Shown here: positions 1-64,000 of the stretch, in pieces
How positions within the stretch are numbered: the stretch's first letter is position 1
Layout: each line of letters starts with the position of its first letter
From: Ginglymostoma cirratum
Taxonomy: Eukaryota
NCBI GenBank assembly: GCA_024137785.1
Contig: JAHRHZ010000084.1
Location: forward strand, 7,406,093-7,470,092
DNA: 64,000 bases
Reading direction: 5' to 3'
Translations under genes and position numbers: made by a program
Notes under the pieces: model-generated
The model's database searches: none
What the model saw: the letters and a program-made list of their open reading frames with translations, nothing else
Told to the model about the DNA's origin: nothing

Positions 1-8
1 TGTTATAG

Positions 9-305
9 CTCGGCCAACTCTCCTGAAAATCATGCCCGCAGAAGGGATTTCAGAGAATTATTCGAAAATCACGTGTAAAATGATGGCCTCTTATCCGGAA
101 AATTTAGGAATCTCCTGGCTAAGAGATGTTCCACAAATTCTGGCCGGAATAGAAACTGTGAAAAACTAGACCGTGGATGGACTTTGTGAGGTTACTAGTT
201 CTTTGGAAGAAGCACAGCTTGTGCAAAGCGGTGTAGTTTATACCTGCCAGGTATCTCATGCCTGCCTTTAGGTGCCTGTAAGCGAAAGCTACACCCTCAT
301 TCGAG
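9..305 (+). pseudogene. C1-set exon of an upstream paralog with two in-frame TAG stops
   Basis: TATAG| acceptor and GAG|GTAAG donor. Translation RPTLLKIM...KITCKMMASYPENLGISW...KN*TVDGLCEVTSSLEEAQLVQSGVVYTCQVSHACL*VPVSESYTLIR aligns with the 38770 exon. Stops at 167-169 and 269-271. Confidence 0.9.
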
Positions 306-979
306 GTAAGATTGAAAATATTCCCAATACGAAAATGGAGGGAGTGGTGGGGGAAAGCTATTAAATGCGTATGCTTAATTAATTGAACAGCTGTTCAAAC
401 TCGAGGGTACCATGTGAATGTGACCAGTGTCCTTTCTCAATGCAGCAGAAATGGAAAGACCATAAAATATTCTAAGGTCACTTGCAGGTGCAGGAAGACG
501 AATAGTTCCCTGAAATTATCTGAAATGGGAAGTTGATGCGCAAACTGTTTAAAAGTTGAGAACGCAACAACTTTTCGTATGTGAAATGAACATACAAATG
601 AAATGGATCCGTTCCACCCGAGTAACTTACACAACCTGTACAGCATCTGTCAGACCTGCTGATAGTTTCCAGCAACTTCTGTTTTTATATTGCTTATCCT
701 GTTCAGCTGATCTCCGCCTACAAGATTTTCAGTTGCCTGCAACGTCCACTGGCAAAATTCCGACCTCTCTAGCTCGCGCTGCGTCTTATCTTCATTAAGA
801 CACTTCTTGAACTTCATTTCTCTCTGTCCTAAGATGACTTCATGTTCGGCTGATAATGCTCTGTGAAGTGACTTAAAATTATTATTAACCTGGTTAAAGA
901 TCTAATATAATTCAAGTTGTTCTTCTTACATATCCTAAAGGTTGCTGTCAGTGTTGTCTGGAAAGCTGGAGGACAGTGT

Positions 980-1345
980 CGTAAAGCATTTAAAAATCCT
1001 TAGAAATCTCCACAGGATAAACGAGAAAAGGATGTTTCTCCTGGCTGATGGTCTAGAACCAGAGAACACAGTTATAAGCTAAGATGCAGGTCATTAGAAC
1101 TGAGGTTACAAGGAATTTCTTTAAGCAGAGGGTGGTGAATCTTTTGAATTCTCCAGCCGAGACTGCTGAGAAAACTCAGTCACAGACAGTATAAACTACT
1201 GAGATCGACAAAGTTCCAGAGGTTAAATGATATATAGATAGCGTGAGAAAATAGCGCTGAGGAAGATCAAACATGATCTCGTTGAATGCTGGAGCATGCT
1301 CCAGGGTCCCAATATCTACCCCTATTCCCGTTGTTTATGTTCCTT
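980..1345 (+). mobile_element. CR1 3' end remnant
   Basis: tctagaaccagagaacacag...aatttctttaagcagagggtggtgaatc and a 3' UTR-like tail. Confidence 0.65.
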
Positions 1346-4300
1346 TGCAACCGTGGTTTGGGGTTGAAAGCTTTGCCAGATCATGCAGCTGTGGTTCATT
1401 AGTCTAGTTTAAGACAAATGAGTAAATAAGTGCCAATTCCTTTACTCATAACAAACAACCCTCCGCAGCAGAGAGAAGGCTGTCGTGGCTTTATTAAATG
1501 AAATGGGTTTTCTCCACAGCTGCAGTTGATGTCCTCGGATGTACATTAAGGGCCTCGTACAGCTATTCCCGCCGATATTAAAACAGTCCAACTTGGCTAA
1601 CTGTGAGGTTATCCTGGATAAACATTTGTAGTTTGCCATCATGCATGATGCTCTACGTTTGCGATTCCTTGTGTTCCACACTGCGTATCTGTCATAGTAA
1701 CATGTGCATAACATATATCTAGACCCCAGCCATCCGGGAATTGTCCGTTAATTCTAAATCCCATCTTTTTTGCAGGTGTTCACATATGCAGCTTTAATAA
1801 AAGAAAGACTGACACACATTCATATGTCACATCTCGTTACCTTGCCAATGAACAGTCCAAACATGTATCACACTGATTGTTTTTGGAAACGCAAATCTGG
1901 AAGAAATTTTGCACATATCATGATCCACTCACAGCAGCAGAAAAACACATGGTTTTTGACTACGACGAAATGCTGGAAAGCACCACAACCAGGGGCGGCT
2001 TTTAGAAGTGCAGTCACTATTATAACACAGAGAGAACCAAAGAGCAAAACTGAAAGTAGCAATGATGCAAAACTCCAGAAAATTTGAAGTTAGTTTTATT
2101 TTTGCGGGAACAATGCTGACCAGACTGCACATAGCAGTTTCAAGACTACTTGACAAGGCAGAGATCCCTGGTGTTTTGTCTCTTGGTCAAAAGAATGACT
2201 CCAGAAGGGTTGATGAGCAATTCTGAGATAAACTGCGCATGAGTGGTTGCATTGCTGTCATATCAACTTTAAACCATGACGATAATCGATTATATTAAAA
2301 CTAAATGTGCAACTTTTCATGTACAACTGCTCTGATTCATTCAAAAGTTCTGTTGCTTCTGTATATATTTGTTCATTTCAAATTTTATTTTGCAGAAAAT
2401 GTTAAATAGTGAAATACACTGGAGTCTATACATGAAGCAATGTAGAGGAAACCAAAACTATATGTTAAATATATCCAAAAGATTATGAAAACCCTCTTTG
2501 TTCTTAATAAACGTAATTTGAAGGTAATGAGGAACGCTTCTATGCCACCGTTCGTGACCTTGATACCTTGCAAAGTATTATAATAAAAATAACTATGTAT
2601 TCCAAAAACGTAAGCACTGAGGAAAAGACAACAGCTTGTCTTGAACAGAATCCCCCAAACGTCACTGTAGTAATTATCAGGTGATCATATTTAAGCGAGG
2701 CTGGATAAGCACGAATTATGAGGGTTTTGTGGTGCAGTAGAAGTACCCCTAAGCCATAGACAAGAGGTCTGGAGTCAAGTCCCACTCTGTGCCAGAGGTG
2801 TGTCATGTGAACTCTGAACAAGTTGGTTAGGAAATATCTAAGGGAGAATTGTTGAATAGGAAGCCATGGAGATGAGTTTTGTGATGGGATAGTTGCGAAA
2901 GTGCAATGGGTTTTCGTTTCATGTCATTTCCAGAATGGTACAGCTTTCCCTCAGGTCTGCAGCAGAGTGTCAGACTGGAAATATGTCTCGAAGGTACTTC
3001 AGTGGGATGTGAGCGCATAAACTCCTGAATCACAGAGAGTGGTACCACTGAGTCAATGCTGACATATTTGCGTTACTTGTGCTATTGCCATGCTATGTGA
3101 TCTATGTTGCATGAGGCTCGAGCTGAAAACTCTCTGTTATAGTCAGCATTTTTATCTCAAGCACTGAGATAAGCTATAGACTCTGATTTATTGGATTAGA
3201 ACCACAGCTTACAACAACAAATGAAGGAAAGCAACGTGGCTTTCTTCATTTTCAACTGGTTTTTAAAATGCAAATTAAATGGCAGCTCCTTCCTTTCGAA
3301 AGTCCAATGACTTCTCACCAAACCTTTACCCCCACAAGCTGATCAGCCACCTGGGAACCAATCTCACAGGCAGGGACCGTTGTCATTGAAAACTGGCCAC
3401 CATTCCAGACCCTGATCAGTCACTTGCTACACTTTGAATGCAATTTGTTCTCTGGCTTGTCTGTAATGAAGCTTTCCCCACTGCTTGACTAAACAACAGT
3501 GGAAAGGGCACTTAAAGTCAGTGTGGGTCACTTGTTTTTAAAAAGTTCAGCAACCATTTTCACAATCCACAGTTCCACCATTTCAGAGCACAATCAAAAA
3601 CACGAAAAAACTGGAATTTAAAAAATGCAATTAAACCTGTTAGGTTGGTAATACTACTTTATTGTGTAAAACCAGAAGTTATAGTAGTGGACAATTTGAT
3701 CCAAATATCCACTTTGCTGGTTATGTTTCTGTCCATTCCCTGGCATGTTTGCTCATCTAAATATCCCATCCGAAGCGTTGTCCAACATTCCCCAAAATGC
3801 ATCCGTACTACTTGTTTCATCTACTTCTAGTGAATTCCATTCTTACTATACCTGAGGGATTTGGGGTGGAGAACAGAATAATACGAACTGGAGGGAAGCA
3901 GATTTCATGACAGATGATGATGTGCACAAATGTTCCATTTTGGGGATCCAGTCAATTTTGGCATTGCTTCCCAAAGATTCAGCAATCGACAGTGGGCATC
4001 AACAAACTAAATAAGGTTTTTTTGTTTCACTTAACATTTGCTGTGTAGTCTACAAATTAATAAAAATACAAAAAATCATTTGAGAGTTATTTATATCGAT
4101 GACACTATTGTTAAAACTGTGATATTAGTTGATGTTTTCTCAATCTGTTTGAAATCATAAAAAGCTAAAGAATTGGATTTTTTTTAAATGTTAAAACAAT
4201 TGAATATTTCTATCCTTGAAAGTGTTTTCTTTGATTTATGAATTAAGCTGTTCATCTCACTAAAAAATCCAACATGTCAAATATGTTATTTTATGCTCGG

Positions 4301-6910
4301 TTACATTAAGAAACTGAGCCATGTAAATACACTAACATTTATATCTAGTCATCAAATGGGCACGTAGCAAAATATCATGCATAAAGTAATCATCTCTGAT
4401 GTCACTCAATTCCAAAATATGCTGGAAGATCATACTTATTGTAAATCCCTGACTGCACTGAACTGTCTCAGAGAATCAGTGCAGTCAATTCTATTTACTG
4501 TACCATCATGTTGTCAGCAAGGACTTGGATCCAGAAACAATGAAGGAAGCGTGACTTGGTTCTAAGTAAGAATGGTGAATGACTTAAAGGGGAACAGAAG
4601 ACGGTAGCCTTCCCATGCACCTGTCATCCTGCTCTTTTGGTGATAGAAGTAGCAGGTTTCGATGGTGCTGTCAAATAAGGCTTAGTAGGTAGTTGCGAGA
4701 GCAAATTACTATGGATGTTCGAATCTGAACCGAAGACAACAAATGCTGGAGAGCACAATGGATCAGGCAGCATTCATAGAGGGAAAGCAAGCTAATATAT
4801 TTTGAATCTAGCTGACTCTTCATCAGAGTTGAAGTGAAGTGTGGGGGGTGTGGAATTTATGCAATAGTGGAGGGGAGGGTTGGAATGCAGGGGAAGAAAG
4901 GATGCTGATAGTTCAGAGTAACAAATCAGAATGTGTGAATGACAGAACAATGGTGTGTCCAACTGCCAGACTGGAAAGAATGTAAGTAGCTGTCAAGTGT
5001 CTTGTAGATGGCACACACTGTTGCCATGTGGATGAGTGGTGGGAGTAGTGAACGTTTACAGTGGTGAATTGGGTTCAAAATAAGAGTGCATCTTTTCCCC
5101 AGATCACTTCCAGTTTCTTGTGTGTTGCTAGATATGGAATCCTTCAGGCAATTGGTGAGTATTTCATCACAATTCTGAATTATGCCTTGTAGACACTGGA
5201 CAGATTTTGAGGAATTAATAGGCTGCAGAACTCTGAGCATTTGTCTTATTCAAGTATATGGCTGGCCCAGTCAGTTTCTTGTTGACATAACCCCAGCATG
5301 TTGTGGGGAATCCAGCAATGAGCTATCAGTGAATGTTAAGAAAGATAGTTCAATTCTCTCTTGTTGGGAATGGTCATGGCCTGGTACATGTGTGCTGTGA
5401 ATTTTACTTGTCACTTATCAGCTCAACATAGAATTGTACTTTGGTTTTCCTGCACTTGAAAAAGAAATATTTCATTTTCTGAGGAACTGCAAACGGTGCT
5501 GAAGATTCTACAACTATCAGTGAACATGTGCACCGTTGAATTTATGTTGGAGGCAAGGTCACAAAGAAACGGGCAAAATGGTTGGAAGAGGACATTGCCC
5601 TGCTGTTACACGGTAACATCCAGTACTGAGATAATTGACATCCATAAAAGAAATCTTCCTTTGTGCTAGATATAACTCAACCAGTGATAGTTTCTAACCA
5701 CCTTCATAACCACTGACCCTCCCTCTCGCCATCCTACCCTATTCCCATTGACTCCGGTTTCTCTCGAGCTCCTTGACAGTATTCTCGGTCAAATACTATC
5801 TTAATGTTAAGGGCAGACACTTTCACCTCACATCTGGAGTTCAGCTCTTAGTTCGATACTTGAACCAATGCTACAGTGCTTTCAGAAGTCCCTTCACTGT
5901 AGCTGGGTCAAATTCCTGTAGTTGCCTCCCTAACGTATTGTGGATCGATAGAGAATGCAGTGATTCAAGAAGGCAACTCACCATCACCTTCTCAAGCGCA
6001 TCTAACGACGGACAATAAACACTGGACAGCCAGCGACAGCCACATGACACAAGTGAACAAAAAAAAGACCTAAAGGATCTCAAGTCCAACCTCTGTGAGC
6101 AAAGTACTTTTGTGCAAATTTCGCCTGATGGCACTGTACATGAAATTTCATCTCTTTGCTAAAACCAAAGAGTAGGGTGATGGGACGTTAATTGCTCATA
6201 TCTCCTTTGACGCGTTTTTTGTGGAGACGGCGTACCATGGTCACTTTTCACATTCCTCTGTTGACATCAATTTTGCAGCTTCACAGAAAAGACTTGGCTA
6301 GTGGGCCTGCCTCCTTCAGGAAAACAAATCTAGTGTTGCTGCAAGAATGCCGTCAAAGCAAAATCCTTTTCAGTAGCAAACACAGCACACACTTCAAACA
6401 ACTGATGTACTCACAACCAGTTGATATGAAGGGCCATCTCCGCCCCGGTGATGGATATCATGGGGTCCTTGTGATTTTTGAAGGAAAAATCATTGTGAAA
6501 ATAACATATTCATATGCAAAGGAGAAGGCGAGCAAGTGCTGGGCTTCATTGAGGGGGTATATTTGAGGTAGACAATCTTCACTACCAAACTCCTGCCATG
6601 CAGTCGCTCCTTCAGAACAATTTGCAACCAAGTGGAATAGCATCTGATTTATTGCACTATAACTTATGTCACAAGAAGACTGAACTCGCATCACAGCTAT
6701 TGCAAATGCACAGTTGGGAACGCAATTTCACATTATAACATCCACTGTAGTTCCCCGAACTATTTCACATGTCATGTCTTCAGCATTTATGTTTCCTAAA
6801 GCGCCACAGTCTTCACTCAATTCCTAAGGCTAAAACCGTGAACAGGAGCTGGAAGTATTATTCACATTTTACTGGAGTGTAGGTGTCGTTGGCTAGGAAG
6901 CATGGTGGTC

Positions 6911-7664
6911 CGTTGAAGTGTGTGGGAGAGAGGCACCCCACCCCCGCCCAGGGACAATGACTCAGGAGGTAGACGGGATTCAGGCTTATTCAAGCAAAAA
7001 CCGGTTAATGCAAGGAGAGCAAGAAAGGATCTTCCCCAAATCTGGCTTTGACAAGAAACACAATCGTTCTTTTCATCTTCGGATCAAATTTGAAGATCGA
7101 TCAATGACACACTCGGATTTTATAATAAAAAGCAGTATTTTTAATCATTTTGTGTTACAACGATCATACGCAATGTGGTTACTATACCCTCCTATCCCCT
7201 TCTATGGGACCAGACCTGGAAAACACCTGATCAATTATGGGTATTCCTTTCGACAACCCTAGGTTGTCTTAGTTTCTTTTAATGATGGTTAACAATTGTT
7301 AGATTTCTAGGCCTTGACATCTTTCCATGTTGAGACTAGAATTAATCATTTGTCGTAGTTTAGTGATTTTTCAAAGATTTTTCTTTGAGTTATGATTTCA
7401 TTATTTCTGCTATATTTGTTACAAATCTTTCAAATGGTCTTCTTTGAATCTCCTTATCGCTTTCTTTCCAATATTTGGAATGTTGCCATTCAGATAATGC
7501 TTTCTTTTACCTGTGAAAAACCCCCTTCTCATAGGCACTTTTTTTTGCTGAAGTAGGCTTTTTAAATTTCAGCCATTATCTATCTCTAAAACTAGTTAGT
7601 TCAATCAGCTTTTCTTTACATTCAGGCCATTTTGTGCCTCTTAAAAATAGGGACAGCTCCAACG
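6911..7664. mobile_element. Possible solo LTR
   Basis: Imperfect inverted ends CGTTGAAG...CTCCAACG and a composition unlike the flanking LINE debris. No clean target-site duplication (TSD). Confidence 0.3.
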
Positions 7665-7689
7665 AAGTGGTAGGTAGTTGGAAGCTCAA

Positions 7690-9500
7690 GGGACATTTTT
7701 ACAGACAGGATGTGAGCAATCTGTAAAGCAGTCAGCTAGTTTATGTTTCTTTACCCAATGTAAATGCGACTGTACTATGAGCAGCGAATACGATACACTA
7801 GATTAAGTGAACTGCAGGTAAATCGCTGCTTCACCTGCAAAGTGTGACTGGGACCTTGGATAGTGCAGATGGATGAAATGTTGCACCTTCTGCGATTGCA
7901 TAGCACAGGAATATGGAATTGTAAGGGAGTATTGGCAGTGAAGGATGAGTAGACAATGGAGTCAAAATGCTAACAAATGAGAAGAGGAAATATGTGTCCA
8001 GTGGTGGCATCCCACTGGAGATGTTTGAAATGGTGACTTATGATGTTTCAGTGCAGGAGGGGTGGAAATTAAGGACAAGAGGACCCTATCGGTATTGTGG
8101 GAGGGAACAGGGTGGGAAATAGGTCAGATATGGCTGAGGGGCGTCTTAACATTGGTAGCAGGGAATCCTCAGTTGAGAAAAATGGTGGAAAATTTAGACA
8201 CCCCATACAGATGGTGGCATCACCATATCAGATGTGATGTAGAAGGAGAAACTGGGAGAATGGAACGGAGTTTCTACAGGAATTGGGTTGTGAAGATATT
8301 TAGTCTCAGTAAACGTGAGAGCTGGTGGGTTGTGATGAATAGCCATGGTGAGTTAATGAATTGGAAAGAGTAATGTCGAGGAAGGGAAGGGAGGAGCCAG
8401 TGGAAGATGACAGCAGGATAGTAATTGAAAGCAAAATTAATAAATATTTCCGATTTTCGATGAGAGAGGGAAGCAGAAGCAATGAAGTCATCGATGTAAC
8501 AGGGAAAAATGTAGACAAACCTGAGTGGGATTGGAAAAACGAATGTTTCATGTATCTACAAAAAGACAGTTGTTCAAAGTGAGGACGAACTTGTCGAGGC
8601 AGAGGAGGGTGATGGTGGATGGGAACGGTTCAGGCCTTTTCTCCTGAATGAAGTGGGGAACCATAAAACCATTCTGATGCGGTAAACATATAAAAGGATT
8701 ACATATTCATGGCAAAGGTGAGGCAGTTGCTGCCCACAAACTGGAAATTCTGAAACTGATGTAAAGTGTCACATGATTCGTGGATGTCAGTGGGAAGGGA
8801 CCTGAGAAGAGGAGAAAACATTGAGTCAATGTAGGAAGAGATGAGGTCTGTGTGGCAGGAACAAGCAGAAATAATGCATCTGCCCTGTCAGTTCTGTTGG
8901 TGAATTTGGGGAAGAAGGTAGAAGGCATTGGTGGCCAATGAGTTTGAAGTCTGTGCGGGGAAGATTGCCAGATTCTCAGCCCACTTACTTCCTCCATCCT
9001 AGCTCTCCAAGTCACCAGGCACACGTTCCAATTGAAGCAGCGATTTATCAACGTTTCATTCGATCCAATCTACGAAATTCACTCCTCATAATGTGGTCTC
9101 CTGTATACTGGGGAGACCAAAACGCAGACAGGGCAACTTCTTCGCAGGACACCTTCATTTTGTCCTCAAAAATGACCTCGACCTTCCAGTTGCCTGACAC
9201 TTAAACATACCATCATGTTCCCTGGCCAACAGTTCTGTCTTGGGCATGCTGCAGTGTTCCACCAATCCAGTTCAAACTGGAAGAACAGCATCTCATTTTT
9301 CGTTTGGGGATCTCGCACCCTTCAGGTCTCAATATCAAGTTCAATAATTTTAAGACCTGAAATACCTTCTTCCATTTCCTTTACTCACCCTCACACCCCA
9401 GGTCCTGCCAATGACATGAGAGGCTTTCAACATAGTCAACCCTTTTTCATCTAGGTATGGAACCCGGTGTCAGTTTGTCTTTCTTCCTAACACGTTGTCT
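7690..9500. mobile_element. Paralogous degenerate inverted Penelope-like element
   Basis: Same strand-switch junction (ccagattctcagcccacttacttcctcc at about 8968 vs ccagattcccagcccatttacttcctcc at about 41367). Confidence 0.7.
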
Positions 9501-9691
9501 TCCATCCCTTTGAAATAAAATGTATCAGTCCCTATTGACATTTATTTGATGCGATCACCCTGGGATAGTCCTTTACAGATCGCACCCGCCCCCACCCCAC
9601 CCCCGCCAACCACGTGTTTGATCCACAATTTTCTATGTCTAAATCTAAATGTGCTATGAAATTTCTTATTCAAATGTTATTGATCCTTTTG

Positions 9692-9796
9692 GTAAAGATC
9701 TCAATTATCTGTTCATCTCTAAATGGGCAGGTACCATGCCGACAATTTTGCAGTTGATAATCATCTTGACAAGACTCGAATTAAAGGCATCATCTG
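9692..9796 (+). pseudogene. TM exon copy 1, splice acceptor lost
   Basis: GKDLNYLFISKWAGTMPTILQLIIILTRLELKASS. Acceptor CCTGTAG has become CCTTTTG; donor GTAAG is intact; Pro and Gln sit inside the helix. Confidence 0.82.
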
Positions 9797-12014
9797 GTAA
9801 GAACTTTAGCCATTTTGCTGAATATTTTTTAGTTTCCAGGACCTATGATATTTGTTAGATGACATAAAGAGCAGATGATTAATGATTTACTGTACAGGAA
9901 TAGAAGGCACTTTCCTACATCTCTAAAGAACGAATTGATATCAAAAGGCATAACATGATTAGCAGTTCAACATGACAATATAAACTGGATTGATTTCACC
10001 CCTTCATTCGAACTGTTTACTCATTTTATAGCCGACCTCCCAGTTCTAAAATTATTATTGTGAATGCATTCATTTTGAAGTGATATCAGAGTCTCCAACC
10101 TGCTTCGCTACACTCCCAGACTGTCTTTCCAAAGTAATTTTGCAACGCAAACTAGACTTCAATTCACCATCCCACAAGAGGAAATGTCTGCTCTGTTATG
10201 GGTAGCGCCAAGGCAGGGCTTGAAAAGATAATATATTACATACTGTGTTGTAACCCTTGGAAATGCAGGTCACTGGTGCTACTCATTAAATTATTAACAC
10301 AAGCATACATCTGAGTTAAAAGCACAAGTGGACCATACAGCTATTCATGCAGTGAAGTAGGTAACAAAGAAAAGCACCGTGGGACTATTAGTTTAGCATT
10401 AGTTCTGCATCTATGAATAAAGTCAGTATGGGAATGAGAAGCATAGCAGTTAATTTAATGGCTGTTTTCTTCTAAATACTTGAAGCATATTCATTAACCT
10501 TGATGTGATAATTACACAAATATAGGTACTGTAAATGGTTTTGATTTGATCACTATTATTTAGATATGGCTTCAAGGTGATCAATGTTGAGAAATAAATT
10601 TTCCAGGGTAAACATATTTTAAAAGGAATTCAGAATTGTAAAAGAGGAGGGTGGCCCCGATAATACAGGATGATGCAACACAAAAGTGATAAATCACAAA
10701 ACACTCCATGGTAAATGCAAGTGTCAGGATTCAGACAATGATATCGGCATCAATTTGTAGGATACATAACAGAAATTATACTATGGGCCAAGCATCGAAT
10801 TAAGACTTCGGAGCTTGTCACAAGGGAAACGTATTAATCATGGATGAATTTTGCCTTCACATAGCAGTGTCAATTAAATTGGTAAGGATGATCTGGAAGA
10901 GAACTTCATAGAATGTCTTTGATAGATTCTGGCAGCAGCCCATTTTACAACTTCCCCTGAATGAAGTCATCGTAGATTTAATGTTATATAACAAGGTATT
11001 ATTAATTAGTAAGGTCTGGTGGGAAATAGTCATCCCAAAGCCATTGAAGTCCATGTTCGGTTTCAACGTTACAATCACGAAGAAAAAATCATAATGTTAA
11101 AATCAATTACCCAAGTACGAAGTGACAATAGGTTGATCACATAATTAGACTAATATTATGACGATAATTAAATACACAGTGGAAATGAGTTAAAGGGACA
11201 ATTCAAAATATCCAATAAAATTAAATCCTTCGAAAAAGAACAATGCAGCAAGAAATATCGTCCATGGTTGACTCAGGAAGTTAAATATGGTTTTAGATTT
11301 TAAAAAGAGCGTTTATTTTACAAAGAATGGAAATGAGACTTAGAACTGAGGGTGCATCAACAGTTAACAAGGAAGCATCGAAAAGTTAATAAAATGGAAA
11401 AAAGAAAGTACACTGGCTAAGAACATAAAGCATATTTTAAGGGCATTATTAAGTATACTAAAAGAAAGAAACTTGTGAAAGTAAATATTGGCAGTAAATA
11501 ATGCAGATACAGGGATAACAGCAATTTCCACAGGGATTGAAGAAATTTATGCGAGCCATTGTCTAACAAAATACCTTCTTTGCAAAAGCATTCACATCAG
11601 ACTGAGAGTTCGAAAATGTAATCTCACTTTCAAGGAAAAAAGTGAAAACAGGGAACTGCAGGGCAGTTAGCCTAACGTCATTCCTTATCAAAATTCTGCA
11701 ATATAATATGAAAAGTATAAACAATGAAATTAGAAATGTGTAGTTCGATTAGAATAGGTCAACATAGTTTGTCAAAAAAGAAATCATGTTTGACAAATAT
11801 TTTAGAGAATTTGGAGGTTTTATCTTGCAAGGTAGAGGAACGGGAAAGTACATGTATAGTGTGTAGAGGTATCCAAAAGGTATTCAATAAGGTCGGGGGA
11901 AATCCGAGAACTGATTGAGTTCAGGGCATTATATTAACACTGAAAGCAGATTCTTTAACAGATAGGAGGCAAAGAGCGTGTGCACACTGAACATTTTCAA
12001 GTAGGCAGTTTTGC

Positions 12015-13020
12015 GCAGTTGATAGAGTACTTGTGGATTGGGAGACAGAAAGTTTGAATTTCATGTTTATAAAATGCTGGGGGAAATGCATTGCATAGTC
12101 CCTTTGAAAGATCAGGTGGGTGTTTTTTCCGTGTCTAGAGGTATAAAATGGAAGTCTGCAAGCAGTAGCTTGAAAATTTGCAGGTACACAGACAGCACTC
12201 AAATTGAAACATTTGTATCAAAAGACCGTACAGTTAGGACACCAAGCAGCAGATTTTACCAAGGCAACAAGTTTTTTTTTTCTTAATTTAGCCAATCAAT
12301 TTGAACCAGGCACTCAGACACCAAAAAAATCAATTTTAAATCTGATGGCTTTGACAACAAAGGACCAGTCCTATTGTTAAACATTGATAATGTCATCAAA
12401 GGTATAAAAGAAGGGGGCATATGGACAACGACTCGAGAACTAACTGCCATCCGCCAGAGCTAGCAGTTCTCTGCTCTCAAGAGAGAATCACTGGCTCCCA
12501 TAGCCTCAACTATGTCTTAGACAAAGCACCATCTAGATAACAATGGTACCCACAGCACAACTAGTTAACATTCCTGACAGAAGAATGAACAGAGAAGACA
12601 TTCCTGACAGAAGAATCAACAGAGAAGGCACAGAGCATTCTGGAAGACAGGTAGCCTGACTGTAATATCAATAAACTAAATACTATTACTTACGTTATAT
12701 AAGTGGGATATGTATTTATTGGAGCAGCACAACATTAGAAACTTGCTTTATTTGGGAATAGTTAGTAGTTGGAAGTGATTTATTCAGTTTGTGAATTATT
12801 TAGTTCAATAGTTTTGCTCAATGTTACGGTTAGATAAATCAGTTGTTACTTGGTGATTTTAAAGTGAGTGCCAGGGAATTATGTTCTTTAATCATTAGAA
12901 GTAGCTAAAAGGCAGGTCACACCACTTTTCGTATACCTTTTACAGATTATAGGGTGAGGTGTTACTGTTTGGGTGTTTCAATTTTCGTTGTCAGAGGGGG
13001 TCAACCTCCGCTTTATAAAA
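12015..13020 (+). mobile_element. Solo-LTR-like insertion specific to copy 1
   Basis: Absent at the matching sites 22145 and 54940. Contains TATAAAAG (12403), AATAAA (about 12670) and a 30-bp direct repeat at 12568-12627. Confidence 0.5.
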
Positions 13021-13749
13021 GCAAGGTGCCATACTGCAAGCAAGAAAATGCACGATCTGCAATATACTTAAATTATTTATATAAAGAGACAGGGAGCAAT
13101 ATATCTGTGTTTTCTGATGTAGCAAAACTAGACGAAAAGGTACATAGTCAGATTAAGTGCTCTTTAGTTGAATCTAGCTAGAATTTATAACAAGCTTGAC
13201 GAATGGATCATGTGAATACAAAGGAACACCTATGATGTGATAGACATTACAGAGACATGGTTGCAAGGTAACCAAGACTGGATATTGAATGTTAAAGGGT
13301 GTGTGACATTACAGCAGGATAACATCAAAGTGAAAGGAGATGTCTTGGTTCCGCTAATAAATGAATGATCAGTACAGTCATGAGAAATTACATTTGGTCA
13401 GAAAGTACATATACAAAAATTCTGTGGGTTAAGATAAGAAACAGTAAGGAGAAGAAGTTACGAATGGAGGTAGTTTATAGTCCATAAATCTGCAGCTACT
13501 TTTAAAGAAATTAATACATAGAATGAATGGTAAAAGAAAAGTACTGCAATAGTTGCAGGTGAGTTTAGTCTCAATACCAGCAAATTGTATATGCTGACAC
13601 TCAGAGAGACATGGGTGCACTTATACAAGCAACACAGAAAGACAGAATGCAGATACAGTAAGTTGTTAGGAAGGTTAAAGAAACATTAAATTTTATTCTG
13701 AGAGGCTTAGGGCAAAAGGAAGAAAGAAATCCTGCTTCAATTCTGCCAG

Positions 13750-13844
13750 GGATAACAAGGTGTAGAGCTGGATGAACACAGCAGGCCAAGCAGCATCACA
13801 GGAGCAGGAAGGCTGACATTTCGGGCCTAGACGCTTTTCTCTCC
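13750..13844 (-). mobile_element. Penelope-terminus mini-insertion
   Basis: Near-identical to 28260-28340; perfect 12-bp duplication CAATTCTGCCAG at 13738 and 13845. Confidence 0.85.
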
Positions 13845-14999
13845 CAATTCTGCCAGACTTTGGTTAGACAACTTCTGGAAATTGTGCACACTTTACTTTC
13901 AACTTCAAGGAAGGATGAAACAAAAACCGAAATTTCTAGATAAACATTTCTGAAGGAGGTTCACTGGACCCAAAATGCTAACTCTGCATTCTCTCCGCAG
14001 ATGCTACAGACCTGCTGGGTTTTTCCAGCAATTCCTTCTTACATTTCAGATTGCAGTGCATGCATTTTTTTTTTGTTTTAAGTAGGATGTATTCATATTG
14101 GAGACTGCATGGTGAACCTTCAATAAATTTGTCCCTGAGATGAGGTAGGTGACTAATAATGAGAGGCTGAGTAAATTCAAACTTTATCTCGGAAGTCACA
14201 AAGAATGAGGAGCTACTTGACTTGAGAAGCAGTTCATAGGATATATTCATGACAACTTCTAAGAACAATGTTTTGTGGAGCAAAACAATTTATTACAGGT
14301 AATGTTGAATGAGAAAAGTTTTTTGAAGATATTGCAATAAATGAACCACCAGGAACGTAATCATAATATAAAGGATTTTCACATTTTTTTGAAATTTAAA
14401 AACCTTGGGTCCACGAGCTGAGTCTGAAACTTAAATACAAGGCAATTGCAAAGATGCAAAGACAGAATTTACGAAGTTGAACTGGGAAGTAATCTCAAAA
14501 GCAAAGATCTGAAAACCAGTGCTACACCAGTAAACTCTCAACGAAGATATATTCCATCGAGAATGAAAAATTCTACAAATAGTATGGACCAGCTGCAGCT
14601 ATGTAAAGAAATTCAAAGATCTATATGAAACTCCTCTACCCGCTGGTTGCATTTAAGCATTAACCTGCTTCTTTAAGTAGGCTATACTAAGAGACAAACA
14701 CCTTTCAGATCAAGATTCAATCAGACCACCGGTAAAATATAAGAAGGGTAAAGGTGGAAACACTGAGAGAAACCAAACCAATAAAGTAAAACTGTAAATA
14801 AAGTATGTTTTTGTTATTGTTCATAAATGACTTGGATATTAGAATACAGAATCAAATTTAAGAATTTGCTGATGAAGCCAAAATTGGAGTGGCAAACAGA
14901 AGATTATCTTCATGGATTATAACAGTATGTAGGCTAGTGAGTGGCAGGTGTAATCAAGTAAAATGAAGATGATGAATTGTCAAGAGTGTGTAAGGAGAA

Positions 15000-15500
15000 G
15001 CAACAAGGGTAAAGTTTTTGACAAGGTTCCACATGGTAGAATAACTAATAAAGTTAGGCCACATGGAATTCAGGGTGAGCTTGCCAACTGGATAAAGAAT
15101 TGGCTTAACAGTAGAGACAGATTGGTGATGGAGAATTGTTTTTCGAGCTGAAGGCCTGTAGCCAGCTGTGCTCCACAGGGATCAGTTCTGGGTACCCTTT
15201 TATTTGTCATTTATATATAGATTTGTCTGAAAATGTAGAAGTCATGGTTAGTAAGTTTGCGCACAATACCAAAACTGGTGGCATAGAGGACAGTGAAGAG
15301 GATAATCTAAAATCACAAAGGGATCTTGATCAAAAGGGTGAATGGACTAAAAAAATGGCAGATGAAGTTCAATCTGGATAAATTCACGATATTTCATTTT
15401 GATGCAACGAACAGGGTAGGGCTTATTGGTAGGGCGTTCAGTGGTGTTATTGAACAGAAGGGTGCAGGTACATAATTCTTTGATGTTTGTGTCACATATA
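15000..15500 (+). mobile_element. CR1 RT fragment
   Basis: KVFDKVPHGR..GIQGELANWIKNWL and SKFAHNTKTGG. Confidence 0.8.
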
Positions 15501-16645
15501 GACGTTCTTTTTGCAAACTGATATACACATTCACAGTTATACATATCAAAACATCCAATAAAATTTAATCCAAACATCATTCATTACTTTATTTTTCAGG
15601 CTTTCTTTGCAAATCAGGTTAAATATCCTTTCATTCAATCTTCTAAAATAACAATTAACGTTTCAAATACAAAATAAGTTCAGTTCTGAAGAAGGGTGAC
15701 TGGCCGAAACGTTAACTCGCTTTTTCCCCATAGATGGTGCTGGACCTGCTGAGCTTTTTCCAACAATTTCTGCTTTTGTTTCTGATTTCCAGCATCCGCA
15801 GTTCTTTGCAGGATTTTTTGTTGCAAAATCATGTCATTTTCTTTCACATTTGGGGATCAACTTGACTGATTGAATGTCCTGTCCACCTACTTCGCCAATT
15901 CTCCTGTGCTAAACAGCAACATTTTACCCTCAAGATCGCAATGTGCCTCGATAGCGTTAGGACAACCAAAACCTCCAACTGGAATTCTATTAAACCCCGC
16001 CCCCGAAGGCAAATTAAAAGTAAAAATTGTTTTCCAACGCTTATCATTCCGCAGTGCAGAGACGTACAGCTATCAATTGTCACTCTTCAGACTCCAAAGT
16101 TAACTTCACTTATTGGCATTTTTAAAATATTTTTAAATATGTTTCTCTATTAAAGGTTAGATGCGCAGTTATGACCACCGTACATCATTGCTTTGCAATA
16201 AATCATCGAAGTGGCGTAAGAAGACAATCCACAACTTATCACTTGAAAGTAATGACACTCATCACTTATCAAGTTATAAGTGAGGCAAGACATGGTATAC
16301 ATTTCCGTCAGGTTACATCTGCAGACAGAAACTAATTTGCAAGGAAATACCGACCTTTTCTGGTCAGTTTGCTTTAGGGAAATAAACAGGCCATACAATA
16401 TTTCATGTTGAAATAAAAGTGAAAGGAAATTTTTGAATTTATTACTTGACAGAAAAATTCCAACTGCCTTGATATTGGGCTAATGTTTCGTTACAGAAAA
16501 TTATATTCATATCATGTCTTTCACACTTATTGGACTTCCCAAACTAGTTTACAGTCAACTTCGAAAGTGTAATCATAGCTGTGATGTAGAAGACGCCGCA
16601 GCCAATTCGCGCGCACTGCAAACTTCCCGAAATAGCAATACGATA

Positions 16646-16786
16646 NNNNNNNNNNNNNNNNNNNNNNNNNNNNNNNNNNNNNNNNNNNNNNNNNNNNNNN
16701 NNNNNNNNNNNNNNNNNNNNNNNNNNNNNNNNNNNNNNNNNNNNNNNNNNNNNNNNNNNNNNNNNNNNNNNNNNNNNNNNNNNNNN
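16646..16786. other. Assembly gap (141 N)
   Basis: Run of N. Confidence 1.
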
Positions 16787-17589
16787 TAAAGATTGAAGGC
16801 ACTTGGACCAACTCCTTTGCTCTACTTCAAAGGCGTGACATTGGATCCTTCACGTTAACACAGGAGGATAGATGGGAACTTGGCTTAACATTACCTTCAA
16901 AAATCAATGCTTCTGACAGCAGGACTTTCTCAGTCCTGCATTGGAAACTCAGCCTAGATATTGCTGATCTCGTCCGGAAGTGGAATTCTCGCCAACCCTG
17001 TCCTGATACAGGAATGTGGTTACTACCTTCTGATCAACGGGTGGCATTCAAATCCACTTAAAGAAGAATGAAAAGCTACGGGCGACCTGAGCGATCTAAT
17101 TGATATCATGAACGGATCTGACTAGATAGATCATTCCAGAGAAAGTGTTTTCGCTTGCGGTAGAATGCAAAACTAGAGCACATAAACATAAACAGTCACA
17201 GCGAAATCGAAAAGAAGTTTAATATGCAAACGAAGCAGAAATAAATGAAAGGATATGCAAATTGGATTAAACATACCAGGTAAAAAGGAGCAAAAATGCC
17301 AAAATATATCAGGTGGGCTGAACAATCTAGGCTATGCTGTAGGTTTATTGTGATTATCAGTCATGGAAAACAAAACGTGATTTGATCACACAACGGGTTG
17401 ACTAGCATCTGCCAAGAAAAAGTAAATTAACAGTTCAGTCATTGCCCTTCATCAAATCTGGAAAAGTAAGAAAGTGATCTTCAACGACAGCTTACATTTA
17501 TATAAAGGTTTTGAAACACAAAGATGTAGCAGTGTTTGCTGAGGACTAAACAAAACCGCACGCTGTCAAAGAAATGCTGATAGAAAGCG

Positions 17590-18000
17590 ACGAAGTCAGA
17601 AACCATAGGACACCAGGTTATAGTACAACAGGTTTATTTGAAAACATAAGTTCTCTGAGCCTCACTCCTTCTTCAGGTGTCAGTGAGACAGGTAGTATCA
17701 GATGTAGAATTTATAAGTAAAAGATCAAAGTGTCACACCTTTGATGAGGATGCATTACACAAATCTAAGATGCTAATTCTTTAATCAGCTAGAAGGTTTC
17801 AATTGATTAATATGCAAATGTGAATCCCTGAATTCATTTCAAGTCAGTCCTGAGAGTACTAAAGGTTGTATCAATGTAAAGAAGAGGTAATATATTACGT
17901 CAGACAATGCATGGTAGGTGTGAGGCCTTGATTAGAATCTGTATGTGTTATGGTTTGGAGTCAGGCTGGTTTTATTTCTAAAGTTGGAATTTATAAAATT
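17590..18000 (-). mobile_element. Penelope-like terminal fragment at the duplication junction
   Basis: caccaggttatagtacaacaggtttatttg...ctccttcttcaggtg, with a decayed hammerhead-like motif on the minus strand. Confidence 0.5.
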
Positions 18001-18002
18001 CC

Positions 18003-18105
18003 AATTATATAATATTATATTATAATATTTTATAATATATTATATTTTATATAATTTTATAATTATATTATAATTTTTATATTTTGTTATAATAAAATTA
18101 TAAAA
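18003..18105. repeat. AT-only low-complexity (TTATA/TAATA)n tract
   Basis: Directly visible. Confidence 0.9.
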
Positions 18106-18346
18106 TTGTTGCCTCCATACAGTTTATCATGGGCACGTGGTTGGTTTGTCATGTAATACACATTATAATTCTTGTACACATGCTAACCTTTGAAATAAAA
18201 GGTATCAGTCCCTATTGACATTTATTGGACGTGATCGTCCTGGGATACTCCTTTGCAGATCGTCCTCCCGTGTCTGCTCCACGATTCTCTCTGTTTAAAT
18301 CTCGCTTACTCTTCAGTTTCTTATTCAAATATTATTGATCCTGTAG

Positions 18347-18480
18347 GTAAAGATCTCAATTATCTGCCGATTTCTAGATGGGCAGTCGGCATGCTGGCAA
18401 TCTTATTATTGATAATCATTTTGACAAGACTCGAGTTAAAGGTATCAGGTGCTAAGAACGTTTGCCATTTTGCTGAGTAA
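18347..18480 (+). pseudogene. Orphan TM exon copy 2, donor mutated, reads through to a stop
   Basis: Acceptor CCTGTAG intact. GKDLNYLPISRWAVGMLAILLLIIILTRLELKVSG, then GTAAG has become CTAAG at 18452 and the frame continues AKNVCHFAE* to 18480. No V or C1 exon found between 9.8 and 18.3 kb. Confidence 0.75.
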
Positions 18481-19780
18481 TTTTGTTTTCCAAGACACAA
18501 TCATACTTGTTAGAGCCATAAAGAGCAGTTGAATAGTGATTAAATATAGAGGAATAGTGGGCACTTTCCTATATCTTTCTATACTGAAATTGACATTACA
18601 AGCAGTTACGTGATTGACAATTCAACATGACAATATAAACCAGATTTAATTGAACCCCTCATTCGAACTATTTACTCGAATTACACACCGTTCTAAAATT
18701 GGAAGTGCAAGTGTATTGTTTTTAAAGTGCTATCAGAGTAGCCAATTGAAATAACGGCGCAGAGGCTGGTACCCTGTCACCGAGTCACGCATCGTTTACA
18801 TGTGCACAGTGCACTAGCTGTGGCCATCAGCACAGAGTCAGTCCTGGCTCCAAACACTACGCCAACCTGTTTCATGTTATTCACACGTTTATCCCCAAAG
18901 TAATTTCGCAATGCAAGCTAGACTGTCAATTCACCGTCCCAAAAGAGAAAGGGTCTACTCTGTCGTGAGTAGCGTCAAGGCAGGATTTGGAAAGACAATA
19001 TATACTCTGCACAGAGCTGCAACTCTTGTTAATGCAGGTCACTCTAGACTAAAGGAGACTATTACTACTATGTTGGTCTTTGAAAATAACTATTCAATCA
19101 GCTCAGTTCCTGACTCTTTCTCCGTACCCCTGCTTTTGCGTTTAGAAGATAATCTCTCCTTCCTTTTCGCTTTAAAAAAACATTCTATTGACTCTCCTTC
19201 TGCCGGATACTCAAGAAGTGCATTTTAAAGTCGAGCAGCGGTTTTCACAAATAAATCCTCGTATTCTCCTAACTGTTCTGTCAGAAATTTTAATGTACTC
19301 TCTGGATACTGACCGATCCACAACTGACATTATATTTTACTTATTTACTTTATTGAAACTCTCAATATTGCGAACAACTCTAAAAAATCATCCACTGTCT
19401 TTCTCTGCCCTGCAAAAATATAAATTATCTAGTCTACCAGTGTAACTGAGGCTAATCATTTCTGATACTATTCTCATTAATCTCCTCTGCACGCTCTTTT
19501 GGTTGTTATATTCTTCCTGCATACGGATTCTAAAAGAGGTAAACGCAATACGTACTTCCCTACCCTGCCGGTAGCTTTAGAAGAATCAAAGCACTTTTCA
19601 GCGCTTTTGTAATTAACGAGGGCCTGCTCTCTGGCAGATAAATTAAACACGAGAAGTGAATTCTGATTCCGAGCCTTTATGATTCAAACGGATATTAAAA
19701 TAAGAGATTCCCAGGCGATAAAATTGCTAAATTGAAGCAAAAGCAGAAGTCGCTGGAAAAGCTCAGCATCTGTGAGGAGA

Positions 19781-19827
19781 AGTCAGAGTTAACGTTTCGG
19801 GTCCAGTGACCCTTCATCAGAACGACT
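19781..19827 (-). ncRNA. Minimal type-I hammerhead ribozyme motif, core intact
   Basis: Minus strand: GUU-CUGAUGA-A-GGGUC(ACUG)GACCC-GAAA-CG-UU-AAC. Full core, 5-bp stem II, palindromic ACGU stem III and short stem I. Confidence 0.7.
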
Positions 19828-19999
19828 AAGTTGAAGCACTTTTACAGCACAGCCTGCGAAATTATGATTCACCTTTGACAGCTGACGCTGGGAATTTCAA
19901 ATGCTGTTCCTGCCGAGTTCTAATTATAAGGTCATGAGTAGGAAAAAACATGGGGTGGAAGGGGAGAATCGAGTTTTCACGGGAACCAATGACGTAGAT

Positions 20000-22900
20000 T
20001 CAACATGCAACGATGGACTGTTCAGAGAGTTTTAGAATTAAACGTCCAAACTAAACGAGGAGAAAGTATCAGGTAATCATCTCTGAACTGTTTCCGGAGC
20101 CATGTGCCAGTTGTCATAGCATATTCAGATTTGAGACTTCAACACATGGCTCAACCTATATTGTTCGAAGAAATGATATTGATCTTTTGGGAGGCAGGGA
20201 CAATTCCATAACGACAGCTGCACTCAGGTATTAAAATTGTGGAATGAAGAATATTGTGAAGCAAGATTTGGCAATCCAAAGAGATAGAATACGGCATGAA
20301 GACAATAAAACAATACGGTGATGTAGGTATAAAAATGTAGAATAAGATTGTGAGTTTAGCATTAGCTCTGCATCTGTGAATAAAGTCAATGTAGGGAAGA
20401 AAAATAAAGCTGTGAAATTAAAGGATCTTTTCTTCTAAACGCACGAAGCATCGTCAAGAAAATAGGTTTGTTGATTACATGAATATAGCTATTGTAAATA
20501 ATTTAAATTTGATCACTGCTATTGAGGCATGACTACAAAGTGATCGACATTGGGAAATAAATATTGCAGGATACACACATTTTAAAAGAAATTCAACATC
20601 GTAAAAAAAGGAGGCTGACTTTGATAATAGGGGACGATGCAGCAACATTACTAAGAAAATCACCAAAGAGAATCACTCTCCATGGTAAATGGAAATATCA
20701 GAAGTCAGAACATGATCGCTGGACAAGTTTGTCGGATCCATAACAGAAAATATACCGTGGACCAACAATTGAACTAAAAATTTGCAGTTTGCACGAAGGA
20801 AATATATTTATCATGGGTGAATTTAACCTACACATCAGCTGTGTCAATTAAATCGGTAAGCATGGTTTGGAAGAGAAGTGTGTTTGTTCTATAATAGTTT
20901 CATGCAGCAACACACTTTAGAACTGCATCTGAATGAAGTTATCGTACATTTAATGTTGTATAATCAGATAATATTAATTCATAATGTCACAATGTAAGGT
21001 CTGCTGGAAATAGAGATCATAAAACCATTCAATTCCATGTTAGGTTTCAAAGTTACAGTCAGGAACAAGAGTCGTAAATGTAAACACAATCAACTACAAC
21101 AGTATAAGGTGAAAGTAGGCTGATTAAGTAATTTAACTGAATATTATGCTGCTAAGTAAATGCACAGTGGGAAGGATTTCAAGACACAAATACCCAACAA
21201 AATTCAACTCGTTGAATAATAAAAACTCAACAAAAACATCATCCATGGCTCACACAAGAAGTTAAATATTGTGTTTGATTTTAAGAAGTGGCTTATGTTT
21301 TACAAAGAATGGAAACAAACTTACAATTAAGAACGAACAAGGCAGCATCGGAAAGCTGATAAAATTCGAAAAAAATGAAAATAAACTAGCTAAAATTATT
21401 AAAACAGGTTGTAAGCGCATTATTAAGTATACAAAAAGAAGCTTGCCAAAGTATATATTAGTACCTAAGAAGCAGAAACAACAGAAATTTTCACAGGAAA
21501 TGAGGAAATCCATGATATAGCTGTGATTTAACAAAATTTCTTATTTGCAAAAACATTCACATCAGATTGGGAGCTGGAAAATATAATTTCACTTTCAAGG
21601 AAAAAGAAAGAGAAAACAGGGAACTGCAAGACAGTAAGTCTGACAACATTCCTTATCAAAATTCTGCATTGTATTCTTGAAAGAGTGTAAACAATACAAT
21701 TAGAAATGTTTTACAATTAGAAATGATTTCTGATGAAGGGTTTAGGCCCGAAACGTCAAGTTTTCCTGCTCCTATGATGCTGCTTGACCTGCTGTGTTCA
21801 TCCAGCCCCATGCTTGTTATCTCGGATTCTCCAGCATCTGCAGTACCTTTTATCTCTGATACAATTAGAAATGTGTAGTATGTTTAGAACAAGTCAACAT
21901 AGTCTAACAAAAGAGAAATCATGTTTGTCAAATATTTTCGAGTGTTTGGAAGCTTTATCTTGCAAGGTTGATAATAGGGAACTTTTATATATTATGTGCA
22001 GGGATTTCCAAAAGGCATTCAATAAGGTCAAGAGAAAACTAAGAACTGATCAAGTTCAGGATATTATATTAACATAAATAGAGGATCGTTTGACAGGTAA
22101 GAAGAAAAGAATGTGTGCAAACTGAACATTTTCAAGTTGGCAGGCTGTCATTACTCCACCCAAGGACCTATTCTATTTACAATCTAAGTAAACGATTCAC
22201 ATTCAGAGAGAGAATAATTGATCTACATTTTCTCATGATGCAATGCTGGATGGAAAGGTACACAGTCAGATTAAGGACCCTTCCGTATAATGTAGTGACA
22301 ATTCGTCACAAGTTTGATGAATTGATCATATGAAAACAAAGAAACAATTATAATATGATAGAGATTGCAGAGACGTGGTTGCAAGGTAACTAGGACTGAA
22401 TATTGCGTGCTAAAAGGTGTTTTTACATTAGGATAGCATCAAAGTGAAAGGAGATGGTCCTGTTAATGAATGAGTAATCATTACACACGTGAAAAATTGT
22501 CTTTGTTCAGAAGTTTAATTGGCAAAAAATCTGCGGGTGCAGTTAAGAAAATGCAAGGAGAAGAATTTACAAGAGGTAGTTTATAGTCAACCAATCAGTA
22601 GCTACGTTTAAAGAAATCAATAAATGCTATCAATGCTAAGAAAACAAAAAACTATTGTAATAGGTGTGGATGACTTTAGTCTTAATATTTAAGGAAGGAC
22701 GAAATAAAAACCGAAATTGCTGGAGAAAAAATTCTAAAGAAGAGTCACTAGATGCAAAATGCTAACTGTGCTTTCTGTCTCCACAGATGCAGCTCGGCCT
22801 GTTGAGCTTCTCCAGCAAGTTCTATTTTTGCTTCAGATTTCCGGCATTCACGTTTCTTTGTTTTTTTTTGTTTAAGACAGGATGCATTCATAATGGAGGC

Positions 22901-24100
22901 TACACTGTGAACCTTCAATAAATTTGTCGCCGAGTTGAAGTGAATGTCCAATGATGACAGTCCGAGTAAATTCAGCCTTTCTTCTCTGAGGTTGTAATGA
23001 ATGAGAAGCTATTCGACATGAGAAGCAGTTCATAGGATGCATTCATGACAGTTTCAAAGAAAAATAATTTGTGGAACATATTTAGTTAATACAGGTAATA
23101 TTCAATGAGAAAGGTTGTTTGATGATGTTGCAATAAACGAACCACAAAGGAAAGTAATAGTAACATAAAGGATATTCACATTTGGTTTGAAAACCAAAAA
23201 CTTGGTCTAAAACCTCTGTATGAAACTTAAATAAAATACAATTGCAAAATTGAAAAGACAGAATTGGCTAAGTTGAACTGGGAGGGTATGTCGAAAGGAA
23301 AGACTGTGAAAAGCAGTGCTATGCATTTAAATTCTCAGCAGAGATGTATTTCATCGAGAATGAAAGATTCTACAAACATTATGGACCAACTGCAGCTAAG
23401 TAAAGACATAACAGATTCCTATGAAATTCTTCTGTCTGCTATTTTCATTGAAATATTGACATTTTTTTTGAAAATGTTACAACAGCATACAAACAATTTC
23501 TCATCAAGATTCAAACAGAACAGCAACACAATATCAGAAGGGAGAAGATCGTCCAAACGTAGGAAAGTAGTGTTGAAAGTTTATAGATCTGGTCAGGTCA
23601 CAACTAGAATACTGAACCTAGTTCTTGTCATCACAGCTGAGGAAAATTGGGGTCTTGGAGGGGATTCACGTGATATATTAGGAAGATACTGAAGTTCAGA
23701 GATGGCACATGTGTGATCCTGTTGGAAAAGCTGCGTTGTTGGCCTTGATCGAAGGAGATTCAGGGTATAGCATCATACAAGGTCTTCTAGATTATGGTAG
23801 ATATAGATAAAGTAGACAAGGAAAATCTTTTTCAATTAATGAAGAGCATAACATCCAGGGAACACACATTTAGGATTTTGGAAAAGATATGCAGAAGAAA
23901 TTCAAGGAGTCATGGGTGATATTGGATATACAGCCCATTAGGGTGATGGAAGCAGAGACCGTAAATGATTTCAAAAGGGAATTGGAAGGGCAATGGAAGA
24001 AAATGAACTTGCAGGGCTGCAGCAATCAAATAAGTCAGTGGGCGTGGCTGAGTGGCCTCAGAAAAAGCTTTTAGACTTGATACGCCAAATGCTGTCTTTA
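20000..24100 (+). mobile_element. Highly decayed CR1 patchwork shared by all three duplication copies (also about 10380-14960 and 52900-57400)
   Basis: Remnants such as KSCLSNIFECLE..DFQKAFNKV and gagacatggttgcaaggt. Confidence 0.65.
21726..21860 (+). mobile_element. Penelope-terminus mini-insertion
   Basis: Matches the reverse complement of 28221-28350; flanked by TACAATTAGAAATG; absent in copies 1 and 3. Confidence 0.8.
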
Positions 24101-24959
24101 GTACCTCTAAATTGCTCTAATTTAAAGCTGTTTCCATTTATGCACTCATGGCACGCGGGTAGTACTGACGAGGCCAACACTTCTTGCCCATCCTAATTGA
24201 TTTTGAGAAGGTAACGGTGAGTTACCTTCTGAAATTATTGGTGCCCATGTGATGCTGGTACACGCATATTGCTATGAGGAAAGGAGTTTGATTACTTTGA
24301 CCACAAACAGGCAAGCAACATTGGTATAATTCTGACGCAGTATGGACATGGTGACATCCCAAGGCATCCATTGGGAGAAATAGTGGGTTTAGGAAACACT
24401 GTCAAATTGGGAACTGATGAGACGAAATTTAACAACAGCTTTTATTTACAACCTTAATAATCTCAAGCAGTGAGTGACAATGGACGAACAGTTGACATTA
24501 AACATTACTTTCACAGACTGAACAAACAGGTCAAGATAGCAAGTTGCCTTCTGCCACTTGAAACTTGCCAATTCCAAAAAATATCAAAACTTGTCTATCA
24601 AGACAAACGTGCAGTATATATAGATTTAAAGATGACAAGGATAGAGAGAAGCTGGGCGTTCTGAAGATATCCAAACATATACCATAAAATGGATGTCTAT
24701 CACTGTTTCATTTATTGTAGCTAACAGTGAAATACTGACGTGCACATTGCAAGTAATTTGTACATGATGAAAAAGGAGGGTGAAGTGTTAATTTTCACTT
24801 GAGAGTTGAGTGTTACAACTGTACGTAGTATATTCTCCAATACAGCTGTCTAGTTCACTCTGTAAGGCTCACTATTGGTACGCTTATTATAGACTAGATG
24901 CTCCTCTCTTACAAGACTTACATCAATTGCATTGTAGCCCATTTATCTCCAGCCTATGG

Positions 24960-27150
24960 GACACCTATTCCAATATCAAAGATTTTCATAGGGAGGAAGG
25001 CTGGCTTTTCAGGTGAAAACTGAAAATTTGCCACAGATCCTACGTTCAACAAAGGGGTAGCCTATAGCATCAGCGCAAAAGACAAGGCTGGTGCATTTGT
25101 ATCCATTTTCAGCCAGAAGAGTGCAAGGTACATCGTTAACTCATCTTTAAGTCCCAGCATCACAGAGGGACTTAACGATGAGTGAAAGATGTACCTTGCA
25201 CTTGTACATTACTTGTACCTTACCTTGTACATTATTCTGTCCATGTGACATCAACAAACAAAGGAATTCTGCAAAGGCAATGGACCCTGACAACAATGAG
25301 CAAATTGAAGACTTCCAATCCAAGCTAGATTTGTCCCAACCTACCTGTTCCACTGCAGCAGCTGATGAAGGGTTTTGGCTCGAAACATTGACTTTCCTGC
25401 TCCCCGGATGCTGTGTTTTTCCAGCTCCACATTTCTTGACTCTAGCTTCCAGCAGCTGCAATCCTTACTGTCTCCCAGCTAAACCACTGGCATCTGACCA
25501 GCAATGTGTAAAATTTCTCACATATGTCCTGTCCTCAAAAAGCAGCATATACCCTATACAGCGAAATGTCACTGTGTCAGTCTAGTCTGCACCATTGGAA
25601 AGTTTATGGAAAGGGCTAGTATTATGAAAAGACACTTTCTCAGCATTAACCTCCTCACTGGACCTTATTTTAGGTTCTGCCAGGGACACTAAAGTCTGAA
25701 TTTCATTTCAGTTTGCTTCCATTGATAAAAATACCTGAACTCCAGAGGCAAGGTGATAGTGGCTGCCCTTTACATCAAGTAAGCAATTGACAAAATATGG
25801 TTTCAAATAGCACTCGCAAAATAGGAATCAATGGTATACAGAGGGGAAAAAACGCCGGGAATTGGAGTCACACACAGCAGAAACGATGATCATTGCGGTT
25901 GTGAAAATCAATCAGCTCAGTCCAAGTAAAATACTGTAGGAGTTCCCTAAGACAGTATCTTAACCCAACCATCTTTAATTGATTCAATTGCCTTGTCACC
26001 AAATGGTCAGAAATTAGCATGTTTGCTGGTGATTGCACAATCTTCAACAGAATTTACAAATCATACGGTACATGTCCACATGCAGCAAGACCTGGATGGT
26101 ACTTGGCTTGGATTGATGTGTGGCAAATAAAGTTCATGCCACAAGAGTGCTGACAATTGCAATTTCAAACAAGACGAATTAACAACAACAGCAAAAACAA
26201 AGTTGCTGGAAAAGCTTAGCAGGTCTAGCAGTATCTGTGAAAGAGAAAACAGAGTCAATGCTTTGGGCCCGGTGACCCTTCCTCAGAACTGAGGAAGGTT
26301 CTGAGGAAGGGTCACCAGAACCGAAACATTAACTCTGTTTTCTCCTTCACAGATGCTGCCAGACCTGCTGAGCTTCTCCAGCAACTTTGTTATTGTTCCT
26401 GATTTACAGCATCCGCAGTTCTCCTAGTTTTTAAGACGAATTAACAATTTCCGCTCAACATTTATTGGCATTTCTATCATTGAGAGCCCCACTGTCAACA
26501 TCCTGGGATTATTGTTGACCTGAAACTGAACTGGACCTTTTAAATAAATACTTGTATTGCATGATCATTTGAAAGTCAAGGATTTCTGCCGCCAGTAATT
26601 TGCCTCATGACATGCCAATGCCTTTTTCACCATCCCCAAGGCATATGTCAGGAGCGTCATGGAATACTCTACATTTGCCTGGATAGATGCAGACCTGACA
26701 GCAACCAAGAAGCGCAACGCTATCCAAGATAAAGCAACCCATGTCATTAGCATCCAATCCAACACCTTCCACATGCAATTCCTTCACATTTGACATATAG
26801 GGTAACAATATGCACTACCTGCAAGTTGCACTACAACAACTGTCCAAGGCACCGCCAAAAGCAACTTCCAATACCATGAGCTCGACCATTTGGAAGTACA
26901 AGAGCAGCAGATTCTGGGCCACCTGCAAGTTCCTCTTCAAACCGCCCATCATCCTGCATTGAACTTTTCCTGCATTGTTCCCTCATTTCTTCCTGGATCT
27001 AAATCCTTAACTTCCTCTGAACGATGACATGGGAGTACCTACATACAAAGGACTGCAGCAATTAAGTGTCAGCTCACCACAAACTGCAACAGTGATTTGA
27101 CATGGACAATAAGTACAAACGGAGCAAGCAATGTCAATACCAAATGAATT
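24960..27150 (+). mobile_element. Decayed LINE of the CR1/L2 group (paralog 58270-59270; related copy on the minus strand about 4380-6900)
   Basis: RT-like remnants (gctgccctttacatcaag, tttgctggtgattgcaca, caggagcgtcatggaatactct) and a 3' tail shared with the SINE at 37756. Confidence 0.55.
26186..26432. mobile_element. Fold-back Penelope-derived mini-element
   Basis: Inverted arms of about 100 bp centred near 26293; perfect 15-bp flanking duplication AAGACGAATTAACAA (26171-26185 and 26433-26447). Confidence 0.85.
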
Positions 27151-28103
27151 AAGCAAATGTATTTCATTCTCACGTCTCTTGTTCAGAAGGAATTGAATTC
27201 ATTTCCTGCATTGTGCAAAGTAAATATCAGTTGAATGATGTCGTACACGAATAGAAGGGCAAAAAAAATTTGCGGTTCATTACCTTTCAAGACCGTGATT
27301 TTCACCATCAGCCATCAACAAGCACATAGAGCTTGACCCCATTTACGCTCCACTTTGAAGGAAAACCGGAAGTGAGGTAATCCTGCTCAACGGATTCCAG
27401 AGTTTAAATAACAGGCGGGAAAACGCAACGGCGCTTCATCGGAGGCTGCACTGATCGTGTTACCCAGCAGGGTAATGAAACGTCTGCGGAAAAACAACGA
27501 AGCAGCTCGGCGAGCCAGCCAACCACAACATCCACAACCCGAGCTACAAATCTACTCTAAAACCTCATTTTTAAACATGTTTACCTCTTAGAGGTTAGAC
27601 AGCGGTTATGACCATAATACGACATTGATTGCAATAAATCGGCAAAGTTGCCTCAAAAGACAAACCACGATTTACAACTTGAAAGTAAAGATGGCATACA
27701 TTTCCGCCGGTTAAAACAACTGCAGAACAACACTATCTCGCAAGGAAATAACGACCGTATCTGATCAGTCTGCTTTAGCATTTAGCGAAGACATTTGAAG
27801 GACTTGCCATTTTGGGGAAATAAAAATGCCACAAACTATCTTACGACAACTAAAAGTCAAAGGAAATTTTCGAATTTATTAATTACAAAAGGATATCATC
27901 TGCCTTCATATCGAGCAAATGTGTCGTTACGGAAAAATATATTCATATCGCGCCTTTCAAACTCATTTGAACTTCCCAAGCGGTTACGGCCAACTTTTTA
28001 AGTGTAGTTACAATTGTGATACAGGGGACGCCACAGCCAATTCGCCCGCACTGCAAACCTCCCAAATTAGCAATGTGATGATGTCCAGGTAAACCTTTCC
28101 TCG

Positions 28104-28192
28104 TCTGTGTGTTTGTGTGTGTTTATCTGTGTGCTTGGTTTGTGTGTCTGCGTGTGTGTGTGAGAGAGAGGGAGAGACAGAGAGAGAGAGAT
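28104..28192. repeat. Imperfect (TG)n(AG)n microsatellite (paralog 60969-61038)
   Basis: Directly visible. Confidence 0.9.
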
Positions 28193-28220
28193 GCAGACTA
28201 AATGGTAAACATGTAAGACA

Positions 28221-29406
28221 GAGATAGTAGGAAGAGCAGATGCTGGAGAATCTGAGAAAACAGGTTGTAGAGCTGGATGAACACAGCAGGCCAAGCAGCA
28301 TCAGAGGAGCAGGAAGGCTGACGTTTCGGGCCTAGACCCTTCTTCAGAAATGGGGAAGGGTAAGAGGATTCTGAAATAAATAGGGAGAGAGGGGGAGGCG
28401 GATAGAAGATGGGTAGAGGAGAAAATAGGCGGAGAGGAGACAGACGGGTCAAAGAGGAGGGGATGGAGCCGGTAAAGGTAAGTGTAGGTAGGTAGGGAGG
28501 AGATAGGTCAGTCCAGGGAGAACGGACAGGTCAAGGGGGCGGGATGAGGTTAGTAGGCAGGAGATGGGGGTGGGGCTTGAGGTAGGAGGAGGGGATAGGT
28601 GGGAGGAAGGACAGGTTAGGGAGGCGGAGACGAGCTGGGCTGGTTTGGGGATGCGGTAGGGGGAGAGGAGGTTTTGAAGCTTGTGAAATCCACATTGATA
28701 CCATTGGGCTGCAGGGTTCCCAAGCGGAATATGAATTGCTGTTCCTGCAACCTTTGGGTAGCATCGTTGTGGCACTGCAGGAGGCCCAGGATGGACATGT
28801 CGTCTGAGGAATGGGAGGGGGAGTTGAAATGGTTCGCGACTGGGAGGTGCAGTTGTTTGTTGCGAACCGAGCGTAGGTGTTCTGCAAAGCGGTCCCCAAG
28901 CATCCGCTTGGTTTCCCCGATGTAGAGGAGGCCACAACGGGTACAGCGGATGCAGTATACCACATTAGCAGATGTGCAGGTGAACATCTGCTTGACGTGG
29001 AAAGTCTTCTTGGGGCCTGGGATTGGGGTGAGGGGGAGGAGGTGTGGGGGCAGGTGTAGCACTTCCTGCGGTTGCAGGGAAAAGTGCTGGGTGTGGTGGG
29101 GCTGGAGGGGAGTGTGAAGCGGACAAGGGAGTCCTGGAGAGACTGGTCCCTCCGGAAAGCAGATAAGGGTGGGGAGAGAAAAATGTCTTTGGTGGTGGGG
29201 TCGGATTGCAAATGGCGGAAGTGTCGGAGGATGATGCGTTGGATCCGCAGGTTGGTCGGGTAGTACGTGAGGACGAGGGGGATTCTGTTTTGGTTGTTAT
29301 TGCGGGGAGGGGTTGTGAGGGACGAGTTGCGGGAAATGCGGGAGACACGGTCGAGGGCGTTCTCGACCACTGAGGCGGGGGGGGCGGGGGAAAGTTGCGG
29401 TCCTTG
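28221..29406 (-). mobile_element. 5'-truncated Penelope-like retroelement (GIY-YIG endonuclease end), young
   Basis: ORF 28616-29062 reads CTRCGLLYIGETKR...RFAEH...VANHFN...EQQFIFRLGTLQPNGIN. Flanked by a 13-bp duplication, AACATGTAAGACA (28208) and AACATTTAAGACA (29407). Empty site at 61055-61067. Confidence 0.92.
28318..28350 (-). ncRNA. Minimal hammerhead motif in the Penelope terminus
   Basis: Minus strand: CUGAAGA-A-GGGUCUAGGCCC-GAAA-CG-UC. Stem I is weak. Confidence 0.55.
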
Positions 29407-32400
29407 AACATTTAAGACACTTGGGTTAACTCCTTAGCTTGACTTCAAAGCGGTGGCATTGAATCCTTCACAATAACACAGGAGGGTGGACTGGAATTTG
29501 GCTTAACATACTATCGGAAAAACAATGTTTCCTACAGCAGGACTTCCTCAGTCATGCTCTGGAACGTCAACTTAGATATCTGTTGCTCTCGTCTTGAAAT
29601 AGGACTCTCGACAATCTTGTCTTTAGACAGGTGTGAGGGTGCTACCATCTCACCAACGGCTAGCATTCAAATCAATTTGAAGAACAACGAAATGCTACGA
29701 GTGACCTGAGCAAGCTCATTGGTACTATGAAAGAATCTGGCTGTGTGGATAATTTCCAGAGAAAATGTTTCCGCTTGTGATAGAATGTAAAACAACAGGA
29801 GATAAACATGATAGTCAGAGCGAAATCGAAAAGAGAGTTTATTTTGCCAATAAAACAGAAATAAATGAAAGGAGTTTCAAGTTGGATTAGACGTGGCTGG
29901 TAAGAAGGAGCAAAAATGCCAGAATATAACAGATAGGCTGACTGGTGTTTGCCTAAGCTGCAGGCTATAGGCGGTCGTCAGTCATTTGAAACAAAACGTG
30001 ATCAGATCATAAAATTTGCTGACCAACCTCTGCCAAGAAAAGAACTAAATTAACGTTTCAGTCACAGCCCTTTGTCAGCTGTTGAAAAGTAAGAAAATGA
30101 ACGGAAATGATAGCTTACATTTATATAAAAATTCTGAAACGCAAAGATGTAGCAGTGTTTCCTGAAGATTAAACAAAACCACACCCTGTCAAAGATAAAA
30201 AGAGAGGAATGAAAATCGATTGTTGAGATGGATGTAAAGAATTCTGATTGAAAAGGACGAATGGAGTAGCAGAGACTTTTAGGGAGATCATTTTGGAAAA
30301 TGGAGTCCAAGCATTGGCGGCTAAGGGCCCAGTGTACACAATGTTGGACACATAGGAGAATAAGGAGTAAGATTGTTGTCTGAAATAATTCTGAGGTAGG
30401 GTATGACAAGACGAAGAACAAATTTAAATGAATATCAGAATTTTAAATTTGAGCCAATAGCGCATAGAAAACAGTTGTGGATCAACAAGGATCGGGGAGA
30501 TGGGTGAACAGGAATTTGTGCAGGATCGACTATGGGTAGCAGCATTTCGGATGAAAGTCATTTTCTGCAAATTGGATGTTGGTGGTGGTGCAAGGTCGGC
30601 ATTTGGTGAAAACGGTTAAAATGTGAGTTATTTGGTGCTGTAACTTTGTCAACAGTCGGTTTACATTTTTTTCCGATTATTGATTTCTTTAACTTCTATT
30701 CGCTAATTTGGAATTTAGAGGATTGAGGAATGATTAATACAGATAACGCTGCAAAGAAAGAAGGAAACAATCTTTCCAATGAAGAGAATCCAGCGACTCC
30801 ATCATAGAGAAAATAATTTGTCAATTTAATTAGGCTGCTGTGCTGGGACAGAAACCCGATTTACCAGAGTATTGCGGAAGGACCTGGCTTGAAATAAGCG
30901 GAAGAGTAATGGGAAAATAGCCACGTTGTATGAGCGAAGAAATACAATGGCCCCTGCGTTCCTATTTTACATTTTACCATTGCGCCATTTGTATGTACAC
31001 GTGTGTAAATATGTGCATAGCACCAAGTCACCTGTGACAGTTGCGAGGTGAAGCGGCGTAGCAGAGGAAGGAGAAGGAAGCCAAGACGGGGCTGCCAATT
31101 CTATTTCTCTTTGTAACAACGAGCTGTCACTACAGAAGACAGAGTTGGTCACTCACCTGAGGTCACATCTAACCTGACTACTGCCATTCTGGATTCCAAG
31201 GGACTGCCCACAGAGAAGATAGGCATATCTGCGCATCTGTATGCAATATCTGTTGGTATACATGGACACATGAATTTTCGTGTGTCTGTGAAATCTTGCA
31301 ACATAACAGTGGCTTTACCTCATTGGTTTTCAAGGGCTTTAGAATATCCTGACTGCCATTGTTCTAAACACAAGTCCTATTAATTTTAAGTGTATATGAA
31401 CTTATGTGCGCGCGGGTTTTATGTACGAGTCTTTAACTTTATGTGAATTTTTTCACGGCATGCTGTGGTGTATGTATACATAACTCATCCCAAATCCAAT
31501 TCGTTTATTGTTTCATATTCGTTGAGCCACATTGCCTCCTGATTCTGCAACAGCTTTCGTTTGAAATCCTCTTTAATATTTTTAATCCCTCCAATCTCTG
31601 CTTTAATTCTGACCTCTTGTCCACGGCCAACTTTCTCCATTCCACCTTTGACGGCATGTCTTGAACTACACGTTGGAAGCTCGTCCCAAACCAAGTCTGT
31701 TTTCTCTCCTATTTTAAAACATGCCTACTTGACCAAGCTATTTTCTCTAATTCATCACTCTGTTCACTCCATAACGTTCCCTGCCAATCGCTTTGAAATT
31801 TTACTACTTTGCAGGCGCTATATAAATGTGACTTCCCATATGGATATGTTGGTTTGATTCTGCTTACGTGTGAGAGTAACTACGTTTCCATTTTTTCCCT
31901 TTATAAATGTAATTTTTATTTGTAACACATTCTACGTTGACGGAGAGCGCTGACTACCCAGGCATCTATTTTCAATGAATGCTTCGGTGAGCGGTTATCG
32001 CTGCTCAACTTTGAGCGTTTACAACACGTTTATTTTTAAAGAAAGGCTCCTTACAATCGAAGAGAATGGAAACACTTGTGGTTAGATGTTGAGCCCGTTT
32101 CAGGGCGTACAAGTTCAGCAACACTTGCATTTTCGGATTCGAATTGAAAGGAGCGTAATTTTTGAAAAAGAATGACAAGCCTGACAAGCGTCAAACTTCT
32201 CCGAACATTTTGCATGTTTTACATTTAGCAATGTCGCAGTGCGCTAACTCTGAAAAATACATGAAATCCGAAGCAATCGTCTTTACCTCACCTATATTTC
32301 AACGCTCCCAGAACTAACTTTAGACACGTGTAGCTCTTTGAGCATGTCCTATTTAAGGGAGTGGGAGAGAGGTGGTAATCCATAACTTACAGAGAGCCAT

Positions 32401-32939
32401 CATTCTGTTCAATGATCTCTCCATTGTTTTCAGCTGTATCATCCAGCAAGTTCTCATTGTGCAAAAAGATAAACAAGATAATAGATTATATATTTGAACT
32501 GAGAGATGTCCTTACTGTAGACTGGTAACAGCACTGGTGAATTAGTGAATTCAAACAAAAAATGCATTTGTGGCGAGAAAGCACAATTATCGTTTCGAAT
32601 CCGGTGGCCCTTCAGAAGAAAACGCATTTTTATGGCTCTCTTCATGACCTCTTGAGATTCCAATAAATCTTACAACCAGATAAGCACTTCAGTTTTGTTG
32701 CCAGTTTTCTTATGTGGAAAAAAACGCAGTCATTTTACTCGCAGCAAAGTCCCACAACAGAAACATCACGATTCCCAAAGTTCTAAGGATGCTGGAAATC
32801 AGAAACACAAACAGAAATTTCTGGAAAAATAACTCAGCAGACATGGCAACATTTGTGTAAAGAGAGCGGCGTTGACATTTCGGATCCAGTGAACTTTGTT
32901 CGGAACGTCAATTCTGCTTTCTTCCCAAAGATGTCTTGG

Positions 32940-33960
32940 GGTCTTATCTATCTTCATACTTTTTAAGACACACAACACATCTTCCTTTTTAATAGCAACT
33001 TGTCTTAGAAACTCGACACTCCTTTCCCTCCACTAATTCCTTCTCTGGTGAATACCGACACAAAGTTTTCGTTGAGGAACTCACCTACCTCTCCTGGCTC
33101 CACGAATAGTTTCCCTCCTTTATCCTTCAGTGGGCCAACCCCTTTCCCTGGCTACCGTCTTGCGTTTTATATGTGTATAAAAAGCCTTGGGATTCTCCTT
33201 AATTCTGTTTGTTGACGACTTTTCATGAAACACTTTTAGCCCTTCTAATTCCTTGTTTATAGTTCTTTCCTAAAGTTCTTTCCGACTTTCCTTATATACT
33301 TCAAGGGCTTCATCAGCTCCCATTCTCCTAGACCTCATGCATGCTTCCTTTGTCTCCCTGACTAAGATCAAAATATCACTGGATATTCGAGGTCATGTAA
33401 CTTGTCATACCTATTCTTCATTCTCGCAGGTTACTGAACTCTTATCAACTGCCGTTTGAAATACTCCCACGTGTCTGATGTGGATTTACACTTAAACAAG
33501 TACCTCCAATCAAAATTCTCCAGTTCCTCATTAATATTGTTGCAGTTCGCCTTCCCGCAGTTTAACACTTTCACACGAGAACTGCTGTTCTCTCTATCCA
33601 TGAGCATCTTAGATCGCACGGTATTATGCTCACTACTCCCAAAATGCTCACCCACTGTAATGTCCTTCACCTTGCTGGACCCATTTCCCAAAACTAGGTC
33701 CAGTATAACAGCTTCTTTTGTTGGACTGTTGACATTTTGTTTCAAGAATCCCTCCTGAATGCCATTGGGAGGCCTGTAGTATAACCTCAGCGTTGTGATT
33801 TCACCTTTCCTATCCCTGAGATCCAAACATCATTGCCTCGCTGCAGGAGTCCTCCGACATATTCTCCTTCAGAGCAGCTGTGACATTCTCCTTTATCAGT
33901 AATGCAACTCCCCTAACCCTTTTACCTGCCTTTCTGTCACACTTGAAATTGATGATGCTT
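32940..33960 (-). mobile_element. CR1 ORF2 fragment (endonuclease region)
   Basis: GVALLIKE, YYRPP, ILDLVLGN and GEHFGSSEHN in ORFs 33431-33826 and 33810-34040. Confidence 0.85.
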
Positions 33961-36029
33961 GGACCAAGGCTGTAATGTGCTCTGAGGAGGAGTAAATTGG
34001 TGAAACTCAAATTGAACGCTACTGAGCAGATTATTGTCAAGCAAGTTTCGCCTCAAAGCACTGTGGATCGCACATTTCAGACCTCTGCTGAAATAAAGAG
34101 TAGACTGATGGAAAGTTACTTGCTCAGATTTGATTTCTGCTGCTTTCTTTTTCTGGACTGGACATTAAAGTGGGCTACATTACAAACTGTTGGGTAGATG
34201 CTACTTTTTTGATTGCGCTGAAAGAGCTTGCCTGGGGCACTTTCCGCAACACGCGTTTTTCCTGTTGATGTAAGGACGTCCACAATTTTTGCAGTAGCAG
34301 TGGCCAGGTACGCCCAACAATTGAGATACTCACAACCTGGCGTTGTGGAGCTGCAGTTCCGCTCCAGCGATAAATTTCTGTGACTGTTCCGCTTTTTTAA
34401 AATGAAAACCACTAATGAGGATAACCGATTGGTATGTACGGCGCACTGCTGACCAGTTACTGGGGATGATCGAGGAGTGAGGCCGTGTCAGGCATTTCAA
34501 GTAGCAATCATTCTTCATGATCAAACCGTCACTGCACTGTCGCTTCTTCAAGTTGAGTCGTCTCAAATTCGTTGCATTATCATTCGCCTCTCAAAAGCCT
34601 GAAAATTGTATTCATGTTGTTATCCAAGAACAGCTATGACATCCAACACTGTGTCGCTAATTAGTTCAGATATCAGGACTTCTTCACATGCATCCGAAAC
34701 AGCGGCAGTCATAATTAACCTATCTAAAGGTGAAACCGTGAGGAAAAATTTAAATGATGGAATTACTCACATTTTACTATTGCAAGAAGATCCGAGATGT
34801 CGGTGGAAGTAAACACTTGGAGTACATGTACATTGTTGAGAGGGACAGGGCAAATGAAAAGGCTGAAATACAACGAGGATTCCTGACATTATTATTAGAG
34901 AGATGATGCATTAAGCAAGGAAGTGGCACGAAACATTTGTTAAGAACTATTTAGGTGTTAACTGGAGTTTTCTGTACAAACCTGCAACAACCCTTTCGGG
35001 AGAGTTTCACGAAAATGGTAACACCGCAGAAGATGTTTGCCAGAATGTGAACAAAGTCGTGGGATTTAACTATGCGGCGAGACTGGAGAAACAAAGGTTT
35101 TTCTCATTACAGTCGAGGATGATGAGGCGGATTGATGCCATAGTCCAGAGATCACAATAGCTTAAAAGGCAAATTAAAGGAAACTGTTCCCAGTTACAGA
35201 AGGGCCGAAAATCAAACAACAGAGTTGAGGTGATTGACAAGAGCACTCGAGGCTAATGAGAAGAAGCGGCGTACAATCTAGTCCTGTCCCGGGTTCACCC
35301 ATGCCGTGACGAACAGAACTCCTGAATGATATGCACCGACAGGTTTAGAATTAAGCCAATAGAAGACGGAACAGAGTTGGAAATACCAGAAGCTGAATAC
35401 TGTGAATAAGCAAAGTGCCACTTCCATTTGATGAAGAGTCGAACTTGAAACATTAACTTTGCGTTCTTCTCACACATGATTCCAGGCCCTGATTTTTTCC
35501 AGCAATTTTGCATTGTTATCTTTTCTTTTAATCGCTATCAGCAAACGATGGTCTCTTTATTCCGCTTCTCCTCGCACGTCCATGTGGAAATGCCAACACA
35601 CAGGACCCTGAATAATACTTGGTGTTTTTCAGGCTGCGAAATTAATGCTAGTAACTGTGAACCAGATGAACAGGGGTCTCGAATTTCATATCTACCGTGA
35701 GTCAAAATAATATTATATTCTAAAATCCTAAAGCGGAGAAAAGGAATTCATCAGGGTTAATAGTCCTAACTGCAATTCCAATTATTACTGCTTGACATCA
35801 TCATGGATTTGAAGATCCCAGGTTTAAATATTTTACCACTCTCATTGTCTTGCATATAGGTGAATACTTTAGGTGAGTTACTGGGGAGGTGACCATGCCT
35901 GCGACTTGAATCGTTATTTTCAGACCGAATCAAGGCCGGAAAGTTACTGTTCATAACTAATCGGAAAGCATTGTTCCGGCAGTGTCAGAAACACATTGTC
36001 TTCAGATGGAAATTTCTCAACAATCAGTG

Positions 36030-36065
36030 GTCAAGGAACCTCCCACTTCCCATACTTCTGGGACT
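36030..36065 (+). promoter_or_regulatory. Possible ETS-type motifs upstream of the leader exon
   Basis: AGGAAC and CACTTCC about 130-150 bp upstream of the ATG. Motifs are short and could be chance. Confidence 0.25.
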
Positions 36066-36180
36066 CAATATTCGTCATGTGATGTCTCAGGTCATGGTCA
36101 TAGGCTTGATAAGTTTTTCCGACCAAACCATTCAGGACACCATCCTCATTTACAACAAGAAACCCACGAACTTTTCTTTT

Positions 36181-36241
36181 ATGTCTATGTTCATGACTGT
36201 TACAGTACAGTACATGACTCTACTTGGCATAATTTGGTCAG
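36181..36241 (+). CDS. Probable leader (signal peptide) exon
   Basis: MSMFMTVTVQYMTLLGIIWS followed by CAG|GTACAT in phase 1. Splices in frame to give ...LLGIIWSAAEATSG-KVKQ. Alternative in-frame ATGs at 36187, 36193 and 36214. Confidence 0.6.
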
Positions 36242-39200
36242 GTACATTTAGTTACTGTATGCTCCTATATTAAAATCCGTTATATCCTATTTTACAAGAT
36301 AGCGCAATGGTTCTGCTTTGTATAATTAAACATTGTGCTGCTCCACTTCGATTGCTATAACTTTCAATGGCTCTTGCATTTTACTTCGTGAAGTTCTTTT
36401 CCTGGTATATTCTTGCTAAGCAGGGGACTGAAAGTTTGTCAGCATAAGAGAAGGCGGATTTGTAGCTACAATTAGAACAGCCATTAATGAATAGCCGAGT
36501 AGGTGCGAAGGGCAGAATGGCCTATTCTTTCTCCGTGTGGTGTACGTTGGTTTGCAGATATTATCATCGCTCTTCTTTCTTTTCTGATAGCCGCTGAAGC
36601 AACTTCGGGTAAAGTGAAACAGTTCCCTAAATTTTTGAGCGTTAACAGAGGTGAGAATGTTTCCATCTTCTGCACGTTTCCTATCTTTGAAGAAACTCCT
36701 GATGTTTATTGGCGGAGACGGGGTGAGGTGTCGGTTCTGGAGGCAGACAGCAGAAAGCGATTCAACGCAAAAAGGGGAACAAGTTCTTTCTCAGTCCTAA
36801 ACGCTAGTGTTGCTGATGCCGGAGTGTATTTCTGTGAAGTTAAGCACCAGCGAAGGTCGATTGGAGATGGGGGTGGCACACAACTGACTGTTTATGGTAA
36901 GGATCATTGTACCGGACAGGCTGCTTCTCAGTTTTATTAGATACTTGCAAAGTTTTTATATCGCGGGACGAAGATTCTTCGAATTGCTTTTACGTGGGTT
37001 TGTACTTTCTTTGTCACTGAACTCGTGTTAAATAGCAATTGATTCACTCTCGCAATTTGAACACTTATGTCTGAGACCAATTTCACTCGCTTGCTCTCCT
37101 GATATTTGAAAGGGTTCTACTTCCAAAGAGTTTTATTTTTGTCCAGTTGCAACTATTATCAAACCAAGATACCGAAATAAAATAAAAGTTTAAATTTAGG
37201 TTTGAAATGAATCAATGTGCTACGAGGACAAAGTCCCTTCTCGCCAATTTAACGGGGCCGATGTGCGACAGTGGGAACAATTCTAACATCTCCTGGGTCA
37301 TATCTTTTGCCCTCCTTTATTAACTCAAATCCAGGGCTAAGGAATGATAGCATTCTGATTCTTGACTACGCACTTAATGCAGTTCTGTTGGCCATAAAAT
37401 CTAATGAATCTTGCAAATTAATAATGACTTTAACTTATATTTGGAAAATTTCTGAAAAGTATGCTCGGAAAGAAAACATCGAAATTGTTCTCAAGAGTTT
37501 CACAAAAAATGGAAAGTTAACAAGGCCCCATATATTAGGTTACATGACGCCTATACACTGATTCGCATCTGTTAGATATAAAAATAGGGCTGATAAAAGC
37601 AGAGGGGAAAATGAGCCCAGTAGACAGAATGAACTTCGAGAAGTTCAAAAACTCTGGAATTATATAATGCCTCAGAGTTAGAATTTTCCATGTTGGATTC
37701 CGCATCTGTGCAGTTGTTATGAACTTCACACTAATCCGTAATCCATAAAAGCTACGGAGGAGGTGATGGCCTCGTGGTATTATGGCTAGTGTATTAAACC
37801 AGAGACCCCGAAAACATTTGGGTGACACATGTTCAAATCCTGCCACTGCAGGCCACCCCTGCAATAAACCTCTGGCATTAAGAATCAACTGTTAATTTTT
37901 GTGAAAATTCCACCTGTTTCACAAATTTTTTTAGAGCAGGAAACTGCCATCCTTTCCTGGTCTGACCTACATGTGACTCCAGCCCCACAGCAATGTGGTT
38001 GACTCTTAACCGCCCTCTGGACAATTAGTGATGGGCAATAAATACTGCCTGGCCAGCGACGCCCTCGCCCCGTGAATGAGTAAAGAAAAGGATAGAACCA
38101 GAGAAGCTGTTCAAATTAGTGGAGAACAAACACAGGATCCATATTTCAGATAATTTGCAAAATAGTCAGGTGCCACGGTCGGAAAATCTTTCAAGAAAGT
38201 TGTTCAAGGATCTGGAGTGCACTGCGGAAGAATCCAGTGCAATTATGGCGTTCAAAAGGCAAAGTTATGAAAGGGATGAAACCAACAACGACAATTGCAG
38301 TGGATCTGGCAGCATTTGTGGAGAGAAATGGAGTTAAGGTTTCCAGTTTGGTCTGACTCTTCTTCAGGAGAAGTTTTGAACATTGTACGAGACAAAATAT
38401 TTCGTACCGCAAACCATCATGTATGCGGTATGGGGATAGGGAATTCAGTGACAGACTGGCGTGTACTGTTTCCGATAGGTTTGCTCAGGAATCCAATTGC
38501 TGCTAACCCCAGTCCTTCTCCAGGATCTCATTCAGAACATTGCCCCTGCCTCCCTCAAGTAACCAATCCTGGGAGATCCAACATCTTTATTAATCATTTC
38601 ACATATTCCTACTATTTTGTTGTCGGGCTGGAACACTTCAACGTTTAAAATTAAACGATAAAGAGCGTAAGTATTGTCACTGTATGAATGTAACAGCGTC
38701 ACGGGTGCAGTCAAATGAGGATGTGCTCATTTAAATTTAAACAAAACAGAAACTTTTTTTTCCTTCAAGTGTCGCCGTTGCCACTGAAACTCGTTCAAGT
38801 TGAAGGGGTTTCTGCGGCTTCTCTGAAACTCGTGTGCAAAACTGCTGCCTGTTACCCGGAGCCTGTCCGTATCTCCTGGCGAAGAGATGCTGCCGAAAAT
38901 TTGACCGGAATACAAACGGTAATAAAGACTGCGGATGGACTGTATGAGGTTTCCAGCTCTCTGGAAGAAGCGCAGCCTGTGCGGAGCGGAGTGATTTATA
39001 CCTGTCTGGTGTCACATGTTTCCCTTCCTGTACCCGTCAGTGTCAACTTCACCGTCAATCCAGGTAAGACTGGAAACACTGGCAGCAGTGAGAGGGACCA
39101 GCGCTCCAAGCAGCGTTTAGAGAGTAGACATGCAGCTGAGCAGCTGTCCAAACCAGAGGGAGGAGTTGAGCGTGGAAAGTATTAACTCGCAAAGCGCCAC

Positions 39201-42200
39201 AAATGGGAAAAGAATCAAGATATTCCTGAAATTTTTACCGAGTAAAATGAAATTACAACTAAAATGTTCTGTGACAATCCCTTCTAGATCCTCTGCAACA
39301 TACCCTGAATATGTGAAAATAGCGATATGTTCGCCTGGTTTGTCAGCACTGTGAATTCGAACTCTCTCGCCCTAAACGTCTACTCCTCTCTAACTGTCTC
39401 GTTTTCCACGCTCCCTAAAATCTGCCTTAACTTGTTCTGACACATAATGGAGAACAGCAGATGCTAGAAATTTGAACTAAAACGATAAATTTCTGGAGAA
39501 ACTCTGCAGTACTGCCAGCATCTCTGGAGAGAAGGCACAGTTAATATTTCAGTGACCGTTTTACAGAACTGATAACAGCTAGAAAAAAGTGGTAGTTACG
39601 CCGAAGACAGGTTTAAGGTGGGGGCGGAGACGGAGCCTAGAGGAATTGACAGTTGGGCAGGCAAACGGATGGGTGATAACACGTCAGGAAGAGTGAAAAG
39701 CTGCAAATGGGGACCATGAGTCCGTGAAATTATGTTGGCTGTTTTGAAAGCAGCTCATGTAATGGCAGGACGTGGGGTGTGGGGATGGGTAAAGGACATG
39801 GAAGGAATATTCAGGGCCTAAAATTATTGACTTCATTGTTGAGTCCTGAAAGCTGCAGGTCCGCATGCGGAAAATGAGTTGCTGTTCCTCCAGCTTGCCC
39901 TGAGCTTCGTTGGAGCAGAGCAGCAGTCCCGAGGCAGAATTGTTGGCTGGGAGCATGGCAGTCTGTTGATGAGGCAAAAGGTTGGCAGATCAGGGGACAT
40001 TTTTGGAGACAGAACATAGGTGTTCTGCAAACCAGTCTGTGTTTCGTCTCCCCAGTGTAGAGGTGACCACATTATGAGCAACGAATATGGTTGAGTGAAG
40101 TGCAGGCACATCCCTGTTCCACCTGGAATGTGCATCTGAGACCTTGGATAATGATGGTGGAAAAAGTAAACAGGCAAGTGTTCCACCTTCTTTGCTTGCA
40201 TGGCAAGGTGATTTGGAAGTGTAAGGGGCTATTGTGAGTGGAGGATGAGTGGGCAAGGGTGGCAATATCCTGACAAAGGAGGGAGGACGAATGTTTGTCT
40301 GCTGGCCGCATCCCATAGAAGGTATCATAAATGATGAGCGTTGATCTTTCTCTTGGAAATTGAGGACAAACAGAACCCTATCATTATTGAGGGAGTGAAG
40401 AAGATGAGTGAGGGCAGAAGTGTGGGAGATGGATCAGACATGGTTGAGGGCTGTCTTAAGCACGGTAGCAGGGAATCCACAGTTGAGAAAACATGGTGGA
40501 CATTTCTGTGACATGAAGGTAGCATCATCAGAACAGGCGTGCTGTACATGGAAAAACTGGGAGAACAGAATGAAGTCTTTACAGGAATTGGCGTGTGAAA
40601 ATGAATAGTCCATGTAAATGTGGAAGTGCTTGGGCTTGTACTAAATACCGGTGGCCAGCCTAAGCTGGATTGGAAACACAAATGTCGAAGAAGTGATGTG
40701 GGGAATAAGAGATGGACTGGGTTAAAGTGAGAGCAGGGTGGAAATTGAAAACAAAATTGATAGCTTTTTCCAGGTTTGGATGACAGTGGGAAGCAGCACC
40801 AATGAAGTCATTGATGAACCAGAGAAAGAGTTGTGGGAGGGACCTGAGTGGGATTGAAACACTGAATGGTCCATGTACCCATCAAGGAGACAGCCATAAC
40901 TGAAGATTATGCCGGTATCTTGGCCAAACCTTTGATTTGAAGAAGCTGCGAGGAATTAAAGGAAAAGTTGTTCAAAGTGAGGACGAGCTTGCCAGGTGGA
41001 GGGTGTGGTGGATGGTTACGGTTCAGTCCTTTTCTCCAAGGAGAAGGGTTTCCTTAAAACCATCATAATAGTGATGGATGTGTAAAGGGATTGCACATCC
41101 ATAGTGAAGATGAGGCAGTTGCTGCCACAAACTGGAAATTCCAAGCTGATGTAAAGTGTCACAACAATCATGGATGTAAGTGGAAAGGGACCTGAGAAAG
41201 GGGTAAAATATTGAATCAAGGTAGGAAAAGATAAGGTCTGAGTGGCAGTAACAGGCAGAAACAATTGAAACCCCCAGGAAGTTATATTGCTGGATTTGAG
41301 TTAGAAGGTAGAAGCAGGCTCTATATGTTGGTGGAGTATGAGTTGGAAGTCTATGGCAAGGAGACTACCAGATTCCCAGCCCATTTACTTCCTCCCTCCT
41401 CGCGATCTAATCCTCCAGACACAACGTCCACGTGAAGCAGTGATTTATCTTCACGTCACTCTGTTCATTGATAACAGTGTGGTCTCCTGTACACTGTGGA
41501 GACAAAACACGCACTGGGCAATTGCTTTGCAGAAAACCTTCATTCTGTCCTCAAAAATGACATTGAACTTCCAACTGTCTGCCATTCAACACACCTCCAT
41601 GCTCCTTGACCGACATTTCTGCCTCAGGCCTGCCGCAGAGTTCTAGCAAGCCTCAGCACAAGCTGGAAGAACAGTGTTTCATTTTCAAATTGGGGACATT
41701 GCAGCCGTCATAATCAATATCGAGTTCAATAATTTTAGTGTCGGAATACTGCTCCCATGTCCTTTACCCACCCTCGCGCCCCAGGTCCTGCCAATGACAC
41801 GAGCCGCTTTCAAAAGAGCCAAGCCATTTTCATCTAGTTATGATCACTATTTTCAGTTTTTCTGTCTTCCTGGCATGTTGTCATCCATCCCTTTGTCTGA
41901 CCACTTGTTGTGTTCTCTCTTTTGGCCTCCATCTCTGCCCATCCGCTCACTTTTCCCCCCTCCCACTTCCTACACCGTCTGAGTTTCCCCAGCAGTTTCT
42001 GTTTCTGATCCACGCGTTCTAATGTGCTTTATGTGGCTGGTTTGTGTTTGATGACGGTACTCTGGAGTGCAATGGATGGTTTGTCATGGCAAAGGAGTTA
42101 AATAAATGCAAGGTGCGTGTATCAATTGCCAAAAGTTACAGTAGGTGTTAAACCTGATTAAGTGTTTCAGCTGGTGCTGACGTAACGCGACCAGATTAGT

Positions 42201-45200
42201 AACGTGTAAGAGTTTTTCCTCTTAAGAAACAACCTAAAGGGAAGATTCCTGAGTCTCTATGGAATTGTTGCCTTCATATATTTTATTATGGGTTAGGGGC
42301 TGGTTCGTCATTTCATACACATTATAATTCTTGTACACACGCTAACCATTGAAATAATAGGGATCAATTTCTATTGACATTTATTGAATGTTATCGTCCT
42401 GGGATACTGCTTTGCAGACCACCCTCCTGTATCTGATCCACGATTCTCTCTGTTTAAATCTCGCTGTATTCTGCAGTTCTTACTCAAATATTATTGATCC
42501 TGTAGGTGAAGATCTCAATTATCTGCTGATCTCTAGATGGGCAGGTGGCATGCTGGCAATCTTACTATTGGTAATCATTTTGACAAGACTCGAATTAAAG
42601 GCATCAGCTGGTAAGAACTTTTGCTGCTTTGCTGAATATTTTTATTTTCCAAGACACAATCATACTTGTTGGAGACATAAAGAGCAGAAGAAAGTGATTA
42701 ACTATAGAGGAATAGTGAGCACTTTCCGACATCTTTAAATACTGAAATTGATATCACAAGTAGTTATGTGATTAGCAATTCAACATGACAATATAAACCG
42801 GATTTATTTCAAACCCTCGTTTGACTGTTTACTCGAATCATACACAACCCTCCAGTTCTAAAACTGGCAGTGTAACTGTATTCATTTTAAAGTGATATCA
42901 GAGTAGCCAACTGGAATAACTGCACAGAGGCTGGCATCCCGTTACAGAGTCACCCTTTATTTACATGTGCACCGTAGACTAGCTGTGGCCATCCAGCTCA
43001 GAGACAGTCCCTGAAGTGAGGAGATCCTGAATCCCTTGTTTTTTTTAAACTTTTATAGGTGTGCAAATAACATTATTTACATACCACCACCAGGAAAAAC
43101 ACCAATGTGACGAAAGCATCAAGATCAAGCAGAGCCCTGAGGGGCAATACCTGCATGAGAGAAAAAATAAGTGACGGTGGGAGTAGGAATCAAATCAAAA
43201 TACAGCTTGTGAGGGGAAATAAGGCACTGCACAGTCCGCGGTGCCCACTTCTCCCGAAAGGCATCAAGAGCGCCGGTGCGCATCACGTACTCCTTCACCA
43301 GGATCACCCAGGCGCGGACGTAGCCACAGAACTGGGGCAGGCATTCGGACATAACGACCACCTCCAAGTCCCGCTGGCTGGACCTATTAATGTCCAGCTT
43401 CGCCAGGCCCAGGAGCAAACCCACGAAAATTTCCTTTGGCCGGCTTCGCCCCCCTCCGCAACGGATGCCCAAAGATCAGGAACGTGGGGCGGAAGTGCAG
43501 CCCAAAAACACAAAAGGAGGTCTTTCAGGTAATTCAAAAGGGCGTGGAAGCGCCCCCACCCAATATATACACGATCCACCGGCTCCACAGACAGTTGGTC
43601 CGGGTGTCCATGAACCAAAATAATCTGCGTTTACACGGGACCGCTGCATGCAACCCCTCCATCACCGATCCCCGAGGGAAAGGGGAAGGACTCCTGCGTA
43701 GAGGGCCTTCCACTGGGGATCCCCGCCGCCTGGTGACAAATGAGCGTTGCAAGGCGTTTCGAGGTATGGGATGAAGGAGAAGAGGTGGATGGTGTGCATC
43801 AGCAGTCTGTGCATGGTTTGCCGTTTCACATCTTCTAAAGATACAAATGTGAAATTCCGGAGATGGCTCAAGTTGTGGGACACAGGCTCCCCGGGGAGGT
43901 ACGGGATTCTGGGTCCAGTCTGAAATTCCATCTGAGGAGGGGTACGCACAGACGGGATCCCACCGCACACTTGAGCGTCCACCAGTTGGTGCACAACATA
44001 AGAGTCCGAGCACCGCCGTTTTAAGGCATTGAATGACGACTGTGAATCGGACGTCTACCACAGCTCTGCATGCCAATTCCTGTGGCAGCGTCCAGCCCAG
44101 ATCCCCGCCACCCAGCACATCCCCGACTCTTGTCACTCCCGCAGCCACGGCCCTCCCCTCCAACAGCCAATCGAACTGGCGACGACGGAGGTGCTAATTC
44201 CTGAGCAGTGGCACACCTGCCGGTGGTAGGCGCGATGTGACTCAACCATGTTCCAGACAGTGTTCAGGTCATAAGACCAGACATAGGAGCAGAAACTGCC
44301 CATTCAGCCCATTGAGTCTACTCCGCCATTCAATCATGGCTGATAAGTTTCTCAACCCCATTCACCCGCTGTCTCCCCGTAACCCTTGATCCCCTTAACA
44401 ACCAAGCACCTGTCTATCTCCACATAAATTTACTCAATGACCTGGCATCCACACCCTTCTGTGGCAGTGATTTCCATGGATTCACCATCCTCTGACTAAA
44501 GAAGTTTCTCCTTATCTCTTGATTTAAAATGTCTTTACTTTTAGGCTGTGCCATTAGGTCCTAGTCTCTCCTACCAATGGAAACATTTTCCCAACATTCA
44601 TTCACTGTTCTGTAATTTTAACTTAGATCCCCCCTCATCCTTCTAAACTCCATCGAGTATAGACCCAGAGTCCTCAAACGCTCCTCATATGTTAAGTTTT
44701 TCATTCCTGCCACCATTCTCACGAACCTCCTCTGAACCTGTTCCAGGGCTAGTACATCTTTCCTGAGATATGGGACCCAAATCTGTGAGTAATACTCTAA
44801 ATGTGGCCTGGCCAGAGCCTTATACAGCCTCAGAAGTACATCCCTGCTTTTATATTCAAATCCTCTCAAAATATATGCCGAAGTTCTGTTTGACTTCCTA
44901 ACTACTGACTCAACCAGCAAGTTTACCTCGAGAGAATCCTGGAGAAGAACTCTCAACTCTCCTTGCACTTCAGACTTGTGAATTTTCTCCCCATTTAGAA
45001 AATATTCCATTCATCTCTTCTTACCAAAGTGCATGGGCTCACAATTTCCCACATTGTACTCTATCTGCCACTTGTTTGCCCATTCTCCTAACCTGTCCAA
45101 ATCTTTCTGCAACCTCCCTGCCACCCCAACACTACGTGTCTCTTTACCTAACTTTGTGTCGTCTGCAAACTTAGCCAGAATGCCCTCAGTTCCTTCATAT

Positions 45201-48200
45201 AGATCATTAATGTATAAAGTGAAAGGTTGTGGTCCCAACACTGACCCTTATGTAACACCACTCGTCACCAGCTGCCATTCTGAGAAAGACCCTTTTAACC
45301 CCACTCTCTGCTTTCTGCCAGACAGCCAATCTTCTATCCATGCTAGTACCTTGCCTCTAACACCCTGGGCCCTTATCTTACTCAGCAGCCACCTGTGCAG
45401 CACCGAGTCAAAGAACTTCTTGAAGTCCAGATAGGTGACATCTATTGGCTGTCCTTGGTCTAACCTACTCGTTATTTCTTCAAAGAATTCTAACAGATTT
45501 TTCAGGCATGACCTCCCCTTAACAAAACCGTCCTGACTTTGTCCTATTTTACCAAGGACTTCCAAGTATTCAGAAATCTCATTCTTCACAATAGACTGGA
45601 AAATCTTACCCACAACAGAGGTTACGATAATCAGCCTGTAATTTTCAGTCTTTTGCCTGACTCCCTTTTTAAATAGGGGTGTCACGTTCGTGATTTTCCA
45701 GTCCTCTTGGGATCCTCCCTGACTCTGGCGATTCCTGAAAGATCACTCCTAACACCTCCACTACCTCTTAAGCTATCTCCTTAAGAATTCTGGGGTGTAG
45801 TGCATGTGGTCCTGGTGATTTACACACCCTCAGGCCTTTCAGTTTTTCTCGCACCTTCTCCTGGGTGATGGCCGCCATCCTCAGATCTGTTCCATGACTC
45901 TCAAATTTTTGGGAGATTACTCATGTCTTCCACTGTGAACAGAGACTTAGCTGCAAGTGGATCCGAATTGGGAGCTGATTATCAAAGGATATACATCTCA
46001 TTGAAAACATAGGCGGATGGGAAGAGGTGGTGGTGTTGCCTTATTAGTCAGAAATGAAATTAAATCAATCTTAAGAAATGAAGTAGGGTCAGACGGTATA
46101 GAATCTGTGTGGGTAGAGTTGACGAATCACAGGGGTAAAAAGAAATCACAGTTGGAATTATGTATAGGCCTACAAACAGTAGTCAGTAATTTGCAGTAAT
46201 TATTCAGTTCCTCAGCCATTTCCTTATTTCTCACTACTATCTCCCCAACGCCAGTTTCCATCAGTCCAATGTCCACTTTTGCTTCTCTTTTGCTCTTTAT
46301 ATATCTGAAGAAACTCTTACAGTCCCCCTTTATATTATTGGCTGGCTTACTCTCATGTTTAAACTTCTCCCTCCTTATTTCTTTTTTTGTTGATTTCTGT
46401 TGATCTTTGAAGGTTTCCCTTTTCTCTGGTGTCCCACTGCCCTTTGCCACATTATTTGCTTTCTCTCTTGATTTATGCTATCCTGACTTCCCTAGTCAAC
46501 CGTGTTTGCCTCATTGTCCGTGAACCATGCTTCTTTTTCTTAGGGATGATTTTTTTGCTGTATCTCCTGAATTACTCCTAGAAACTCTTGACATTGCTGT
46601 TCTGCTGTCTTTACTGCAGGGGTCCTCTCCCAGATAATTCTGCCCAGTTCCTCCCTCGTGCCTCTGTAGTTGACTTTATTCAGCTGTAATACCATTACCT
46701 CTGATTCTATCTTCTCCCTCTCAAATTTCAGAGTAAGTTGAGTCATATTATGATCACTGCCTCCTAAGGTTTCCTTCACCTTAGGCTCCCTTATCAAGTC
46801 TGCCTCATTGCACAACACTAAATCCAGTATTACCTGTTCCTGAGTGTGTTCCACCACAAGTTGCTCCAAAAAGCCATCTCGTAGACATTCCACAAATTCC
46901 TCTTCTTGCAATCCAGTACCAACCTGATTTTCCCAGTCCACCTGCATATTGAAATCCCCCATGATCACCGTAACTTTGATTTTTGTTACATATCTTCTCT
47001 ATCTCCTTGTGTATCTTGCGCTTCAGCTCCTAACTACTGTTTGGAGGCCTGTAATGATCTTTGTTTACCTCTGTGGTTCGTCAACAGTACCCACGCAGAT
47101 TCTATACCATCCGACCCTACTTCGTTTCTTACAATTGATTTAATTTCATTTCTGACGAATAAGGCAACCCCATTCTCTCTGCCCACCTGTCTATCTTTTC
47201 AATAAGCTGTATATCCTTCGATATTCAGCTCCCAATCCCGATCCCCTTGCAGCCATGTCTCTGTCATGCCCACCACTTAATATTGACCAGCACTGCAAGC
47301 TCATTTACCTTATTTCTTATACTGTGTGCATTCAGGTATAACACCTTCAGTCCTGTATTAACTGTCCCACTTCTCATTGTCACTTGTTTAACCAGTGTGC
47401 TTGAAGTATGATTTCTAACCCCTTCCGAACACTCTGTCCTATTTGTGTCTGTGCTGGAGAATTAAATAACCTCTCCTAAATTTTCCTTTCTGGACATTTT
47501 TTTCCTCATATTTTTCAATACAGTGAAATCTACCCCTGCAGATGTTAGCCTGCAGCTTTGTTCCCCACTGAGGGATGTTTTACCCTTCCCTTCCTCTCAC
47601 ACCCCACTTTCTGGTTTAATGTCCCATTGACCAGCCTATTTACCCTTTTCACCAGAACATTGGTCCCAGCTCGGCTCAGATGGAGACCATCCCAACGGTA
47701 CAGATCCCTCCTGTTCCAATACTTATGCCAATGCCCCATGAAAAGGAACCCCTCTTTCCTGCACCACACTTTTAGCCATGTGTTTACTTCCCTTATTCTC
47801 GAGTCCCCATGGCAATTTGCACGTGGCTCAGGCAGTAATCCAGAGACTATAACCTTGAGGACCTGCTCCTTAATTTCATTCCTAGCTCCTGATTCACAGT
47901 GAACAGGTCCTCTTTCCTAGTCTTGCCTATGTTGTTTGCTTTGATGTGGACCACAACAACTGGATCCTCTCCCTCCTTCTCCAATATCCTTTCCAGCTGG
48001 TCATAGATATCCCTTACCCGGGCAACGGGCAAGCAACACACCATACAGGACTGTTAATCCTGCTTACAAAGCATACTATTTATTCCCCTGACTATAGAAT
48101 CCCCTCAACTACCACTTGTATTTTTGCTACCCCCGTGATTGGCGTCTCGAGCCACGGTGCAGTGGTCAGTTGTGTCATCCTCCCTGCAGCCCTTTTCCTC

Positions 48201-50976
48201 ATCTATACTGGGAACAAGTACCTTGCACCTGGTGGACAAGGTCAAGAGCTGAGAATCCTCTGTTCCTGAATGCACAATCCCTCTACCTGCCTCACTTGCA
48301 GTCATACCCTGCTAACCTTGGCCACTGACCAAATTTGAAGCACTTAATCTGCCAGGTGTGACTGCCTCCTGAAACATAGCGTCCAGGTACTTCTCCCCCT
48401 CCCGGATATGCCACAGTATTTGAAGCTCAGATTCCAGCTCATCAACGCTGAGCTGAAGTTCCTCGAGCAGACAACATTTGTTGCAGATGAGGTCACCATT
48501 GTTCACAATGGGATCAGCCAGCTCCCACATCATACAGCGACAACACATCAGCCATTTCCAGTTGGTTAATTACTTCATTGAATTAATTAAATTGATTGAT
48601 ACTTCTTGGCTGTGTTCTTTCGCAAATTTAATGCAAATTTGGGTTCTGGTAAAAGACATGCAGCATCCTGAGAGCGACATCCAAACTGTCACAGTTGATA
48701 AATAGGAGCTAGGTGTTGTAGTTGAGGTTACACACCCAGCAGAAAAAATACGTTGCCAGGGCACAACCCCTAGGAGGAGGCTCAATACAAAGGTATTGCT
48801 GTAAGGTCTGAAGGCAAAAAATCACCATCTGCGTGTGGATACACACCAGTGACTGACTGCCCTGCTCAGTAGGCAGATTCAGAACCTGTGCTGCAACCCA
48901 GTGCATCTTTTTGTCCTAGGAGAAGTGGACCAACGTTCTCTGGATTTCAGCAACAAAACCAGGAGGATGGACCAAAGGGACAAGATAGTACCACAACGTG
49001 GAGGCCACCAGCTGGCTTATGACGAGCACTCGACTCCTAAAGACAGCACTCCAAGCAGCCCTGTCCAGAGGCCTAGGCAAGGTGAGAATTTGACCTTCAG
49101 CTCCTGCTAATTCGCCAGCCAGGATTCCACGGCCCAGCTAAGGTGGACCCCCAGATAGAGGAAATGGATGGTGCTCCAGCTGAACCCCCGCAGATCCTCC
49201 GGCAGAGAGTCCACCCACCATGGACCAACCAGGAGTCTGGAACATTTAGCCCAGTTAATCCCGGCGGGAGACCAGCCGCTGAGTACACCGCCTGGCACTC
49301 TCTCATCCTCCCCAGTTCAAACGGGTCAGTGAAAGTGAGGAGCACATCGTCGGCGTAAACCAAAAGGACCACGCCCGTAACAGGCCCGCGCAGAACCAGT
49401 CCCAACAATCACCTCCGCAAGAGGCACAGAAAAGGCTCCACGCACAGGGAGCACAAGTGGCCGGACAAAGGGCAGAACCTGAGGCACCCCTCTCTTGAAG
49501 CGAAGGGGCGCCAACAGGGACCCTTTAACATTAACCAGATACTCTGCGGTGGTGTACAAAAGTCGGATCCATGCGATGAACTGCATCCCGAACCCGAATG
49601 CTTGCAGAGTGCCGAGTAGGCACTCATGATCGACCCTGTCAAATGCCTTCTCCTGATCCAGAGACAGGAAGGCGCTTGGTAAACAAGCTTTTCAACAAAA
49701 ATGAACCAGGTCCCAGACCAGGTGGATGTTGTCATGAATCCTCCGGACTGGGACAGTGTCCAACTGGTCCAGGTGGATCACGTGGGCCAGAACGGAAGCC
49801 AGGCGAGTAGCCAACACCATGGTGAAAATGTTGTAATCATGCTGAGGAGGGAAACCGGACGCCAGTTTTTGAGAGAAAATAGGTCGCCCTTCTTTGGCAG
49901 CAGCACCATGACTGCCCTGCAAAGGGGCAGCTGTCCGGCCTTAGTACACTCTGCCAGGACCTGCATGTAGTCGCCCCACAGGACATCCCAGAATGCCGTG
50001 AAGAACTCCACAGTCAGCCCATACAGATTCAGGGACTTGCCCCTCACACCTGTTTATATTGGTCAGCCAGGGCTCCCTTATTGGCCCAGGCTAACAATGC
50101 CAATCAAAGATCAATCAATACGATCCGCCTAGTTCCAATCACTACGCCAACCCGTTTCACCTTATTGCTAGATTTTACCTCCAAAGTAATTTCACAATGC
50201 AAACTGGACTGTCAATTCACTGTACTATAAGAGAAAGGATCTACCCTGTTGTGAATAGCGCCAAGGTAGCATTTGGGAAGATAATATACTCCACACTGAA
50301 CTGTAACTGTTGGTAATGCAGGTCACCCTTGTCGCCTGTGCACTCAGTAAATTATTCCCACAAACATTCATATTAGATAAAGCACAGGTAGTCCAAACAG
50401 TCCCTCCAGACTCTCCATCATTCAATAAAGTTATGGCTGATCACTTAGTGTTTCGAATTTCACATTTGAAAATATTCCCATTTCATTCCCCTTGTCTAGC
50501 AAGAATCTCAGTACTTCTGCTTTTAAAATATTCAACCATCATCTTCTGGAGCAGAGTTCCAAACTGGCACTATTTTCTTAGTCAAAAGAAACCCTCCTCA
50601 TCTCTGTCCATAAAGGGAAAACTCGAATTGCTAGACCGTATCAAATGGTTCTGGATACACCCACAAGAGAAAATATTCTTTCTATGTCCACCTTGTCAAA
50701 ATGGTTCAGCGTCTGACACACTACAGCCAGGTGACGCCCCACACTGCCAAAATCCAGTGGAAAGAAGCACAGTCTATATAATTATCCTCATAACACAACC
50801 CGTTCATTATTAGTGTCAATCGAGTATAACTTCTCTGACCGGCTCCAACATATTCATTTATTTGTTGTTATATTTGTGTTTTTACAATTTACAATCAATA
50901 TAATTTTCTTTTCTTTCCTTTAGATGTTAGAAGATATTCTGCGAAAGTGGATGAAGCTCAATACCTGGTAAGGTGA
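36181..50976 (+). CDS. Spliced gene model: IgSF membrane receptor, leader-VJ-C1-TM(Arg)-short tail, about 272 aa (SIRP/NKp30-like architecture; family not assigned)
   Basis: Exons 36181-36241, 36591-36896, 38770-39063, 42506-42610 and 50924-50976 are joined by GT..AG introns, all phase 1. They total 819 nt with no internal stop. The 3' end is uncertain because there is also a GTAAGG donor after 50967. Confidence 0.8.
36591..36896 (+). CDS. Ig V-set exon with a germline-encoded J-like segment (VJ domain)
   Basis: Polypyrimidine tract plus TAG acceptor at 36571-36590 and G|GTAAG donor. Protein has B-strand Cys (SIFC), C-strand Trp (VYW), DAGVYFC and GDGGGTQLTV (GxGTxLxV). Confidence 0.93.
37756..38089 (+). 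mobile_element. tRNA-derived SINE
   Basis: A-box-like TGGCCTCGTGG, B-box-like GTTCAAATC, core ctacatgtgactccag..gcaatgtggttgactcttaa and an A-rich tail. Confidence 0.8.
38770..39063 (+). CDS. Ig C1-set exon, intact
   Basis: Acceptor TTTTTTCCTTCAAG and donor CAG|GTAAG; 294 nt, phase 1-1. Motifs LVCKTAACYPEPVRISW, DGLYEVSSSL and YTCLVSHVSL match the C1-set pattern (Cx4[F]YP, W, DGxY, YxCxVxH). Confidence 0.93.
39440..42020. mobile_element. Degenerate Penelope-like element with an inverted arm (minus to about 41365, then plus)
   Basis: Minus-strand remnants such as GKLEEQQLIFR and HWGDETQT; the same GIY-YIG region recurs on the + strand at 41420-41760. Confidence 0.7.
42506..42610 (+). CDS. 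Transmembrane exon with an N-terminal Arg, intact
   Basis: CCTGTAG|...CTG|GTAAG; 105 nt, phase 1-1. Encodes GEDLNYLLISRWAGGMLAILLLVIILTRLELKASA. Conserved as an ORF in three copies in the window. Confidence 0.88.
43040..44269 (-). mobile_element. Tx1-like (L1 clade) LINE, 3' part
   Basis: AGVTRVGDVL and LLLGLAKLDINRS...FREKWAP; T-run at 43039-43046 is the poly(A) end. GC-rich relative to its surroundings. Confidence 0.8.
44270..48641 (-). mobile_element. Near full-length degenerate CR1 LINE (ORF1 zinc-finger/esterase; ORF2 APE endonuclease and RT)
   Basis: ORF1 pieces CCRCMMWE..ICNKC, VVVHIKANNIG, WDGLHL. ORF2 pieces IMGDFN, ILDLVL, GSDHN, TPLFKKG..ENYR, KFADDTKL, RPHLEY. CR1-type 3' UTR near 44270. 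Many frameshifts. Confidence 0.93.
45940..46195 (+). mobile_element. Inverted CR1 endonuclease fragment inside the CR1
   Basis: + strand GRGGGVALLVRNEIK..IESVWVEL, the reverse complement of about 47030-47260. Confidence 0.8.
48642..50047 (-). mobile_element. Tx1-like LINE, RT part, 5'-truncated
   Basis: GLTVEFFTAFW, LLPKKGDL..KNWRPVSLL and VYADDV. The reading frame is continuous with the 43040-44269 piece across the CR1 (..VFYQ|DLNTVWNM). Confidence 0.85.
50924..50976 (+). CDS. Candidate cytoplasmic exon
   Basis: Strong acceptor TTTTCTTTTCTTTCCTTTAG. Phase 1 gives DVRRYSAKVDEAQYL, then either the CTG|GTAAGG donor after 50967 or read-through to VR-stop at 50976. Confidence 0.65.
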
Positions 50977-51639
50977 CAATATGTTTTCATTGAAGGCAGT
51001 TAGGACGGAATAGCAAGAAATATTGCAATCAACTGAAAGGTTTTATTGAATCATAGGCTAAAGGAGACTATTACTTCAATGTAGGTCTTTGAAAATAACT
51101 ATTCAATCAGCTCAATTCCTCACTTGTTTTCCCTAGCCCTGTATTTTTTGCACTTATAAGATAATCTCGCCTTCCTTATTGTTTTAAAATAATTTCTATT
51201 GACTCTCCTACCAGATACTCAAGAAGAGTATTTTAAAGTATAGCAGCGGTTTCCGCAAAATAAATCCTGTATTCCCTGATTATTCTGTCAGTAATTATAA
51301 ATATAACCCTCTGGATACTGACCGATCCACAACTGAAAGTATAGTATACTTACTTACTTCGAAATAACTGCACAGAAGCTGGTATCCCGTCACCAAGTCA
51401 CGCTTTGTTTACATGTGCACAGTACACTGGCTGTGGTCATGAGCACAGAGTCAGTCCTGGTTCCAAACACTACGCCAACCTGTTTCATGTTATTCACAGA
51501 TTTATCCCCAAAGTAATTTTGCAATGCAAACTAGACTGTCAATTCACCGTCCCAAAAGAGAAAGGGTCTACTCTTTTGTGAATAGCATCAAGGCAGGATT
51601 TGGGAAGACAAAATATGCTCTGCATAGACCTGCACCTTG

Positions 51640-51945
51640 TGTTTTTTTCCCCTTTATTCATTCATGGGATGACGGCATCACGCCCTGCCCATCCCTAATT
51701 GCCTATATGGCAGTGAAGAGTCAACCACATTGTTGTGGGTCTGGAGTTTCATCTAGGCCAGATGGCAGTTTGCTTCCCGAAAGGGTTTGTCCCAGCACTC
51801 GGCAATGACTGGTAATTCCAGACGTTCATTGAATTCAAATTCTACCATCGGCTGCCGCAGGAATCGAACGGAGGTCCCCAGAACGTTAACTACGTCAGTA
51901 GAGTAACAGTCTACTGATAATACCACTACGCCATCTCATCCCCCG
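51640..51945 (-). mobile_element. Same SINE family, reverse orientation
   Basis: Reverse-complement similarity to 37756-38089; absent from the paralogous site at about 19030. Confidence 0.8.
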
Positions 51946-54900
51946 AATACAGGTCACTCTAGACTAAATGAGACTATTATGGCTATGTTGGTCTTTGAAA
52001 CTAACTATTCAATCAGCTTAGCTCCTCACTCTTTCTCCCCAGCCCCGTTTTTGCATTTAGAAGGTAATCTCTCCTTCCTTTTCACTTTCAAAAAAAATTC
52101 TATTGACTCTCCTGCCGGGTACTCAAGAAGTGCATTCTAAAGTAGAGCAGCAGTTTCCACAAATAAATCCTCGTATTCTCCTGATTATTCTGTCAGAAAT
52201 TTTAATGTACCCTCTGGATACTGATCCATCCACAACTGAAAATATACTTTACTTACGTACTTTATTGAAACTCTGGTATTTGAGAACGACTTTAAGAAAT
52301 CATCCCTTGTCTTTCACTGCCCTGCAAAAAAACAATCATAAATTGTCCAGTCTATCCAGGGTAACTGAAGTTCCTCATTTCGTATACCATTCTCATTAAT
52401 CTCCTCTGCTCGCTCTTCTGATTGTTATATACTTACTGTATTCAAATTCTAAAAGAGGTAAACGCCACACATACTTCCTTACCCTGCCCATAGTTTTAAA
52501 AAAATCAAAGCACTTTTCAGTGCTTTTGTAATTAACTAGGACCTGCTCTCTGGCAGATAAATTAAACACGAGAGGAGAATTCTGATTCTGAGCCTTTATA
52601 ATTCAAACAGATTTTAAAAAATAGGCGATTCGCAGGCGATAAAATTGCTAAATTGAAGCAAAGGCAGAAATCGCTGGAAAAGCTCAGCATCTGTGAGGAG
52701 AAATCAGAGTTGATGTTTCGGGTCCAATGACCCCTCGTCAGAACGGCTAAGTTGAAGCACTTTTACAGCACAACCCGCAAAGTTATGATTCACCCTTGCC
52801 AGCTTATGCTGGGAACTTCAAATGCTGTCCCTGCCTAGTTCCAATGTTAAGGTTATGTCTCTTGACTAAACAGGAACATGAAGTGGAAGGGGCGAATCGA
52901 TTTTTCACAGGAACCAATGATGTAGGTTCAACATAGAATGATGTTCTGTTCAGAGAGTTTTAGAAGCAAAAGCCCAAATTAAAAGTGGAGAAAGTATCAG
53001 GTAATCATCCCTGGATTGTTACCTGAGCCATGTGCCAGTTGGTAGAGGATACACAGATTAGGGACTTCAACACATGGCTCAAACTATGTTGTAGGAAGAA
53101 AGGATATTGATTATTTGGGAAACAGGAAGCCATTTCATTTACTTTGACACTACTTAAACTCAGTGGGGCAATTCTATAACGAAAACTACGCTCAGGTATT
53201 AAAATAGTGGAATGAACAAAATGGTGAAACAAGATTTAACAATTCAAAGAGATAGAATACGACATGAAGACAATAGAACAATACAGTGGTATAGGTGTAA
53301 AAAGAATAAACAGAATGTGACTGTGAATTTAGCATTAGTTCTGCATCTGCGAATGAAGTCAATGTAGGAAAGAAAAATAAAACAGTGCAATTAAAGGCCT
53401 TTTTCTCCGAAACACATGGAGCATCATCAAGAAAATTGGTATGTTAATTACACGATTATAGCTATTGCAAATATTTTAAATTTGATCACTGCTATTGAGA
53501 CATGACTACAAGGTGATCGACGGGAAATAAATATTCCAGGGCACGCACATTTAAAAAGGAATTCAGCATAGTAAAAGAGAAAGGTGACTCTGATAATAAG
53601 GGACGATGCAGCAACATTAGAAAGAAACTCACCAAACAGGGTCACTCTCCGTGGTAAATGGGAATACCTGAAGTCAGAACATGATAGCAGGAACAGTTTG
53701 TAGGATTCATAACAGAAAGTATACTGTGGACCAAGAATTGAACTAAAACTTTGCAGCTTGACATTAAGGAAATATATCTATTGTGGGTGAATTTAATCTT
53801 CGCATCAGTTGTGTCATTTAGATTGGTAAGCATGATCTGGAAGAGAAGTTTGTAATTTTTTTTGTAATGTTTTCATGCAGCAATGCATTTTAGAGCTGCC
53901 TGTCAATGAAGTTATCACAGATTTATTGTTGTATAATCAAATATTATTAAGTAATAATGTCACAAAGTAAGGTCTGCTGGGAAATAGTGATCACAGAACC
54001 ATTTATTTCCATGTTAGCTTTTAAAGTTGCAATCACGAAGAAGAGTTTTAACCTTAAACAAAATCAATTACACCAGTATGAATTGAAAATAGGTTGATTA
54101 TATAATTAAGCTGAATATTATGCTGTTAATTGAATGCACAGTGGGAAAGATTTTAAGGCACAATTCAAAATACCCAAAAATTCAATTCGTAAGATAATAA
54201 AAACTCAGAAAAAAACGTCATATATGGCTCACTCAAGAAGTTAAATATGGGATTAAACTTTAAAAAGATTATATTTCGCACAGAATGGAAACAAGACTTA
54301 GAATTTGAGGTACCTTAAGAACTAACAAGGCAGCATCGGAAAGCTGATAAAATTCGAAACAAATGAAAATAAACTAGCTAGAATTATTAAAACAGATTGG
54401 AAAAGCATTTTAAGTATACAAAATGAAACTTGTCAAAGTATATATTAGTACCTCAGAAGCAGAGACAATATAAATTTTCACAGGGAATGAAGAAATCTAT
54501 GCAAGTTATAATCTAACAATATTTCTTATTTGCAAAAACATTCACATCAGATTGGGAGCTGGAAAATATAATTTTACTTGCAAGGAAAAAAGAAAGAGAA
54601 AGCAGAGAACTGCAGAGCAATTAATTTGACAACATTCCTTATCAAAATTCGGCAATATATTCTAAAAAGAGTGTAAACAATGCAGTTAAAAGTGTGTAGT
54701 ATATTTAGAACAAGTCAACATAGTTCGACAAAAGAGAAATCATGTTTGACAAAAATATTAGAGAGTTTGGAAGCTTTATATTGCAATTGTATTGTAAGCA
54801 TGGGTTTCCAAAATGCATTCAATAAGTTCAAGAGAAAGCTAAGATCTGATGGATTTCAGGGTACTAACATAAATAGAGAACTATTTAACAGATATGAAGC

Positions 54901-57900
54901 AAAGAATGCGTGCAAACTGAACATTTTCAAGTTGGCACGCTGTCATTACTGCATGCAAGGATCTGTGCTATTTACAATCTATGTAAATGATTTTGATCAA
55001 GAGACAGAGTAACGGATCTACATTTTCTGATGATGCAAAGCTATGTGAAAAGATACATAGTCAGATGTAGGACACTTCTGTTGAATGTCGCCACAATTCG
55101 TAACAAGCTTGATGAATTGATCATGTGAACACAAAGAAATAGCTATGAAATGATAGACATGTCAGAGACGTGGTTGCAAGGTAACCACTACTGAATATTA
55201 CATGTTAAAGGGTGTGTGGCAATACATTAGGATAGCATCAAAGGAAAGGAGATGTTCTGTGAATAAATGAGTATTCAGTACAGGTATGCGATATTACTCT
55301 TGCTCAGAAATTAAATATGAAAAAACTCTGTGGGTGGAGATAAGAAACAGCAAGGAGAAGAGTTTACAAGAGGATGTAACTTATAGTCCCCCAATCAGTA
55401 GCTATGCTTAGAGAAATCAATAAATGTTATCATTGCAAAAATAAACGATTGCAATAATTGTGGATGATTTTAATCTTAATCGAGACTGGAAACAGAAAGT
55501 GAGCAGGCAAATAGAGCAAGTTGTTAAGAAGGTTAAAGGCACGCTGTATTTTATTCTGAGAGGCATGGAGCAAAAGAAATAAAGAAATTTTGCTCCATTG
55601 TGCCAAGCTTTCTCTTACCACTTTCTGGAAATTGTTTGCTTGGCTTCCAACATTTAAGGAAGGATGAAACATAAACCGAAATTGCTGGAGAAACATTTCT
55701 AAAGACGGGTCTCCGGATCCAAAATGCTAACTGTGTTCTCCATCTCCACAGATAATACTCGACCTGCTGAGCTTCTCCAGAAATTTCTATTTTTTGTTTC
55801 AGATTTCCAGCATCTGCACTTCTTTGGTTTATTTTCTAAGGCAGGATGCATTCATAGTGGAGACTGTACTCTGAATCTTAAGTAAATTTCTCCCTGAGTT
55901 AAGGTGGATGTCCAAAGATGAGAGGCTTAGTCAATTTAGCCTTTCTTCTCCAAAGTTGTAATGAATGAAATGTTATTTGACTTGAGAAGCAGCTCATAGG
56001 ATGTATTCATGACTGTTTCTAAGAACAATAATTTGTGGAACATAATTATTTAGTAAAGGTAATGTTGAGTGAGAAAAGTTGTTTGATGTTGCAATAAATG
56101 AACCACCAAGGAAAGTGATAGTAACGTAAAGGACATTCATATTTTGTTTGAAAACGAAACTCTTGAGTCCAAAACATCTGTTTAAAATTTAAATAAAAGA
56201 CAATTGCAAAAATGCAAAAACAGAATTGGCTAAGTTGAACTGGGAAGCTATCTTGAAAAGAAAGACTGTGAAAAGCATTGCTATACATTTAAACTGTCAA
56301 CAGAGATATATTCCATTCAGAACGAAAGATACTGCCTGCTATTGCTATTGAAGCATTAACCCGCTTCTTCAAATAGGTCATAATAGCATACCAACACTTT
56401 TCATACCAAGATTCAACCAGGACAGCAACACAATATCAGGAAGGAGAAGACAGAAACACTGAGACAAACTAAACCAATAAAGTAAATTTGTAGCTAAAAT
56501 CTATTTTTGATGCTGTATGTAAATGAATATTAGAATACAGAATCAAATTCACGAATTTGCTGACAAACCCCAAGTTGGAGTGGCAAACAGAAGATGACAT
56601 TAACGGATTATGGCAGGATATAGGCTAGTGAGTGGAAGGTCTAATTTAGTAAAATGGAGGTGATGAGGTGTCGAGGATGCATAAGGAAAAACAGCACAGC
56701 CTTATTGGCACCATTCTAAAGAGTGTGAAAGACCAGAGGGGCACTGATGGCACTTGTGAATTTATCTTTGAATGTGACAGGACATAATCAGAGTATAGTT
56801 TCCAAACCATATGTCATCTTGAAATTCATAAATGGAGGCCTTGAGTACCACTGTAGGGAAGTAATGAGAACCTTTGTAGATCTGATTAGGTCACCATTGT
56901 AATAATGAACCTAGTTCTGTTCAGCACAGCTGACGAAAACTGGGTCATGGAAAGGATGCATATGAGACAATTAGGAAGGTACTTGAGATCAGCGATGGTA
57001 CATTTGTGGATCCAGTTGGAAAAGCTAATTTGTTGACCTTGATAAAAGGAAATTGAGGGCATGGCATTATACAGGTCTTCAAGATTATGGCAGGTTTAGA
57101 TAAAGTAGACAAGGAAAAACTTAACTCATTAATGGAGAGCATAACATCCATTCAACACAACTTAAGATATTGGAGAAGAGATGCAGAGGAAATGCGAGGA
57201 GTCAAGGGTGATATTGGTCTGGAACATACAGCATATTAGCGTGATGGAAGCAGCGACCATGAATGAATTCAAAAGGGAATTTGACGGGCACTTGAAGAAA
57301 ATGAACTTGCAGGGCTACAGTGATCAAACAAGGGAGTGGGACTGGCTGAGTTGCCTCAAGAAAAGCCTGGTGACTTGATAGGCCATATGCTGTCTTTAGT
57401 GTCTCTAAATTGCTCTAATTTAAAGTTGTTTGTATTTATTCACTAATGCCATGTATGTAGCACTGATTAGGCCAACACTTCTTGCCCATCCTAATTGATT
57501 TGAGAAGGTGGTGGGGACTTGCCTTCTAAAACTACTGCCTCTATGTGGTTCTGGTACACCCATAATGCTATTAGGAAAGGAGTTTGATTACTTTGACCAA
57601 CAACAGTGAAGCGACAACGGTGTAATTCCAAGTCAGTTTGGACATGGTGACATCCCAGGTCATCTATTCTTCTTGTCCTACAGCATGGGAGAAATCGTCT
57701 ATTTAAGAAATACTGACAAGTTGAAAACTGATGAGATGAAATTTCATAACAGCCTTTATTTACAAGCTTGATAATATCAAGCAGTGAGTGACAATGGACT
57801 ACCAGTTGATATTAAACGTTCCTTTCACAGACTGAACAAACAGGCCGAGATGACAATTTGGCTTATGCCACTTGAAACTTGCCAATTCCAAATAAAAATC

Positions 57901-60900
57901 AGAACCTATATCGCAAGATAATTGTGCAGTATACACAGATTTAAAGCTGACAAAGAAAGAGATAAGCTGAGAATATAGAAAAGCAATCTGCAATTGTGGT
58001 TTATTTATGGATGGATGCCTAAAATATCCATTCTTATACCATAAAATGGATATCTATCACTGTTTCATTTGTTGTAGCTAACTTTGGAAAATTGACGTGG
58101 ACATTACAAGTAACTCGTGCCAGATGGGAAAGAGGGGGAAGCGTTAATTTTCAGTGTTGAGTGCAAATAGGTCCCTCACCTCACTGTGTAAGACTCTCTG
58201 CTCATTTGCTTATTCGTGACTGGAGTCTCTTCTCTTACAAGACTTACATGAATCGCATTCCAGCACATTTATTTTCAGCCTATGGGACAACTATCCCAAT
58301 ATCAGAGTTTTTCATAGGGAGGAGAGCTGGATTTTCAGGCGGAAATTGAAAAGTATCCCGCAAACCCCACGTTCAACAAAGGGCTAACCTAGAGCATCAG
58401 TACTAAAGACAAAGCTGGTATATTTGTATCCATTTTCAGCCAGAAGAGTGCAAGCTATATCGTTAACACATCTTGAAGTCCCAGCATCACAGATGCCAGT
58501 CTTTAATAAACATTATTCCGTCCATGTGATATCAACAAACAAAGGAATACTGCGAAGGCAATGGGCCCTGACAGCCATGAGCGAACTGAAGACTTTCAAT
58601 CCAGGCTAGATTTGTCACAGCCTACCTGTTCTAGTGCAACAGCACCAATGGGCGCTGAAGAAGGGCTTCGGCTGAAAACATTGACTTCCGTGTTCCCCGG
58701 ATGCTGTCTGACCCGCTGTGCTTTTCCAGCTCCACGTTTATTGACTCTAATCTCCAGCATCTGCAGCCCTTGCTGCCTCCCAGCTAAACCATTGGCATCT
58801 GACCAGAAATGTGTAAAATTGCTCACATATGTCCTGTCATCAAAAAGCAGCACATACCCTATACAGCCAAATGTCACTGTGTTGGTCTACTCTGCACCAT
58901 TGCAAAGGTTATGGAAGGGGCTGGTATTATAAAAAGGCACTTGATCAACATTAACGTCCTTACTGGGCTTCATTTTGGATTCTGCTAGGGACATTCAAGT
59001 CCGAATCTCATTTCAGATTTGGTTCCAAACAGTGATAAAAAGACCTGAACTCCAGAGGTGAGGTGAGAGTGACTGCCCTTTACATCAAGTTAACACTTGA
59101 CCAAATATAGTTTCAAGGAGCACCCACAAAATTGGAATCAATGGTATTCTGAGGGAAAAGACTCCAGGAATTCGAGTCATACCCAGCAGAAAGGATGATT
59201 ATTGTGGTTGTGGAACTCAATCAGCTCAGTCCAAGCAAAATACCTTAGGACTTCCTTCGGGTAGCATCTCACGTGGCAGGGGAGAAACGTGGTAGGGGAG
59301 AAATCCTAGTGGCGAAAAGTTTCCGTAAATATATATTCAGAATCGCTTGTTCCTTTCAGTGCCAATGCTTTTACCAAATGTCATGCCTAAAAATAATCAT
59401 ATGCCACATGCTATAATGGTATGGTTGCTCAAACCACTGTCCATATCACTTCGCAAAATATTTGTCAAGATGATGCTGATCCTCTGTTAAGGACTATTGG
59501 CCTTGTGTAATGATGTGTTCAAGACATCTTACACGGTAACCTATTCCGTACGGCATCAATGACGCCACAAGTTTTAGTTTCAAGGGTACGGTTAACACGA
59601 CGTTTTAGGATTAAGGATTAAATTAATAGAATTAATGTAAACCCTTTTAGATTGCATTTAGCGTTAGATTTGGGGGTCGATGCCTTAGGATTACCATTGC
59701 AATTTTGACGTATACCTAATTAGTTGTCTTTACTATCACAATAATATCTGCGTTGATACCTTCATAGCCACGTTGTACTGTTGCTTTTCATTTGGAAGTT
59801 TCGTAGTCTGCAGGTCGTGCTTTTTGCAAGTTGGTATACATACTCACAGCTATACATATCAAAACATCCTGTAAAATTCAAGTCCAAACCTCAATCGTTA
59901 CTTTATTTTCTAAGATATCTTTACAAATCGGGCTAAATATCCTTTCACGCAAAATTTCTGTTATAATAAACAACGTTTCAAACACAGAATAATTTCAGTT
60001 CCGAGAAGTGTCACTGGACCCGAAAGGTTAACTCGCTTTTTCTCCTCAGACGCTACCAGACCTGATGAGTTTTTTTTTCAGGCAATTTCTGCTTTTGTTT
60101 CTGATTTCCAGCATCCGCAGTTCTTTGTTTTCTTTTGATACAAAATAATGTCATTTTCCTTCATGTTTTAATCTCTTTATCAGGGAACAGACTTGATTGA
60201 GTCCATGTCCTGTTCACCTATTTCGCCAATTCTCCTGTGCAGAATAGCAAGCCTTCAGCCTGAAGATCCCAATGTGTAAGGACAACGCGAAAACTGGAAC
60301 TGGGATTCTATCAAACAGCACGCTTCAGTGGCAAATTAAAAGTTAAAATTGCTTTCGAGGGCTTATCATTCCACAGAGGAGACGCATACAACTACTAGCT
60401 GTCACTCTTCAGACTCCAAAGTCAACTTCATTTATTGGCTTTTTAAAAATATTTTAAACATGTTTATATATTAAAGGTTAGCCACGCGGTTATGACCACA
60501 ATAATCATTGTTTTGCAATGAATCAGTGAAGTTACGTTAAAAGTCAAACTACAATTTACAACTTCAAAGTAATGGCAACAGATTGCATGCTTTATGGCCG
60601 GTTACACATCTGCGACCTCTTCTGGTCAGTCTGCTTTAGCATTTGGCGAAGATATTTGAGAGATTTCCCGTTTTGGGGAAATAAAAAAAAGTCTACACGA
60701 TATTTCACTAGTGGAAAAAAGCCAACGGAAAGTTTCGAATTTATTAATTGGCAATAAAATGCTACCTGCCTTGATATCAGGCAAATGTTTCGTCGCAGAA
60801 AAATATATTCAGATCGTGCCTTTCACAGACGCTGGACTTCCCAAAGTGGTTGCGGCCTACATTTTAAGTGTAGTCACACTGTGATACAGGAGACGCCACA

Positions 60901-61064
60901 GCCAATTCGCCCGCACTGCAAACTTCCCAAATTCGCATTCTGCTAATGACCAGCTAAACCTTTACTCCTGTGTATGTGTTTGTGCATGTTTATCTGTATG
61001 TGGGTTGTGTGTGCGCGCGTATGAGAAAGAGACAGAGATGCTGACTAAATGGTAAACATTTAAG

Positions 61065-61300
61065 ACACTCGGGTTAACTCCTTATCTCGACTTCAAAGCG
61101 GTGGCATTGAATCCTTCACGTTAACATAGGAGAGTGGACAGGGACTTGGCTTAACATCCCATCGGAAAAGCAGTGTTTCCTACAGCAGGACTTGCTCAGT
61201 CATGCACTGGAATGTCAACTTAGATATCTGCTGCTCTAGTCTTGAAGTGGGCCTCTCGACAACTTTGTCCTTAGATAGTTGTGAGGGCGTTACCATCTCA
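61065..61300 (-). mobile_element. DeuSINE-like remnant (paralogs 16790-17030 and 29415-29650)
   Basis: Reverse complement ctttccgatgggatgttaagccaagtccctgtc...gtgaaggattcaatgccac resembles the Deu domain as I recall it; not database-checked. Confidence 0.5.
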
Positions 61301-64000
61301 TCAACGGCTAGGATTCAAATCAATTTAAAGAACAACGAAATGCTACGGGTGACCTGAACAAGCTAATTGGTATTATGAAAGGAGCTAGCTGTGTGGATCA
61401 TTTCCAGAGAAAATGTTTCCACTTGTGACAGAATGTAAAACAAGAGGACATAAATATGAAAAGTCGGAGTGAAATCAAAAAAAGGATTTAATATGCAAAT
61501 AAAACAGAAACAAATGAAAGGAGTTGCAAGCTAGATTAGAAGTGGCTGGTAGGAAGGAGCAAGATGCCAGAATATATCAGATTGGCTGACTAGTGTTTGT
61601 CTAAGTTGCAGGCTATAGGCGGTTGTCAGTCATGGGATACAAAATATGATCAGATCACAAAGTGGGTTGACCAACATCTGCCGAGGAAGAAAGAAATTCA
61701 CGATTCAGTCACAGCCCTCTGTCAGACGTTGAAAAGTAAGAAACTGAACTTAAATGACAACTTACATTTATATAAAAGTTTTGAAACAGGAAGATGTAGC
61801 GGTGTTTTTTTTGAGGATTAAACAAAACCAAATCCTGTCAAAGAGATGCGAACAGAAAGATAGGAATAAAAGCCATTGCTGAGGTGGATTTAAAGAAGAA
61901 TTCTCATTGAAAGGGACGAATGGAGTAGCAGAGACGTTTAGGGAGAGAATTTTGAAGCATGGAATCTAGGCAAAGGTGGCCAAGAACTCGGAGTATACAA
62001 TATTCCACAGATAGGAGAATAAGGAGCAGAATTCTTGGCTGAAAGGATACCGAAGTTGGGAATGACACGGCCAAGAGGGAATTGAAATGGGTATCAGGAT
62101 TTTAAATTTGAGCCAACAGAGCATAAAAAACATTTGTAGGTCAACCAGGATCGGGGAGATGGGTGAGCACGAATTTGAGTAGGATTGCCTACGGGCAGCG
62201 ACATTTCGGATGGAAGTCGTTTTCGGCAAATTGGATGTGGGTGGTGGTACAAGGTCGGCATTTGGTGAAAACGGTTAAAATGTGATTTGTTTGGTGCTTA
62301 ACTTTGTCAACAGTCTGTTTACATTTTTTCAGATTATTTATTTCTTTAATTTATTTCGCTAATATTGCTATTTAGAGGATTGAGGTAAGGTGAATGCAGG
62401 TAATGTTGCAGAGGTAGAAGGAAACAATCTTTCCAATTAAGAGAGTCACCCTCACAGAGAAAATAATTTGTTAATTTAATTACGCTGCTGCGCTGGGACA
62501 GAAACCCGAATTACCAGAGTGTTGCAACAGGACCTGCGTGAAAAAAGCGGGTAAGAGTGACAGGAAAATAGCTATATTGTTTGAGCGAGGAAAGACAATG
62601 GCCCCTGTACTCCTATTTAACACTTTACCATTGCGCCCTTTGTATGTACGTGTGTGTGAATATGTGCATAGCGCCAAGTCATCTGTGACAGTTGCGAGGT
62701 GAAGCGGCTGTGGCAGAGAAAGGAGTAAGCGTGCCAGTACAGGGCTGCGAATTCTATTTCTCTTTGTTACAATGTGCTCCCACTGTGGAAAAACAAGTGA
62801 ATCAGGAATTGGGCTTCTCACTCATCTGAGGTCACACTAACCTGACTGCCGTCATTCTCGATTCCAAGGGACTGCCACGGAGATGATGCTTACATCTGCG
62901 CATCTGGATGCGATGTCTGTTGGTGTACATGTGCACGAGGCTGCATGTGTCTTTGAAATCTTGTAACATAACAGTGGCTTTACCTTATTGGCTTTCTAGG
63001 GCTTTGGAAACTCTTGACTCCCGTTGTTATAGATAGAAGTCATTTAATTTGTAAGTGTGTGTGAACTTGTGAGCGCGCCGGTTTTGTGTATGCGTCTTTG
63101 TCTTTACGTGCTTTTTTTTCCAGTGCATGCTACAGTGTATGTACGTATAACTCATCCAAAGTCCAATTCGTTCATTGTTTCATGTTCGTTGAGTCACATT
63201 GCCTCCTGATTCTGCAACGTCTTACGTTTGAATTCCTCTTTAATATTTTTAACCGGTCCATTGCCTTTGGCGGCAATGTCTTGAACCGCACGTTGGAAGT
63301 TCAGCCCATACCCAAGTCTGGTTTTGTCTCCTATTTTAAAACCTGCCTCTTTCACCAAGCTTTTTTCATCAACACATCAATTTGTTCAGTCCATGATATT
63401 CCCTGCCAATCACCATTTTACTACATTGCAAGCGCCGTATGCGTACGTCAGTTTCGTTCTGCATACGTGTGGGAGTGCCTCCATTTTCATTTGCTCCCTT
63501 TCTCAACGTTATTTTTATTTGTTACGCATTCTACGTTGACGGAGAGTTCTGACCACTCAGGCATCTATTTTCGATTTATGCTTCGGATGAGCGATTATCG
63601 CTGCACAACTTTGAAAGTTTAGAACATATTTAAAGAAAGGTTCCGCACAGTTGAAGAGAATGGAAACTCTTGTGGTTAGATGTTGAGTCCGTCTCAGAGC
63701 GTGCAAAGTTACTAATTGAACGGAGCGTAATTTTTAAAAATGCATTTCAAGCCTGGCATATACCAAAACAAGCTTCTCCAAACACATTTTGCAAGTTTTA
63801 TATTTAGCAATGTCCCAGGGCGCTAACTCTGAAAAATAAATGAAATCCGAAGCAATCGTCTTTACACCACCTTTCTTTGAACGCCACATATAACTAACTT
63901 TAGACACGTGTAGCTCCTTGAGAACGTTCTATTGAGGGGGGCAGGAGAGAGGCGGTAATCTATAAATTACAGAGAGCCATCATTCTGCGTATTGACCTCT

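What the first reader, a model, noticed from the sequence alone, without database searches (positions are those of the whole stretch)
1..64000. Birth-and-death tandem array of the receptor: three TM exons, two C1 exons, probably another gene just downstream
Seen: C1 exons are 38.8 kb apart; TM exons lie at 9692, 18347 and 42506; kilobases of intronic and flanking DNA are collinear in three copies. The window end matches 32381-32420 (offset about 31.6 kb), which lies about 4 kb upstream of the intact leader. Inference: a further leader and V exon lie roughly 4 kb past the window, and the V of the first paralog lies before position 1. Copies 2 and 3 look closer to each other than to copy 1.
Basis: partly seen in the sequence, partly recalled or inferred. 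Interest (0 to 1): 0.75.

Follow-up and report, generated by a model that had tools for sequence, protein, structure and literature searches.

The report
Shark paired immune receptor gene array
This stretch of shark DNA holds one intact and two dead copies of an antibody-like cell-surface immune receptor, and the intact copy appears to have changed from an inhibitory into an activating receptor, a switch that recurs across a large shark-and-ray gene family.

Summary
The array is real. Three collinear units lie in tandem; units 2 and 3 differ at 15.8% of sites and each differs from unit 1 at about 23%. Only unit 3 is a whole gene (leader, joined V-J exon, C1, TM, probable short tail exon). Unit 1 is a pseudogene. 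Unit 2 is an orphan 3' half without leader, V or C1. The predicted gene past the window end could not be tested and does not follow from the homology cited.

The gene belongs to a family of V(J)-C1-TM receptors found only in cartilaginous fish in these searches, with ITIM-bearing and TM-arginine members. The intact copy has an inhibitory-type TM exon carrying Arg where most relatives have Gly, and its ITIM exon is frameshifted. Its ORF stayed open although neutral survival was 49 of 20,000 simulations. None of 17 relatives with that basic residue has two ITIM-like motifs, against 38 of 73 others (phylogenetically corrected p about 0.06). Best reading: an activating, FcR-gamma/CD3-zeta-type paired receptor derived from an inhibitory one. 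SIRP orthology is unresolved.

The parts
9..305 (+). Unit 1 C1 exon, pseudogene: AG/GT intact, two in-frame TAG stops
   Evidence: tree position
9692..9796 (+). Unit 1 TM exon: splice acceptor lost (TG for AG), Lys (AAA) at the switch position
15850..15945 (+). Decayed fragment (about 32 codons, two stops) of the C1 exon of a distant paralogue, carried inside unit 1
   Evidence: score 83 against a background maximum of 40 in 15 control windows
17594..18099 (.). Junction between unit 1 and unit 2: about 500 bp of non-homologous DNA with an AT-rich tandem stretch (18004-18106); leader, V and C1 of unit 2 are missing here
18347..18451 (+). Unit 2 orphan TM exon: donor lost (CT for GT), Arg (AGA) at the switch position, a Pro in the helix
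24517..24655 (+). Unit 2 decayed terminal ITIM exon, with the same 1-nt deletion as unit 3 and the first ITIM Tyr changed to Ser
   Evidence: score 57.1 against minus-strand maximum 25.1
36181..36241 (+). Unit 3 leader exon, ATG to phase-1 GT
   Evidence: matches N-termini of relatives
36591..36896 (+). Unit 3 V exon with the J-like G-x-G-T strand in the same exon (non-rearranging VJ); the only V exon in the window
   Evidence: (V-set E 6.9e-10)
38770..39063 (+). Unit 3 C1 exon, intact
   Evidence: (C1-set E 5.1e-8)
42506..42610 (+). Unit 3 TM exon, intact, inhibitory-type sequence with Arg (AGA) in the outer third of the helix
43010..50128 (-). 7.1-kb insertion of LINE-type retroelement remains in the intron after TM, unique to unit 3
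   Evidence: (RVT_1, Exo_endo_phos_2)
50924..50967 (+). Probable first cytoplasmic exon of unit 3: 44 nt, phase 1 to 0, open; peptide only weakly similar to relatives
   Evidence: the only one of 229 open 44-nt AG..GT candidates with both a strong acceptor and a strong donor, but fifth by peptide score; absent from units 1 and 2
57831..57970 (+). Unit 3 terminal ITIM exon: acceptor intact; a 1-nt deletion puts a stop just before the +3 residue of the first ITIM, and the old frame has a further stop
   Evidence: score 67.1 against 25.1
60190..60294 (+). Second decayed fragment of the distant paralogue's C1 exon, collinear with 15850-15945
   Evidence: score 73
61055..64000 (+). Spacer homologous to 29407-32420 (80%), the basis of the untested downstream-gene inference

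Best explanation
The window is part of a tandem cluster of germline-encoded, non-rearranging V(J)-C1 immune receptors of a cartilaginous fish, probably a carpet shark, evolving by birth and death. SHOWN: three collinear units, one intact gene, one pseudogene and one orphan 3' half; the family has ITIM-tailed and TM-Arg short-tailed members. INFERRED, in order: (1) a basic residue replaced the usual Gly in an inhibitory-type TM exon before units 1-3 diverged (AAA, AGA, AGA; one transition from a GGA codon would give it); (2) a 1-nt deletion broke the ITIM exon before units 2 and 3 split; (3) unit 2 lost, or never received, leader, V and C1, and unit 1 died; (4) unit 3 stayed under purifying selection and now encodes a receptor of about 284 residues with a tail of about 37 residues and no complete ITIM. 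It most likely signals by pairing its N-terminal TM arginine with the acidic TM residues of an FcR-gamma or CD3-zeta type ITAM dimer on leukocytes, as the activating counterpart of ITIM paralogues, probably against pathogen ligands that exploit the inhibitory form (the last step rests on general knowledge of paired receptors).
For: Exons and splice sites. Divergence. Orthology and lineage-specific expansions. Family range: 32 of 36 profile hits are named chondrichthyan proteins at E 3e-71 or better; the rest are 1 unnamed and 3 weak non-family hits. Hits of one species share one contig length, e.g. 8 Heterodontus proteins, some of them isoforms. Switch column in 90 relatives: Gly 42, Arg 15, Ala 12; 0 of 17 with a basic residue there (plus or minus 1 column) have two ITIM-like motifs against 38 of 73 others. 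Median tail 34 against 85 residues in the 78-row set. The ITIM exon diverged 17.3% between units 2 and 3, like introns (16.3%), while the four ectodomain and TM exons of unit 3 stayed intact in only 49 of 20,000 neutral simulations. [quoted passage not shown]
Against: No transcript or protein of this gene was seen, and the tail exon at 50924 rests on splice signals and phase rather than peptide similarity. The phylogenetically corrected test is not significant: 8 independent pairs, sign test median p 0.0625. 5 of 17 basic-TM relatives keep one loose ITIM-like motif, and 35 of 73 non-basic relatives also lack two motifs, partly because gene models are incomplete. The closest named relative of unit 1 (P0007), whose lineage should carry the basic residue under step 1, has an ITIM tail, though its model lacks the TM exon and may be chimeric. 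The closest relative of unit 3 (P0001) stops after C1, so its TM is unknown. Adaptor binding was not tested.
Confidence: 0.66

Rival explanations
1. Unit 3 is a non-signalling decoy or adhesion form (like SIRP-gamma), or a gene that has only recently begun to decay; the Arg is incidental and sits at the membrane interface.
For: Many non-basic relatives also have short tails (35 of 73 lack two motifs). The strongly hydrophobic run after the Arg is only about 16 residues. Two of three units are already dead. The exon that carries the membrane-proximal ITIM in relatives is undetectable.
Against: The Arg lies in the same alignment column as the Arg of the distinct activating-type TM exon of catshark and sevengill shark relatives. 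It is kept as a basic residue in all three units. Neutral survival of the ORF is 0.25%.
Confidence: 0.2
2. The genes are B7-family ligands (B7-H6/NCR3LG1-like V-C1 proteins) rather than signalling receptors.
For: B7-H6 is the top row of the wide fold search with the model of the nearest relative P0001 (Z 16.0, rmsd 3.5, 187 aligned, 28% identity). Several relatives carry automatic NCR3LG1-like names.
Against: That Z ties with NCAM2, Rst, Neph1, PD-L2 and butyrophilin (15.3-15.6). The family has repeated ITIM tails, up to five motifs, and TM-Arg forms, which are receptor features. The V domain's best single-domain sequence hits are TCR V-alpha and shark VNAR.
Confidence: 0.07
3. Unit 2 never was a whole gene: it is a partial duplicate of the TM-to-spacer segment of the unit 3 lineage placed upstream. 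The array then has two genes here and need not continue past the window. (This rival concerns history only and is compatible with the best explanation's mechanism.)
For: Unit 2 starts abruptly 250 bp before its TM exon after non-homologous filler. No leader, V or C1 remnant of its own was found. The region 32421-38700 has no collinear partner.
Against: A simple deletion from a whole gene explains the same junction. The spacer 30195-32420 shows unit 2-type divergence (0.15-0.21) up to the window end, as expected for a full-period tandem unit. Relatives form clusters of several genes per chromosome.
Confidence: 0.3
4. The copies are an assembly artefact (haplotypes or mis-joins).
For: One 141-base N gap lies in unit 1, and the unit 1/2 junction contains a low-complexity AT stretch where a local mis-join could have dropped part of gene 2.
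Against: Copies differ at 16-23% of sites, with independent insertions and independent inactivating changes. Units 1 and 3 each group with a different bamboo shark protein.
Confidence: 0.02

Closest known systems
SIRP family (SIRP-alpha, -beta, -gamma)
   Same: Clustered paired receptors with a joined VJ-type V domain (listed so in PMC11599192, passage) followed by C1; inhibitory ITIM, activating and non-signalling members (PMC9652883, passage). The family profile aligns to SIRP-alpha D1-D2 in one stretch at 69.0 bits. SIRP-alpha clusters are ranks 2 and 4 in the Atlas for a full-length relative.
   Different: One C1, not two (P0007 has two near-identical C1 and may be a model artefact). The activating form uses an N-terminal Arg rather than the central Lys and DAP12 of SIRP-beta (DAP12 link from the listing of PMC12975943; the Lys is recalled). 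Ig lambda and kappa light chains score as high (72.9 and 71.4 bits), and no SIRP V domain is among the 52 hits at E 1e-9 to the V profile.
UrIg / UrIg2 (non-rearranging shark Ig-like genes)
   Same: Single-exon VJ plus C1 in cartilaginous fish (PMC12227049, PMC10751288, passages); UrIg2 is the top whole-sequence PDB hit for the C1 exon.
   Different: UrIg2 has several C1 domains and an Fc-like dimer. This family has one C1, ITIM or Arg signalling and many paralogues. The V-C1 match is weaker than to light chains or SIRP-alpha (57.3 bits).
NKp30 (NCR3) and PRARP
   Same: Non-rearranging joined-VJ receptors; NKp30 has a TM Arg and uses CD3-zeta/FcR-gamma (recalled).
   Different: NKp30 has a single V and no C1 (recalled).
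LILR / KIR / Fc-alpha-RI / NKp46 paired receptors
   Same: Works like them: activating forms arise from inhibitory ones by a TM basic residue plus tail loss, and an N-terminal Arg selects Fc-gamma (PMC1440944, passages).
   Different: Their ectodomains are C2-type (recalled), not VJ-C1.
NITR of ray-finned fish
   Same: Clustered, lineage-specific paired receptors with a joined VJ domain.
   Different: The second domain of NITR is I-set (recalled); here it is C1-set. No ray-finned fish family member was found.

Membership tests
Birth-and-death tandem multigene family | Tandem paralogues of one orientation with collinear flanks | tested here: met
Birth-and-death tandem multigene family | Intact genes beside pseudogenes and fragments | tested here: met
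Birth-and-death tandem multigene family | Old paralogue lineages shared between species plus lineage-specific expansions | tested here: met
Birth-and-death tandem multigene family | Copy-number variation between individuals | not testable with these tools
   no population data
Paired immunoreceptors (activating member) | Related ectodomains with ITIM-bearing and charged-TM forms | tested here: met
Paired immunoreceptors (activating member) | Basic residue in the N-terminal TM segment and no complete ITIM | tested here: met
   (tail is predicted, not seen as RNA)
Paired immunoreceptors (activating member) | Assembly with an ITAM adaptor; leukocyte expression | not testable with these tools
   needs experiment or RNA data
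SIRP | Joined VJ-type V domain followed by C1 | tested here: met
SIRP | Two C1 domains (V-C1-C1) | tested here: not met
   one C1 exon between V and TM in unit 3; named full-length relatives are V-C1 apart from the doubtful models P0007 and P0018
SIRP | Closest sequence relationship to SIRP rather than to other V-C1 proteins | tested here: inconclusive
   69.0 bits against 72.9 and 71.4 for light chains; Atlas rank 2
SIRP | Conserved synteny with the tetrapod SIRP cluster; CD47 binding | not testable with these tools
   no flanking genes in the window, no eukaryote genome collection
UrIg | Several C1 domains forming an Fc-like dimer | tested here: not met
   one C1 then TM
Rearranging antigen receptor (Ig/TCR) | V and J on separate segments | tested here: not met
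   the V exon runs through the J-like strand to a splice donor
NKp30/NCR3 | Single V domain directly followed by TM (recalled) | tested here: not met
   a C1 exon lies between V and TM
B7-H6 / B7 family | V-C ectodomain closest to B7 members | tested here: inconclusive
   top fold row but tied within Z 1 with unrelated two-domain proteins
NITR | I-set second domain (recalled) | tested here: not met
   second domain scores as C1-set above Pfam's cut-off
PRARP | Sequence relationship and MHC linkage | not tested
   no PRARP sequence was returned by any search

The most novel reading that the evidence does not exclude
The window samples an undescribed, chondrichthyan-wide cluster of paired V(J)-C1 receptors, older than the shark-chimaera split, that fills the role of KIR/LILR/NITR/SIRP in cartilaginous fish. 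Activating members arise again and again at one TM position (at least 11 state changes on a 72-row ectodomain tree). The cluster may be the cartilaginous-fish root of the SIRP family, whose origin is described as unknown (PMC9652883), and is a living non-rearranging relative of the light-chain/TCR-type VJ-C1 gene that RAG invaded.
Probability: 0.35. Interest if true: 0.78.

Novelty: new variant of a known kind. Interest (0 to 1): 0.52.

Why it matters
A tandem array of immune genes with pseudogenes is ordinary. The content is less so. I found no description of a large paired inhibitory/activating Ig-receptor family in sharks and rays in ten searches of the open-access library, and databases name its members inconsistently (SIRP-like, tapasin-related, B7-H6-like, light-chain-like). 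If the reading holds, it supplies candidate NK or myeloid receptors for the oldest jawed vertebrates and makes the origin of SIRPs testable by synteny. It adds a multigene family to the short list of non-rearranging VJ-C1 genes. The window also preserves an inhibitory-to-activating conversion whose steps can be ordered from three copies.

Tried and rejected
Search for more V or leader exons on both strands with the family HMM and blastn: none beyond unit 3. Search for the middle cytoplasmic exons of relatives by tblastn, ungapped scans, HMM, PSSM and frameshift-tolerant alignment: nothing above minus-strand background. My first reading, TM spliced straight to the terminal exon with an immediate stop, was replaced after the 44-nt exon was found; it remains possible as an isoform. 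The conserved block at 13.9, 22.7 and 55.6 kb is a dispersed repeat, not an exon. A 111-nt candidate exon at 51953-52063 has stops and no similarity. pN/pS for C1 of unit 1 against unit 3 (0.249/0.463) and for TM pairs (0.078/0.158; 0.129/0.204) points to past purifying selection on small counts. dN/dS across V exons is impossible with one V exon. Foldseek returned only generic Fab chains at TM about 0.4; SIRP was not among the 50 rows of the wide search, which excludes nothing. Cluster-member look-up could not be made, so accession-level gene order in relatives is unchecked. Dornburg and Yoder 2022 (PMID 34981186), the review most likely to mention such genes, is not held; papers on shark NCR3, PRARP and UrIg outside the open library were not seen. 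Prokaryote, phage and plasmid collections were not used as they do not bear on a shark locus. The scaffold flanks stay unchecked.
Full report
Observation. Self-BLAST shows three collinear units on the + strand. Unit 1 runs from the window start to 17594, unit 2 from 18099 into the spacer before the leader at 36181, and unit 3 from there to 64000. C1 exons start at 9 and 38770; TM exons at 9692, 18347 and 42506. About 5.1 kb of unit 1 aligns to both other units; 11.3 kb aligns between units 2 and 3 and 8.6 kb between 1 and 3. Over 4,518 gap-free three-way columns the p-distances are 0.158 (2 vs 3), 0.230 (1 vs 2) and 0.228 (1 vs 3), and units 2 and 3 are closest in 7 of 7 segments. The window end lies in a 3-kb block matching 29407-32420 at 80%.

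Anatomy. Unit 3 has leader 36181-36241, V 36591-36896, C1 38770-39063 and TM 42506-42610, all with canonical splice sites and an open frame of 255 codons. The V exon scores as V-set and the C exon as C1-set. The V exon includes the J-like strand, so it does not rearrange. A 44-nt exon at 50924-50967 has the length and phases of the first cytoplasmic exon of relatives. It is the only one of 229 open 44-nt candidates on both strands with both strong splice signals, but its peptide ranks only fifth, so it is probable, not shown. The terminal exon at 57831 is homologous to the two-ITIM exon of relatives (67.1 against a background maximum of 25.1). A 1-nt deletion places a stop just before the +3 hydrophobic residue of the first ITIM. 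Spliced together by coordinates these exons give 284 residues. The middle tail exons of relatives were not found. Unit 1 has two stops in C1 and no TM acceptor, and its collinear blocks skip the terminal exon. Unit 2 has no leader, V or C1, no TM donor, and a terminal exon with the same 1-nt deletion as unit 3. Units 1 and 3 also carry a decayed piece of the C1 exon of a distant paralogue at 15850 and 60190 (scores 83 and 73 against at most 40 in 15 control windows).

The downstream gene. The 6.3 kb from 32421 has no collinear partner in the window, so the data show only that the duplicated unit extends past 64000. If the unit ends before the leader, unit 3 is the last copy. Divergence along the spacer stays at unit 2-type levels (0.15-0.21), which fits a full-period tandem unit but also a partial duplication. 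No eukaryote genome collection was available, so this is untested; about 55% is my estimate.

Family. The V exon's best hit is a Chiloscyllium punctatum protein at 79% (5 hits among 160 candidates). A full-length horn shark relative gave 24 hits, all named from sharks, rays or chimaera. A 56-sequence profile gave 36 hits: 32 named chondrichthyan proteins, 1 unnamed and 3 weak non-family hits; only the 7,999 best candidates were scored. The unnamed representatives library gave 68 proteins at E 1e-30, some of them long multi-Ig proteins outside the family. Proteins of one species share one contig length, which suggests one chromosome each. In the C1 tree (44 rows) unit 3 pairs with the C. punctatum protein (100/98) and unit 1 falls with both C1 domains of a C. 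plagiosum model and one unnamed protein (100/99). Horn shark, catshark, sevengill shark and ray members form their own clusters. Units 1 and 3 therefore probably diverged before the source species split from bamboo sharks, which is the birth-and-death pattern.

Signalling type. Of 184 proteins fetched, 90 had a C1 match and a hydrophobic TM segment; the rest (over 600 residues, or no C1 or TM) were dropped. At the column of the window's TM Arg these 90 show Gly 42, Arg 15, Ala 12, Val 7 and others 14. None of the 17 with a basic residue within one column has two ITIM-like motifs, against 38 of 73 others (Fisher p 4.7e-5, rows not independent). In the earlier 78-row set, 5 of 17 keep one loose motif and median tails are 34 and 85 residues. 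On a 72-row ectodomain tree the state changes at least 11 times. In 8 independent pairs the basic residue never goes with double ITIMs (mean 0 same, 5.1 opposite, 2.9 uninformative), but the sign test gives only median p 0.0625. Some changes reflect a second, distinct activating TM exon or ectodomain exchange rather than point mutation. The window's TM exon is of the inhibitory type seen in horn shark ITIM genes, with Arg for Gly; the three units read AAA, AGA, AGA. The terminal exon differs by 17.3% between units 2 and 3, like flanking DNA at 16.3%, so it has been unconstrained since that duplication. Simulated neutral decay over half that distance left the four exons intact in 49 of 20,000 runs. 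So the gene has been kept while lacking a working ITIM exon.

Mechanism. PMC1440944 (passages) states that receptors assembling with Fc-gamma carry an Arg in the N-terminal TM segment, that DAP12 partners carry a more central Lys, and that activating KIR and Ly49 arose from older inhibitory forms. By that rule unit 3 is most likely an FcR-gamma or CD3-zeta coupled activating receptor (inferred, 0.66). Rivals are a non-signalling decoy or early pseudogene (0.2), a B7-type ligand (0.07) and an artefact (0.02). Against my reading: no RNA evidence; the nearest named relative of unit 1 has an ITIM tail in a model that lacks a TM exon; and the corrected association is not significant.

Comparison with known families. 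It works like SIRP, LILR, KIR or NITR pairs. Membership in SIRP is not established: there is one C1 instead of two, the profile scores SIRP-alpha (69.0 bits) level with Ig light chains (72.9, 71.4) and above UrIg2 (57.3), and the V profile's best single-domain hits are TCR V-alpha and VNAR. An AlphaFold model of the nearest relative P0001 (mean pLDDT 89.8) is a two-domain Ig rod whose top fold matches are tied (B7-H6 Z 16.0, rmsd 3.5, 187 aligned; NCAM2 15.6). It is not UrIg, NKp30, NITR or a rearranging receptor by domain content. PRARP was not tested.

Literature. Ten searches listed no paper describing this family. I saw passages only of PMC10751288, PMC12227049, PMC6795676, PMC1440944, PMC9652883 and PMC11599192; no supplements were read, and gene tables there could list these loci. 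PMC9652883 says that SIRP clusters are known from mammals, chicken and Anolis and that their origin is unknown. Subscription papers, including PMID 34981186, were not seen, so absence from print is not shown.

Verdict. Observation confirmed, interpretation partly supported. The array as such is ordinary; the family and the recorded inhibitory-to-activating switch are the interesting part. Novelty: new variant of a known kind. Interest 0.52.

Noticed in passing
window 28531-29433 (-), with older fragments at 7665-9360 and 39620-41940: Penelope-like retroelement with a GIY-YIG domain (Pfam E 2.2e-5). Older fragments form an inverted pair in the C1-TM intron at matching places in units 1 and 3.
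   Followed up: partly
window 43010-50128 (-): 7.1-kb insertion unique to unit 3: a LINE with esterase-like, endonuclease and RT remains (44.6-47.9 kb) and a second RT remnant at 49.1-50.0 kb; possibly one element nested in another. An inverted repeat lies at 45939-46186 / 47030-47264.
   Followed up: partly
window 42915-43010, 50128-50330, 51054-51359 against 51361-51643, 51960-52262: Internal duplication in the intron after the unit 3 TM exon; the probable cytoplasmic exon lies in DNA between the duplicated pieces that units 1 and 2 lack.
   Followed up: partly
window 16646-16786: 141-base N gap; flanks are collinear with unit 3 and imply about 110 missing bases.
   Followed up: yes
window 6079-6873 against 34006-34778: Weak 59% match off the main diagonals, probably an old repeat.
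   Followed up: no
window about 13950, 15680, 19730, 21730, 22735, 26190, 26300, 28240, 32780, 55700, 58655, 60000: A dispersed 100-140 bp repeat in both orientations, SINE-like (label from recall).
   Followed up: no
proteins P0009, P0011, P0014 (Scyliorhinus canicula): Closely related C1 domains joined to two different TM exon types, one an inhibitory-type exon with Arg one column from the window's; suggests exon exchange between paired receptors.
   Followed up: partly
protein P0007 (Chiloscyllium plagiosum): Model with V-C1-C1, no TM and an ITIM tail: a SIRP-like domain count if real, more likely a chimeric or exon-skipping model.
   Followed up: no
window 38770-39063: The unit 3 C1 has an extra Cys (residue 150 of the predicted protein) where most relatives have Phe; P0001 shares it. 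It could allow a disulphide-linked dimer.
   Followed up: no

Follow-up and report, generated by a model that had tools for sequence, protein, structure and literature searches.

Paired inhibitory and activating receptors, such as KIR, Ly49, SIRP, and LILR, recur in mammals as an answer to pathogen pressure. In mammalian SIRP, as in the shark family described here, a V domain with a J-like motif is followed by C1-set domain(s), and inhibitory members, with several YxxL/V tail motifs in an alternating arrangement, occur together with activating members that have a near-identical ectodomain, a basic transmembrane (TM) residue, and a short tail. The activating members of KIR, Ly49, PIR-A, and LILRA followed the same route as those of the shark family, with a TM charge gained, the ITIM tail cut off, ITIM remains left downstream, and a repeated origin, whereas their ectodomains (C2/I-set Ig or lectin) are unrelated to VJ-C1. 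The Lys in the TM segment of SIRP-beta is of the DAP12 type, and LILRA, PIR-A, and Fc-alpha-RI carry an Arg in the outer third of the helix, a position of the FcR-gamma type. NKp30 (NCR3) combines a germline VJ domain with a TM Arg for pairing with CD3-zeta/FcR-gamma. It lacks the C1 domain that the nurse-shark gene has, and it was absent among the matches listed in the V-exon and family-profile searches.

UrIg and UrIg2 of sharks have a split leader and a non-rearranging single-exon VJ followed by C1-set domain(s); UrIg carries three C1 domains and is secreted, and UrIg2 carries nine or more and is membrane-bound (PMC12227049). The nurse-shark gene shares the split leader, the single-exon VJ, and C1 with both, and membrane attachment with UrIg2, but it has a single C1 exon instead of three or more. 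Furthermore, UrIg and UrIg2 are not described as an inhibitory/activating pair, unlike the shark VJ-C1 family. The chicken PRARP genes (Fu et al. 2019, J Immunol 202:1992, as cited in PMC10751288) were also considered. Because no bird or reptile protein appeared in the family profile searches, identity of the shark family with PRARP is unlikely on sequence grounds.

In the nurse shark Ginglymostoma cirratum, a VJ-C1 gene of five exons lies on the + strand at 36181-50976 of the window, that is, of the whole 64-kb stretch of DNA that was analyzed. The exons are open and phase-compatible (phase 1 at every junction, with the last exon ending in phase 0), each of the eight splice sites is canonical, and the pyrimidine tracts are good. 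The exons are as follows (a slash marks the splice border):

36181..36241, + strand: leader exon with the ATG at 36181 and the first part of the split leader; phase-1 donor cag/GTACAT
36591..36896, + strand: VJ exon; acceptor ending in ...TCTGATAG/, donor atg/GTAAGG
38770..39063, + strand: C1 exon; donor cag/GTAAGA
42506..42610, + strand: TM exon; donor ctg/GTAAGA
50924..50967, + strand: first cytoplasmic (tail) exon, encoding DVRRYSAKVDEAQYL; it has a good donor of its own, ctg/GTAAGG

An earlier reading of this DNA, made from the sequence only, had proposed five in-frame exons for leader, VJ, C1, TM, and tail, and all of them were confirmed. In the similarity searches, which were queried with single exons or public homologues, the leader exon was homologous to the N-terminus of catshark P0028 (tblastn). 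The exon borders coincide with the domain borders in annotated homologues (...QLTVY/VPPTPLK...), and the gene appears to be intact as far as its sequence can tell. The predicted product would be a type I membrane glycoprotein with a germline-joined VJ, one C1-set domain, a transmembrane helix whose outer third holds an Arg, and a short tail. At gathering scores, no Rfam match was found anywhere in the 64-kb window. The window contains an N run at 16646-16786.

The VJ exon scored 39.5 bits with the Pfam V-set model (cut-off 26; E 6.9e-10) and contains both canonical Cys residues, the Trp, the DxGxYxC motif, and the J-like motif GDGGGTQLTV in a single exon, together with two N-glycosylation sites. 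In the J-like motif, G-x-G, L, and V were invariant or nearly so among 28 family members (G93, G95, L98, and V100). V and J share this one exon, which ends in a splice donor, unlike the segments of Ig and TCR. No RSS heptamer or nonamer was found at or near the V exon; the sole heptamer-like match in 36000-39500 was CACTGTG at 39347, in the intron 3' of the C1 exon. The built-in J motif without an RSS that the earlier reading had described is therefore present. At the amino acid level, the V exon was 70% identical to horn-shark P0151/P0162 and 57% identical to catshark P0165. Its AF2 model had a pLDDT of 92, and the nearest folds were shark VNAR, CD79b, and TCR V-alpha. The V domain departs from the family at one of 21 conserved columns, which is in the range of annotated members; Trp41 is replaced by Arg at a family-conserved column, and the same change occurs in one chimaera member.

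For the C1 exon, the score with the C1-set model (PF07654) was 33.6 bits against a gathering cut-off of 21 (E 5.1e-8). The Cys22-Cys78 pair, Trp36, and YTCxVSH are present, along with an extra Cys27 at a position where the family has Phe (FYP motif). The AF2 model (pLDDT 86.6) had MHC class II beta-2 domains as its top Foldseek matches (TM 0.82-0.86). The score above the cut-off and the C1-type predicted fold both bear out the single C1-set domain of the earlier reading. The exon was 62-68% identical to shark family members (62% to P0151 and 67% to P0165) and departs from three of 22 conserved columns, no more than annotated members do. A tblastn search with family C domains found no second C1 copy within the gene, in agreement with the proposed difference from mammalian SIRP, which is V-C1-C1.

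The TM exon consists of a connecting peptide, the Arg-bearing transmembrane segment ..YLLISRWAGGMLAILLLVIIL.., and the stop-transfer sequence TRLELKASA. It is 72-78% identical to horn-shark TM exons (family type ..LI.GCAGG.LAILLLIIIL.RLKLKAS..), and it can be matched, column for column, to the uncharged ..FLLIFGCAGGILAILLLIIIL.. of inhibitory members, which have Gly or Cys at the charged column. The Arg is residue 10 of the exon, about five residues into the hydrophobic stretch; with no more than 15 hydrophobic residues after it, the Arg has to lie within the part that spans the membrane. The activating-type Arg described from the sequence alone is thus present and lies within the hydrophobic stretch. 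Its place near the outer membrane border differs from that of the Lys of SIRP-beta, and from there it could snorkel to the membrane surface without pairing with an adaptor. A basic residue occupies the same column in all three TM-exon copies of the window (Arg or Lys). Across the family, the TM Arg occurs at three different columns of the same exon in different lineages, and the aligned sequences indicate that a basic TM residue was gained at least three separate times. The gene has no membrane-proximal Cys for an interchain bond.

The tail exon corresponds in length and place to SKKDSAEAGQAEEQV of P0151 and to NNRNSVEAAQREEPV of catshark P0165/P0202. Read-through of its donor adds the codons V-R and then TGA at 50974-50976. 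A splice to 57831 is a possible alternative 3' end, as far as the sequence indicates, so that there are two options for the tail: DVRRYSAKVDEAQYL followed by VR-stop, or DVRRYSAKVDEAQYL followed by TEQTGRDDNLAYAT-stop, which cuts the ITIM at Y+2. The features beyond the tail exon are:

51259..51264, + strand: AATAAA, a candidate poly(A) signal 283 nt past the read-through stop, of presumed function
57831..57970, + strand: relic of the last ITIM-bearing exon of the family, reading TEQTGRDDNLAYAT and then TGA

The relic lies 6.9 kb downstream of the gene and is broken by a frameshift and a stop; past the frameshift, the old frame runs LKLANSK-stop-KSEPISQDNCAVYTDLKLTKKEIS-stop. The tails of P0151/P0162/P0163 matched it twice in different frames (tblastn, E 7e-4 to 3e-3), and its frameshift is common to the dead upstream copy at 24517. 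A search of 42611-57830 for remains of the middle tail exons (those with LTAYATLNL and TVYPQT) gave nothing credible. The short tail without a complete ITIM thus held up, but its length is about 27 aa rather than about 25, and a second 3' end is possible. The downstream ITIM exon that had been named, together with a lack of adaptor association, as speaking against an activating receptor does exist at 57831-57970, but in broken form. Catshark P0165 is built alike, with an Arg anchor and a tail that stops one codon past the corresponding first tail exon. Homologues owe their short 3' ends to pipeline models that read through a donor, and these ends may be artefacts.

The profile search showed that predictions already exist for at least 53 proteins of this family, spread over about 17 species of sharks, rays, and chimaeras. 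Many members lie on one horn-shark sequence of 99.65 Mb. All matches belonging to the family were chondrichthyan, every cartilaginous-fish group sampled (sharks, rays, and a chimaera) has members, and the family is, among the matches here, confined to cartilaginous fishes, unlike mammalian SIRP. Automatic names are mostly "SIRP-alpha-like", and also "NCR3LG1-like" and "tapasin-related". In the majority of the members, the anchor is uncharged and the long tail carries several ITIM-type motifs, as in horn-shark P0151 (XP_067906043), whose 137-aa tail carries the ITIM/ITSM-like motifs LTAYATL, TVYAQT, LTYAAL, and AVYAEV. Other members have a membrane Arg and a short tail, and some (P0168, P0172, and P0173) are short-tailed without any charge. 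In the V and C trees, the nurse-shark gene falls inside a shark subclade, and inhibitory, Arg-type, and R...D-type members adjoin within species, for example P0133/P0150 in the horn shark and P0165/P0166 in the catshark. In both of these species, the V of Arg-type members is almost identical to that of an inhibitory gene. Because Arg/short-tail members share nearly the same V with inhibitory genes of the same species, the sequences indicate that this chondrichthyan VJ-C1 family is of the paired-receptor pattern. In the ESM Atlas, the look-alikes of a catshark homologue were generic V-C clusters (kappa-like, a SIRP-alpha fragment, CD200, CD80, and tapasin-related). No published description of the family was found in the literature reached.

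The proposed multigene family therefore exists, with many members to which the V and C of the nurse-shark gene are closest, but it has already been predicted by public pipelines. With at least 53 proteins of the same family in about 17 species, the gene is not a stand-alone new architecture; it is one more family member and not a new kind.

Other pieces of the family were found in the window, all of them broken, and no intact inhibitory family gene is present in the 64 kb. These pieces and an insertion in intron 4 are:

14..298, + strand: C1 exon of a dead upstream paralogue (tblastn, 55% identity), with two in-frame stops
9692..9796, + strand: TM-exon copy with Lys for Arg (ISKW); acceptor AG lost
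18347..18451, + strand: TM-exon copy with the same Arg (ISRW); donor GT changed to CT
24517..24655, + strand: relic last exon of an upstream copy, with the shared frameshift and a changed ITIM tyrosine codon
43011..50127, - strand: insertion of about 7.1 kb in intron 4 that the paralogous copy does not have

The match with the paralogous copy (18104-19045) stops at 43010 and restarts at 50128. The part of the insertion at about 44.6-47 kb is a LINE-type retroelement on the minus strand, whose ORFs matched RVT_1 (3.5e-15) and gave a weak endonuclease match (1.3e-4) under the Pfam cut-off. In two small nurse-shark RNA runs, coverage was confined to the intronic repeat at 37938-38050.

Taken together, the gene is probably an activating-type member of a SIRP-like paired-receptor family, derived from an inhibitory ancestor. 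In the change from that ancestor, a basic residue would have replaced Gly/Cys in the anchor, and the ITIM tail would have been lost through the frameshift in the last exon and probably also through termination right after the first tail exon. The V domain may bind the same ligand as the inhibitory sister, or a similar one, and the membrane Arg would then recruit an Asp-bearing ITAM adaptor dimer. The position of the Arg suggests an adaptor of the FcR-gamma/CD3-zeta type, and DAP12 is possible. Binding of the ligand would thus lead to activation of the cell and not to inhibition. For this gene, we only infer expression, adaptor pairing, and the direction of signaling.

A young pseudogene or a silent copy within a birth-and-death cluster, its frames open for lack of time, is an unlikely reading of the gene, if one worth weighing. 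The state of its neighbors agrees with this (stops at 14-298, an acceptor lost at 9692, and a donor lost at 18451), as do the roughly 7 kb inserted in intron 4 with the LINE retroelement, the replacement, at conserved columns, of Trp41 by Arg and of Phe27 by Cys, and the restriction of the RNA coverage to an intronic repeat. However, all five exons are open with eight of eight splice sites canonical, and the departures at conserved columns are within the annotated range, with the Trp41 change recurring in a chimaera member. The scant RNA coverage, moreover, reflects a shortage of runs and not a negative finding. There is a rather small chance that the product is instead a non-signaling decoy or ligand sink, which would rival the inhibitory sisters for ligand with its Arg at the membrane surface and no adaptor. 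The shallow position of the Arg is compatible with such a role, and the family does make tail-less forms, since several members are short-tailed without a charge (P0168, P0172, and P0173). Against this stand the gain of a basic residue at least three times at different columns of the TM exon and its retention as Arg or Lys in three copies of the window, a combination of repeated gain and retention that is hard to explain without selection for an intramembrane charge.

The combination of VJ, C1, and a basic TM residue is also the layout of a TCR chain, and the gene could be a relic near the non-rearranging ancestor of antigen receptors, forming a dimer and assembling with CD3-zeta/FcR-gamma as TCR chains do; we regard this as very improbable. 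Shark VNAR and TCR V-alpha are among the nearest folds of the V model, and the best whole-chain PDB sequence match of the C exon was shark UrIg2. UrIg2 was rejected as the closest relative of the C exon because its score sums three domains; per domain it is near Ig C (22.7 bits to UrIg2 versus 17.5 to an Ig C domain, with a per-domain range to UrIg2 of 12-23 bits). The family profile gave the SIRP-alpha ectodomain (2wng) a score of 95.7 bits over two stretches and a light-chain V-C unit one of about 83 bits; SIRP-alpha, Ig light chains, and UrIg2 scored much the same per domain or V-C1 unit, and TCR V domains came close in V-exon searches only. Domain by domain, the gene resembles Ig, TCR, UrIg2, and SIRP to a similar degree, so there is no sign of a particular nearness to antigen-receptor ancestors, and the link to antigen-receptor origins drawn from the sequence alone was not supported. 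The lack of a membrane-proximal Cys for an interchain bond likewise argues against a TCR-like dimer, and the charged anchor, being derived inside an inhibitory family, is not an ancestral TCR-like feature. The non-rearranging VJ, single C1, and TM layout with its activating-type features, namely the Arg and a short tail lacking a complete ITIM, was correctly recognized in the sequence-only reading. The family, however, is mainly inhibitory, and the gene is a derived, short-tailed offshoot. It is improbable that the whole family is an old sister of the Ig/TCR/UrIg lineage, with Arg members that assemble in a TCR-like manner with CD3-zeta/FcR-gamma dimers; if this were true, a VJ-C1 chain with a charge-held ITAM adaptor would have been an innate signaling unit alongside or before the rearranging receptors.

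As an activating-type representative of a family of paired receptors, the gene would show the paired-receptor route taken by sharks with a scaffold that resembles an antigen-receptor chain, at a locus where the charge was gained, the ITIM was lost, and the dead exon remains. The family is large, and its automatic names are misleading. A proper description of the family would be relevant to comparative immunologists in search of VJ-C1 genes that do not rearrange and that stand near the origin of Ig and TCR.

The DNA of the window was vertebrate in character and rich in retroelements, and the five exons proposed by the sequence-only reading were readable at 36181-50976 on the + strand, confirming that observation.

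36181-36241, + strand, leader exon, ends in phase 1, donor GTACAT
36591-36896, + strand, V exon, ends in phase 1
38770-39063, + strand, C exon, ends in phase 1
42506-42610, + strand, transmembrane (TM) exon, ends in phase 1
50924-50967, + strand, small tail exon, ends in phase 0, good donor of its own (ctg/GTAAGG)

All acceptors of the gene consisted of a pyrimidine tract and AG, and the donors were GTAAG-like, with the leader donor as the sole exception. In the Pfam analysis, the V exon was identified as V-set (39.5 bits, cut-off 26) and the C exon as C1-set (33.6 bits, cut-off 21). The V exon terminated in the J-like motif GDGGGTQLTV, followed directly by the splice donor, and neither an RSS heptamer nor a nonamer was found at or near it, in agreement with the proposal of a built-in J and no RSS. 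The TM exon read ..NYLLISRWAGGMLAILLLVIILTRLELKASA; because just 15 hydrophobic residues follow the Arg, this residue lies inside the spanning segment, approximately five residues from the outside. Each domain was predicted separately from family alignments. The V model was a compact V domain (pLDDT 92), with shark VNAR, CD79b, TCR V-alpha, and lambda V domains as the nearest solved folds, and the C model (pLDDT 86.6) matched MHC class II beta-2 domains with a TM score of 0.82-0.86, so that the modeled C domain is a plain C1-set fold.

Every element required of the gene is intact, and it may be expressed. Among the columns conserved in the family, the gene differed at 1 of 21 in V and 3 of 22 in C, which is within the range of the annotated members, since these depart at 0-4 conserved columns (one at 9). 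Notable residues were altered: in V, the second Trp of the family YWW motif, and in the FYP motif of C1, Phe, which is replaced by an extra Cys. Both changes, together with the dead neighbors, count against a living gene. The other family pieces in the window were broken, every one, and a basic residue occupied one common column in all three TM-exon copies of the window.

14-298, C exon of a dead upstream gene, broken, two stops
9692-9796, TM-exon copy, broken, Lys for Arg, acceptor lost
18347-18451, TM-exon copy, broken, Arg retained, donor lost
43011-50127, - strand, insert in intron 4 of the intact gene, ~7.1 kb, absent from the paralogous copy at 18104-19045 (position 18844)

The C exons at 38770-39063 and 14-298 shared 55% residue identity with no DNA match by blastn, and the TM exons with flanking introns (42263-43010 and 9507-10099) shared 76% DNA identity. 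This mosaic of C-exon divergence and TM-region likeness suggests exon exchange or gene conversion in the cluster. Part of the intron 4 insert is LINE sequence, as shown by minus-strand ORFs at ~44.6-47 kb that matched RVT_1 (3.5e-15) and, weakly, an endonuclease. The insert also carried an inverted 210-bp repeat (45939-46148 and 47055-47264). Downstream of the TM exon, a ~600-bp unit occurred in several copies with 80-90% identity (18748-19350, 50128-50329, 51054-51643, and 51946-52262), two of them in tandem after the tail exon, and the 725 bp bearing the tail exon (50330-51054) had almost no counterpart in other copies. Intron 3 contained an inverted repeat of ~480 bp with 72% identity (39654-40127 and 41427-41903), and copies of this intron sequence recurred in the dead upstream gene (7677-9512). 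Intron 2 carried a short interspersed repeat (37938-38050), which reached a summed contig depth of >12000 in two small public runs labeled as the same species; those runs covered nothing else of the gene region. At 28001-30000, a local GC peak of 0.51 with a strong GC skew of +0.38 coincided with long minus-strand ORFs (e.g., 28531-29370, 279 aa), which had no Pfam match. At gathering scores, Rfam gave no match anywhere in the window, including a candidate minimal hammerhead ribozyme motif at 19781-19827. The N run at 16646-16786 was left as is.

Searched exhaustively with HMMER, the V exon matched giant multi-Ig proteins and, in one stretch, a set of 130-420-aa proteins; every record of the latter set came from a shark, a ray, or the elephant shark. 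The automatic names of these relatives were diverse (SIRP-alpha-like, "signal-regulatory protein beta-1-like", "NCR3 ligand 1-like", "tapasin-related protein-like", and "immunoglobulin lambda-1 light chain-like"). The nearest relative was the horn-shark protein XP_067906043 (P0151), to which the V and C exons were 70% and 62% identical, respectively. Word-indexed searches gave 31 matches with P0151 and 53 with the 31-sequence family profile; the strong matches of both were all chondrichthyan, and neither search returned bird, reptile, amphibian, or mammal proteins. Within the reach of these searches, the family is restricted to cartilaginous fishes. It was multi-copy in each species, with many members on single sequences of the horn shark (99.65 Mb), the catshark (198.8 Mb), and the elephant shark (18.1 Mb); the suggestion of a multigene family was upheld. 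No paper describing this shark family was found in the literature searched.

Compared with all solved structures, the family profile matched an IgA1 entry first (126 bits over three stretches). The scores were 122 bits over three stretches for shark UrIg2, 95.7 bits over two stretches for the SIRP-alpha ectodomain, and ~83 bits over one V-C stretch for ordinary light chains. The C exon alone scored 12 + 18 + 23 bits over three domains of UrIg2 and 17.5 bits against an Ig C domain. Per domain, the similarity to IgA1, UrIg2, SIRP-alpha, and light chains is about equal, and therefore the sequence does not rank the family nearer to SIRP or to Ig/TCR/UrIg. The SIRP-like label rests on the whole design, namely VJ, C1, an inhibitory tail with multiple tyrosines, and partners that have a charge and a short tail. 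By its number of C1 domains, the family does not fit the SIRP definition. UrIg and UrIg2 of the nurse shark are built differently, the former being secreted with VJ and three C1 domains and the latter having VJ and nine or more C1 domains (PMC12227049). PMC10751288 cites chicken PRARP as genes of the non-rearranging VJ type.

The gene has two possible 3' ends. With the tail-exon donor unused, the codons V and R are followed by TGA at 50974-50976, and an AATAAA lies 3' of this read-through stop at 51259. With the donor used, the next homologous exon starts at 57831 in a fitting phase, and splicing to it would append TEQTGRDDNLAYAT before a stop; besides this one, no homologous exon was found downstream of the tail exon. 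With either end, the predicted tail lacks a complete ITIM. The tails of P0151, a second horn-shark homologue (P0162), and the homologue P0163 matched the stretch 57816-57967, and the matches (E 7e-4 to 3e-3) fell in two separate reading frames. The exon at 57831 has a good acceptor, and TGA stands exactly at the family L position; the remainder of the old exon follows one frame over as LKLANSK, stop, KSEPISQDNCAVYTDLKLTKKEIS, stop. A nonsense codon and a frameshift of one base have therefore destroyed the exon that formerly bore the last two tyrosine motifs. The identical shift was found in a second copy of the last exon at 24517-24655, and therefore the break predates the duplication that yielded both. 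These features indicate that the gene descends from an inhibitory ancestor. A downstream ITIM exon had been named in the sequence-only reading as evidence against an activating receptor; such an exon does exist, but it is dead. Its remains fit the activating reading and record its history.

The predicted protein, with its four N-glycosylation sites, is most likely a membrane-seated glycoprotein, in which the V domain would bind ligand and the membrane Arg would engage an ITAM adaptor that carries an Asp. In LILRA, PIR-A, Fc-alpha-RI, and NKp46, the FcR-gamma/CD3-zeta pattern consists of an Arg placed in the outer third of the helix; the DAP12 pattern has its Lys at the center. The structure and evolutionary route were demonstrated; adaptor, ligand, cell type, and even transcription are what we infer.

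Three classes were distinguished among the family proteins, with one common VJ-C1 ectodomain. Class I combined an anchor without charge (..LIFGCAGGILAILLLIIIL..) with a 70-137-aa tail that bore motifs such as LTAYATL, TVYAQT, LTYAAL, and AVYAEV, an ITIM/ITSM layout that recalls SIRP-alpha. Class II had the TM exon of class I but with an Arg, and a short tail.

Class II members and their Arg-bearing TM segments
Nurse-shark gene, ISRWAGG
Catshark P0165, IIGRVGG
Horn-shark P0150, GCARGAL
Stingray P0145, LLISRC

Class III had a separate TM exon with Arg and Asp/Glu (..ITRLVLGFLVILGLLGIIVDH..). A second anchor pattern, ..R.(I/V/L)L.FLVIL.L..IIVDH.., had its Arg close to the outer side and its Asp/Glu close to the inner side of the helix, and it was conserved in the homologues P0166, P0028, P0167, P0176, P0083, P0116, P0094, P0200, and P0196, from at least six shark genera. 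It is a second conserved activating-type anchor of the family; both charges in one helix are unusual, and no known adaptor rule could be related to it.

The classes did not form clades in the V and C trees, and different classes adjoined within species (P0133/P0150 in the horn shark, P0165/P0166 in the catshark, and P0169/P0033 in Mobula). The class II Arg occupied three different alignment columns and was therefore gained more than once. These proteins have the makeup of a paired-receptor family, as in SIRP, KIR, Ly49, and LILR, where activating forms arise repeatedly from inhibitory ones.
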